Assembly: GCA_965240325.2 (NCBI GenBank)
Contig: OZ251222.1
Coordinates: 4,092,001-4,156,000 of the forward strand
Direction: 5' to 3'
DNA: 64,000 bases
Source: Rebecca billardiae RCC1528
Taxonomy: Eukaryota > Protista > Haptophyta
Below the pieces are notes generated by a model, which saw only the letters and a list, made by a program, of their open reading frames with translations, was not told the origin of the DNA and ran no database searches. Position 1 is the stretch's first letter, and each line of letters begins with the position of its first letter. The position numbers were made by a program, and so were the translations under genes. Shown here in pieces: positions 1 to 64,000 of the stretch.

Positions 1-629
1 GCCGCCCGAGGGCGGCCCCTCGCCCTTCCTGCGCGAGGCGACGGTTGCCCGGTACAAGGTGGACGGCGGCGAGAGCTTCGCCTACGGCACCGGCGAGGTG
101 CCCGAGGCCAAAACGGAGTTCACCGCCGTCGACAAGATTCGGGTACGACGCGCGCGCGCGCGCGCGCGCCGTGGCCGGGCGGGCGGCGTCACGTGCCGCG
201 CGCGCGCGCCCCGGCGTGGCGGCGCTTGGCGCTCACCCGTGCACGCGCGCCCGCCCGCCCCTCCGCCATGCCCTCCGCAGACGGCCTTGGCCTGGATGCT
301 GCAGCTTGGGATCTTCGGCATCCTCGCCTACTTTGCGCTGGAGAGCTCGTTCAAGCACACGGAGCCCGTCGCGACTGTCGCGCTCGCAGCGTTTGCGGTG
401 CGTGCGAGCGCGCCATTGCGCGGAGCGGAGCCAGTGACGCGCGTGAGCGTGAGCGAGGGCGCGCGCGCGGCCGTCCACCGTCGGCTCACAAACGGAACGG
501 TCGCCTCGCGCCCCGCCACCCACCGCGCAGGTCGCCACCTTCGCGACCTTTGTGGTCGAGGAGCCCATCGTCATCCTGCTCTTCGCAGGCATTTCGCACA
601 TGGCCGCTGACGTCGCAGGCGGCATATGA
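1..629 (+). CDS. 3' part of a spliced gene encoding a membrane protein (5' end outside window); introns 143-280 and 398-530
   Basis: GT..GCAG introns rich in (CG)n; splicing gives hydrophobic segments TALAWMLQLGIFGILAYFAL and VATFATFVVEEPIVILLFAGI ending at TGA 627-629. Confidence 0.65.
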
Positions 630-1175
630 TCCGCGTCGGATCATATGGGACATGCCGCCGGTCGACATCATGTCTTATTCATGACATGCCGCCATCGGAA
701 GCCAGCACACTATACAGACTATACTCAGCATGTCACTGCGCATGATGTCACGACTGCTTGCTGTCAGTATCGTCATACTGTAACAGTTACAGTAGCAGTA
801 AGACTTAGTCGCGCGTCAACATGATATGTGTAGTCATGGCGGGGCGGAGTTATATGGCGGGCGGCCGTTAATATTGGAATATATAGTCGCGTAGTAGTGG
901 TCGGCCATTGATGATGCCACTATAACTCGTCTAAGACTACTGCTAGCCACTGCGGACTACCGATGCTCGATACCCGGCGCCCGCCGCTGGCACTCCGCAC
1001 TGCGCCGCGTCGATCGAGTAGGCTCCAGCTCCGCCGGTCCACCCCCCCGGCCCCAGCTCCGTTACGTCTTGGCCCCGAGCCGAAGTCAATCAACCAAGCG
1101 AACCATGCAGCGCAGAGTCCCTTCCGACCCCCGATTGATGACTTCGTCAACGAGAAATGCCCGATCTGACCGACC

Positions 1176-1363
1176 ACCTCCCAATGATAGATTCAGACTC
1201 TATTTTTACAACTACTATGTATTTAACCGTCCCTCACAGGCTCACTCAGATCTCAGCACAGTCCGGGGGTGTTCCGGACACTACCTGTGTACATCTGCGA
1301 AAATGGCTTCCGGACTAGCTGGGTATTTCGTTAGAGAAAATAGAGTCTGAACCTATGGGAGGT
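1176..1363. mobile_element. MITE-like element, ~190 bp, with ~27-bp imperfect terminal inverted repeats
   Basis: ACCTCCC(aatg)ATAGaTTCAGACTCTATTTT at left vs AAAATAGAGTCTGAAcCTATGGGAGGT at 1337-1363; AT-rich, non-coding; no clear TSD. Confidence 0.6.
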
Positions 1364-1973
1364 TTGGCTGATGATCCATCTCAATCTGGCCATAATATTT
1401 TCAAATATATATCGTCCAAGGGACCGGCCTGGGATGGCCTCTAGGAGCTATGATTGTAAATCACCAGAGGCGGCGATCCCGCCTATTGCCGTGTCAAGAT
1501 CGGTAACGCTCCAGTGACCGGACTGGGGGGGGGGGGGGCTGAACTTGAAGCCGGAGCTTCGAGTCCGGTTCGGCTGCGGCAGTGCTGCAGACCTGACTGA
1601 GACCCATGCCATCGTCAACTGATGAATAGTATGCGGCGCGCGAGGCCTATTATTCGCTCACTGTACTGGCGGACGAGAGTCTAATCATCACTGCATATGC
1701 TACATCCTACTATATCATCATCAACATTACCCAGTCGATCTCGCACGACATGCACCGTAGTTGGCGGATATCCAGTGCGACTCACCGTGCGATCCTATCG
1801 TCCCGCCATTGACTCCGAGCCATTGACGCGCGACGCCTCGACCCGCGGCGCTCTGCCTCTTGGATTCAGAGTGGGCTCGTGGTCCACAAGGACGGCCGCC
1901 ACCACTGCAGTGGCGCAGTGACACATTATTCATCACATTGCATCAGCAAGTCAGATGTCATCGTCATCAGTCA

Positions 1974-2879
1974 TCACCTGCTCGGGAGCTTGGGCTTGGT
2001 GGTCTGCCTGGCGAACATGTCTGGAAGGCGGACAACTCTCCCCAGCGAGTCACGCGGGGACTTCTTGACGGCATACGCTGGCATGTGGCCCTTCTGCATG
2101 GCCTTGATCGACTCCATGCAGTACCCCTTCGGGAGCTCGCCCGGAGTCGTGCCGTACTTGACGTGGATATTGGAGCCAAACTGCTGAGAGAGGTTGGTGC
2201 GGCGGTACAGCTCCTCGACGCGCTCGAGGTCGTACATCTGGCAGTCGACGTACTCGAAGGCCTCGAGCCCGTGCACGGGCGCCGCGCCGCGCATCGCGCT
2301 GAACTGGTTGATGGACGCCTGCAGGCCGCAGCATTGCCTCAGGATCACCCAGTAGCGCACGTTGGCGTGCAACGCTCGGAGCTGTGAGTCCTGCAGCCCG
2401 AAAAGGCTGGCGTACGTGTACAGCTCGTGCTCCCAGCCTTGCCGCACAAAGCGGTAGTACTGCTGCACGTGCACGATAGGAAGCTCCACCAACCCCTGCG
2501 ACTCGTGCCACATCTTCGTGCGCAACGCGAGAAAGAGCGCGCCTCTGCTAGCGTCAACGTGTGTCAGGTTGGGACCGCGGTGCGTTTTGACCACGTGGAC
2601 CAGCCCGGGGTCCAGACGGCTCCAGACGGTGTCATTGAAGCGGCGCTGGTAGTGCGTTTGCACCAGCCCTGCACCGTGGATCAACTGAGCCATCCGAATC
2701 AGCACGTAGTACTGGAACGTCGAGGCACATCGCTCCTCGCCGTACGCGACGAGGACAAAAGCCCGGCGTAGCGATGCTGGCTGGACGGTGCGAACAAGCT
2801 TGGCCGTATTCCGATACCTGGGGGCGTGTGCGACCCCAGCGGCCAGCGTGATGAGCGCCGCAACCCCAAGGAAGCGCAT
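1974..2879 (-). CDS. Secreted/Golgi protein, probable divergent sulfotransferase fold
   Basis: 301-aa ORF, N-terminal signal peptide, YGEERCASTFQY resembles a PAPS loop, VVKTH motif. Confidence 0.55.
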   Translation of the reverse strand: MRFLGVAALITLAAGVAHAPRYRNTAKLVRTVQPASLRRAFVLVAYGEERCASTFQYYVLIRMAQLIHGAGLVQTHYQRRFNDTVWSRLDPGLVHVVKTHRGPNLTHVDASRGALFLALRTKMWHESQGLVELPIVHVQQYYRFVRQGWEHELYTYASLFGLQDSQLRALHANVRYWVILRQCCGLQASINQFSAMRGAAPVHGLEAFEYVDCQMYDLERVEELYRRTNLSQQFGSNIHVKYGTTPGELPKGYCMESIKAMQKGHMPAYAVKKSPRDSLGRVVRLPDMFARQTTKPKLPSR

Positions 2880-3007
2880 CGGTCGCGCGCCCGTGGGCAG
2901 GTAAGAGCACAGAGGACTATGGCCGCCTCACGGGAGGTCCGCCCCCATGCATCGCGATTCCGCGGGGATCACCGATCATCCCAGACCCACTTCCTCCGGA
3001 CTCCACG

Positions 3008-3904
3008 ATGGCGGGGGCGGCGGAATTGCCCCCCGGGAGGCTTGTCGCCCGAGCCATCGTCAATGTGGCGTCCGCCGGTCGCGGTGGGCTGCCTAGGGTG
3101 GAGCGGCTGCTCCAAGGGATCGACGCGCGCTGGGAGACGGCAAAGGCCATCCGCCAGTCGACGCACAGCTTCGATGCCCGCGCCAACGCGGTCACGTGCA
3201 ATGGATCAGCACTTCATCTTGCGCACTCGACCGACATGTCACGCGAGGAGCTCGTCGAGGCAGCTGAGGCGTACGGTGAGATGCTAGATGGTGAGCTCAG
3301 GGCGCCTCTGTGCGTGCCAACGGCCCGTTTGAGCCTGCCATGGGCAGCGATGACCGCATATGTCACACCACTCTTCATCGCCATGGGTTTGCCGCTGGGC
3401 GCGGTTGGCGCGGCGATGCTGGATTGGACCGGCGTGGGGTTGCACCGCGGCATCGTGCAGGTTTTTACTGGTCTCTATGCAGACGCGACAACCGTTGAGG
3501 TTGGCCCGGTGGGCGGCTACTTTGCCAAGCTGGCATTCATCACGGCGCTCCTACGGTGTGCGAATGTAGTTGGACCACTACACGTGGTGCCACCGGATGG
3601 GGCCTGGGAGGAGGAGATGCAGTCCTCCATGCCCAGGCTCGAGGCTGCGCTCGGGCACTTGTGTGGCAGCATACCTGGAGTGACGACGGTCCCAGGAACG
3701 AGCGCACCGGATGCACTCGTGTTTGCTCCGGGCGCCTTTGGCACACCGATGCTGCGGCACGCCAAGCACCTGCGCGGCCTGAAAGTGCTCGGAGGAGGGG
3801 TACGCCGGCACGAGTTCGACGTGACGCATCTTCAACGCGTTCGTCGATTCGCGCACGTCGTGTGGACCGTGTGGCAGCTTCGCGTCGAGACTGCGCTCGC
3901 GTGA
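3008..3904 (+). CDS. Hypothetical protein
   Basis: 298-aa ATG ORF with globular composition, divergent from 1974-2879. Confidence 0.6.
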   Translation: MAGAAELPPGRLVARAIVNVASAGRGGLPRVERLLQGIDARWETAKAIRQSTHSFDARANAVTCNGSALHLAHSTDMSREELVEAAEAYGEMLDGELRAPLCVPTARLSLPWAAMTAYVTPLFIAMGLPLGAVGAAMLDWTGVGLHRGIVQVFTGLYADATTVEVGPVGGYFAKLAFITALLRCANVVGPLHVVPPDGAWEEEMQSSMPRLEAALGHLCGSIPGVTTVPGTSAPDALVFAPGAFGTPMLRHAKHLRGLKVLGGGVRRHEFDVTHLQRVRRFAHVVWTVWQLRVETALA

Positions 3905-4153
3905 TCGCTTGGGCGCGCGCGCGACGCCATCCTGGGGATGGACCGATGAGTACTTAGCTGCTTGATTTCGTTCGTCTAAATAATCGTCTCTCGGACCAAA
4001 TCTTCATCCGGTGAGGAATCCGGTGCGCCCAAGCGCCAGCCTACAGACGCAAACGGGTACGCGGCGGCTCGACACTTATCGCTATTCATTAGCGAAATAC
4101 GCGCGCTGCTTCGACACTGCACGCGTGGCAGCGGTCGTCACGCAGTCGTCAGC

Positions 4154-4924
4154 ATGATTCCTGCCGTGCTCGCCCTGTCCGCAGCCTTCGCGCCGACGGC
4201 GCTTCGCGCCCCGGTGTCGCGCGTCACCTCGAGCGCGCTGCGTATGGCAGACGACAAGGTTGTCGTCAAGGAGTACTTCAACAATGAGGGCTTCGACCGG
4301 TGGAGCCGCATCTACAGTGATGACGGCGAGGTGAACAAGGTGCAGCTCGACATCCGCGACGGCCATCAGCAGACGGTGGACAAGATCCTGAAGTGGATCG
4401 ACGACGACGCTGATCTGAGTGGAAAGACTGTTTGCGATGCTGGCTGTGGCGTCGGCTCGCTGGCCCTGCCGCTGGCGCAGCGCGGTGCAAAGGTTGACGC
4501 GTCTGACATCAGCGAGGCGATGGTGAACGAGGCGACGCGGCGAGCGGCGACGGGCAACTTCGATACGATGCCAAAGTTCACGACGTCGGACCTCTCGGCG
4601 CTCAAGGGCAAGTACGACACGGTCACGTGCGTGGATGTCATGATTCACTACCCGACGGACGAGATGGCCGGGATGGTGAAGCATCTTGCGTCGCTCGCCG
4701 ACAGGCGGCTCATCATCTCGTTTGCGCCGAAGACCTGGTACTACGACCTGCTCAAGAAGGTCGGCGAGCTGTTCCCGGGCCCTTCCAAGACTACACGCGC
4801 GTACCTGCATCCGGAGGAGGACGTGGTCACCGCGCTGCGCGAGGCAGGGTTCGAGCTCCGCCGCACGGAGATGACGGGCACGAACTTCTACTTCTCGCGC
4901 CTCCTCGAGGCGGTGCGCGCGTAG
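4154..4924 (+). CDS. chlM: Mg-protoporphyrin IX O-methyltransferase, plastid-targeted
   Basis: YFNNEGFDRWSRIY, VQLDIRDGHQQTV, DAGCGVGSL SAM motif, GELFPGPSKTTRAYLH, FYFSRLLEA; bipartite presequence with AAFAP. Confidence 0.96.
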   Translation: MIPAVLALSAAFAPTALRAPVSRVTSSALRMADDKVVVKEYFNNEGFDRWSRIYSDDGEVNKVQLDIRDGHQQTVDKILKWIDDDADLSGKTVCDAGCGVGSLALPLAQRGAKVDASDISEAMVNEATRRAATGNFDTMPKFTTSDLSALKGKYDTVTCVDVMIHYPTDEMAGMVKHLASLADRRLIISFAPKTWYYDLLKKVGELFPGPSKTTRAYLHPEEDVVTALREAGFELRRTEMTGTNFYFSRLLEAVRA

Positions 4925-5370
4925 GTCTGGAGGCGGTTTGGTGATTGGTGACACCGACATGCCTCGCTGCTCCTGCTTCATGTGCGGCTCCCTGTTGGGG
5001 ATCGCGGGGCGTGCTGTACTGATGGAGGGACATTTGGGGAGATGCACACATCGTGATCATGTTACCGCACGACTTACACGGAAAGTGCGCAGCATGATCA
5101 GATGATGATGAGATTGATGAGTCAGGTATGATGATTGATATTTGATGTATATTATTATAAGATAACGGTTAATAATATAACGTCTGTGACAGATGTAACG
5201 GCCAGTGTGAGTCCAGTGACGAATACACGAATGACCGATGTATATAAGTGTAACGACGCATATCAGGTCAGCAAGTCGATGATCAATCATGATCATGATG
5301 ATGATGATGATGCATGCGCGCAATATGCGGCATGTTGGGCCGCGCGCGTGTTGCTGACTCATAGACACAC

Positions 5371-5623
<253 letters not shown>

Positions 5624-5851
5624 TAGGATTTAATTCACCTGTTGCACTTGTTGCATTGGCTGATGATTAATAGTCCGACGTAACTCATGCAGCCGAAGTC
5701 GTCCGATCAATCGGCGCCCGCCACGGGCTCCGCGCACCCAGTCGGCGGCGCGTATAGCGGACGATCTGCCACCGATCCGCCCGCCCCCGCGGCTGGCCGC
5801 CGTCGGAGTCACGCCGCACGCGCCGACGCAGCCCGGCCATGGGCATGTAGC

Positions 5852-6754
5852 TCAGGTGTATGCAATGTCCCGCTGCACGGTCCGCTTCGGACACGTGCCA
5901 TCCAGCATGCACACTTCGCACCCCGACGATCGGCGGCACGTCGCGCGCACCTCCTCGTGCTGGCTCGCGGGGATGTACTCCAAGGGTGGCTTCGTGTGCC
6001 ACCTCGTCGCGGAGTCCAGATGGTACTCCCAACCTGAGCCAACCAATGATTGCCTGGACTTATCCCAGCGAACCCCCTCGCCAAGGTTGAGGAATCGGAA
6101 GATGTCCACGAACGCGGAAGGGTCGTCGAGAAGCAGCTCGTAGGTGACCGACATAGCCGGGATTCTCAGCTGGCGGCACTTTTCAAAGAGCTTGCCAGTC
6201 TCTGCCAGCACCTTGCTCGCTGTCGCAATCCGCGCGCCGATACTGGCGCGCAACATCCTGCGCCCGGCGGGCTGCTGGACGGGTGGAGGAGCCTGCTTTG
6301 CGCCTGACTTGGCGATAGCCATGGCGATGATGTTAGTCCGCTTGAGAATGATCAGCTTCACGCGCCTTCGCCTCAAGTCGTTTGCGTAGTGCTCGAGTCG
6401 GTTCCACCCATGGCTGTTGTGCCATGTGAATCCACGCGCACGAGTAGCGGCAATACGCCGGTCAAAGTCGTCAAGGGAGGCGTTTCGACGGCGACCCAGC
6501 AACGAGCGCATGCACTGCTCTTCCATCTTCGATGGCAGCTGCCCTAAGCTCTGCGCCCACGGGCGCAGCCCCCAGAAGCGATCCAGGTGGGGCATGACGC
6601 CCAGATGGCGATGCAGTGGACCGCACCATTTGGTCGGATTTGGGTTGAGGATCTCGTCGTAGAAGGCTACAAGCGGATGCGCGCTGACTGTCATCATCAC
6701 AAAGTGCGTCCCAGAGTGCGGGTACGAAGCCATCGCGAAGAGCGTGGCATTCAT
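5852..6754 (-). CDS. Sulfotransferase-family protein (Stf0/sulfotransfer-like)
   Basis: ASYPHSGTHFV PAPS loop, HP...EILNP, IILKRTN, VTYELLLDDP motifs. Confidence 0.75.
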   Translation of the reverse strand: MNATLFAMASYPHSGTHFVMMTVSAHPLVAFYDEILNPNPTKWCGPLHRHLGVMPHLDRFWGLRPWAQSLGQLPSKMEEQCMRSLLGRRRNASLDDFDRRIAATRARGFTWHNSHGWNRLEHYANDLRRRRVKLIILKRTNIIAMAIAKSGAKQAPPPVQQPAGRRMLRASIGARIATASKVLAETGKLFEKCRQLRIPAMSVTYELLLDDPSAFVDIFRFLNLGEGVRWDKSRQSLVGSGWEYHLDSATRWHTKPPLEYIPASQHEEVRATCRRSSGCEVCMLDGTCPKRTVQRDIAYT

Positions 6755-6873
6755 GCTGCCCTTCTTGATGCACCCCTGCGCCTGGGTCCGGACCAGATCT
6801 CTCCCGGAGTCCCAGTCCTTGTTGGGATCAACGGAAACTTGCCGGCTGGAAGGCTTGCGACCGCGTGAAAGCC

Positions 6874-8031
6874 ATGGCGGCCGCCACGTGTCTGATGCAT
6901 TTGGTGGCCATCATAACCTCTGCGACGACGACGCCCACGAGAGGACCGCATCCACGCCTCAGGAATCTAGGCCCAGCCCGTCCTGGTGCATCGCGCTGCC
7001 AGCACTGCAACTGCGAGGTGAAGAATCTCGCGCGTCACTACAAGTTGTGCCCAAAGCTGCGCGAAATCGAGGAGATGCAGGCACTGCCCTTCTATCGGGC
7101 GAACTGCAACCTCGGTGCGAGCGAGGTGACGGCAGTGGGCGCTGCGGACCTGCTTCCCATTGACCCTGCATTCGTTGAGCGCGTGCGTCTTGCGCACTCC
7201 CAGGTAGTGGAGCCCGCGTGTAAGGACACATCTCTTGTGCTCGATGGGATGGGCGATCTCGAATCGGCAAGCGTACGGGAGGCCGAGCGCCAGCGGCATC
7301 TTGCGCAGTGCGCCTCCATCGTATCGCAGCTCGAAGCTCTCGACGCGATCGGCCGGGGCCACGCGCACTTCGAGCTCGGGGCTGGAAGCGCTGGCGTCGC
7401 CCTCGCCCTGGCGTCCACCGTGCGATTCGGGCAAGGCGGCGACTCCATCGTACTGCTGGATCAATTCATGCCGCGGAAGAAGGCCGATAAGCACCTGCGC
7501 GAGATGGGCGCGCCGTTCGAGCGGTACAAGATCGGCCTCGAGCACCTGGATCTCACGGCACTACGGGCACACTGCGGTGCACAGCGCCCAGTGAGCGTGG
7601 TTGGCAAGCATCTGTGCGGGGTTGCATCCGACTTTGCTGTTCGCGCAGTGGCAGGCACGGCCGGGCGCGTCGATGCGCTGGTGCTCAGCACGTGCTGCCA
7701 CCACAGGTGCTCCTACGGGCCTTACCCCAACCGCGCCTTTCTCGAGTCGATCGGGTTCCACAGCGAGGCTGAATTCCGCGCACTCTGCCGCATGAGCTCC
7801 TGGGCCGTCGACGGTGCGAGCGGTAGCACCTCTGGTGCCCAGTGGGCGGACGGCACCGACCGGCGTGAAGTCGGCAGAATGTGCAAGGCGCTGCTCGATA
7901 CTGGCCGCGTGCGGTATTTGCGTGCTCATGGCTACGCCTGCTGGCGTGCCGAGTACATCGAAGACGCCCTGACACCCGAAAACGTGGTCATCGTCGCACA
8001 CTCGCTTCAAGCAGACAGAAGTTCCAGCTGA
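6874..8031 (+). CDS. TRM13: tRNA:m4X 2'-O-methyltransferase TRM13-like
   Basis: CHHC-type Zn finger, FELGAG, GKHLCGVASD, TCCHHRC, ALCRMSSWA, G..CK.LLD.GR..YL, TPENV; first ATG 6874. Confidence 0.9.
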   Translation: MAAATCLMHLVAIITSATTTPTRGPHPRLRNLGPARPGASRCQHCNCEVKNLARHYKLCPKLREIEEMQALPFYRANCNLGASEVTAVGAADLLPIDPAFVERVRLAHSQVVEPACKDTSLVLDGMGDLESASVREAERQRHLAQCASIVSQLEALDAIGRGHAHFELGAGSAGVALALASTVRFGQGGDSIVLLDQFMPRKKADKHLREMGAPFERYKIGLEHLDLTALRAHCGAQRPVSVVGKHLCGVASDFAVRAVAGTAGRVDALVLSTCCHHRCSYGPYPNRAFLESIGFHSEAEFRALCRMSSWAVDGASGSTSGAQWADGTDRREVGRMCKALLDTGRVRYLRAHGYACWRAEYIEDALTPENVVIVAHSLQADRSSS

Positions 8032-8051
8032 CTGTGACAGCGGCAGCAGGT

Positions 8052-8172
8052 GTGAGGTGACTCAGGTGACGTGAGCGGTGAGGTGTCGTCGTCATTATTA
8101 GACTCTTGCTCGCCTCAACTCTTGGTTGAGGCGGACGACACCTCACCGCTCACGTCACCTGAGTCACCTCAC
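8052..8172. repeat. Perfect 39-bp inverted repeat (8052-8090 / 8134-8172) with inner 9-bp hairpin (8111-8133)
   Basis: GTGAGGTGACTCAGGTGACGTGAGCGGTGAGGTGTCGTC and its exact reverse complement. Confidence 0.92.
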
Positions 8173-8260
8173 CTCGGCAGCCCACCTTGACTGCCCCCCA
8201 GCCCCGTTTTTGGCCGCACGATTGCGAATCTCAGAGTTACTTGGCCAGTCAATGTTTATA

Positions 8261-9050
8261 GTCCCTCACAAGTTTAAGCCTCCCGACATTGTTCGCCATA
8301 TCAGCGCAGCAAAGCAGCGGCGCGCCACCATACCAGGGGCGTACTTGGCCCACTCCACTGCCGTGCACATGAGGTGCGCCCGGACCCGATTGCTCGAGTC
8401 CTCGCAAATAGGCGTGGCTGTGCATCCTGGGTTGACGTTTGGTACCCGGCGGCCGGCGAGCTCGACTGGCGGCGAGCAGACCTGCCTGCGTGCCGCCGGC
8501 TGTCGGCAGCCTCCGTGCGCTGAGCCGCGCGCCGCGCGGTGCGTGTGCGACGTAGCTCCGCCCACGCCACGCATGCACCCTCGCGCCGCGCCGCCAGCTT
8601 GGCGCTGCCGTCAGCCAGAGCCGATCGAGTGCATGCCCGAGCCTGCTCCGAGAGCATCAATATGGGCTGCGTGTGGCTGCGCGTGCACTTTCGTCGCCTA
8701 ATTTTGCCAGCGTCGAGTTGGCGCGTGGCACGCCCACCGTAGCAGCACGACTCCCGAATGCACAAAAGCCGGGGGTCAGCTGAATTAATGCAGCTCACAC
8801 GACCGCGCTCCACGCCGAAAACCAGCCCGTAGCTGCCCGCCGGCTGGCTCGTGCATGCGCACCGACTGCCGGGCGCATCGACACCGTGGCGCACAGAGCG
8901 CGGGTGCCGCGGCCGGGTGGGTATGTACTGACGCGGCTGGGCCTGGTGCATGCGCGGGCGGATGGGCTCTGCCCGGGTCGGCGCGTAGCGGGCGTGCGGG
9001 CTGAGACAAAGTCGTGCCTGCTGCAGCCGGCAACTAAATTTGTGGGTCCC
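8261..9050 (+). repeat. 790-bp long direct repeat, copy 1 (MITE-like, imperfect TIRs)
   Basis: Matches 16803-17592; ends GTCCCTCACAAGTTTA ... TAAATTTGTGGGTCCC. Confidence 0.95.
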
Positions 9051-9530
9051 TAAGTGAGCAGGTAGTAGAAAAGTCGGAACGAGGGCGAGGGCGACGGCGA
9101 GCGAGGCCGGCGTCGGTCCACATGGGTCGGGGATATTCCCGCCGTGCAGCGATCCCAGCGCGTCGTCCGCCTCCGGCGAGTTGGTGGGGCACAGGAGCCC
9201 ACATCTTGCGCAGAGCAGCTGAGGTTAATCGGACGCTCCCGCGCGGCGGCGGGGCCGGCAGTTGGGGCCTCCACTGGGTTGGACTTGCGCCACGCCGCTT
9301 GTCATAGCTCGACGAGCTCAACCCGTGGCGCCGAGCTCGTGCCCAGCGCACATCCGCGAGGGCGTGCGGCCCCAGCGCACGCGGCGGCTGCGTCGATGGG
9401 GCGCTCGCCATGGACGGAACGAGTTCGAATAGAGGCCACACCGCTTCGTCAGCTGTAAGATCAACTTTGGGCGGCTCGGGACGTAACGTGCACTCATCTT
9501 CGGTCGTGGCCAAGCAGCCGGCGGCGGCTG

Positions 9531-10832
9531 ATGGGCCGCGCGCCGACCGCGCCCAAAGATCGGCGCGGGCGCAAAGGCGCCCACCGCGTCGGCTACGCTC
9601 CGAACAGGCGGGTATCGCGGGAGTGTATTGCTCTGGATTACAACCCGAAGGCCCTGGGCCCTGCGGAGAGGTTTCACCATGCGATCGGCGCGTGCGTGCT
9701 GTGCCTCAATGAAGGCTCTCCGTTGGCCTCAGCTTTCCAGAGGGCGGCGCGGTCGGCCGAGGTCACCGAGAAGACGATGAAGAAGTGGTTCATGGACTGG
9801 CACACGGAGGGCTGGCACATCGATGCTGACGGGAAGCCGAAGCGCGGTCCACGCCCACGCCTCAGTGCCAAGGCGCAGGCGGCGCTTACGTCCGAGCTCA
9901 GCGCCGGGCCGGCTGGTCAGAGTGTGCGGAAGGCTGCGTGCCGCGCCGTCGGTGCTGGATCGCTCGATGCGTCCGCGCTCGACGTCTCCGACGAGACGCT
10001 ACGCCGCGCGGCGCGGAAGAAGATGGATTGGGAGCCGCTCAAGGTGAGGAAGCAGATCACGGCTCAGCAGGCGAAGAAGCGGGTGGCGTTCGCACGGTGG
10101 CTGCAGAGAGTCAAGGCGATGGTTGACAGGCTGTTCTTCACCGACTCGAAGTACTTCAAGTTCGACGTCACGAACCGGAGCACGGTGATGTCGTGGACGC
10201 TGCGTGACGAGCCCAAGCGCAAGCTGAACCAGGTCCAGGCAGGTGACTGCGTGATCCATGGCTACGCCGGCGCCTGCTCTCGCGGCATCACGCCGCTCTA
10301 TTTTGCCACGGGCACTCACGGCCGCACGCATGAGAATGGTCGCGGCAAGCAGTGCCGTGGCGTGTGCTGGAAGGAGTACCTGAACGACGTGCTGCCTTTC
10401 CTGGACAAGGAGGCCCAGGCGCTCTTCGGCAACTTCATCAGACAGATGATCTTCCAGCAGGACAGTGCCTCACCCCACACGGCGCTGGCTGTGCGCCAAT
10501 GGCTCGACGAGCGGTTTGGCCCCGAGGGACACCTTGGCCCCAAGTCGACCGAGGGTCAGCCGGGCCGTAGCTGGCCGCCGAACAGCGCCGACTTGTCGCT
10601 CATTGAGCATGTCTGGGCGCGCGTGGAGCAGCTTCTCAACGCATGGAAGCACAAGTGGTGCACCGACAACCCGAGCAAGCAGCGGCCAACCTTCAAGGAG
10701 TTCGAGGAGGTGGTGAAGGCTAAGTTCGAGGAGGTACGGAACGACAAGAAGTTCATCCAGGCGCTGTTCAAATCCTATCGGCGTCGGCTGCAGGACTGCG
10801 TCGAGACCAAGGGTGAGCAGCGCGTGCGCTGA
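9531..10832 (+). CDS. IS630/Tc1/mariner superfamily DDE transposase (DD47E)
   Basis: HTH-like N-terminus with GPRPR linker; LFFTDSKYF, IFQQDSASPH, WPPNSADLSLIEHVW; C-terminal LFKSYRRRLQDCVETKG. Confidence 0.93.
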   Translation: MGRAPTAPKDRRGRKGAHRVGYAPNRRVSRECIALDYNPKALGPAERFHHAIGACVLCLNEGSPLASAFQRAARSAEVTEKTMKKWFMDWHTEGWHIDADGKPKRGPRPRLSAKAQAALTSELSAGPAGQSVRKAACRAVGAGSLDASALDVSDETLRRAARKKMDWEPLKVRKQITAQQAKKRVAFARWLQRVKAMVDRLFFTDSKYFKFDVTNRSTVMSWTLRDEPKRKLNQVQAGDCVIHGYAGACSRGITPLYFATGTHGRTHENGRGKQCRGVCWKEYLNDVLPFLDKEAQALFGNFIRQMIFQQDSASPHTALAVRQWLDERFGPEGHLGPKSTEGQPGRSWPPNSADLSLIEHVWARVEQLLNAWKHKWCTDNPSKQRPTFKEFEEVVKAKFEEVRNDKKFIQALFKSYRRRLQDCVETKGEQRVR

Positions 10833-10948
10833 AGAGCAGTGTCGGACAATGATGGTATAGTTTATTAGCTGCTCAGTATAGTAGATCTCGAGTCATATCA
10901 TATCAGCCTATAGGCTATAGCTTACTCTACGTCTAACGTCACGTCTCA

Positions 10949-13900
10949 CGACAGCTGCGACCAGCGGCGGCTAGCTCAGCAGAGCGGCGCGACTGAGCGA
11001 TGATGTGCGCGCCGGGCGGGCACGCCGACGCGTGAGCAGTGCGCCCCGGGGCCGCTCGACGCGCGCGCGCGCGCCCGGCCGCACGGCGCCTCCTCCACGC
11101 GGCCCCATGTCCCGGCTCAGAGCGAGCAGCTGACAGCAACTGGTCTTCACGATCTGCGGCGGCGGCGAGCAGCTACGACTGCTACGGGGGCCTCAGAGCG
11201 CGGCGAGGACGAGCTAGCTGGGCGAGATCGGGGTGCGGGGCACTCGGCGCGGCCCAGGCACACCGAGCCCACGTGCCAGCGGGGCGGCGCCGCGCCGCGC
11301 GAGCGCGCGCTCGCGCGCCGACTTTTGTCGGGTCAGATCAGCCTACGGCAGCTCACGGCCTCAGCCGACGGCTGCGACCAGCGGCGGCTAGCTCAGCAGA
11401 GCGGCGCGACTGAGCGATGATGCGCGCGCCGGGCGGGCACGCCGACGCGTGAGCAGTGCGCCCCGGGGCCGCTCGACGCGCACGCGCGCGCCCGGCCGCA
11501 CGGCGCCTCCTCCTCGCGGCCCCATGTCCCGGCTCAGAGCGAGCAGCTGACAGCAGCTGGTCTTCACGATCTGCGGCGGCGGCGAGCAGCTACGACTGCT
11601 ACGGGGGCCTCAGAGCGCGGCGAGGACGAGCTAGCTGGGCGAGATCCGGGTGCGGGGTGCTCTGCGTGGCCCAGGCACACCGAGCCCACGTGCCAGCGGG
11701 GCGGCGCGGCGCCGCGCGCGCGCGCGCGCTCGCGCCGACTTTTGTCGGGTCAGATCAGCTGACGGCAGCTCACGGCCTCAGCCGACGGCTGCGACCAGCG
11801 GCGGCTAGCTCAGCAGAGCGGCGCGACTGAGCGATGATGCGCGCGCCGGGCGGGCACGCCGACGCGTGAGCAGTGCGCCCCGGGGCCGCTCGACGCGCAC
11901 GCGCGCGCCCGGCCGCACGGCGCCTCCTCCTCGCGGCCCCATGTCCCGGCTCAGAGCGAGCAGCTGACAGCAACTGGTCTTCACGATCTGCGGCGGCGGC
12001 GAGCAGCTACGACTGCTACGGGGACCTCAGAGCGCGGCGAGGACGCGCGGGCTGGGCGCGATCGGGGTGCGGGACGCTCGGCGCGGCCCAGGCGCACCGA
12101 GCCCACGTGCCAGCGAGGTGGCGCGGCGCGCCGCGCGCGCGCGCTCGCGCGCCGACTTTTGTCGGGTCAGATCAGCTTACGGCAGCTCACGGCCTCAGCC
12201 GACGGCTGCGACCAGCGGCGGCTAGCTCAGCAGAGCGGCGCGACTGAGCGATGATGCGCGCGCCGGGCGGGCGCGCCGACACGTGAGCAGTGCGCCCGGG
12301 TGCCGCTCGACGCGCACGCGCGCGCCCGGCCGCACGGCGTCTCCTCCACGCGGCCCCATGTCCCGGCTCAGAGCGAGCAGCTGACAGCAGCTGGTCTTCA
12401 CGATCTGCGGCGGCGGCGAGCAGCTACGACTGCTACGGGGGCCTCAGAGCGCGGCGAGGACGAGCTAGCTGGGCGAGATCCGGGTGCGGGGTGCTCGGCG
12501 CGGCCCAGGCGCACCGAGCCCACGTGCCAGCGAGGTGGCGCGGCGCGCCGCGCGCGCGCGCTCGCGCGCCGACTTTTGTCGGGTCAGATCAGCTTACGGC
12601 AGCTCACGGCCTCAGCCGACGGCTGCGACCAGCGGCGGCTAGCTCAGCAGAGCGGCGCGACTGAGCGATGATGCGCGCGCCGGGCGGGCACGCCGACGCG
12701 TGAGCAGTGCGCCCCGGGGCCGCTCGACGCGCACGCGCGCGCCCGGCCGCACGGCGCCTCCTCCTCGCGGCCCCATGTCCCGGCTCAGAGCGAGCAGCTG
12801 ACAGCAGCTGGTCTTCACGATCTGCGGCGGCGGCGAGCAGCTACGACTGCTACGGGGGCCTCAGAGCGCGGCGAGGACGAGCTAGCTGGGCGAGATCCGG
12901 GTGCGGGGTGCTCTGCGTGGCCCAGGCACACCGAGCCCACGTGCCAGCGGGGCGGCGCGGCGCCGCGCGCGCGCGCGCGCTCGCGCCGACTTTTGTCGGG
13001 TCAGATCAGCTGACGGCAGCTCACGGCCTCAGCCGACGGCTGCGACCAGCGGCGGCTAGCTCAGCAGAGCGGCGCGACTGAGCGATGATGCGCGCGCCGG
13101 GCGGGCACGCCGACGCGTGAGCAGTGCGCCCCGGGGCCGCTCGACGCGCACGCGCGCGCCCGGCCGCACGGCGCCTCCTCCTCGCGGCCCCATGTCCCGG
13201 CTCAGAGCGAGCAGCTGACAGCAGCTGGTCTTCACGATCTGCGGCGGCGGCGAGCAGCTACGACTGCTACGGGGGCCTCAGAGCGCGGCGAGGACGAGCT
13301 AGCTGGGCGAGATCCGGGTGCGGGGTGCTCTGCGTGGCCCAGGCACACCGAGCCCACGTGCCAGCGGGGCGGCGCGGCGCCGCGCGCGCGCGCGCGCTCG
13401 CGCCGACTTTTGTCGGGTCAGATCAGCTGACGGCAGCTCACGGCCTCAGCCGACGGCTGCGACCAGCGGCGGCTAGCTCAGCAGAGCGGCGCGACTGAGC
13501 GATGATGCGCGCGCCGGGCGGGCACGCCGACGCGTGAGCAGTGCGCCCCGGGGCCGCTCGACGCGCACGCGCGCGCCCGGCCGCACGGCGCCTCCTCCTC
13601 GCGGCCCCATGTCCCGGCTCAGAGCGAGCAGCTGACAGCAACTGGTCTTCACGATCTGCGGCGGCGGCGAGCAGCTACGACTGCTACGGGGACCTCAGAG
13701 CGCGGCGAGGACGCGCGGGCTGGGCGCGATCGGGGTGCGGGACGCTCGGCGCGGCCCAGGCGCACCGAGCCCACGTGCCAGCGAGGTGGCGCGGCGCGCC
13801 GCGCGCGCGCGCTCGCGCGCCGACTTTTGTCGGGTCAGATCAGCTTACGGCAGCTCACGGCCTCAGCCGACGGCTGCGACCAGCGGCGGCTAGCTCAGCA

Positions 13901-16789
13901 GAGCGGCGCGACTGAGCGATGATGCGCGCGCCGGGCGGGCGCGCCGACACGTGAGCAGTGCGCCCGGGTGCCGCTCGACGCGCACGCGCGCGCCCGGCCG
14001 CACGGCGTCTCCTCCACGCGGCCCCATGTCCCGGCTCAGAGCGAGCAGCTGACAGCAGCTGGTCTTCACGATCTGCGGCGGCGGCGAGCAGCTACGACTG
14101 CTACGGGGGCCTCAGAGCGCGGCGAGGACGAGCTAGCTGGGCGAGATCCGGGTGCGGGGTGCTCGGCGCGGCCCAGGCGCACCGAGCCCACGTGCCAGCG
14201 AGGTGGCGCGGCGCGCCGCGCGCGCGCGCTCGCGCGCCGACTTTTGTCGGGTCAGATCAGCTTACGGCAGCTCACGGCCTCAGCCGACGGCTGCGACCAG
14301 CGGCGGCTAGCTCAGCAGAGCGGCGCGACTGAGCGATGATGCGCGCGCCGGGCGGGCACGCCGACGCGTGAGCAGTGCGCCCCGGGGCCGCTCGACGCGC
14401 ACGCGCGCGCCCGGCCGCACGGCGCCTCCTCCTCGCGGCCCCATGTCCCGGCTCAGAGCGAGCAGCTGACAGCAGCTGGTCTTCACGATCTGCGGCGGCG
14501 GCGAGCAGCTACGACTGCTACGGGGGCCTCAGAGCGCGGCGAGGACGAGCTAGCTGGGCGAGATCCGGGTGCGGGGTGCTCTGCGTGGCCCAGGCACACC
14601 GAGCCCACGTGCCAGCGGGGCGGCGCGGCGCCGCGCGCGCGCGCGCGCTCGCGCCGACTTTTGTCGGGTCAGATCAGCTGACGGCAGCTCACGGCCTCAG
14701 CCGACGGCTGCGACCAGCGGCGGCTAGCTCAGCAGAGCGGCGCGACTGAGCGATGATGCGCGCGCCGGGCGGGCACGCCGACGCGTGAGCAGTGCGCCCC
14801 GGGGCCGCTCGACGCGCACGCGCGCGCCCGGCCGCACGGCGCCTCCTCCTCGCGGCCCCATGTCCCGGCTCAGAGCGAGCAGCTGACAGCAGCTGGTCTT
14901 CACGATCTGCGGCGGCGGCGAGCAGCTACGACTGCTACGGGGGCCTCAGAGCGCGGCGAGGACGAGCTAGCTGGGCGAGATCCGGGTGCGGGGTGCTCTG
15001 CGTGGCCCAGGCGCACCGAGCCCACGTGCCAGCGGGGCGGCGCGGCGCCGCGCGCGCGCGCGCGCTCGCGCCGACTTTTGTCGGGTCAGATCAGCTGACG
15101 GCAGCTCACGGCCTCAGCCGACGGCTGCGACCAGCGGCGGCTAGCTCAGCAGAGCGGCGCGACTGAGCGATGATGCGCGCGCCGGGCGGGCACGCCGACG
15201 CGTGAGCAGTGCGCCCCGGGGCCGCTCGACGCGCACGCGCGCGCCCGGCCGCACGGCGCCTCCTCCTCGCGGCCCCATGTCCCGGCTCAGAGCGAGCAGC
15301 TGACAGCAACTGGTCTTCACGATCTGCGGCGGCGGCGAGCAGCTACGACTGCTACGGGGACCTCAGAGCGCGGCGAGGACGCGCGGGCTGGGCGCGATCG
15401 GGGTGCGGGACGCTCGGCGCGGCCCAGGCGCACCGAGCCCACGTGCCAGCGAGGTGGCGCGGCGCGCCGCGCGCGCGCGCTCGCGCGCCGACTTTTGTCG
15501 GGTCAGATCAGCTTACGGCAGCTCACGGCCTCAGCCGACGGCTGCGACCAGCGGCGGCTAGCTCAGCAGAGCGGCGCGACTGAGCGATGATGCGCGCGCC
15601 GGGCGGGCGCGCCGACACGTGAGCAGTGCGCCCGGGTGCCGCTCGACGCGCACGCGCGCGCCCGGCCGCACGGCGTCTCCTCCACGCGGCCCCATGTCCC
15701 GGCTCAGAGCGAGCAGCTGACAGCAGCTGGTCTTCACGATCTGCGGCGGCGGCGAGCAGCTACGACTGCTACGGGGGCCTCAGAGCGCGGCGAGGACGAG
15801 CTAGCTGGGCGAGATCCGGGTGCGGGGTGCTCGGCGCGGCCCAGGCGCACCGAGCCCACGTGCCAGCGAGGTGGCGCGGCGCGCCGCGCGCGCGCGCTCG
15901 CGCGCCGACTTTTGTCGGGTCAGATCAGCTTACGGCAGCTCACGGCCTCAGCCGACGGCTGCGACCAGCGGCGGCTAGCTCAGCAGAGCGGCGCGACTGA
16001 GCGATGATGCGCGCGCCGGGCGGGCACGCCGACGCGTGAGCAGTGCGCCCCGGGGCCGCTCGACGCGCACGCGCGCGCCCGGCCGCACGGCGCCTCCTCC
16101 TCGCGGCCCCATGTCCCGGCTCAGAGCGAGCAGCTGACAGCAGCTGGTCTTCACGATCTGCGGCGGCGGCGAGCAGCTACGACTGCTACGGGGGCCTCAG
16201 AGCGCGGCGAGGACGAGCTAGCTGGGCGAGATCCGGGTGCGGGGTGCTCTGCGTGGCCCAGGCACACCGAGCCCACGTGCCAGCGGGGCGGCGCCGCGCC
16301 GCGCGCGCGCGCGCGCTCGCGCCGACTTTTGTCGGGTCAGATCAGCTGACGGCAGCTCACGGCCTCAGCCGACGGCTGCGACCAGCGGCGGCTAGCTCAG
16401 CAGAGCGGCGCGACTGAGCGATGATGCGCGCGCCGGGCGGGCACGCCGACACGTGAGCAGTGCGCCCCGGGGCCGCTCGACGCGCACGCGCGCGCCCGGC
16501 CGCACGGCGCCTCCTCCACGCGGCCCCATGTCCCGGCTCAGAGCGAGCAGCTGACAGCAGCTGGTCTTCACGATCTGCGGCGGCGGCGAGCAGCTACGAC
16601 TGCTACGGGGGCCTCAGAGCGCGGCGAGGACGAGCTAGCTGGGCGAGATCCGGGTGCGGGGCACTCGGCGCGGCCCAGGCACACCGAGCCCACGTGCCAG
16701 CGGGGCGGCGCCGCGCCGCGCGCGCGCGCGCTCGCGCGCCGACTTTTGTCGGGTCAGATCAGCCTACGGCAGCTCACGGCCTCAGCCGA
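10949..16789. repeat. Tandem array, 14 units of 417 bp, with 1668-bp higher-order period
   Basis: Equivalent positions recur at 11039, 11456, 11873 ... 16460 (step 417); variant order A-B-C-D-B-B-C-D-B-B-C-D-B'-A'. Confidence 0.97.
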
Positions 16790-16802
16790 GGCTGCTCACT
16801 TA

Positions 16803-17592
16803 GTCCCTCACAAGTTTAAGCCTCCCGACATTGTTCGCCATATCAGCGCAGCAAAGCAGCGGCGCGCCACCATACCAGGGGCGTACTTGGCCCACTCCAC
16901 TGCCGTGCACATGAGGTGCGCCCGGACCCGATTGCTCGAGTCCTCGCAAATAGGCGTGGCTGTGCATCCTGGGTTGACGTTTGGTACCCGGCGGCCGGCG
17001 AGCTCGACTGGCGGCGAGCAGACCTGCCTGCGTGCCGCCGGCTGTCGGCAGCCTCCGTGCGCTGAGCCGCGCGCCGCGCGGTGCGTGTGCGACGTAGCTC
17101 CGCCCACGCCACGCATGCACCCTCGCGCCGCGCCGCCAGCTTGGCGCTGCCGTCAGCCAGAGCCGATCGAGTGCATGCCCGAGCCTGCTCCGAGAGCATC
17201 AATATGGGCTGCGTGTGGCTGCGCGTGCACTTTCGTCGCCTAATTTTGCCAGCGTCGAGTTGGCGCGTGGCACGCCCACCGTAGCAGCACGACTCCCGAA
17301 TGCACAAAAGCCGGGGGTCAGCTGAATTAATGCAGCTCACACGACCGCGCTCCACGCCGAAAACCAGCCCGTAGCTGCCCGCCGGCTGGCTCGTGCATGC
17401 GCACCGACTGCCGGGCGCATCGACACCGTGGCGCACAGAGCGCGGGTGCCGCGGCCGGGTGGGTATGTACTGACGCGGCTGGGCCTGGTGCATGCGCGGG
17501 CGGATGGGCTCTGCCCGGGTCGGCGCGTAGCGGGCGTGCGGGCTGAGACAAAGTCGTGCCTGCTGCAGCCGGCAACTAAATTTGTGGGTCCC
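16803..17592 (+). repeat. 790-bp long direct repeat, copy 2
   Basis: Apparently identical to 8261-9050, flanked by TA both sides. Confidence 0.95.
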
Positions 17593-19008
17593 TATAGAGT
17601 TTTGAAGAAGGCGAAAGACTATCTGGCGGCCGAAACGAGGGACGGCTGTCCCGATGGCGTTCCGGCCGCGAAGTCCGCCGGTGCCTTGCACGAGGGCGGC
17701 CGATCAGTGGCGCCTAGCCCGGTCGTCCGCGCGGTTGCGTCAGCGTACGCGCCATGTGTGTGCCCCCCGCTGTCACGGCATGTTGTGCGCCAGCACCGTG
17801 GGAGCTCCTCGCCTGTTCCTGTCACTCACGGCCAAGCGACGGTGCAGAGATCTTCAGTCCGAGCCCGCGACTGCTGAACTTCTGTGATACGTGTGCGAAT
17901 CCTTGCAGAAAAGCACGCTCTGCTCCCGCAAATCTACCTGGCGAACGTGCGCTGGTGTCAATGCTTCACGCAGTGCACAAATGCCATGGCGAATCAGTCT
18001 TCCCTGCGTGTCACAGGCCTTGGCGTTTGCACAACGACAAGCTAACGGAGACGAGTCCCGACGAGCTGCGTATGGCTGTGGTCGCATGTAGTGTGGGCGT
18101 CGAACGCCGGAGAAGGTGGTGGCTGAAGGCGATAGAAGTATGCTCTCCCATCGGGTACAAGCCAGGCTTGGAAGACGTCTGCTTGCATCACACACACAGC
18201 TTACGCCGACCCGTGCGACGTGAAGCGCCTCAAGCGTGACGGAAGCAACCCAAGGTGCGCGCAAGGCGTGAGGAGCAGGGTGATCTAACCTTACGCGGGC
18301 CTGCTCATCTAGCAGCGCACTCAGTAGATCGCCCCCGTCCTCAGGCGCACGATGACCACCGAATCGTGAATGTGTAGACGCTGACGCGTGCCAGCTTGCG
18401 GCGAGCAGCGACCAGTGCCGCGGACTCGGGCCTCGCGCAAGAACAAGCAGGTTCTTTTGGCGCGGAGGACGCTAGCATGACCTGCACGTACAGCGGGGAG
18501 ATTGTTTGCAAGGCGTGCCCTACATACAGCTCGCGTGCCCCTCAGATATCCCGCGCGGAGAACGTCAGCAGCCCAGCATCGCAGTCCGCGCCGCAGCCCC
18601 AACCACTCAGCTCCGCCCCTCGCCCACCACGAGACGGCGAGATACCGACGTTCGCGAAGTGGAACGGAGCGAGCATCTATTTCCGATTGGGGCTCGCGGG
18701 GGCCGATGTGATCATTTTTCATTGAGCGAAGCCCGAGCTGGCTTCCCATTGGACGGATTGGCGGCTGCGCTACTCCGCAAGGCGAAACACTTACAGCTTC
18801 ACATCCCGAAAATGCAAGTTTGGACAATAGAGTGAGGCACCCTCCTCCAATGAAATTGCTGAAAATCCCGACGAAACTTTACTCACACGTGTGAGTACGC
18901 CCGATCTCCGGGAGATGTGGCCATTTCCGCCCACTGGGGCCATTCAAGGTGGCTCACGCTGACGCTGTCACAGTCACTCTTCGACTTCAGCTGGCATCAG
19001 AACTACCG

Positions 19009-19035
19009 TATATATATATTAGTATATATATATTA

Positions 19036-19081
<46 letters not shown>
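19009..19081. repeat. (TA)n microsatellite, interrupted
   Basis: Direct reading. Confidence 0.9.
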
Positions 19082-19084
<3 letters not shown>

Positions 19085-19849
19085 CCCGCGGTATATTAGC
19101 CTGCTGCTTAATGAAGCGATGACTGTGATGCGACTATGACCATCACGCGCGCGCTTTTGAGTAGACTCATAGAGCCTCTTGCTCGCCTCAACCCAGAGCT
19201 CGTCCGTCATTTTTAGTTGGAGCCACTTGTCATCAATGGTCCCGACCGGACCGAGTGGCGAGTCCGGCGGGTCACTACTAGCAGTGGCAGACTGCTAGTT
19301 ATTGCAGTACAGCTCGCCAGTCGCGGCTGACGTGGCTGCCGCGCAGGTGGGACTCACTGTAGAGTGTGCAGTGGTCTACAGTAGCTACATACGCCGGCCT
19401 GCGCGGGCACCTCTGGACGATGATCACCACTGATGGCGCAGGCTTCATCAGCGCGCACTCCGACGGCAGTCGGCACTCGGCGAAAGTGAGCGTGCACACG
19501 GTCACGGCACAGCGGACACGGGATGCAGCGCGACCGTGTTCAACTTTTCCGGCACGGGCCAAGGCGCCCTGCGGATTCGGGATTGCGAATGACGTAGCTT
19601 ACGATCGACGTATCACCTCACGGCGTATGTCGTAGCTATCGTCTAGCTATAGTCGTCCGGTATACGTAAACTACATACAGTATATACGTATATATATTTG
19701 TAGCAGTTTATTGCCATGCGCGCCCTAGTGGCTAGTTTCTCCCATCAATCATCATGCTGATGGCACTCCCTCACTCCTCAGTCCCTCAGGTACCCTGCCG
19801 GCTGCTGCCGGCGGTGCGAGCGTCACGTCAGGCGCGGGCCGGATAATTC

Positions 19850-20020
19850 TCTCATCTCTGCCGTATATATGATCTTAATTACCGCGGTATATATCTGCTA
19901 TATATATATATATATATATATATATACTATACGGGCCTCATTAACATATATAAGCGCATCATCAGCTCGGTATCTCATCTCTGCCGTATATATGATCTTA
20001 ATTACCGCGGTATATATCTG

Positions 20021-20060
<40 letters not shown>

Positions 20061-20104
20061 TATACGGGCCTCATTAACATATATAAGCGCATCATCAGCT
20101 GGTA
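19850..20104. repeat. Tandem duplication of ~123-135-bp unit containing a variable (TA)n tract
   Basis: TCTCATCTCTGCCGTATATATGATCTTAATTACCGCGG...(TA)n...CTATACGGGCCTCATTAAC at 19850 and 19973. Confidence 0.9.
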
Positions 20105-20112
20105 GTATGATG

Positions 20113-22158
20113 TTACTGCTGGGCGACTCGCAAACGCTTATTGGCGCCGGACGACGCTGGCGGTAGCAGGGCGGGTGACGACTCCGTCTGCTCTGCCGGC
20201 GGCGGCGCGATGTCCTCCTCAGTGATGCCTGATGCCGGTACGGATGCCACGCCATTGGCTGGGCGGGTGTCCACGGCGCCAGCATCTAGACCATGTCTCG
20301 ACGTCGGCACAGCAGAGCCAGAGGTCGCGGCACCAAGGACCCATGGAGCATGGCGGATGTTGTAGTCGTCGTTCTCTCCGCTCAGCATCTCGGACGCGTC
20401 ACGCTTCCGGCCAGCACCGCCGAGTCTCGGTGGCTGCTGCAGCTCCTCCATGGGCGCACTGCGATCGCCATCGTCGAGTGCAGCAGCGAGATAGCCCTGT
20501 CGCGCTGGAAGCGCCGCATCTGTGCCGTGCCGTGCGACGCCGTCGGCCATCGGTGAGCGCGGGGCAGCCCTGACTGACATCGCGGCATGCAGCTCAAGGG
20601 CGGGCATGCCGGCCCAGGCGGCCGCTTGCTGGCAGCGTGTGGCCACCTGCTCCAGCGAGCACAGCGCCACCTGGAAGGACTCGGCCGCAGCATCGCGGTT
20701 CGCGCGCCACGTGTCCGCAACCGCATTAGACGCGCGCGTGTTGATCGCGCCGAGCAGGCGCGCCGGCACGGCCCAGTGCCACCAGCGCGACGGGCCTGGC
20801 ACACCCTGGGCGGTGCTGTGCGCGGGCGCGGCCGAGGTGGCAGGCGCGAGGCTGGCATGGTCGAGAGCGAGGAGCAGCGCGTGGACTTCGCGCTTGAGCA
20901 CGCGCACGGCAGCGTGCAGCGCGTTCAGCTGCTGCAGCACGCACGCGAGCGTCGACGGCGCTGCCCGTGGCTCGTCGCCACGCGTCCGCGTCCGATCGGC
21001 CTCACTGCCCCCGCCGGCCAACGTCGGGAGCCGAGTGGCCTCGAGCTGTGGCAGAGCGGGGAGCCGCGGCGGTGCACAGGCGGGAGGCTGCTCGCGCACG
21101 ATCTCGCACGCCTCAAACGCGCGCGCCACCTCGCGCACAGCCGTGAGCACCGCCGAGAGCGTCGCCGCGAGTGCGCGCGCCGCCTCCTGCTCAGCCGGCC
21201 CGTCCGCGTGCAGAGCGCGGCCCACGAGCTCAGCCAGCTCCCCAGCCGGCACGCCGCCGCCCTCGGCCGACGTCTCGTCGAGGGCGCGCGCGGCGGCGAG
21301 CGCGGCATCGCGCAAGGGAGGCCACGGCTCAGCGCTGGACTCGTCGAGCAGCGCGCGCAGCACGGCGTGCCACGCATCCTCTGCGCCGAGCGTGGCCAGC
21401 TCCGCGCGCAGCTCGTGCAGCGGCATGGGCGCGGACACGGCGCGGGAGACGGTGGCGGCAGAGAAGAGCGCCACGCCCAGGGCCGTGCGCGCCGCGTTCA
21501 GCTCCCCGCGGATGGTGGGGAGTAGCTGACTTGCACGCACGCTGGGCAGCTTCTCGCCTACGCCGCGCTCGAACTCGCGCATTGCGACGATGAGCGAGTC
21601 CGTGTCGGCCATCACCGCGTCTGCGAGGCCGTCCGCTCGCATGCACGCGCGCGCAGAGAGCAGCGCGCGCAGGTTGTGCGCGATCTGCGCCTCGATGTCC
21701 GCCACCGGCGCCGCAGGACTGATGCTCGCGCACCAGCGCACCAGCTCGCCGATGATGAAGGCCTCCGGCGTGGGCACCTCGCGCGCGAGCTGTCGCTCTC
21801 GGGCGAGGCAGCGGCGACAGATTGCACTTGCGGCCAAGCCTAGCCGACGCAGCTCGGGCGCGAGCGAGCGAGGGCAGTCGCTCGCGCTCCACGTGTGCGC
21901 GGCCAGCGTGTTCACGACGTCAGGCATTGAAGGCGGCGCCTCAAGCTCCGCGTCGAGCTCTGGGAGCGAAGGCCACAGCAGCCGGTACTCGCGGTAGCGC
22001 CGCTTCTCCGCGCTCGAATAGCGCCGGCAGACGAAGCGATCGTACTCCTTCTTCACCGCCGTCGCAATGAGCGCAGAGCCCGCGCTAATACCCTCCACGG
22101 CGCGCGACGCCGCGCCCATGGCCGCACCTAGCGCTGCAAGCTCGCCTAGCATCGGCAT
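20113..22158 (-). CDS. Hypothetical Ala-rich helical protein
   Basis: Long ORF; start placed at MPMLG to avoid overlap with the divergent gene; internal introns not excluded. Confidence 0.55.
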   Translation of the reverse strand: MPMLGELAALGAAMGAASRAVEGISAGSALIATAVKKEYDRFVCRRYSSAEKRRYREYRLLWPSLPELDAELEAPPSMPDVVNTLAAHTWSASDCPRSLAPELRRLGLAASAICRRCLARERQLAREVPTPEAFIIGELVRWCASISPAAPVADIEAQIAHNLRALLSARACMRADGLADAVMADTDSLIVAMREFERGVGEKLPSVRASQLLPTIRGELNAARTALGVALFSAATVSRAVSAPMPLHELRAELATLGAEDAWHAVLRALLDESSAEPWPPLRDAALAAARALDETSAEGGGVPAGELAELVGRALHADGPAEQEAARALAATLSAVLTAVREVARAFEACEIVREQPPACAPPRLPALPQLEATRLPTLAGGGSEADRTRTRGDEPRAAPSTLACVLQQLNALHAAVRVLKREVHALLLALDHASLAPATSAAPAHSTAQGVPGPSRWWHWAVPARLLGAINTRASNAVADTWRANRDAAAESFQVALCSLEQVATRCQQAAAWAGMPALELHAAMSVRAAPRSPMADGVARHGTDAALPARQGYLAAALDDGDRSAPMEELQQPPRLGGAGRKRDASEMLSGENDDYNIRHAPWVLGAATSGSAVPTSRHGLDAGAVDTRPANGVASVPASGITEEDIAPPPAEQTESSPALLPPASSGANKRLRVAQQ

Positions 22159-22284
22159 CGGCGAGGAGCAGGGGTGGCAGTGGCCGCCGCTCCGGTGATC
22201 AAGCCACTCTGCTTTCGTGCTTTTCGAAGTTGCGGCGGACGAGACGCGCTGCGTTGCTGACGTTTCGTCAGCAAGGTCCACACG

Positions 22285-22977
22285 ATGGCGCTCGTGCATC
22301 CTGCGTGGGGTGTCTGTGCGTCCTTCATCGCCCTCACGCTCGGGCTATGCCGGCTCTGGCTCCACGGGACGTGGCGTGGATGCGTGATTTCCGCAGCCTG
22401 GTGCATCGGCGAAGGCGCGCTTGCTCCTCCCGAAGGCGATCGCCTTCGGCCAGCCCTTGTGGCAGGCGTGTCTGCCATCTCAGTGCTCAACATGCTCGCG
22501 CTGCCGCGATCGTGCGCCACGGTGCGCGCGCGCGTATGGCTGGGGCTCACGGTGGGTGCTCAGCTAGCCGTAATAGTTGCTGCGCTTGTCCCCATGTCGT
22601 GCGGTGCACTGGACACGACAAACTCGCGCTGGATCTATGCTGGATGGAATGATGTCGGCCATGACGCCGCGCTGTTCGTGACGCTTGCCCTGGCGGCTCT
22701 CGCGCGGATGATCGCGCCAGCAGCTCCGCGTGGCCTCGCGCTGCAGCTGCCTTCGCCACTCACTGTGCGCGCACGCCCCGTCGTGACGTGGATGGCGAAC
22801 GTGTGCGCCCCGCTCGCTGTGTACGGCATTTTCCAATGCCCGACGGCGAGCGAACGTCTACGACCAGTGCTGCTCGCACTCGAGCTGGGTGCGCTACTTG
22901 GCGCGCAGCTTGCGCACGTGGTGGTTGTGATAGAGACCATTCGCGTCGAGGCTGCAATGCCTAAGCGGTCCCGCTGA
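22285..22977 (+). CDS. Hypothetical multi-pass membrane protein
   Basis: 230-aa ORF with about 6-7 hydrophobic segments. Confidence 0.6.
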   Translation: MALVHPAWGVCASFIALTLGLCRLWLHGTWRGCVISAAWCIGEGALAPPEGDRLRPALVAGVSAISVLNMLALPRSCATVRARVWLGLTVGAQLAVIVAALVPMSCGALDTTNSRWIYAGWNDVGHDAALFVTLALAALARMIAPAAPRGLALQLPSPLTVRARPVVTWMANVCAPLAVYGIFQCPTASERLRPVLLALELGALLGAQLAHVVVVIETIRVEAAMPKRSR

Positions 22978-23508
22978 GTGATCAGTCCCGCCGTGTCGGA
23001 TGACATGCACGGACCGCGTGTCCAAGCCGAGCCATCGCCGCCAGTAGCAGGCAATATGAATAGCTAATAGCAGGCATACGTATCACTCACTAGTCAATAT
23101 CTACTCAGCACTATAGTAGTGACTATCAGTACATTATTATTACGCGTATGATACACGACCAGAACGACAGTCGATGTCAAATAAATAATAAACTGACTGC
23201 TATGTATTACAGTAACTGAGGACAACCGCCCTGTGCAGGCCGACGCTGTACAGGCGACTCTGTCACGAGTGTGATGACGACTGATGAGTGATGTCTGTCT
23301 GACTCACTCGGTCTCTGACTCGGGCGCCTCATGCCGGACTCAGTGCTGAACTCAGGCGGGACTGTCCGGGCTGTCCGCACTGCGCGCGGGGCGGCGTCGG
23401 GCGTGTCGCGGCGGCCGGCGCCGGCTGCCGAGTCCGGAGTCTGATCGACTGTACTGTAATCTGTATGCTGCGGGCTGCATCATGAATGATCATGGCAGAC
23501 GCTGGGCC

Positions 23509-25192
23509 TCACCTCAACGACAAAGCATCAGCATGATGACCGCCGCCGGCTGCTCGGTGAAGCTGAATCCTTGAAGCAGGTGAGGCTGGCGCCACCATTG
23601 ACGAGGGTGATAGCCCCGACGTCGTATTCTCCTGCACGGATGATGCGCCAGCTCGAGCTGCCTGCATGTACCGCAACAGCACCTCCCGGAGCGCTCGCCC
23701 ATGACCCGACTGCCGCCTGCCTTTTCGCCGGGCGAGGTCGAAGAAGCTCACCTGCGGTGGGATGGAGCCATCTGGGCTCACGTGCAGGTGCTTCTCACGA
23801 ATGAACATGGTCAGGTCGTTGTTCGGCTTGACGAAGAATTTGTGGAGCGCGCTGGTCATGGCGATGTCCACCTGCCGCTTGCGAGTCTTGCGCGTGTTGG
23901 CGCTGACAGGACTCGTGGGGCCGGGCGTCAGGTCCATGCCAAGGCGCTGGGCGAGGTCCGCCATGACGCGGCGATTGTCACCCAGGTAGCGCCCAAAGGG
24001 GATGACGATGAACTGCTCGGCGCGGAAGTAGCGCAGCCATTGGCGCAGCTGCTCTGCGTAGAAGCTTACAAAGAGGCCCCACGTGTCGCAGTCGGGCCAT
24101 GGCCGCGCGACGCCGCGCTTCTTGCACTCGCGCGCCTGCGCCAGAGAGCGCTTGAGCCACTCGGGGTAGCTCGGGTAGCCCGCCCCGGGCCTCTTCCCCC
24201 CATCCTTCAGCCACGGCTGGTGGAGCCAGCCGTCGTCGATGGCGTGGTAGAAGTACGACTCGGTGCGCTCGGCCTGCGGCGCACGGGTCCATTCATACGC
24301 ACGCGGGAGCAGCGGGGCTCGTGAGAGGACGGGCACTGCGCGCGGCCCTCAGATCGACTGGGGCAAGGGCTCAAGCGGCGACGCCGTGTGCGCGCGCGAG
24401 GGGATGGCGTGCTCCCTAGCCGCCACGCACGACGCGGGCGCACACCGGGTCTCGCAGGATCACGATGAAGGTGAGCTTGTCCGCGTTCGCGCCGTACAGC
24501 TCCCGCAGCCGGCGCGGCGCCAGCGGGTAGTTGAGGTAATTGGGCGTCGCGTCGCAGATGACGCCGCGATCCCTCGAGCACAGGGGGAAGTGGTTGAGGT
24601 AGTACCTCGGCCCCTTCGCGAAGTACCGCTCGGTGGAGAAGAAGTGCTTCTCCTTGTCGTGAAACTCAGGCTCGTACGAGTAGCGGTGCCCCGTCTGCAC
24701 GCGCACGGTGCCCCACGAGAGTGCCTGCTGCATCTGTGCGACCAGGCTGGTCGTGCCGCACTTCTGGCAGCCGAGGACGAAGACGGTCGGCGCCTGGCGC
24801 CCGTTCATGCACAGCCATGCCGGCTGCTGAGGCCGGCGCCATGGTCTCCCCACAGGCTGAGGTGTGGCCGACGGGCGGGGCACGGTGGCAGTTCGATTCG
24901 GCGTGCCCCGAGCTGGGAGAGGCGGTGCTGGTTGTGGCGCGGGCTGCGGACGCGCAGGTGCGAGCCCGGATGGCCGATGCGTCGGTACATCGGTAGCATT
25001 CGATAACGAAGTGACGCCACCTTCGTGGGGCGTGGTCGGCCTCTCCACGCGGCCCGAGGGCGTGACACTGACGTCGAGCGCTGGGATGACTTCAAGCCGG
25101 TGTGTGGCGGGCGGGCGCGCCAGGCCGATGGAGATCGCGACGAGTGACCCAAGCGAGAACGTGAGGATGACTGCGGAGGCACACCGCTCCAT
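23509..25192 (-). CDS. Type II membrane sulfotransferase (heparan-sulfate sulfotransferase-like); intron 24274-24445
   Basis: N-terminal TM, Pro-rich stem, GCQKCGTTSL, KEKHFF, DATPNY; splicing restores ILRDP|AERTESYF; YAEQLRQWLRYF. Confidence 0.88.
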
Positions 25193-25306
25193 GGGTGTCA
25201 CGAGCGAGCCATCCACCCGCGGCGCGTTTGCCGCTTGACGCAGTCAACGGACGCCGCTCGAGCGTCGCCTGACGGCACGCGCGCGCAGTGCCAGGTTCCT
25301 GGCAGC

Positions 25307-25702
25307 ATGGCGTCGCTCCGGCACACGGCAGTGGGCGTGTATCGCAAGCTCTTCCGCCGCGTCGTCCTGCTGCCGGTCGATCGGCGCGAGGGCGCGCTCT
25401 CTCAGCTGAGGAGCGAGTTCCGCGAACATGCCAATGTCACCGACGTGGCCGAGATATCGCGGCTCCTTCTAGCTGCGAACTCCAAGCTCGCCTACCTTCG
25501 CATGATCACTCCCACGCCGCGAGTCGAAAAGGGCCAGAGCACCGGCACGTTCGTGTACCGAGACGGCGAGCTACAGGCAGGCCGCGGGCGTGATCCCGGT
25601 GGCGCTCGCCATTCTGCGTACGATGGTTCGAACCTCGACCCCGAGGCCGTCGCTCGCCACCAGCGCCTGATCGATCGCCAACACTTTGGAGGCCGCCGCT
25701 GA
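25307..25702 (+). CDS. LYR-motif (Complex1_LYR-like) protein
   Basis: VYRKLFR ... LRSEFREHAN ... EISRLL pattern. Confidence 0.75.
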   Translation: MASLRHTAVGVYRKLFRRVVLLPVDRREGALSQLRSEFREHANVTDVAEISRLLLAANSKLAYLRMITPTPRVEKGQSTGTFVYRDGELQAGRGRDPGGARHSAYDGSNLDPEAVARHQRLIDRQHFGGRR

Positions 25703-26154
25703 CAGTCTGAGCCTACCGTCGCGCTGGCAGCGCTTGCGGACCGGCGACGGATCGAGAATCGGCGCTTGGCAGTAGCGGGCGTATCATCGTAACTGAGCTT
25801 CTGAGGCTCATGTTGTGCATGTATTGCTATTTGTCAGGCGGCCCACGGGCGCGGCGTGTCGGCGTCGCAGCCTGGGGCGCTGCGGGTGCGGCGCTCCCAG
25901 GACCGGTCACACGTACGGTGTCGCTCCGCGGGTGACGGCGACGCAGACGGCCAGACGCCCAGTGACCTAGTCCCAGACGGGCACGGACCGACTGGCGGAA
26001 TCTGCACTGCCACTGCACACTCGCACTGCACTCAGAGTCAGTGCCAGGCCCCTGAAATTCTGGCACGCAGCCGCGGTCAACCGCCCCGCACCGGGCGGGC
26101 CGGGCCCAGGACAGGCGCGACGACAATAACATATCAATCGCTCCGATCGACTGA

Positions 26155-26202
26155 ATCTCGCCTGCCTGAGCTGTGTGCGTCTCTTATTCTTAGTAAACTG
26201 TA
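26155..26202 (+). repeat. 48-nt dispersed micro-element, copy 1
   Basis: ATCTCGCCTGCCTGAGCTGTGTGCGTCTCTTATTCTTAGTAAACTGTA. Confidence 0.9.
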
Positions 26203-26226
26203 TGTTATTGTCATTCGTGAGACGAA

Positions 26227-26706
26227 TCACTGACGGGGTTGGCGCTCCTTAATGAGCGTTTCCACCACGCGCTCAAGGAACTCGACGCGCTCCTTCAGCT
26301 GCGTGATGGTCGCCTCCGCAGCCGCCTGCTCTGCGCTGCTGAAGGTGGTAATCTCGTAAGCCTCGGGGTGTGGCAGCTCCGCGCGACGCATATTCGGACT
26401 GTGATCAGGCGACGCGTACGAAGCAGCACGATCCGAGGCAGCGGGTGGCGAGGCCGTCGTTCCCAGACCCAACGATGCCGAGGATGTCGGCGGCGCGTGG
26501 TCTGAGTTGCCGAAGAAGCTCGCCATCTCGTCATTTAGCTCACGAATTTGCTCGTCCGTCGGCGGTGGCGCTGGGCCGCGACTCAGATGCCGCGGGAGAG
26601 GAACTCGTCGGGCATCGAATCGCCCCCACAGCCGAGCCGCCGCCATCGCTGAGGAGACCGATAGCGCTACAGTACTCACTAATCTGGCAGCCTGGCCTAT
26701 CGCCAT
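26227..26706 (-). CDS. Hypothetical protein with C-terminal coiled coil
   Basis: 159-aa ATG ORF; ITQLKERVEFLERVVETL heptads. Confidence 0.55.
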   Translation of the reverse strand: MAIGQAARLVSTVALSVSSAMAAARLWGRFDARRVPLPRHLSRGPAPPPTDEQIRELNDEMASFFGNSDHAPPTSSASLGLGTTASPPAASDRAASYASPDHSPNMRRAELPHPEAYEITTFSSAEQAAAEATITQLKERVEFLERVVETLIKERQPRQ

Positions 26707-27503
26707 GACAGCAGCTGTGCTGATGAACTTATAGGCTTAGCTGTGCGACGCTTGCTTGCGCCTGACCACTGACTTGATGATGCATGGGAAGTGAGGTGAG
26801 ACAGGGGAGGCCCGACTCACGCGCTCGGTGCGCTCCCCCGCTGGCCCGGCAAGCCATGGAGCCGATGGCTCTGGCGACTGCCTTTTGGTACGGTGCCTGA
26901 CTGCCTGTCGCGCGAGGCGAGCCGCGTGCCTTCACGTTTGGCCTGCGGCACGCCCGTTTTGCCCGGACGTTCACTGTCCGGCTCAGCCGGGGCGGCTGCA
27001 GATTAGTAAGTTACCACGAGCCTTCGGTCGTTTTCGTCACCATCACATCACTGGGGAGTAGGCTTAATTAATCAGCATGGAGTCGCGACCGGACATATCG
27101 GTCATCGATCGCCATCGAGATCTCTAAAGCCGAGACGTCTCGCCTAAGACGTCTTGGCATACGTCAGCTGCGCGGCTGCGCTGACCGTTGAGCCCAGGAT
27201 TCGCATTGCCGCATTACGGCATAACGCCGGGGCGCATCGTTTACCGAGTACGGGCCCAACAGATCACAGAGTCGGACAGACTCACAGCGGTAGCCGGTAC
27301 TGCGCGTCACGCTGGTGCCCGGGGTGGCCGAGCACGGGACCACGTCGCGGCCACTCACAGAGTCTGACGAGTCGGCCTGCAACGACGCCGGTGATGGCTG
27401 CGAGGCTGCCGGCCATGGCTACCGGCGCGCCCCCACCGCTCGCAATAGGTGAGGCCCCGCCACTCGCCACGCGGCGCTGGTGGGCGCCGCGCGCTGTGCC
27501 GGC

Positions 27504-31563
<4,060 letters not shown>

Positions 31564-31785
31564 CACGGCAAGTGCCGGCGCCCGACCCCTGCCCTCGTCC
31601 AGGCCACGGGGCGGAAGGGCGCGACGTCAGCCCCGGAGGTAGTCGCGAGTCGCGACCTTTTCAGCCGGCACCATCTCGTCCGGATTTGTTTTCTTCGAAT
31701 CCACGATGGCGAGCGCCCGGACGGACGGGTGCGCAAAGCCGCACAACGCACAACAGACATCAGTCAGGCCGTTTTTGTTCGCAGC

Positions 31786-32838
31786 ATGGCGGACAAGGTG
31801 AGCCCACAAGGGCCGAGCCCGCCGCCGGTGGTGCGGAAACCGACGCGCCAGAGGAGCAGCGCGCCGCCGCCTCGTCCTTTCAATCTCATCCCCACGCTCG
31901 ATGTGAAGGCTCATCGTTCAGCCGTGCGCGCGCTCTGCACACATGGCGGCCGGCTTGCAAGTGGCGGCTACGACGGCGCGGTCTGTGTATGGGACGTTTC
32001 CCGCGCAGACCGGCCGGTTAACGCCCTGGGAGGCCCGGAAACGGGCAAGGTGTATACGCTGCTGGATGTGCCGACGCGCGGTCTCCTCGCGTCTGCGGGC
32101 TCAGATGGCCTCATCCGCTTCTGGGACGTCCGGATCGGCGAAAGCATCATGACCCTGCAGGGCCACACGTCCGCTGTGACCACGCTGGCGGCGCGGGCGC
32201 AGAGCAACGAGCTCTTCTCGGGCGGCGGCGACGAACACGTCCTCATATGGGACTTGCGTTCCGGCACGGGCACGAGCGCCCTCCGTGGGCAGAACACCTC
32301 GACACGAGACATGGTGTTTGCGCACGGCGACAACAGCATTCTCTACACGGCGGGAGGCGACGGGCAGATTCGCGCGTGGGACTGCACCCGTGACTTCCGC
32401 GCGTCGGTGCAGCGGTACCACGCGATCGAGCTGCTGCGCGGGCCGATGTTCGGGGTGTCCAGCCTTGTTCTCACGCCTGGACGGCCGCTCCTCGCCTCCG
32501 CCGGCCTGGACAACGTCATCTACTGCTGGGACCTGACTGCGCATGCAGCCCTGACGGGTGCTGGGCGCGTGCGCGCGGCCACGCACGTTCTCAAAGGGCA
32601 CCTCGGCGTGGTGAATGCGGTGGTCTCGTGGGGCGAGACTGTCCTCGTGTCGGCGAGCGCGGACGGCACCGTGCGCGCGTGGGACTCCGCTGCGGAAGAC
32701 GAGGAGGCGGCGCTCATGCGCACGTTCCCGATCGGAGAAGAGTACAGCGTCAGGTCCCTCTTGGCGCTCGAGGACACGCGGCTGTGCACGGGCTCGTCAG
32801 ATGGCCACATGCACGTGTGGCTGCGACTTGATGAGTAG
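31786..32838 (+). CDS. WD40-repeat protein
   Basis: About 7 GH...SG..D..V..WD repeats; first ATG 31786. Confidence 0.9.
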   Translation: MADKVSPQGPSPPPVVRKPTRQRSSAPPPRPFNLIPTLDVKAHRSAVRALCTHGGRLASGGYDGAVCVWDVSRADRPVNALGGPETGKVYTLLDVPTRGLLASAGSDGLIRFWDVRIGESIMTLQGHTSAVTTLAARAQSNELFSGGGDEHVLIWDLRSGTGTSALRGQNTSTRDMVFAHGDNSILYTAGGDGQIRAWDCTRDFRASVQRYHAIELLRGPMFGVSSLVLTPGRPLLASAGLDNVIYCWDLTAHAALTGAGRVRAATHVLKGHLGVVNAVVSWGETVLVSASADGTVRAWDSAAEDEEAALMRTFPIGEEYSVRSLLALEDTRLCTGSSDGHMHVWLRLDE

Positions 32839-34939
32839 TGAAACGGCCGAGCAGTGTCAGACGACCGTCGTCGGCACCGTACTCGGCGCGTATACGTACT
32901 ATAAATCCAAAGTGCAGCAGGCGGCCGGCCCGCGTATATAGCCGCGGCATAGCCGGACAATGTCAATGACGGACAGACGACGGTTATGACGGATGATAGG
33001 AGGGCCGCCGGTAATAGGAGGCGACGACAGCGGCGGCTGAATGTTCGGGCGCACGCATGCGCATAATAATCGACGAATAATATAATAAAAAAACTGTGCC
33101 CTGGCGGGCGGGGCCGGGTCGGCGGGCCGTGCCAGTGCTGTCGCAATGTATCCTCTGCGGGTTCGCGTCTTTCCACATTCGCTCGTGGCCGTGGGTGACG
33201 GACAGTCGAGTGCAAGGACCAGTGACACGTGAAGTTGGCTCCCCGACGTGTACACCGTGACCGGTCTCAGTCTGTACTGCTCGTATGCGCATCAGCGAGG
33301 CCCCACACCCACGAGGGAATGTGCAGCACGCGGGGCGGGCCGGGTAGCCCGTTGCTCCGCGCGAGCGCGGGTACGCGCTGTATGTGCCGCATGTCGACCG
33401 CGACGGCGTAATCGAGCGCCTCGCCGCCGACGAAGCCGCCAGAGTAGATCATGTGCATGTCCTCCTGCCGCCAGCCGAGAGCGGTCGTCGCGAGGATGCT
33501 TGCCGGTGTCCGCTCCAGGCATGATGGGCTCGGCGCAGGTCGCGTTGACGTCGTACACGGCCGCCACGCTGAGCACGAGCGCGTTGACGTTTACGCGGTC
33601 GTCGCTCTTCGCATCTTCGACAGGTCTGGCGCTCGTGTGCTCGGCGGCACGAGGAGCTGTTGGTTGTGCGCGCGCGCGCGCACAGCGACAGCGTGTGCCA
33701 CTCGCGATCGAGAGTGGGCAAGCGCTGCTCACGCGAGCACACGAATCGCAGCGCATCCGTCACCGGCGTGACGACTTCCGCCTCGTCCCGCAGCGCCTGC
33801 GCCATGGACGAGGCCATGGCGCGGCGATGTTGCATGCTCGACGTTTCATCTCTCTGCGGATGGCATCACGGGCTTGTCTGTGTCGCGCTGCGGCGAGGGT
33901 CGCCAACTCGCGATGACGCGGTTGCTGCCACGGCGACAGACCCGGGAGAGGTGCGTCCGCTGCGCGTCGTACGCCGTTGGCGCTGCGCTTCCGTCGCATT
34001 GGTCACCGTCGACGCCATGCAGGCCGGACGTGGGCTTCGGCTGAGGGACCGGACCGCGAGCAATGACTGAGTCCGGTGCGCGGATTCCGGCGATCGAGTT
34101 CAGAAGGCCGCGCCAAATCTTGCGTCGCGTGCGATGGCGCTTCCCGCCCGCGAGACGCCTCGTGATGAGGGCTTTCTCGCACCGAGCCCGACGCGCGACG
34201 GTGGATCGCGCGAGGCGGTCATCGTGCGCAGCGCATGATGCTATGGCCGGTGCGAGCTTTCGACGTGCACGTCGGGCGAGGATCGCCCCAGGTCTCACGA
34301 TCGTGTCGACGCGCCGAGCGTACCGCTCCAAACGCGTCGATTTGGGCCCCGTTCGACCTGCACGCGAGACGACGAGGGCAGCAATCGCGAATCGGGCGAA
34401 ACCCCCCCTCGGGAGTCCTCTCACGATGTCCGCGCCGGCGTTGGATTTGGCGCGCGCCGCCCACGCGCTCCGCGCCATGGGCAACCCTTTTTCGGCCGAG
34501 CGTCCCCAGTGGGAGCTGCGAGGGCGCCCGGTAGTGAGCGAAGCGGTTTTCTTTTCTTGGCGAGGCGATTTTCTTTATTATTTTCTTTTTCTTATCTTTT
34601 TCCCGGGCACTACAAGGGGCGGACCTACGGCCCGCCATTAGTTCTTTCGGAATCGGATCGTCAACTTGATGATGAAGGCTTACTACTAGTATAACTTATA
34701 ATAAGGGCACGGGCATAATATGGCGCGCAGTCTATCAGCAGTCTGATTTGACAATGTCCGTTTCATGCAATATATAATGAGCAGTCGACTACAGTCTGCT
34801 GTCGTGAGACGGTCCGTCTGCCAAGCTGGCAATCGAGTCCGCAAGACGGTAACCTATATAAGGCTATAACATCCATCGACATAAATCCGCCTGCGTGCCA
34901 CTGTCACTGACGATCGAGTCGACGAGACTCACGGTATAA

Positions 34940-35032
<93 letters not shown>

Positions 35033-35045
35033 ATATATGTGTGTG

Positions 35046-35097
<52 letters not shown>
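34940..35097. repeat. Compound microsatellite (TA)n(TG)n(CT)n
   Basis: Direct reading. Confidence 0.95.
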
Positions 35098-35099
<2 letters not shown>

Positions 35100-36119
35100 T
35101 CATCGACATTCGTCGTGACGGTGTCGGTAGCTATCTAAGACTGAGTGAGACTCCGATATCCTTCGTCAATTAATCGTAACGTTAAGAGCGCGCAGGCCTG
35201 GCACTCGTCTAACTCGACAGGCACTCTGACTGAGTGACTCTGTCCAGGGTGCTCCGTAGCAGACACCGTAGCTCACTGTCTGATGACAATCTCTGAGACA
35301 GACGGTCAGACTCAGTCTCTGTGATCGACAGCATTCTGCATTGATATCCGGATCGTGCGAGTAGACATGCTCGCCGACGACTCGGCACGTGGGGGCCGGG
35401 TCATGCCTTGCAGCGCCAGCAGCGCGGGGCCGCCGCGAGTCTCGGCGGTCCGACCGCGCCGCCGGCGCGGAATCGGATCGAATATTCGATGAATCCATCA
35501 TCGTCATTATTGCCGGAGTATCACTATAAGCTAGCGAGTTAGTATGGGCTAATGGGATTTGCTAATGGGGGCAGTGCCGCGCCGCAGCCGCAGGCCGCGT
35601 CAAGGCACTCAAGCCCCCGACAAGCCGTGGACTCGCCATTCCGCCGAGTCCGCGGTCCGCGCGCCACTTATTGGACTTCGGCGGTCCGACGGGCATCCGG
35701 ATTCCGCCGATTCCGGTTGGGGTGGAATGGGGTGATGGAGTCTGGCCAGACGCGAGACGGCGAGAGCATTATAGAGCAGTAGTCTGCAGTACGTACGTAG
35801 CTGCTAGTAGCAGTGCTAGTAGCAGAGAGACCACAGCAGTCCGTCGGAGAGCCCCATCGCCCATGCGGCATGCCGCATGCGGCCCCGATTTATTGCGGGC
35901 TCCGCCCGGCACGGTCCGCCGGTCGACGTCACGGGCCCGGGGCAGTGCCCCGTCGATCGGCTGCTGCGCGCGCATCACGTCCCGACCGTACGGCAGCACA
36001 GAGCGCTAGCCCGACTCATCATCCATGCCATCCAGCGGCACGGGCGCGGCACAGGCGCCGACCCGAGTGTCCCGGCGTCACTCCGATAGATGTTGAAGCC
36101 CGCCAGGCTGTGCTGCCAC

Positions 36120-36680
36120 CTATCCTGGAGAAGGGCATGGCAACTCACCCGAGACAGCGGGTTCGGTTTCCCTGCCTTCCTCGTCTGCGGACGGGGCGAA
36201 TGTGAGCGTACTCAGAGGTTGCTCAAGCCCTGATGGCCTGTGCACGTCGCTGTCGTCGGACTCGGGAACCTGGAGTGGCTCGTAGCTCTCGGCGGGAAAA
36301 GCTCGCCTGCCTGCAGCATCTTCTGAGTCTCCCCCTCCATCTGCCGTGCTCCGGTCCATATCCAGCAGGTTGAGCGCATGGTCGAACTCGTCCGGAAAGT
36401 GCAGGCTCAACCGCTGCTTCAGGTTGCGGATGCGCGTGTACGCACGTGTGAGGTCAGATGCGAGGTGTGTCACCGTCTGTGTGTGTTGTGCAAAACGGGC
36501 CGATACGTGCGTCAAGTTGGCCTCTGCGTGTTCATTGAGGGACGCGAGCGCTTCGTTCGACGCCTGTAAACGTTCCCACACCTGCTCCTGGATCTCGAGG
36601 ATGGCACGTGTGTCTTGCGGGCGGTCGATGGCGGAGACAACATCCGAGAGCCTCGTGAGGTCGTCGTCGGCATCCGCCAT
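36120..36680 (-). CDS. KXD1: KxDL-domain protein (BORC/BLOC-1-associated KXD1-like)
   Basis: ILEIQ...RL..SNE.L..LN......L......F..HT.....L.SDL..AY.RIR.LK..L....P..F pattern. Confidence 0.7.
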   Translation of the reverse strand: MADADDDLTRLSDVVSAIDRPQDTRAILEIQEQVWERLQASNEALASLNEHAEANLTHVSARFAQHTQTVTHLASDLTRAYTRIRNLKQRLSLHFPDEFDHALNLLDMDRSTADGGGDSEDAAGRRAFPAESYEPLQVPESDDSDVHRPSGLEQPLSTLTFAPSADEEGRETEPAVSGELPCPSPG

Positions 36681-37326
36681 CGCTTTCCACCGGAGCCGTG
36701 TCCCCGGAATTCCGGATCCGACCGAAAGACAGCCGACGACAGGCACTGGGCGCATGGCTTCCGGCCGTTGGTCATTGGTCAAGCATGTCTGCCGACTCTG
36801 CCGGCCCGAGCGGGCCCCATGAGGACGAGGGTAGCCATAACGGCTGCCAGGCTCCCGCATGTTAGCGCGTTGTGAGCAGGTAGGCAGGCGACATTGCATG
36901 CGTGTCTTCGTCAGCAATGAGAGCTGGCCCGGCTCGCGCTCATGTGGAACTGCATGGTATCAGAGCGTGTCGCTGCTACATGGCCATGCCGGCTACTGCT
37001 TGTCCAGCCGTTCGTCGACGGGTGAGAGGGCCCGCCCCATTATTTGACCCGGTGGGTGCGCTTTGAGCATGCCATTCGGCTCTAGACACGCTCTAGCTAG
37101 GTACTCTACTGCCGCTGTGGCAGTGACCGCGCGGTCCGCCCGGGACGCGGCCCGCCGGCGCCGCGCCCGCGCCGCCGCGCGCGGGACCGTTCCGGCGGAT
37201 TGGCCAGCGGCTCAGCCCGCTTACAAGTACAAGAGTCAAGGCTGCAGAACGTGCGGGCGACGCAGGACTTGCGATTGCGCCAGCTGCTCACAGAACGAAT
37301 GCTAGCTAACCCGCCACTGTCACTCG

Positions 37327-40300
37327 TCACGCATGGGCGATCGGTTTCGTGCTGGGGGTGGCGGAGCTCTGCGTCCGTCGCCTCAGCGCTTTGTTGTCTT
37401 CCTTAATCGGCGCTGCTTGTTCCGCCCGGTTGACGAGCTCGATCGCATTTTCGGCTTGGCGCTTCACTCGCATGATTTCGATCGTGAGCGAGATCTGCGT
37501 GGAGAGCGCCTGCGCGACGACGACATCTTCCTGGGAGAAGGGCACGATGTCGTTCGGGTTGCCGACGTACGGATGCTTGTTGATGAGCTGGATGACGCCG
37601 AGCACGTCGCCGTCCGTCGAGCGCAGCGGGATCACGACGACCGACCTCGTGACGTAGCCCGACGACCGATCCACAGCCGGGTTGAACCACGGGTGCTCGT
37701 ACGCATCTTCGACCACGATGGTCTTGTCCTGCGCGATCGCCGCCGCAGCGAGCCCCGCGCGCTGGGCGAGCCCACCGCGCACGGACACGATGAGCGTCCG
37801 ATCGAGACCGGTCGCGTACACCGAGTAGAGCTCCAGCCTGGACGGCTCGTACAGCCAGAGGGAAGATCGATCAATCACAAGCTGCTTCTCGGCGTACGAC
37901 ATGATGCGCCTGCCGATGGTGCTGAGCGAGCGCTCGTGCGTGTGCGCCTCAGCGCCGTGCTCCTCGTCGCGTGTCGCCTCGAGCACCGCGGCGGACTCGA
38001 GCAGCAGGTTGGCGCGCTGCCGCATGCCGAGGGCCTGCTCCTCCATCGCCTTCACCTTCGCCTCCTGCATCGACATCCTGCGCGCCGTGGCATCGACGGC
38101 GCGTCGGTTGGCGCGCACGGCAGACCGCGCGTGTGCGCGCATCGGGGATGGGAGCGAGCGTGAGCGCGCGCCGCCGCTCAGCACGCAGCAGGGTGAGCTG
38201 CACGCCCAGCAGGCCGCAGGGCATAGCCGGACGCGCGCACGGCGCGCGCCTGTGCATGATGCGCCTCATGCGGATGAAGTTGTACGCACGCAGCCACGCC
38301 ATGCGCGCGGCATGCCGCCGCCGCAGCACGGCCTCGCCCGACGAGCCCGAGGCGCGGAGCACGAGCACGGCGCACTTGCCGATCAGCTCTGCGCGCGCGA
38401 GGGGCGCCGCAGGGCGTGCGGGCGGGTGGCAGGTGAGGGCGTCTCGGACGACTCGCGCGCGCGGGCGGCGCGGGCGAGAGCGCGCGACCGCGCGCGCGCG
38501 CGCACCCATCGCCGCCTGCTCGAGCTTGCCCAGCGGCTCCGCCCCTTCGTCCATGGCACGGCTGGGTGGCGCTGCGACTCCCGCCGATTCGGCGTCGTTC
38601 GGCCGCGTCGGCTCGATCTCGAGCACGACGTGTTCGGACGTGCTCACGGGGAGCGACGTGTACAGCGGGCCCGCCGGCTCGCCCGGGCTGACGCGCCTCG
38701 CGCGCTCGAGCTGGCCCGAGGGCAGCGCGCGCAGCATCGGCCCGTGCGTCTCGTCCGGCAGGTCGTCGATGGAGCGCGGCGGCGCGTGGGTGAACGAGCC
38801 CACGCCCGCGGCCGCGACGTACGCGTCGTCGCTCGTGACCGCGCGGATCACCTCCTCGTCCTCCTCCTCCAGGTTGGACGCGTCCGCGTCGCTGCTCACG
38901 TTGTACAGCGCGCGGTGGGCGGACGCGAGCGACTGGTTGCGGCTGTCGAGCCACTCGGCGGTGAGGTGGGCGCGCAGCGAGCGCGAGCGAAAGCTGCCGA
39001 TCTGCTCGCCCTCGCCCTCGGCCGTGCCCTCGCCCTCGCCCTCGCCCTCGCCCTCGCCCTCGGAATCGTCGTCGCTGCCGTCCGTCTGCCGCCTGCCCTC
39101 GTGCACGTGCCACACGGCCAGCCTGGAGAGCGCGCCGAGCGGCCGCGCCGAGGCCACGACCGTCTCGAGCTGCATGCGGCGCGGCGGGTACGTGATGGCG
39201 GCGGCGGCGCGGCGCATGACCGACGTGCACTCGCGCTGCACGCGCTCGAAGCGCGCGCGCGCCGAGAGCCTCTCGAGGCGCGAGCGGCGCACGTCGAGCA
39301 GCCGCGCCTGCAGCGTGCGCGCCGCCCAGCCGGCGCAGATGAGCGTAAGCTCCGCAAACGGGGAGCCGCCCTCCTCGCGGCTGCGCCCCACGAGCTGCAG
39401 CACGCCCTCGGCGCTGCTGGCCTGCGCGCGGCCCGCGCCGCCCTCGCCCGCGCCCGCTGGGTGCTCCGCGCCGGCCTCGCCCTCGGCCGGAGCACCGTCC
39501 GCCGCGTCGGCGTTCGCCGAAGCCGCCGGTGCCGACGAGTCGGTGCGCGCGCGCAGAGGCACAGCAATCATGGGCGTCAGGTCGGCGACGCGCCCGTCGT
39601 CGCGCAGGCTGTAGCGCTCGTCCTTGCTCGCGTCGTCGACGACGATGGTGCTGCCCGTGTCCACCGCCATGCCGACGATCCCGCTCCCGACGAACGCCCA
39701 GCTCGAATCACCGCCGCTGCCGAGCACCTCCAGCCGGGCGCGCGCGAGATGGTCCCGCACGAGCACGCGAGCGGTGGCGCAGCCGAGCGCGGCCGGCAGC
39801 GCCGCCTTGACCACGTCGGCAATCTCCGCTTCCGTCTGCGCCTCCGCCAGCTGGGCAAGCGCCTCGAGCAGGGCGCCGAGGCGCTCCGCCTCCGGCAGCG
39901 GTGCCGACGGCTTCGCGCCCGCGCCGGCCGCCTCGTCAGCGGCCGCCTGCTTCTCGCGCAGCGTCAGCCGGATCTCATGGTGCTGCGAGCGCGCCGCGAT
40001 CAGGCTGCCCCGGCGCGCGCTGATGGAGCGCACGGGCCCGGCCTGCGATTGCGCGCCGGCGGCGGCCGCGCTGCGCTGCTCGGCCTCGCGAGCGCGCTGC
40101 CTCGACTCGAAGGCCGCCGCGCTCTCGAGGCGCTGCGTGACGATCGCCGCCTTCTCGCCCAGGTCGCGCGCCCCGAATCTGGACGCGCCGAGCATCACGG
40201 CCACAGACTCGCGGCCGCCGCGCTCGAGCGGCTCCTCGTGCAGCGGCAGGTGCGGCTTGCCGCCAAACCCGCGGTGGCGTCCGATGGAGTTGCGCCGGGC

Positions 40301-41431
40301 GGGTGACGGCAGCATCTCGCTTCTGGAGAGCAGCACCTTCTGCGCGAACGGCGACGGCGCGGCGCTCGCGTGATGGTGCTGGCTGCCACTGGGCGAGCCC
40401 ACGCCGCTAGCACTCGCCCATCGCGGGAGCGCGCCGCCCGCGCCCGGCGAGGCGGGCGTGTGGATTGGCCGCGGCAGAGCCTCGGGGCCCTGCGGGCGGA
40501 ACACCTGTTGGAACCGCTGGGTGCTGAGCGGGGGCGTGCCTTCGACGAGTGCCGCCGACGCCGACGCGAGGACCGACGCCACGCTGCCTTCAGGTCGCAC
40601 GCCCTCCAGTGCATCAGCAGCATCGTAGCTGGCGGCCGCATCGCCGGTACCAGTAGCAGCCGTGAGCGCGGCACCCGCAGGCGCCGCGCCGTGCAGGATG
40701 GCGAACTGGCGCGGGGCCTGCGCCGGCGGAGTGTCAGAGGACCACCGGCCACCGGCGCGGAGGTCGCGGCAGCCCCGCGCCTCACGCCTCGCCCCGGCTG
40801 CCTCGCCCGCCGCGCTCGCCGAGCGCTGGGCGCTTCCCTCAGCCGCCGCGCTCGCGGAGGCGTGCGTGAGCCCAGAGCGCTGCTCGTGCGCGTCCGGCCC
40901 GGCAGCGTCGTTGCCAAGCGCACTCGCCTGCGCGAACGTCTTCGGGGGCGGCCGTGGCTCACTGGCGGGAGGCGCCGTCACCGAGTCCCGCCGGCGATCG
41001 TCGGCCTTCGTAGCGGAGGCTGCGCCAGCAGCAGGCTCGCCCCCATTTGGCCAGGCGCGCTCTTTTGCAGCCGCGTCCACAACAGGCGCTGTCATCTCGG
41101 CTTCCTCGTGGCGGGAGGTCCACGGCGCGACGGGGCTGGTGCTCGAGCGAACTCTTGGCACGACTGCAGGGGACGTCGATGGGCGGGAAGACGAGTCCAG
41201 CGCCGTGCCTTGCCATATGACGCCTGCCGGTGCCCGGCCCGCGCGATTTCGGCGGCCCGTCGTCATGATGCGGTGCAGCTCGAGGTCGGAGGCGTTCGTG
41301 GACGGGTACTGCTCGCGCAGGTTCATGGCGCCTATGGCACGGATGCGACGCCCGCTCTCACGCGACTGGTGGTCGAGCAGAGCTTGCTTCGCCTCGAGCT
41401 GAGCTTGCAGGAGGTCTTCGCGGTCCGGCAT
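37327..41431 (-). CDS. Large GAF-domain protein; introns 38389-38505 (GT-AG) and 38078-38249 (GC-AG)
   Basis: Two GAF-like domains (GIVGMAVDTGSTIVVDDASKDERY; VEDAYEHPWFNPAVDRSSGYVTRSVVVIPL...VLGVIQLINK). Confidence 0.8.
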
Positions 41432-41521
41432 GGTGTTTGCGGGGCGGCGGGCGGACCCCGACGTTACCCAAGACGCGCGTGCTGCGTGCAGGCGCTAAAC
41501 CGCTTCGCTGCTCATGCTCAG

Positions 41522-41569
41522 TACAGTTTACTAAGAATAAGAGACGCACAGAGCTCAGGCAGGCGAGAT
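41522..41569 (-). repeat. 48-nt dispersed micro-element, copy 2
   Basis: Reverse complement of copy 1 with one mismatch. Confidence 0.9.
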
Positions 41570-42356
41570 AAGTAAAAGCGACATTACGTATTTGAAAGAG
41601 TGCCGAGCGCTCATCGTCAGTTCGCTCGGTGGGGGTTGGTCCGGCAATCCTTGGGTCCGGTACGGTACGGCCAGATGGTGGCGGGTACTTCGATGGTGGC
41701 TGTCCAGGTAGTGCGGCACGTCCGTGCCTCTGGACGGGCATTGAGCCGTGGCGAGGTCGCCAAATCGCGCGGCGTGGTCCCAGAGAAGGCTGCTACTATC
41801 CCTGACCAGCTTGCTAGCCATGCCGGTCGTTGATCACCCCGCCGTTGACAGGCGCGCACACGCCACGCGTAATCGCATGGCAGCCGTGTCGGACGGCGGT
41901 CGCACGACTACCGCGTAGCCAACATTGATCGTCAGACTCACGACATGTGGGGTCAGGCAGAACATTGATAGGTCTGCACCCTCGCCTGGCATGCCCCAGA
42001 GGTCAACACAGCTATCAGAAGGGTGATCCTGCCCGCTACTTGCCCATCCTTCCCATGCGCAGTCTCGCGCGCGCCGGTCACACGATGACGTGGATGTGGA
42101 CGTGAGAGTGGTCGAAAAGTCGGAAGGGAAGCTGTCACGCACGCACGCGCGCTCGTACGGCGACGCCGACCGGCGAGTGCAACGCCCCCCTGTCCCGGAC
42201 GTTGCACTCGCGCCTTGGATCGCGGTGGGACGGCCATTCACGCCCGCCATGGCTTCCCGGTTCCGAAGTCCCCAACGTCTCATCTGACCCCCCGTACGTC
42301 CGGCTTGCAGACTGTCACCCGGACCGGGCGTGACCTCGACGTGAGCAACCGCGGAG

Positions 42357-44057
42357 ATGGCTGCGACGCTCATGCGCGTCGCGCTGCTACTGGCAGCTCA
42401 GCTCGCTGCCGGCCAGCCCGCCGCTGGCATCGGCGAAGAGCTCGCTGCGGGCAGCCAGTCGAATGCGAGTGACGCGGTCGCGCCTCTCCCCGCGCGTACC
42501 GACTCGGCGAGCGCCAGGTGCCGCTCGGTCCGGAGCAGCGGTGCCTCGCGCGTGCTGTTTGTGTATGCCCGCGACATGCCGGGCATTCTGGCCACTCTGA
42601 GTAGCTTCTCCGAGAGCGGTTGGCAGATCGGCATCCTCACGCCGCACTGCCCACGGCTCATCCCCCGCTACCTGTGCCCGTTCGAGTCGACGCCCGCGCC
42701 CTCCCGAGCAGCGCTGCCCTTCTCGCGGCAGACGTTCAGGCAGCTGACCAAGGCGGACGTCACGGAGGCGATCGCCGACTTTGGGCCATCCCTCGTCATA
42801 CCGGACCTGGCAGCGACGTCGCGGCTGCTCGTGCGGGCCTATCGGAGCGTCGAAGGCAGCACAGATCCCAAATGGCAGCGCGTGGCGATGGCCCTCCGTT
42901 GCTCGCTGCCCCTCGCGCGCCAGGAGTGGAGCTCCCTGGGCATCAAGTCGGCGATGCTCGACATCGCACGACGCGTGGGGGTGCGAGTGCCACGCGCGGT
43001 GATCGTGCCTGCCACGGGCGCGAGCGACGAGCAGCTGCAGCAGGCGCTCTCGCTCGTGCCAGTGGCGATCAAGAGCGACAGCGACGGCGCCGGCCTCGGC
43101 GTCAAGATCTGCCCCACGCGCGAGTGCGTCAGCTCGAGACTCCAGATGTACGCCCTGGGCAAAATACCTTGCACCGTGCAGCAGTACGTCAACGGCACGA
43201 ACATCGCCTTCAACGCCGTCTTTCTCGATGGCAAGATGGTCGCGGGCTTTGCGCAGGCGCCGCTCGCCACGTTCGGAGCCAAGGGCATCTCGGTCGTGAG
43301 TGTCACCATGAACGCGCCCGATGCCGGCATTGGGCTTGCCGCGCTGGCCAAGGCGCTCGGGTACACCGGCGTCGCCTCGGCCGATTTCCGCATCGACGCG
43401 TCCGGCCGGGCCTTCATGACGGACCCGAACTTCCGCGCCAACCCAAACGCGGCGCTCGACGGTGCGGCGCTCGGAGCGGGTATGAGCCTCCCGCTGCGGC
43501 TCCGGCTCGCCCTCGCGGACGAGGCCCGGGGGCGGGCGAAGCAAGGCAGCGTGTGGGCAGGCCCGCTGCACCTAGCCCGCTCGCTCGCGTACGCGCGGTA
43601 CCAGCCGAGCTTCGGCTTGCTCGACCTGATGCTGTGCGACGACGTGTACGTGCCAGTGCAGTGGCCATTCCACACCGCAGTGGCGAGCATGGCGCGCGCT
43701 CAGCCGCTCGCCGTCGATCGTGCCACGTGCGAGATCCGGTCGTGGACGGCCGGATTCGGTCGCGGTGGCGCGACGCTGCGCCAGATGTGCTCAGATCCGA
43801 GCGGCACGCATCTGCACTGCTCGGGCGTGTGCACGCCGCTCCGCGTGCGCACGCCCGCCTACACGCCAGCCGACCTGCCGATGCTGTGCAGCGCCGCGGG
43901 CGGGTGGCGCGAGCGACACACCAACTGCGCGCTCAGGGCAGGCCGCCCCAAGCTGAGCCTCAAGCAGCGCGATGTGCTCTTCTGCGAATACGACCGCGGA
44001 CCGGCGCACATGCTCAGGGCAACAACGAGAGTAACTCGATCATCACGACAGCACTGA
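42357..44057 (+). CDS. ATP-grasp fold protein with signal peptide
   Basis: K..M...A...GV.VP, PVAIKSDSDGAGLGV, VQQYVNG, GYTGVASADFRID...FMTDPNFR. Confidence 0.75.
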   Translation: MAATLMRVALLLAAQLAAGQPAAGIGEELAAGSQSNASDAVAPLPARTDSASARCRSVRSSGASRVLFVYARDMPGILATLSSFSESGWQIGILTPHCPRLIPRYLCPFESTPAPSRAALPFSRQTFRQLTKADVTEAIADFGPSLVIPDLAATSRLLVRAYRSVEGSTDPKWQRVAMALRCSLPLARQEWSSLGIKSAMLDIARRVGVRVPRAVIVPATGASDEQLQQALSLVPVAIKSDSDGAGLGVKICPTRECVSSRLQMYALGKIPCTVQQYVNGTNIAFNAVFLDGKMVAGFAQAPLATFGAKGISVVSVTMNAPDAGIGLAALAKALGYTGVASADFRIDASGRAFMTDPNFRANPNAALDGAALGAGMSLPLRLRLALADEARGRAKQGSVWAGPLHLARSLAYARYQPSFGLLDLMLCDDVYVPVQWPFHTAVASMARAQPLAVDRATCEIRSWTAGFGRGGATLRQMCSDPSGTHLHCSGVCTPLRVRTPAYTPADLPMLCSAAGGWRERHTNCALRAGRPKLSLKQRDVLFCEYDRGPAHMLRATTRVTRSSRQH

Positions 44058-45454
44058 CGACACTGCTGGTAGTCGTCCGCCTGGACGAGTAGCAGCGGCG
44101 CGTCACATGAGTTGACCCATCTGGCCCTTGGCCTTGGCGCGCTGGCCTCCGGCCGTGCCCCTAGCCTCCGCCACCCTAGCAGCCCTATATAGGTGGGGCA
44201 GGGCCCGGGTCGGCGGGGTGTGAGTGTGTGACGAGCCCAGGGGCCAGGTTCCCCAGCATCCAGCACGACTGCATAGTGCAGCAGCCCGCCGGTGGGCCGG
44301 GCTGCGACGTCGACTACAACCTCCTCCCCTTCATTGCCCAGAGCGCACTAAGCTAGGCGGCGCGCTCACTCTCCAAGCCCCTACTCTTCTGCAGCTGCGC
44401 GCCGCTTGGCCGGCGCGCGGCGACGCGTACTACGACCTCATCCTCTTCCAGGCGCCCACGCGGGCGCACGGGGGCGACAGCCGCGGCTGCCGCCTGCCGC
44501 AGCTGCTCGCCGCTAGGTCGGCGGGCGGCGACATCGACTACGACCTCACCCTCATCCAAGTGCACCATGTGATCGCAATCACGCCGGCCGACCGCCGACC
44601 TGCCCCGTGTGGCGGGCGTGCTGTTGCGCAACACGGCATCAAGCGCTCCGGACCGCGATCGGCACACGCCGCGTTGATCGTCTATCTGCAAGCGGCGATC
44701 GAGCTGTCGCACATCAACTCGGGTCCCAACACATGCCGCTTCCTCGACGTGAGTGCTCGTCCTCAGGTCGACGTCGTCTTCAGCTTCAGCATCAAGCACA
44801 ATACATACAGCTGCAAAATACTGGGAGGGCGCCCACGGCACCCTGCAAACTTTCAGCTCCAAGCTCTCACCTGGATGGAGCAGCAGCGGCGTCCGCGTGG
44901 GCAGTCTTCGCACCGGGACGGCTGCAAAGCCAACAAAGCGAGAGTTGCGTGCGACGGCGCCGTGCGGCCGGGCTGCGCGCTCACAGATGAGCGCGGTCCG
45001 GGGCAGCCCAAGGAGGCGTTCCTCTCGGACGGCCGCCTCACGCGCGCCGAGGCGTATACCCAGTTCGTTCCTGGCGATGCGATTGCACGACCCCTGCCGG
45101 GGGCGTGGCGCCCTCTGCTGACGAAGCCGCCGCTGTTCACGTCTCCGTTTTCGAAGACAGCCCCGGCCCCAGATGGGGCTGGAGATGGCCAAGAGGCCCT
45201 GAATAAGGTCATCGGCGGAGCTTGGGCGGAGGGCCACCCGCTGCCATGCTTCTGAGTTCTGAGACGTGGATAAATAATCCTAAAAATGGCCATCAAGGGC
45301 GCCCTCTCGCCGCCTCGGCCGGCCAATCAGCTGCGAGGGTTGCCGTTCGGCCATCACTCTTGATCGGTCTCCCACCGGATGCCGAAGCCGGCGTCGTTGC
45401 TGGGTTTGCTACTCACACAGCTGTCCACCCAGGTCACGGACAAGGAGGCGCACC

Positions 45455-46546
45455 ATGCTGCGCCAATCGCAGAGTGGCGCATGGGATGGCGGCGCAGATG
45501 ACGGTGGCGAGCTCGACGAGGAAGACGCAGCGGCGCTCGAGCGCCGCGGCGCAGAGCTCCAGAACGCCGGCCATACGGCGGAGGCGCTCGACTGCTTTGA
45601 GCAGGCCCTGCACACGCGGCGCACACACGCGCTCGGGGAGCGCGGCCCGCGCGTGCGGCGCGCGCAGCACACGGTCGCGGATGTGTGCAACTCGCTTGCG
45701 ATGCAGCGCCTTTCCGAGGACGCCTTCGACGAGGCGCGCGCCCTCCTCCGCCGCGCGGAGAGCCTGTCTGAGCGCGACAGCTCGCTGCGCGCCATCACCT
45801 ACAACAACATGGCATGCCTGCACCGGCGGGAGGGGCACCTGCGCACGGCGTTACAGTACCTGATGAAGGCGTTGGAGATCGAATCCGCCCTGCCCGACGC
45901 GCACAACCCGTCAGACACCCATCTCAACATCTGCGCGATCCAGTCGCAGCTCGGCCGGCACGAGCTCGCGCTCGAGCACGCGCAAGCAGCGCTCGTGATG
46001 CTGCACGACGAGCTGTTCGACGACCAGCACGCCACGCTCGACGGGACGCAGCCGTTCCCACCGGCCTCGGAGCGCATGTCCGTGCTCGCCATCGCCTACC
46101 ACAACATGGCCGCCGAGCAGGAGTTCCTGGGGCAGTGGGAGTCTGCGCTGCTGTCGTACAAGCGCGGCATGCAGCTCGCGCGGCTGCACGTCGGCCAGGG
46201 CCACCCCGTCACCGACGCGCTGACGCAGGCGCACAAGACGGCGCGCAGGACCATCGAGCGCAAGCTCGAGGCGCAGGAGCAAAAACGCGCCACCCGCATG
46301 ATGCACGCGACTAAGAGCCGCGTGAGCGCAGGCGGCCCAGGGCCGCCGCGGCTGCACGCGGGCAGCGGCAGCGCCGGCGGCTCGCGACCAGGCAGCCAGC
46401 CCGGCAACGCTCGGCCGCAGTTCAACCGCACGAACTCGGGCGGCGCGCTGCCCGCGGCTGAAGCGCGGCTGCACGGCGTCTACGGGACGCCGCGCTCGCG
46501 CCCGTCCCGCCCAGCCTCCGCCGCGGCGGCGAACCGCAGGCGTTGA
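45455..46546 (+). CDS. TPR-repeat protein
   Basis: AITYNNMACLHRREG.L..ALQYL.KAL.IE, DTHLNICAI.SQLGRH..AL, AIAYHNMA.EQEFL. Confidence 0.9.
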   Translation: MLRQSQSGAWDGGADDGGELDEEDAAALERRGAELQNAGHTAEALDCFEQALHTRRTHALGERGPRVRRAQHTVADVCNSLAMQRLSEDAFDEARALLRRAESLSERDSSLRAITYNNMACLHRREGHLRTALQYLMKALEIESALPDAHNPSDTHLNICAIQSQLGRHELALEHAQAALVMLHDELFDDQHATLDGTQPFPPASERMSVLAIAYHNMAAEQEFLGQWESALLSYKRGMQLARLHVGQGHPVTDALTQAHKTARRTIERKLEAQEQKRATRMMHATKSRVSAGGPGPPRLHAGSGSAGGSRPGSQPGNARPQFNRTNSGGALPAAEARLHGVYGTPRSRPSRPASAAAANRRR

Positions 46547-46847
46547 CCATCATGAGTGAGACTTCGTCGTCACGGCGGCGACTAAGAAAAGACTAAAGAG
46601 TGGCGGGACGGAGGGCAAGGGCCGTTACAATCGTCGCATCAGCATATATTTTATTATTTGTTATACGGCCCGCCATTATATTGATTTTGAAACGGTATAT
46701 TGATGATAGACGGTTATAAATAATTCCAACGCGCGCCGTCTGGATGAAGATTTCGTCGGACGTCGCCGGGTCCGCGGGCCGGGGCGGCGGGCACGCGAGA
46801 CCTCGACGCCGACGGCTCGGGCTACGACGGGCTCACCACCCCGGCCC

Positions 46848-48920
46848 TCACCACTGCTCGCCGCCGTCGTCGTCGTCATTGGCCAGCAGAAGCTCTGCGC
46901 GGTCGGCAGCGCTGAGCAGGCTGCCGCCGAGGCGCGGCGGCGGGCTCTCGGCGGTGGCGAGTCTGGCGACCGCACGCGCGGCCGCGGTGCGCACGAGCGC
47001 GACGGCCGCTCCCACGACGACGGACGCCACGCACACAAAGCCCAGCAGCTGCGGGCCGTCCGCACTCAGGTACGCCGGCGCGTCTCGCCTTCCCGCGAGC
47101 GAGGGCTGCTCGTCCGTGTGCGAGAAGGCGATCGTCTCCGTCCACGCGGTGCGCTCGCCTCGCCCGAGTGAGAGCAGCAGGATGGGCTCGGGGGACAGCG
47201 TGTGCGCCTCGGCGTACAGGTTGAGAGCGTACAGCGGGAGCGGCGTGCCATCCGCCAGCTGGCCGTACGCACCGTCGAGCGCGAGGGTGCGCCGCACGTG
47301 CACGCCGCCGCCGGGCAGCTCGAGGCTGAATGCGCCGCTCGGCGCAAAGCCGAGCGCCGCGCCATCAAACATGGCCTTGAGCTTGGTGGGCTCGCGCACG
47401 CGCCGCGTCGTCTCGAGCGTCTCGGGCCCGACGGCGCGCGCGTACGCGGCCAGGGGCTCGGCCCACGCGCAATCCGCGTACGCGCTCGCGTTCACGCCGT
47501 CCAGCCTGAGCCGCCACCCCGCGCCGATCGGCTCCCCTTCGAGCTGCAGGAAGTTGTGCGAGTAGTAAGGCACGCTGAACGGCCGCTCGCCCACGTTCTC
47601 GAGCACGGTGTGCACCGTGAGCGCGCCGCCCGAGACCGAGACGCGGCGGCGGAGGCGGTAGCCCCACGCGCGGCCGAGCGTGTCCTCGGTCTCCATCTCG
47701 ACGTGCGTGCTGCTCGACTGCACGCGCCACGCCGCCGTGCTCGCAAACTCGTAGGGCTGGTTGAAGCGATAAATGTCGGCGCGCGCGCTGCCGTTGCACG
47801 CGGGGCACGAGCCCTTCAGCAGCTTGCCCACGCCGATCTTGAGGAAGGGCGCGCCTGGCGCGGCGTCCTCGTAGCCGAGGACGCCGTTGGCCGGCGCGAG
47901 CGACGCGCCGTACGCGCCCCAGCCCGGCCCGCACAGCGCGCCGTCGTCACCGCAGCCAAACTCGGCAGCCATCCCCAGGGCGGACTCTGGCCACTGCGGG
48001 TCGTGCGGCGCGCGCCACGCGGTGGGCGGGCTGAGCACGCGCCCGTCCGACAGCTCGAACGCGCCGATCATCGTGCCCCAGTCGAAGCGCGAGCTGGCGT
48101 AGTACCCCGGATCCGCGAGCGAGAAGGGCGGCAGGTACACCGTCGCCGACTTGAGCGCGAACGGCCGCGCCCCCTGTGGCGCGGGCGTGGCGCTGAGCAC
48201 GACCTTGGGGTAGGCGCGCATGTCCACGGCGGGCGGCGGAGCCGGCGGGCTCGCGGGCGGCGGACGCGGGCGGGGCGGCGGGGATGGCGGCGAGGATGGT
48301 GGCGAGGGCGCCAGCGGCGGCGGCGTGGGCGGGAGGGCCGGTAGACCGAGGGAGACGGGCGGCAGTGCGGACGTGGAGGACGGCGATGGCGACGGTGCGG
48401 GCGAGGCGGAGGGCGCCTGCGACGTCGTCGCCGGCGGCGGCCCGGGAGGCCCTTTGCCAGCCATGGACGGCTGCGCAGATGAGGCTTCGGGCTCGAAGGA
48501 TGCACCTTCGCCTGCCTCGGCACCCGTGCACTGCAGCAGCTGCGGAGGCGCGTTGTCTTCGGTCGAGTACTCCCAGTCTGGGTCCGCCCTCATCCGCAGC
48601 ACGGCGCGCGTGCGCACGACGCGGCCGTGGAGGCCGCAGCCGGGTGAGTTGCATGAGATGGAGACTTGCCACTCGTCCGAGGCGTCCGAGCTCCCGCCCA
48701 CTGGCGACCACTCCTCTGCGCCGACCTTGACCTGGAACTCCACCGCGCCGACATCGTCGGCGGCCACGCCAATCCCGCCCAGGGAGGCGCGCGGCAGCGT
48801 GAAGCTCAGAGCGGTGCATGCCGCGTCGAACGCAGCCACGCTGTGCGGCTTGGCGACATCGAGTGCACCCACGGCCGACAGGGTGGCGACGAAAGCGGCG
48901 GACGATACACTGTGTCGCAT
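46848..48920 (-). CDS. Type I membrane protein with Pro-rich linker and galactose-mutarotase-like beta domain
   Basis: Signal-like N-terminus, YLP...GYY.SSRFDW, FLKIGVG.L, L.N.G.......Y.HNF, C-terminal TM. Confidence 0.65.
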   Translation of the reverse strand: MRHSVSSAAFVATLSAVGALDVAKPHSVAAFDAACTALSFTLPRASLGGIGVAADDVGAVEFQVKVGAEEWSPVGGSSDASDEWQVSISCNSPGCGLHGRVVRTRAVLRMRADPDWEYSTEDNAPPQLLQCTGAEAGEGASFEPEASSAQPSMAGKGPPGPPPATTSQAPSASPAPSPSPSSTSALPPVSLGLPALPPTPPPLAPSPPSSPPSPPPRPRPPPASPPAPPPAVDMRAYPKVVLSATPAPQGARPFALKSATVYLPPFSLADPGYYASSRFDWGTMIGAFELSDGRVLSPPTAWRAPHDPQWPESALGMAAEFGCGDDGALCGPGWGAYGASLAPANGVLGYEDAAPGAPFLKIGVGKLLKGSCPACNGSARADIYRFNQPYEFASTAAWRVQSSSTHVEMETEDTLGRAWGYRLRRRVSVSGGALTVHTVLENVGERPFSVPYYSHNFLQLEGEPIGAGWRLRLDGVNASAYADCAWAEPLAAYARAVGPETLETTRRVREPTKLKAMFDGAALGFAPSGAFSLELPGGGVHVRRTLALDGAYGQLADGTPLPLYALNLYAEAHTLSPEPILLLSLGRGERTAWTETIAFSHTDEQPSLAGRRDAPAYLSADGPQLLGFVCVASVVVGAAVALVRTAAARAVARLATAESPPPRLGGSLLSAADRAELLLANDDDDGGEQW

Positions 48921-49025
48921 GAGGGCGACCGGCCTCGTCCCTTTGGACGACGACGGCGCGCCGAGCCTTTCAAAAGACCGCACTGGCTGGCAACCGAGGG
49001 CCCTGATGAGATTCGCATCAGAATA

Positions 49026-49069
49026 CGCCTGCCTGAGCTGTGTGCGTCTCTTATTCTTAGTAAACTGTA
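49026..49069 (+). repeat. Dispersed micro-element, copy 3 (44 nt exact)
   Basis: CGCCTGCCTGAGCTGTGTGCGTCTCTTATTCTTAGTAAACTGTA. Confidence 0.9.
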
Positions 49070-49235
49070 TCGATCGCAGCAGATCGCCGCCGACTCTGTT
49101 GTCAACAACTCAACACTAAGTTCAAGTTGTTGCGGCCCGGCTTGTCCGTCAGGGGCGGATGTCGCTGACTGTACGTCACCACGTCAGCGAGGCTCACAAT
49201 AGCCGACGAGGCAGACGTGCTCGGCACCGTCAGGG

Positions 49236-51062
49236 TCATGCTGCCGGCACATTCGGCGGCCACTTTTTGCTGCGGAGCAGCTTGGCGGTTCGGTCGTGCC
49301 GCTGCGCCGCGCGCGCCTGCGTGAGCTGGCGCTCGCACAAAGGGCGAAGCCGCTCGCGCTGCTTGTCCAGCATGGCGATCAGGTCGACTAGGACGTTCTG
49401 CACGCGCTGCGTCGCCTTGAGCGACATGTCGCTGTAGTGCATCACCACGGCTGCTGCCGCGGCGGCCGGCGCCTCGCCGGCGCTCGCGGGCGCGCCCGCG
49501 CCCGCGGCCGGGAGCGCTTCGGGTGCACTCTCGTCGCGCAGCGCCGTGGCCGCCTTGATGAAGGCGTCGAGCCGTTTGCGCGTCTTCACGGCGTGTATCC
49601 GCAGCCGGCAAGCGACCGCGTACCCGCCGCACGTGTCCACCTTCTCCCCCGCGCCCGTCTCCGCCCCGTCCTCCGCGCCGCCGCACGTCGCGCCGGCCAC
49701 GCCCGCCTCGATGGCCGCGACGCGCGCGGCCAGCTCCGCGTCCAGCTCGGCGAGACGCGTGGCGATCGGCGCCCAGCCGAGCGCGTCATGGTGCCGCGCG
49801 TGCGCGGGGTCGTTCGCCAGCGCCTTGAGCAGCGCGCGCTTGTGCTTGCCCAGCTGCAGCTGCGCCTCCTTGAGCAGCACGGAGCGGTGCGAGGAGAGCA
49901 GCTGCTCGAGCGCGCGCCGCCTGATGCCGTCCAGCTGGTCGGGCAGCACCTGCGCGCCAGGCCGCGCGCGCGGGGCGCGCTGGGCGCGTGGGCGTGCGCC
50001 GCCCCGGCGCGCCCCCCGCCGCCCCGCCGCCCCCGCCGCGCACCTGGTCGTACAGCTGCAGCGCGGAGAGGAAGGAGATGGTGTTGAACACCTCCGCGCT
50101 CACCTCCTGCCCGTTGATCGACGGCGGCGGCGAGCACGCGCACCCGGACTCGTCCGCGCTGGGCATGGGGCGGAGCGGGGAGGACATCGGCGCCGAGCCG
50201 GGGAGGGCGCCCGCCGCCTGCCGCGGCCGCGCACCCGGGCGCACGCGCGCGCGTGGCGGCCGCGTGGTGCGCACGTAACGGCGGCGGCGGCGGTGAGCGC
50301 CGCGCTCGAGCGAGCGCAGAGCCGGCGGCGCGGCGGTGCGCGCGCGCGCACCCATGCACGGTGGCTCTGCATCGCGAGCATCGCGTCGTCGATGGACTGC
50401 GCCGCGCTCAGCGCCGGCTCGTGGATGCGCAGCAGCGAGAGCGACGCGCGGCACAGCACGGTCGCGCCGTCCACCAGCAGCCGGTCCCACACGTCCAGCA
50501 CGAGGTGCAGCGGCAGCTCGCCCACAAAGAGGCACATGATCCACGCGAAGACGAAGGGCTCGAGGGTGAGCGACCAGCGCGCGAGGAGCGGGTTGATCGT
50601 GGGCAGGTACCGCGCGACGAGCTGCGTGAGCACGCTCACCTCCGCCTTGGAGCCGTGCAGCTCGGTCGAGTAGAAGCCGGGCGGCAGGATGTCTTCGACC
50701 AGCAGGCAGAGGAGCCAGAACGCGTCCTCCTCCGGCACGGCGACGAGCAGCAGGCTGACGATGAAGTTGAGGCCCTGGCAGTACCCTCCCTCCGCGTTCC
50801 GCGCGGCGAACGCCGTGAGCACGCGGCCGAGCACCGCCGGCTCCTCGACCGGGATGGGCACGCGCCTCACGTCCTTGTCGATCTGCCGCTGGATGAGCCC
50901 GTCGGCGTCGTCCTGCGAGGCGCGCACGAGCAGCTGCAGGTACGTCTCGCTAGTATCACTCCCGCCCGTGTCAGTCCGCTTCTTCTCAGCCGCGATAGCG
51001 CTCCACCGCTTGCGCCTGCGCTGTGTGTCCGCGGTGGCCGGCGTGGACGAGGCGGAGGACAT
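49236..51062 (-). CDS. Rab-GAP TBC-domain protein; introns 50218-50351 and 49950-50043
   Basis: QIDKDVRR (R finger), GYCQGLNFI (Q finger), EEDAFWLL, VWDRLLVDG. Confidence 0.88.
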
Positions 51063-51205
51063 CGTTCCGCGCAGCCAACCAATCCGGGTTTGGTGCGGCG
51101 TGTTCCGGCCGCGACGCAGCTGCCGGTTCCGGGTGGAGGGTGCGGATCCGGTCTGGGTCGCGGTAGGAGCGGAGGCAGCGCGATGGCAGCGCGGGAAGCG
51201 CACGC

Positions 51206-52630
51206 ATGACGGTAGGGGAGGATATGGGTGTGAACGAGGCGGCCGTGCGATGCCGCCTTTTCGTGCGTCGGCGTCGTCGCGTGCTCCTCTTCGCCGTCGC
51301 TGGAGCGGCGCTCCTCACGCTCCGCGCAATGGTGCTGAGCCTGCCACTCACGTCGACGCGCTCGGACGTGCTGCAACCGCGCGGCGCACCGCGAGCTCCA
51401 CGGGCCGAGGACGTCGGCGTTTCCACCGCCGGCTCAATCGCACCGCCAGCAAGCGAAACGGGCACGAGCACCTCACCCCCCCCCGCTGCCCAAGCCCTTC
51501 TTGAGGCGGCGGCAGTACCTGCGGCAACGCCGGCCGCTGACCTGGTCGGTCAGGGCGTGAGATCGCCGCCGTCCGAGTGCTGGCACTTGCCACGCGCAGC
51601 GCGGCAGCCCCCGTTCAACGAGAACATGGCGTCGATCGTGTGGACGCGCCCACTACAGACGGCGCACGGCCCGCTCGATGACGTTGCGCCGAGCAAGCGC
51701 ACGCGCGAGTGGCCGGACGCGAAGCGTCAGCAGCTGATCGACGCGCTGCCCAGACATGAGGATGCGCGCGCGCAGCGCTTCCGCACCTGCGCCGTGGTGG
51801 GCTCGTCGCCCGAGGCGCTGCTGTACGAGGACGGCGCCGAGATCGACGCGCACGACGCCGTCTTCCGCAGCAACCTCGCGGTCACCGCCGGCTACGAGAA
51901 GTACGTGGGCAACCGGACGACGGTGCGCGTGATCAACCCGGTCGAGAGCCTGAGCCGCGCGCGCAGCAGGCGCGTCGGCGGCCCGCGGCAGGGCGGCGAC
52001 GCGACGATCCTGATCAAGAATCAGGACCCGCCGTCGATCCGCGACCCGTCGGGCGAGCACTCCAAGTTCCTCCGCGAGAAGCTCGAGCGGCGTGAGCACG
52101 GCGAGGAGGAGAGCGCCGACTTCCTCAGCCGGCGGCACATCATGGAGCTGTGCAACTTCATGCTCCTCATGTCGGGCGTGCCGCTCAGCGAGCCCGCGCT
52201 GCGCGGCCTGCACGTGAACCTGACCAAGGTCGGCGCGAGCTTCGGGCGCTTCGCGTCCTCGGGCGAGTGGGGCACGTGGCACCCGATGGGGGGCGGCATC
52301 CCCAAGTACTCGGGCGTGCACTGCTCGACCGGCACCGTGCTGCTCACCGAGGCGCTGCTCGTGTGCGACCGCGTGCGGCTGTACGGCTACCACGTATGCG
52401 ACTGCCCGACGCAGTGCGGCCGCGATCGGATCGCTGACTTCAACCACTACTGGGACACGAAGCCCACGCCCAACTTCGACAAGATGGCGAAGAGGTACGA
52501 GTCGCACATGCGCTACTACCACAAGCTACAGCACGCGTGCGAGTTGGACTTCCACATTGCGCGCCTTGGGCACTGCGACCACCTGCCGAGTGGCACCGGC
52601 CCGAGCAATGGTAATGTGGCCCGTGAGTAG
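51206..52630 (+). CDS. GT29 sialyltransferase-like type II membrane glycosyltransferase
   Basis: TM; L motif CAVVGSS....G.EID.HD.VFR.N.A...GYE..VG.RTT; S motif STG......L..CD.V.LYGY; motif III HYWD. Confidence 0.88.
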
Positions 52631-52822
52631 CTATAGGCGGCGTGATTTTTCAATATATATATAATAAATCTAATACTATTATAATAAATAATGCGCATGT
52701 ATGATGGATATATTCATGTGGAGCAGCGGCAGGGCTTCGGTCCGAGTGCGTCAGCAGGCGGAGTCGGGAGTGCCTAGCCGTCATACGGTACTGGCGTCGT
52801 AGCGGTGAGCAGGCACGCAATT

Positions 52823-52824
<2 letters not shown>

Positions 52825-52878
<54 letters not shown>
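52825..52878. repeat. (AG)n microsatellite
   Basis: Direct reading. Confidence 0.95.
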
Positions 52879-52880
<2 letters not shown>

Positions 52881-53266
52881 ATAGAGCAGAGCAGAGTTAT
52901 ATTGTCGCGCGACGACGATGATACGTCATCGTCTGACGATGATGCATCATATCATATCCGAGACATCACGACCATATGCATCGGCGGTAATCGCCGCGCG
53001 ACGACTGTCGCGCGTCACCGTGACTCGTGAGTTAGTAGCTATAGTCTCAGAGTCAGAATATTCACGGTTGTAAAGCGGCGGGGCGGGCATTGATGCACCG
53101 CATACACAGACAAAATAAGCGCGCGCGTTCATCCGACACGAGGCTCGACACGGCCCACCCCAGACTTGCGAGGCGATTTGCCTGTTTGCCAATGGTGGCA
53201 GCAGGCGCGTCTGAGGAGGCCCCGATGGCCGAGCCAGTCAGACAATACTGCATCCAGCCAAGCCGC

Positions 53267-54580
53267 CTACTCGGGGCACCCATTGGCACGCGCCCAGTGC
53301 AGGATGTGGAGGTTGTCAGAGTGGATCGCGGACTCACACGTCGACTTGTCCCACGGGCACCCATTCTCTCGCGCCCACTTGAGCACTTCGAAGTGGCCAC
53401 CGCCAGCGGCGGCGGCACACGTCCACTGGTCCCACGAGCTCCCAAACTCGCGCGCCCAGCGCAGGACGTGCAGGTGGCCCTTGCGCGCGGCCACGCGGCA
53501 GATGTCCGCGCCGTCCCACGGGCAGCCATGCTCGATCGCCCAGCTGAGCACGTCGAGGTGGCCGTTGCGCGCGGCTGCTGCGCACGTGGCCTTGCTCCAG
53601 TCGCACTTGTTCCTCCCGGTGCGCGCCCAGATCAGCACGTGCAGGTGGCCGTGCAGCGCCGCCTCGGTGCACGTCCACGCGCTCCAGCGGGACGGGCAGC
53701 GCTGCGCCGGCTGCGCGCGGATGTAGGAGAGCACGTCCAGGTGGCCGCCGCGAAGCGCGCGCACGAACGCCTGGACGTCCACGGGGCAGTGCTGGTCGAG
53801 CGCCCAGCGGAAGATCTCGAGGTGTCCGTGCGCGGCGGCCATGGTCGTCGTGCAATCGTCCATCGGGCAGCCTTCGAGCACCGCCCACTGCAGCGCCTCG
53901 AGGTGGCCGCCCTGCGCGGCGCTCGCGCACGTGTGGGCGTCCCAGCTGCAGCCTTGCGCGCGCAGCCACTGGAGGACCTCGAGGTGGCCGCCCTCGGCAG
54001 CCGCGGCGCACGCCGCCGTGCCGAGCGGGCAGCCCAGGCCCACCGCCCACTGCAGGAGCTCCAGGTCGCCGTTGCGCGCGATCGCGGTCGCCGTGCTCGC
54101 GTCCCAGCGGCAGCCGTGCGCGCGCGCCCACTTGAGCACATCGCGGTGGCCGCCGCGCGCGGCGGACAGGCAGGTGCGCGCGTCCATCGGGCAGCCGTTC
54201 GCGTGGGCCCACCGCAGCATCTCGAGGTGGCCGTGCGCCGCGGCGGTCGCGCAGAGGGAGGGCTCCCACGTGAGACGGGACTCGCTCAGCATCATCTGCG
54301 CGCACTCGAAGGATCCGCACGCGAACGCCGTCTCGACGAGCCTGCCATCCATGTACGGGGCGTACGCCTCGTCCTTCGCCCAGCGCACCCTCGCACTGCT
54401 GCTCGCAGCTGTGCGAATGGTCGCACGCAGCGGCTTCCCGCAGTGTCGCACGGCGCGCAAAAGCGCTTGGCACGTCAGCGCAAAGCACGTCACGTCGTCC
54501 TCGTGTACGGCCGCTGCCACAACCTGCAATTCGTTCTCGCCGAGGAAGTTGACGAGAGACGGCGCCAACGATCGCAGCAT
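53267..54580 (-). CDS. Ankyrin-like repeat protein (GCPWD..TC..AA..GHL..L.W type) with F-box-like N-terminus
   Basis: More than 10 repeats of ~25 aa; first ATG 54580; intronless. Confidence 0.9.
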   Translation of the reverse strand: MLRSLAPSLVNFLGENELQVVAAAVHEDDVTCFALTCQALLRAVRHCGKPLRATIRTAASSSARVRWAKDEAYAPYMDGRLVETAFACGSFECAQMMLSESRLTWEPSLCATAAAHGHLEMLRWAHANGCPMDARTCLSAARGGHRDVLKWARAHGCRWDASTATAIARNGDLELLQWAVGLGCPLGTAACAAAAEGGHLEVLQWLRAQGCSWDAHTCASAAQGGHLEALQWAVLEGCPMDDCTTTMAAAHGHLEIFRWALDQHCPVDVQAFVRALRGGHLDVLSYIRAQPAQRCPSRWSAWTCTEAALHGHLHVLIWARTGRNKCDWSKATCAAAARNGHLDVLSWAIEHGCPWDGADICRVAARKGHLHVLRWAREFGSSWDQWTCAAAAGGGHFEVLKWARENGCPWDKSTCESAIHSDNLHILHWARANGCPE

Positions 54581-54844
54581 CGCCGTGGTCGGGGGAGCGG
54601 CGGGTCGAACGGGGGGCGTCTCGAAGGGGATCGAGGGCGGACGCGAGATGCCGAACTCGTCTGCCTCTGTCCGTGCTGTTGCTGCGCGGCAAACACTCAA
54701 ACAGTGGGGCAAGGCCCTTGAGGACCGCCCTTGAGATGATGAGTGGGGGCCGCCACGACGTGACCGCGTGAAAGGGTCGGTGCTGTCCGTGCTGTGCTCC
54801 AGTTTCGCGAGGTGACGTGTGTAAAAATAGTAGGCTCTGTACGG

Positions 54845-54901
54845 TACAGTTGATGACTAAGAATAAGAGAGAGACGCACACAGCTTATTATTAGAACTCA
54901 G
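54845..54901 (-). repeat. Dispersed micro-element, diverged copy 4
   Basis: TACAGTTgatgACTAAGAATAAGAGAgagaCGCACACAGCT: core retained with small insertions. Confidence 0.75.
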
Positions 54902-55717
54902 CGCTCGACGCGCCGCGCCGTCAAGGAACGCCAGGCGCGCAAGGCGGCGCGCCTGGCACCGACCGCTGCACCCACGCCAGTCCCTGCTGCCCCGCTCCAC
55001 GAGGACCGAGACTCGCCCCCGGGCGACGACTTGGACGACGAGGAGCTGCCGCAGCAGCGGACGAAGCGCACCCTGGACGACGCCGCAGCGCCAGCCGCCG
55101 CCAGCCAGCCAGCTGGCTCGAGCGGCAAGCGCGTACGCGACCGCCCGGGGAGCACGGGGCAGGTACGACCAGCTGCTACCAGCGGCTGAGACTGCCAGCT
55201 GACATCCGGACCTGCACCATCGCCCTCGCTCGGGGCACAGCAGGGCCATGCGAGCCGCGCAGCGCAGGTGGATCGCGCTCCAGCAGCTCAAGGCCGCGCT
55301 CAAGCTTTACGATCGCGGTGCAGGCTATGCTCTGCCACCAACGCCGACTTCGTGTCGACGATCGGGCACTGCCGCCGACGAATCAGGAGACCCGCGTCGT
55401 CCTACCTGTGTCGTTAAATCATAGAATGAGTCAGGTCACATGCAATCGTAAGACGCAGTCTGATGATCAAGAGTCAAGTGCCATGATTCAACGACAACGG
55501 AGCCCGACTCGGACTTCAGTAATTATCAGTCACACAGTAGTGACGAGCCCGGCGTGCCCGCGTGAACTATCCGGTCGGCGCCTCCGCGGCCGCGCCCGGA
55601 GGCCAGCAGGACGGTTACCAGGTGACAGGTCTCCTGCCCGGAGTGCTGACGCGCGTGGTGACGGCTGACGCCAGCGGGCTGCGGTAGGGACGAGTCACGA
55701 GACCTGAGCACTGTCAA

Positions 55718-56878
55718 CTACATGTATCCTCCGCCCCCACCAAAGGCATCGCCGAAGCCGTCGGTGCGCATGGCCTCGTCCTCGACACCCTTCGCCACCT
55801 CGCGTTGCAGCTGGTTCACCTTCTCGCGCAGCACGTCGACGGCGATCTTGACGATCAGCTGCGGCGGCATGACGCCGGTCGTCTCGACGCAGAAGATGAA
55901 GCGGTTGGGCCGATCGCGGATGCGGACGAGGTCCGGTGCGGTCTGGTCCTTCTCGCGGTGGTAGTCGTTCCACACCTCCGCGAAATACGCCATCCTGCGC
56001 CGCGGCGCGCGGCCGTGCGGGCGCGGCGCGCGGTCAGCGGCGCGCGCGCGCGCCTGGCGCGGCGCGCGGCGCGGCGCGGCTGCGCACTTGTCGAAGAAGT
56101 TTGTGTCGCGCGCCTTCTCCTCGTCCACCGCCTGCGTGTCCACCTCGATCGTGCGCGCGAGCTCGTTGTAGGAGAAGACCTTGCTCGGGCAGTTGCCCGG
56201 CGGCTCGTCGGTGGGCGTATTGACGAACTCGTGCACCTTGTCCACGGGCAGCGCGGCGAGCGCCTCGTCGTTCAGCTCGATCTCGCCGTCCTGCTGCATC
56301 GCCACGGTCGCAGTCGGGTTCCACTTGGCGTGCTCCTTGCCAATGCCCTTGCGCGCGATCGCCTCGATCTTGAGGGCCTGCCCGGTGGCGAGCTTGGCGA
56401 TGACGATCCCGCCGCCGGCTGCCCCACTGAAGTCGTCGTCGACGCCCTCGGCGTCGACGGGCTTCACGCTCTCTACCTCCGTGCGCAGATCTCTCGACGT
56501 CACGTTGCGCCGATAGTCCTCTTGCGAGCGCACGTCCAGCGTGAACCTGACGGAGCAGTTGGGGCACATCTCCATGCACGAGCAGTCGCGAGAGTAGTTG
56601 TACTGCGTGGCCGACTCGCTGCGCAGCGGGATCATCCCGAGCCGGTGCGCGATGTACTCGTCGTGCAGCACGGATGTGTTCTCCTGCACCTCGACCAGGT
56701 CGATCGCGAGCGTCGGCACCTCTGCGATCATCACGCGTCGCAACGAGTTGGCGACCGAGATGTCGACATCTGTCATCATGAAGGTGATCGACTCGTCCGT
56801 CAGGTGGAGCACCTCGACGCCGGGCTCCGTGCCCGGCGCGGCGCGGTACGGCATCGGCGGCGGGTGGTGCGGCGCCAT
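55718..56878 (-). CDS. RPB3: RNA polymerase II subunit RPB3; intron 55995-56087
   Basis: ANSLRRVMIAEVPTLAID, NTSVLHDEYIAHRLGMIPL, CSCMEMCPNCSV, ARKGIGKEHAKWNP, FCVETTG. Confidence 0.96.
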   Translation of the reverse strand: MAPHHPPPMPYRAAPGTEPGVEVLHLTDESITFMMTDVDISVANSLRRVMIAEVPTLAIDLVEVQENTSVLHDEYIAHRLGMIPLRSESATQYNYSRDCSCMEMCPNCSVRFTLDVRSQEDYRRNVTSRDLRTEVESVKPVDAEGVDDDFSGAAGGGIVIAKLATGQALKIEAIARKGIGKEHAKWNPTATVAMQQDGEIELNDEALAALPVDKVHEFVNTPTDEPPGNCPSKVFSYNELARTIEVDTQAVDEEKARDTNFFDKCAAAPRRAPRQARARAADRAPRPHGRAPRRRMAYFAEVWNDYHREKDQTAPDLVRIRDRPNRFIFCVETTGVMPPQLIVKIAVDVLREKVNQLQREVAKGVEDEAMRTDGFGDAFGGGGGYM

Positions 56879-57059
56879 CGTGCACGAGCGAGAGCGCGAA
56901 AGCGCCGCCCTCGTGCACGCTGCCGCACCGGCAGGCGGGCCTTGGTCAGTGCGTCCGGGCAGGTGCAAGGTTGGAGCTTCGTCCGGTGCTGTGGCCAGGC
57001 GATCACGTCCACGCGCATCGTGCCCAGGGCCGGGGCCGCGCTGAGCGCGCGTGACCACC

Positions 57060-58675
57060 ATGAACGCGAAGAAGCGATCGGGCGGCGACCGCGACAAGGC
57101 GGTCGTGCGCGATGAGCGCTTCGCACGCCTGCACACGGACCCTCGCTTCGTGCGCTTCCCCAAGCAGAAGAACAAGGTCAAGGTGGACGAGCGCTTCAAG
57201 GCGATGTTTGAGGACGACGACTTCAAGTCGCGCACGCGCGTGGACAAGTACGGGCGCAAGCTGCAGCCAAAGTCGGACGACGAGCTCATCCGCAAGTTCT
57301 ACGACCTTGAGGACGACGAGGACGACGAGGACGACGAGCCCGCCCACGCGCGCGCAGCCGACGAGGCCGAGGTTGAGGGCGAGGAGTCGGCCGAGGACGA
57401 CGAGCTCGACGACGACGAGGCGCTGCTCGCGCTGCACGAGGGCGACGACGAGGACCCGGCGGCGAAGCCGCGCGAGGCCAAGCGCAAGCCGAAGCGCGTC
57501 GTCGACCGCTCGCGCGGCATCGGCGTCTCCGACTCGTCCTCCTCCGAGTCGGAGGACGACGGGCCGCTGCCGCAGGACGAGGCGGTCGAGCAGGACGGCG
57601 CGCTTGTGCGCTGGCTCGACGCGAGCGCGGAGCCGGGGCTCGAGCTGGAGGAGGCGACGTCGCGGCTGGCTGTGCTCAACTGCGACTGGGACCACGTGAG
57701 CGCCGCCGACATCTTCGTCCTGCTCTCCTCCTTCGTCCCCTCGGGCGGGCGGCTGCGCCGCGTGACCGTCTACCCGTCCGCGTTTGGGCGCGAGCGCATG
57801 GCGCGCGAGGCCGTGAGCGGGCCGGAGCTGCGCGCGCGCGCGGAGGCGGCCTCGGCCGCGCGGGCGAGCGGCGACGGTGGGCCTGCCGCCGACGAGGACG
57901 ACGACGCCGACGGCGGCGTCGACGAGCAGCGCCTCCGCGAGTACGAGCTGAGCAGGCTGCGGTACTTCTACGCGATCGCCGAGCTGGACGACGCGGAGAC
58001 GGCGGCTGCCGTGTACGAACAGTGCCAGGGCGCGCAGTTCGAGGCGAGCTCGATGGTGATCGAGTGCCAGTACGTGCCGGACGAGACGAGCTTCGAGGGC
58101 GACGAGGTCCGCGACGCGGCGACCGAGATCCCACCCAACTACGCCGCGCCCACCTTCGCCACCAAGGCGCTGCAGCAGTCGCGCGTCGAGCTGACTTGGG
58201 ACGCGGAGGACGCGCGGCGCAAGAAGGTGATGCAGCGCGACTTCAGCAAGGCCAAGGACGCGCTGCGCGAGGACGACTTCAAGGCGTACCTCGCGTCGTC
58301 GTCCTCGGAGGAGGAGGAGGAGGAGGAGGACGAAGTGGACGAGGAGGACGGCGCCGCGCCGCGCAAGCGCAACGCCGCCGCTCGGCGCTCCGCACTGGCC
58401 GGCGCGCTCGGCGCCGCGCGCGAGAGCGCAGCGGCCGGAGACGAGCGCGCGCGCTCGCGCTCGCACGCGGCTGGCGGCGAGATGGAGATCTCGTTCGTGC
58501 CGCAGCAGGAGGATGCGCAGGCGCGGGGAGGCGGCGCGCGCGCGGACGAGACGGTGTGGGAGGCGCGCCAGCGCGTGCGGCGCGAGAAGCGCCTGCTCGC
58601 CAGGGCGCAGCGGAAGCGTGGCGCGACAGCGCCGACAGCGGACGACAACGCTGCCGGCGCGGCCGCCGGCTCTGA

Positions 58676-58709
<34 letters not shown>

Positions 58710-59034
58710 TTCGGACATTACGACGTGGCCGCGCCGGCGCGTGGACGGCGGCGGTCCGGGCGCGGGGGCAGCGAGAACGAGAGCGACGAGCCCGACGACG
58801 ACGACGGCGAGTCCTTCTTCCTCGGCGGCGGTGGCGGCAGCGGCGGCCGCAAGGCGGCCCGCGCGCGCGGCCTGGAGCCAGCCGAGCCGGGCGACTTGGC
58901 CGCCAAGGCCGCGCGCCGCGCGGCCAAGAAGCGCAAGCGCGGCGCGCGCGCGGACGGCGACGACGCGGCGGGCGCGCAGCCGAGCGCAAGCGACGCGAAG
59001 AAGCGCGCCGAGCTCGAGCTGCTCACGATGGGCG

Positions 59035-59071
<37 letters not shown>

Positions 59072-59675
59072 GTTCTGGGGCGGCGACGAGGAGGCGGAGC
59101 GACACTACGACCTGGGCGCGCTGCTCAAGCACGCGGCCGCGTCGGGGCGCAAGGGCAAGAAGCGGGGCAAGCGCGGCGCGCGGGGCGAGGAGGAGATGCC
59201 GCCGGCGGACGGGGACCCGTTCCGGATGGACATGGCCGACCCGCGCTTTGCCGCCCTGCGCGAGTCTGCGGACTTCGCCATCGACCCGACCGATGCGCAG
59301 TACAAGCGCACGCTGGGTACGCGCGCGGGGCGAGCGCGTGCGCGCGCCGCTCCCGGTGGCGAAGCCTGCGCGGTGTGCCGCGCAACGCACTGTCAAGAGC
59401 GCTCACAGCGCTCCTCGCGCCCCATCGCGCCCACTGCCCGCGGCGCGCACGCAGGCATGGAGCAGCTGCGGCGCAAGCTCTCGCGCGACGTCGTAGCCAG
59501 CAGGGTCGGCGCCGCCCGACGAGACGACGGGCGGGGCTCGCGCGGGGATCATGCCGAGGCTGGCACCGGCGGCGATGCAAGTGCCGCGCACGCGACGAGC
59601 TCGCTCCGCACGCTTGCCCAATCCGTCAAGAAAAAGGCGCACGCGCGCGGGAAGAGGAGCGCGACGCAGGCTTAG
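57060..59675 (+). CDS. ESF1: Pre-rRNA-processing protein ESF1; intron 59317-59454
   Basis: D.RF..L..DPRF, VDKYGR, TSRLAVLNCDWDHV.A.D, V.VYPS.FG.ERM, LREYE..RLRYFYA, VELTWD, NUC153-like D.RF.A......FAIDPT. Confidence 0.93.
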
Positions 59676-59961
59676 ATCGAGCGCACTATTTGCTGAGCTG
59701 TGACAGTGCGCAGAGTCATATTATTAATAATTATTATCAACGGTGCCTGCGCACGGTGTCCGTCCGGACTCGGCGGACTCCGGAGTCGTCACAATCAGGC
59801 GGCAAACTGTGCTGCTGTTACTTATATATAGCAGGAGTGTGTATATATATATAGCAGCGCAGTGCAGTCATTGATCATTGTCGTCGACGACCGTTAGTAT
59901 TATCACTCCGCCTCAGTAGGCGCCTCAGGTCCCCCGGGACTCACTGAGTCAGTCACTGGAG

Positions 59962-60912
59962 TCAGGCGTCTATGGCCGCGCGACTCCCGAAACGCCAAGC
60001 GGGCCCGCCGGGGCGCTTCCGATCAGGACGGCTCTCAGCCCAGTTGTCCCCGCCACCCTTCCCACCGCCAGTTTGAGGCGCGCTCTTCCCACCACCACTG
60101 AAGCCACCAGCCCCCCGGCGGTGTCTGCTGCCGCCAGTGTACCGCTCCTTGCTCAGTGTGATCGTCCTGTTGACCTGCCCCGGGGTGAGCCTGAGTCCAA
60201 AGTGGCTCGCAATGCGTCTGACGAGGGGGTCGGGCCTCAGGAACAGGTCCGGCGTGTGCACCACGAGAATCCGCCCTGGGGATTCGCGTCCAACCATTTC
60301 GGCGAATGCCAGCCAGCGCTCCGAAAACCTCTGCAGGGCTGCGAGCTTGTCCAGCGCCGCCTCCTCCAGGTCCTGCTTCGGCCGCGGGTACGTCTCGAAC
60401 TTGTGAATGAGCGGAGCGTGACGCGTGTACGCCGCGGCAGCATCAAGCGCGTTACGGAGCAGCAACACGACTCGGGCGCCCCGATCCTCGCGCAAAGCGG
60501 CCCCCAGCACAGCGATGTTGCTCGGCGTAGGCGTGAGGTGTTGCTTGTAGATGGTGTCCCTGCTTTTCACCAGCCCAGCGAGCCGCTCCATATTCCAGGA
60601 GCACGTGTCCGTGTGCGGCAGCGATAAGTATATGAAGTCTTCAGCCGACTTAGCGGCAGCACGCCCATGCACGAAGCTCGCCCTCAGCTTGTCCTGCAGC
60701 CACTCGCACGGGTACAGCTGCGTGCTGTTTGTGCGTGTCGCCGCCCCCAGGGTGGTCATCAGCGCAGTGGATCCTGATTTGGGCATAGCCACGATCAGGT
60801 ACGCATGCACAGTCCACCCATCACTCGCCGCTGCCGCCACGATCAGCGCCATGAGGCCGGGACACCATCGCACCCTTGGTCGCGCGCGCGTGGGCGGGGG
60901 AGCCGTCGACAT
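59962..60912 (-). CDS. Sulfotransferase-family protein with signal anchor
   Basis: IVAMPKSGSTAL PAPS loop, KQH, VLLLRNALD...AY, DL...P...V.RI..HFG. Confidence 0.75.
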   Translation of the reverse strand: MSTAPPPTRARPRVRWCPGLMALIVAAAASDGWTVHAYLIVAMPKSGSTALMTTLGAATRTNSTQLYPCEWLQDKLRASFVHGRAAAKSAEDFIYLSLPHTDTCSWNMERLAGLVKSRDTIYKQHLTPTPSNIAVLGAALREDRGARVVLLLRNALDAAAAYTRHAPLIHKFETYPRPKQDLEEAALDKLAALQRFSERWLAFAEMVGRESPGRILVVHTPDLFLRPDPLVRRIASHFGLRLTPGQVNRTITLSKERYTGGSRHRRGAGGFSGGGKSAPQTGGGKGGGDNWAESRPDRKRPGGPAWRFGSRAAIDA

Positions 60913-61105
60913 CCTGATTCCTGATCCTCTCCCAACCGGATTGCATGGTGATTTGACGAGATTTGAGATTTCCGCCCGTTGATTTCGTCATCGGTCGTCA
61001 CTCGTCAGTGTCCGGCGCGCACGGGTGGTGCGCACGCGCGGCTGGAGCGCACTCCACAGCAGCTTCAAGCTGCAGCTGCTCCACGCGTCCGCCTCTCCGG
61101 GCGAC

Positions 61106-63071
61106 ATGCGCGCGGATGGGGCTGAGCCGCAGGAGCAGGCGCCCGCCGTGGAAGAGGCTTTCCCCGGTCTCGGTGCGCTCTCGGACGAGCCGCACCTGCT
61201 TGCGACGGTGTTCACGCACCTGCCGTTCAACCTGATTGGCGCGGTGTCGCTCGTCTGCCGCACGTGGGCCGAGGTCGCAGCCGATCCGCACTGGAAGCCC
61301 GACGTGGTGCTGTTCGCGTGGGGGCATCACACGTGCACGGGCCTCGACGACGACTGCGGTCGGCCGACGCTGCTCGAGTTCTCGCTCCGCCAGCCGATCC
61401 AGCAGATCGCCTGCTCGCACGCCGCCACGCTGGCGCTCACAGTCGGGGGCGAGGTGTTCCACTGGGGCACCGACTGCCGCATGGAGGTGGGCTGGACGCC
61501 CGAGCCGCGGCGAGTCGAGCCGCTGCGCGACATCGCGTCCGTCGCATGCAGCGTGCCGGGCTACCACCACGGCCGATCGTCGCAGGTCGAGGCCTATCAC
61601 TGCGCCGCGGTTGGGCGCGATGGCTCGCTGTTCACATGGGGGTACGCGGCGCGCGGCCAGCTGTGCGTCGAGCCCAAGTGCAGCGACGGCGAGCTGCTCT
61701 CGCAGGAGGACGCTGACTTTGTCGGCCTCCAAGTGCGCGAGTATGGGTGCGTGGGCTGGGTGCACCACCCCATGCGCGTGCGCCGCTTCGGCCCGCCCAC
61801 CGAGCGGACGGCCGCGCACGTGCTCTCGCGAGGCCGCGCCGTCGAGCGCGTGCGACACGCCTGCTGCGGCCTCACGTGGACTGCGCTCTGCATCGAGCGC
61901 GAGGAGGTGGTGGCAGAGGCAGAGGGCGACGAGGAGTCAGACGAGGCACGCGCGGAGGGCGGCAACGCCGCGTGCTCTGCGCTCCTCACCGAGATCGCCC
62001 TTGTCGAGCGCGCCGCGCCTGGCGCTGACAGCGGCGGCGGCGGCGGCCACAGTGACGACGGCGGCGATGAGAGGTCGGGCCCCAAGCCGGGCGGCGTGGA
62101 CGTCGGCGCTTCGCTGCATTACCACGGCGGCGCGGCCGCGCCGCTCATGCTCGTCAAATCGAACCGGCCGTCCGCCCTGCGAGCGGCCCTCGAGAAGCTG
62201 CCGCCGGGCTCCCAGGTGCTCGCGCCCGACGGCCGCGCCGTGCAGCTGCGTGCGGGCGTTCTGATCGCGCGCGTCACGGCGGTCGAGGTGTGCGGCCACT
62301 TCTGCCGAGAGCGGCCGCACATGCTGGCGGAGGAGCCCGAGCTGCGCGGTGTGCCACTGCGCGCGCTCGTCGCTGGCGGCTTCCATTGCTGCGCGCTCAC
62401 GTGCGCCGGCCAGTTGTACACCTTCGGCGACACGGTGTGCGCGCGTCCATGCGTGGCGGGCCGAGGCGGCACGTCCGTGCCGGGCACCGTGCCCGCTCGC
62501 GCGCGCTCATCCGTCCCTCGCCCTCCGCGCGCGCTGCGCGCCGTTTCGTGCCGCGCCGCAGGTCGGCCGGGACCTCTCGAACGGGAACCTCCTCGGGCTG
62601 GGCGCCGAGCCCATCCTGCTCGGCTGCCCGCCCCGGCGCGTGGGCTTCCTGGGCGAGGTGCGCGAGGTGAGCGCCTCCACGTACATGTCGGTTGCGATCA
62701 GCGAGGGCGGCGGCGTGTTCACGTGGGGCGACTCGGACGGCGGCGCGCTCGGGCACAGCCAGCGCGAGTGCGACGTGCCGACGATGGTGAGCGCGCTCGC
62801 GGGGCTCGACGCGGCGTACGCTGCCGCGTCGTACACCAACGGCGGCATCGTCACCGCCGAGGGGCGCGCCTTCATGTGGGGCGGCACTGACTGGGAGTAC
62901 GGCATCACGCGCGACTCGGCAGTTGGCGCGCACGATGGGCCGCGCGAGCTGCGCTGGGGCGGCGTGCCCGCGTGCTACAAGTGCTCCTCGATGGCGCTCG
63001 CGCACCGCCACGGCTACCTGCTCTTCCGCAAACAGCGGGTGCACACATCTAGCAGTTCGCCTGCGCCATGA
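61106..63071 (+). CDS. F-box plus RCC1-repeat protein; intron 62435-62561
   Basis: F-box LLATVFTHLP...SLVCRTW; RCC1 motifs G.VF.WG, GSLFTWG...GQL, GQLYTFG, VFTWG...GALGH. Confidence 0.85.
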
Positions 63072-64000
63072 TGGATTGACGATGACGGCCGCCGGATCGT
63101 CATCGCGCGGCAGCGGTGAGCGCGGATGCTGAGTGGTGACTCCGACTCGCGTCGAGTCCGACGTCCGAGTGGCGAGTTACCGACTCCGTCTCCGTCGTCC
63201 GCAGCATGCTGATGGGTGTCGTCCGATGGGCCGGTGACAGTTGGCGGGCGTCAATCTCGCGCCTGCTTGAGCTGGTGTGCTAACTACTACCTTATCCATA
63301 GTATCTCTTTGTTGGCCGCGGGGAAGATACGCTAGCGTATCTTCGATGGCGCCCCGGCGCGCGTGAGCTCTGACGGCGCGTAGGAGGCGCGCGCGAGGGC
63401 GGCCGCGGGCGCGATTGATGCCTGGGACCTCAACGACAACTCACATGACGAGACATTCTCTTCTGATGCCGATGACGGCCCTCCAGAGGCGACCGCGCTC
63501 GACGACGGTCGTGATTTGGACGACTGCGGCGCTGCGCGGCGTGAGGCGGAGGAAAGCGGCGCGGCGCAGGGCTTCGAGTGGGCTGTGGCGATGGAGCAAC
63601 TTATCATCGTCAACGCCATCGCCCCGAGTGCCACCGCGCTGCCGCACGCCACGCCAGTTGCGCCAGTGCAAGCTACGCGCGGCCGCTGCGGCACGAGCCG
63701 GGGGCGTGGCCAGCAGCGCGGTGGCCGCGGTGCCTGAGCAGGGCGTTGCAGGTGCGACCAGCGCGCCGCTGCCACCGCGCGCTCGTCAACAGTTGATGGA
63801 GTCGCGAATGCCGTACGTCCCGCCGACTAGCCCGCCCTGTGTGCTGTCGCCGTGACCCCTCAATGCTGTTGGTCGTCCGACGACGAGCTGCCGAGCGCGT
63901 CGCTGAGCGTGTCGCTCAAAACGTCAGTCGTGGAGCTCTCTGACGTGCGCGGCGCTTGCTGCCCATTAAGTCAATCATGTTGGGCACCTCCTGGGGCACC

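What the first reader, a model, noticed from the sequence alone, without database searches (positions are those of the whole stretch)
26155..63280. Highly conserved 48-nt intergenic micro-element recurring 4-5 times
Seen: ATCTCGCCTGCCTGAGCTGTGTGCGTCTCTTATTCTTAGTAAACTGTA at 26155-26202 (+), 41522-41569 (-, 1 mismatch), 49026-49069 (+, 44 nt exact), diverged at 54845-54901 (-) and partial at 63254-63280. All are intergenic with unrelated flanks, and the four main copies lie within ~270 bp of a gene start or stop. One end is sharply TA|CAGT (like a Tc1 end) but there is no matching TIR or poly-A tail. Inference: a very abundant minimal mobile unit, a protein-bound boundary element, or a retroposed small-RNA/leader relic.
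Basis: partly seen in the sequence, partly recalled or inferred. Interest (0 to 1): 0.75.

Follow-up and report, generated by a model that had tools for sequence, protein, structure and literature searches.

The report
Truncated LINE retrotransposon tail stubs
The recurring 48-base motif is the last stretch of a roughly 10-kb jumping gene (a LINE retrotransposon), which has left over a thousand tiny tail-only copies across this GC-rich alga's genome; it is an ordinary repeat, not a new mobile unit, boundary element or leader.

Summary
Three near-perfect copies, one diverged copy and one partial copy are at or near the stated coordinates, and none is expected by chance.

- **Parent element:** it is longer than 9.7 kb. 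It has one open reading frame of at least 3,109 aa with an AP-endonuclease domain and a reverse transcriptase domain, so it is a LINE.
- **Truncation series:** copies share the exact 3' end and stop at nested 5' points from 39 nt to at least 9.7 kb.
- **Genome counts (72 Mb):** about 1,100-1,200 tails, 544 of them perfect over 44 nt. About 437 pass position 66, 22 reach 1 kb, and 5-7 reach 10 kb.
- **Unusual trait:** half of an unbiased sample of copies start at 45-49 nt, and 79% start inside a predicted 14-bp hairpin. The 45-49 nt starts fall in its 7-nt loop. I infer that the reverse transcriptase usually leaves its template there.
- **Conservation:** it reflects youth (about 1% divergence), not constraint.
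- **Tc1-like end:** the resemblance is superficial.
- **Earlier reports:** the scan reached the same reading on other windows of this genome (s1-371933, s1-371943).

The parts
26155..26202 (+). 48-nt LINE tail stub, identical to the parent's last 48 nt; it starts in the hairpin loop
41522..41569 (-). 48-nt LINE tail stub with 1 mismatch, 91 bp upstream of the ATG of ORF 37949..41431 (-) and in the same orientation
49026..49069 (+). 44-nt LINE tail stub, exact; it starts at the boundary between the loop and the 3' arm
54845..54885 (-). Older, diverged stub matching the last 34 nt of the tail, with a 2-nt and a 3-4-nt insertion
   Evidence: read directly
63226..63280 (+). Decayed LINE 3'-UTR fragment (positions 25-75 from the end, 91% identity) that holds the hairpin region but lacks the terminal ~24 nt

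Best explanation
Each copy is an extremely 5'-truncated insertion of one young LINE (non-LTR retrotransposon) family. The parent is longer than 9.7 kb. Its single giant ORF carries an AP-type endonuclease and a reverse transcriptase. By eye it also carries an RNase H motif set, a CCHC knuckle and OTU-like Cys/His motifs. A 359-nt 3' UTR follows and ends in ...TAGTAAACTGTA with no poly(A). Shown: reverse transcription products share that exact 3' end and stop at variable 5' points, and most stop after only 44-62 nt. Inferred: target-primed reverse transcription starts at the RNA 3' end. The enzyme then usually leaves the template in the loop or 5' arm of a predicted 14-bp hairpin at positions 29-65 from the end. 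This could be because the element's own protein is bound there, or because the RNA is cut there. The enzyme either terminates, giving a stub, or jumps to the 3' end of another template, giving head-to-tail stubs. The 5' end appears to be joined to the target through 2-3 nt of microhomology (GT/GTA). The high sequence identity reflects recent activity, not function.
For: - **Junctions:** the 3' junction is sharp and the 5' junction variable in 32 copies.
- **Nested truncation series:** 50-435 nt, 539-1134 nt, then 2453, 3219, 4506, 4617, 6006 and at least 9699 nt.
- **Parent ORF:** L051 11..9340, 3,109 aa without stops. Pfam finds RVT_1 at E 6e-25 and Exo_endo_phos at E 5e-7. The RT matches the R2 and L1 ORF2 structures.
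- **Genome counts by position from the 3' end:**
  - positions 1-23: 1,090
  - positions 28-48: 1,196
  - the 44-mer: 818 with up to 3 mismatches, of which 544 are exact
  - positions 44-66: 437
  - positions 71-93: 358
  - about 220-440: at least 129 candidates
  - about 920-1134: 22
  - about 10 kb: 5-7
- **Start points:** in an unbiased sample of 34 copies, 17 start at 45-49 nt and 27 start at 39-62 nt.
- **Hairpin:** it is predicted in both the 100-nt and the 359-nt folds, and its loop spans positions 45-51.
- **Tandem stubs:** seen 47-50 nt apart.
- **5' junction:** 10 of 34 flanks end in GT/GTA, against about 3 at shifted control positions.
- **Shared tail:** a second repeat family of 459 copies shares the last 12 nt.
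Against: - **Target-site duplications:** none extending into the downstream flank could be shown, so the classic TPRT footprint is incomplete.
- **Hairpin:** it is a prediction only. The fold energy is no better than shuffles in this GC-rich sequence (z -0.79), and no covariation test was possible.
- **Why the enzyme stops in the loop:** the stop comes after the 3' arm has already been copied, which simple stalling at a stem does not explain.
- **Extra copies of the 28-48 segment:** some lack the canonical tail (1,196 against 1,090), so 3'-variant subfamilies blur the counts.
Confidence: 0.93

Rival explanations
1. The 47-49-nt unit is a discrete RNA species, made by cleavage in the hairpin loop or transcribed on its own. 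The LINE enzyme would mobilise it in trans, making it a minimal tail-only retroposon.
For: There is a very sharp length class, with 16 of 34 sampled copies at 47-49 nt. Head-to-tail units 47-50 nt apart look like end-to-end template jumps. A second family sharing the 12-nt tail shows that the tail is sufficient for recognition.
Against: Other lengths form a continuum (39, 44, 45, 55-57, 62, 94 nt and up to 10 kb) with the same 3' end. Forty-eight nt leaves no room for a known promoter. Rfam finds nothing. No RNA data are available.
Confidence: 0.12
2. The motif is the terminal inverted repeat of a Tc1/mariner-type DNA transposon (TA|CAGT...), surviving as solo ends.
For: The reverse complement begins TACAGT, and a Tc1-type transposon lies in the same window at about 8259-17594.
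Against: There is no inverted partner, and only one end is sharp. The other end extends in a nested series into an RT/APE reading frame. The window's Tc1-type element has unrelated termini.
Confidence: 0.01
3. The copies are kept by selection as a gene-proximal functional element, such as a promoter or UTR motif or a protein-bound boundary.
For: All window copies lie 25-170 bp from ORF ends.
Against: They occur in both orientations and at both gene starts and gene stops. Identity is explained by about 1% divergence, the same as in the long copies. In a gene-dense genome any tolerated insertion is gene-proximal. No match was found in metagenome contigs.
Confidence: 0.04

Closest known systems
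5'-truncated LINE copies made by target-primed reverse transcription (for example L1 or R2)
   Same: It has a fixed 3' end, nested variable 5' ends, a parent encoding an endonuclease and an RT, and far more fragments than full-length copies.
   Different: Truncation is extreme. About 60% of copies are shorter than 66 nt, with a sharp peak at 47-49 nt. There is no poly(A), and clear target-site duplications are not evident.
'Stringent-type' LINEs that recognise a 3' stem-loop and a specific tail (for example eel UnaL2, which ends in TGTAA repeats; reviewed in PMC3747384)
   Same: It has a specific non-poly(A) tail, a predicted stem-loop just upstream, occasional duplication of the terminal 10 nt (L041), and a second repeat family sharing the tail.
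   Different: The stem-loop is only predicted here. The tail is a single CTGTA end, not a repeat array. Recognition by the RT is inferred, not tested.
Dualen/RandI LINEs of Chlamydomonas (APE + RT + RNase H + RLE + cysteine protease; PMC9977147, PMC4640811)
   Same: The host is an alga and the element has one giant ORF. APE and RT are confirmed, and RNase H-like, CCHC and cysteine-protease-like motifs are seen by eye. The RT is closer to R2 than to L1 in the PDB search.
   Different: No restriction-like endonuclease could be detected. No long target-site duplications were found. No RT phylogeny against reference Dualen sequences was possible.

Membership tests
Non-LTR retrotransposon (LINE), 5'-truncated copies | Parent element encodes a reverse transcriptase | tested here: met
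   Pfam RVT_1, E 6e-25, aa 1269-1552 of L051 ORF; matches R2 and L1 ORF2 structures
Non-LTR retrotransposon (LINE), 5'-truncated copies | Parent encodes an endonuclease (APE or RLE) | tested here: met
   Pfam Exo_endo_phos, E 5e-7 and above the curated cut-off, aa 559-792
Non-LTR retrotransposon (LINE), 5'-truncated copies | Constant 3' end with nested, variable 5' ends | tested here: met
   position-wise genome counts
Non-LTR retrotransposon (LINE), 5'-truncated copies | No LTRs or TIRs | tested here: met
   No inverted or direct terminal partner in 41 copies
Non-LTR retrotransposon (LINE), 5'-truncated copies | Target-site duplications flanking insertions | tested here: inconclusive
   Only 2-5 nt of overlap with the element's own CTGTA end; no better than the shuffled-partner control; GT/GTA enriched about 3-fold at the 5' junction
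Stringent-type LINE 3' recognition | Conserved 3' stem-loop | tested here: inconclusive
   A 14-bp hairpin is predicted in two fold contexts, but z is -0.79 and no covariation data exist (one search was uninformative)
Stringent-type LINE 3' recognition | Tail shared with other repeat families | tested here: met
   A second family of 459 copies shares the terminal 12 nt (examples in L006, L022, L028)
Dualen/RandI clade | Both APE and restriction-like endonuclease present | tested here: inconclusive
   APE is present. A CCHC knuckle lies at aa 2267-2290. No RLE was detected by Pfam, PDB phmmer or the Atlas
Dualen/RandI clade | RNase H and cysteine protease domains | tested here: inconclusive
   Motifs were read by eye in the translation. 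Pfam and PDB searches were negative
Dualen/RandI clade | RT groups with reference Dualen elements in a phylogeny | not testable with these tools
Tc1/mariner transposon end | Two terminal inverted repeats flanked by a TA duplication | tested here: not met
   The motif is one-ended and runs into a LINE ORF. The window's Tc1-type element has different ends
Spliced leader or other small RNA relic | Match to a known RNA family | tested here: not met
   Rfam at E up to 1 gives no hit in the 3' UTR and tail

The most novel reading that the evidence does not exclude
The 47-49-nt unit is a discrete product, not a random abortive one. The LINE RNA would be cut, or the enzyme released, at a defined point in the loop of its 3' recognition hairpin. 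The resulting tail-only units would then be inserted preferentially at GTA sites and at earlier tails. That would make this the smallest LINE-dependent retroposed unit described, and a natural marker of where the enzyme grips its RNA.
Probability: 0.12. Interest if true: 0.45.

Novelty: new member of a known kind. Interest (0 to 1): 0.15.

Why it matters
Mostly for annotation. Over a thousand 40-60-nt stubs next to genes in this alga can be mistaken for leaders, promoters, transposon ends or boundary elements. This scan has already flagged them several times. They should be masked as LINE tails. A secondary point is that the very sharp truncation peak in a predicted hairpin loop is a clean natural read-out of early template release by a LINE reverse transcriptase. 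It could guide biochemical work on how such enzymes hold their 3' UTR.

Tried and rejected
- **Long Dualen-like target-site duplications.** A 615-bp direct repeat flanks one 1-kb copy. It turned out to be two copies of an unrelated element of about 640 bp with inverted ends. No such duplications flank the stubs.
- **Short target-site duplications.** The shuffled-partner control was just as good.
- **C-terminal domains of the LINE protein.** Pfam at E up to 1, PDB phmmer and the protein Atlas all came back blank.
- **Hairpin covariation.** A diverged copy and the window's fragment were aligned, but this was uninformative.
- **Metagenome scan for the 26-nt tail.** It gave 0 hits.
- **The large protein search.** Not run, because the family scans had already named the protein.

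Full report
**Observation**

The 48-mer occurs at 26155-26202 (+, exact), 41522-41569 (-, one mismatch) and 49022-49069 (+, last 44 nt exact). None of 100 dinucleotide-preserving shuffles gave a match.

The diverged copy is real, but only 54845-54885 (-) is homologous. It matches the last 34 nt and carries two small insertions.

The 'partial' copy is in fact 63226-63280 (+). It is 91% identical to positions 25-75 from the parent's 3' end and lacks the last ~24 nt.

The window is about 68% G+C. Ranked by third-position GC, the likely genes leave all five copies intergenic, 25-170 bp from an ORF start or stop, in both orientations.

**What it is**

In the window's own 72-Mb genome the 44-nt core occurs 818 times with up to 3 mismatches. 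Of these, 544 are perfect. The reversed-pattern control gave 0.

Flanks of 32 copies show a razor-sharp 3' boundary after ...CTGTA and a variable 5' boundary. Several copies continue upstream into shared sequence. Pairwise BLAST shows a nested series ending at the same 3' base:
- 50, 67, 116, 176, 286 and 435 nt
- 539 to 1134 nt
- 2453, 3219, 4506, 4617, 6006 and at least 9699 nt

The longest copy studied is L051. It carries one uninterrupted ORF of at least 3,109 aa. The ORF has a Pfam AP-endonuclease domain at aa 559-792 and a reverse transcriptase domain at aa 1269-1552. A 359-nt 3' UTR follows and ends in the motif.

The RT matches the solved R2 proteins (E 1e-11) better than L1 ORF2p (E 2e-5).

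The motif is therefore the 3' terminus of a LINE, and the window copies are tail-only insertions.

**Abundance along the element**

Counts by position from the 3' end:

| Position from 3' end | Copies |
|---|---|
| 1-23 | 1,090 |
| 28-48 | 1,196 |
| 44-66 | 437 |
| 71-93 | 358 |
| about 220-440 | at least 129 candidates |
| about 920-1134 | 22 |
| about 10 kb | 5-7 |

About 760 copies are lost within the 18 nt between positions 48 and 66. After that the decline is gentle.

In an unbiased sample of 34 copies (the first 30 exact-core loci on contig 1 plus the window), 17 start at 45-49 nt. Two start at 44, one at 39, five at 55-57 and two at 62. Only seven are longer.

**Mechanism (partly inferred)**

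RNA folding places a 14-bp hairpin at positions 29-65 from the end, and its 7-nt loop is at positions 45-51. Both the 100-nt and the 359-nt folds show it. In this GC-rich sequence the energy is no better than shuffles (z -0.79), and I could not test covariation.

The truncation peak therefore falls in the loop, and 79% of starts fall within the hairpin. My reading is as follows:
- Target-primed reverse transcription begins at the tail.
- The enzyme usually leaves the RNA at the hairpin, either because the element's own protein is bound there or because the RNA is cut there.
- Leaving the template gives a stub.
- Jumping to the 3' end of another template gives the head-to-tail units seen 47-50 nt apart.

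The 5' junctions end in GT or GTA in 10 of 34 copies, against about 3 at shifted control positions. This suggests joining by microhomology with the element's own terminal GTA. It also fits the stacking of stubs onto earlier tails seen in L022, L028 and L033.

Target-site duplications reaching into the downstream flank were not demonstrable.

A second repeat family with 459 copies shares only the last 12 nt. This is the pattern expected when the enzyme recognises a specific tail, as described for 'stringent-type' LINEs (PMC3747384).

**Conservation**

With 544 of 818 copies perfect over 44 nt, divergence is about 1%. That is in line with the 1-4% seen between long copies. The identity reflects recent activity, not constraint.

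**Rivals**

- **Tc1/mariner end:** excluded. The motif is one-ended and runs into a LINE ORF, and the Tc1-type transposon present in this window has unrelated termini.
- **Small-RNA or leader origin:** no support from Rfam.
- **Selected gene-proximal function:** it cannot be excluded for single copies. Orientation and position vary, and gene proximity is expected in a compact genome.
- **Separately made 48-nt RNA:** this remains open at low probability.

**Comparison with known families**

This is an ordinary 5'-truncated LINE repeat with an unusually extreme and sharp truncation profile.

The parent's architecture includes APE and RT, plus an RNase H-like motif set, a CCHC knuckle at aa 2267-2290 and OTU-like Cys/His motifs read by eye. 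This recalls the algal Dualen/RandI LINEs (PMC9977147, PMC4640811).

The defining restriction-like endonuclease was not detectable, and the long target-site duplications reported for Dualen were not found. I therefore do not file it there.

**Earlier scan notes**

Two follow-ups on other windows of this genome (s1-371933, s1-371943) reached the same conclusion. I reproduced it independently here. What is added here:
- the position-wise counts;
- the coincidence of the truncation peak with the hairpin loop;
- the junction analysis.

**Limits**

- The large protein search was not used, because the family scans had already named the protein.

Noticed in passing
G000 genome-wide; examples at L006, L022, L028 beside the core copies: A second repeat family (its last 25 nt read GCACGTTAAAACATAGTAAACTGTA) has 459 copies and shares only the terminal 12 nt with this LINE. 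It also occurs as 25-28-nt stubs, sometimes stacked head-to-tail with the 48-nt stubs.
   Followed up: partly
window 10949-16789: Fourteen copies of a 417-bp tandem unit (96-98% identical) lie inside a Tc1-type transposon already noted by the scan (s1-355036, s1-355178). The transposon's ends at about 8259 and 17594 are unrelated to the LINE tail.
   Followed up: partly
window 26122-26133 and 26201-26212: A 12-nt inverted repeat (GACAATAACATA / TATGTTATTGTC) brackets stub 1, and its right arm overlaps the stub's last two bases. The stub seems to have landed in the loop of a pre-existing hairpin just past the stop of ORF 26227..26706 (-).
   Followed up: no
L043+L032 (G000:C10:3046020-3048277); also flanks in L029 and L039: An unrelated element of about 640 bp with inverted ends (beginning GTATGGAGCGCTCGTTGGAAC) lies directly against LINE junctions at several loci. 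Two copies flanking one LINE fragment mimic a 615-bp target-site duplication.
   Followed up: partly
L051 ORF, aa ~458-527 and aa ~545: The LINE protein has a tandem duplication of about 41 aa upstream of the endonuclease, and it varies between copies (a 123-bp indel between L050 and L051). An NPGP motif lies about 10 aa before the APE domain. The spacing of that motif is not that of a canonical 2A peptide.
   Followed up: no
window 5357-5634, 18999-20059, 34935-35049: Long (CA)n and (TA)n microsatellites lie in AT-rich gaps of an otherwise ~68% G+C sequence. Earlier scan notes report other LINEs of this genome that home to (TA)n.
   Followed up: no
window 53291-54253 and 30749-31048: In-frame 81-bp repeats (8 units) and 12/18-bp repeats lie inside likely coding ORFs, so these are repetitive protein genes.
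   Followed up: no
G000:C1:4189491-4189579: Two perfect tails sit tail-to-tail with one base between them (...CTGTA N TACAG...). This would be expected from two opposite insertions at one palindromic GTAC site.
   Followed up: no
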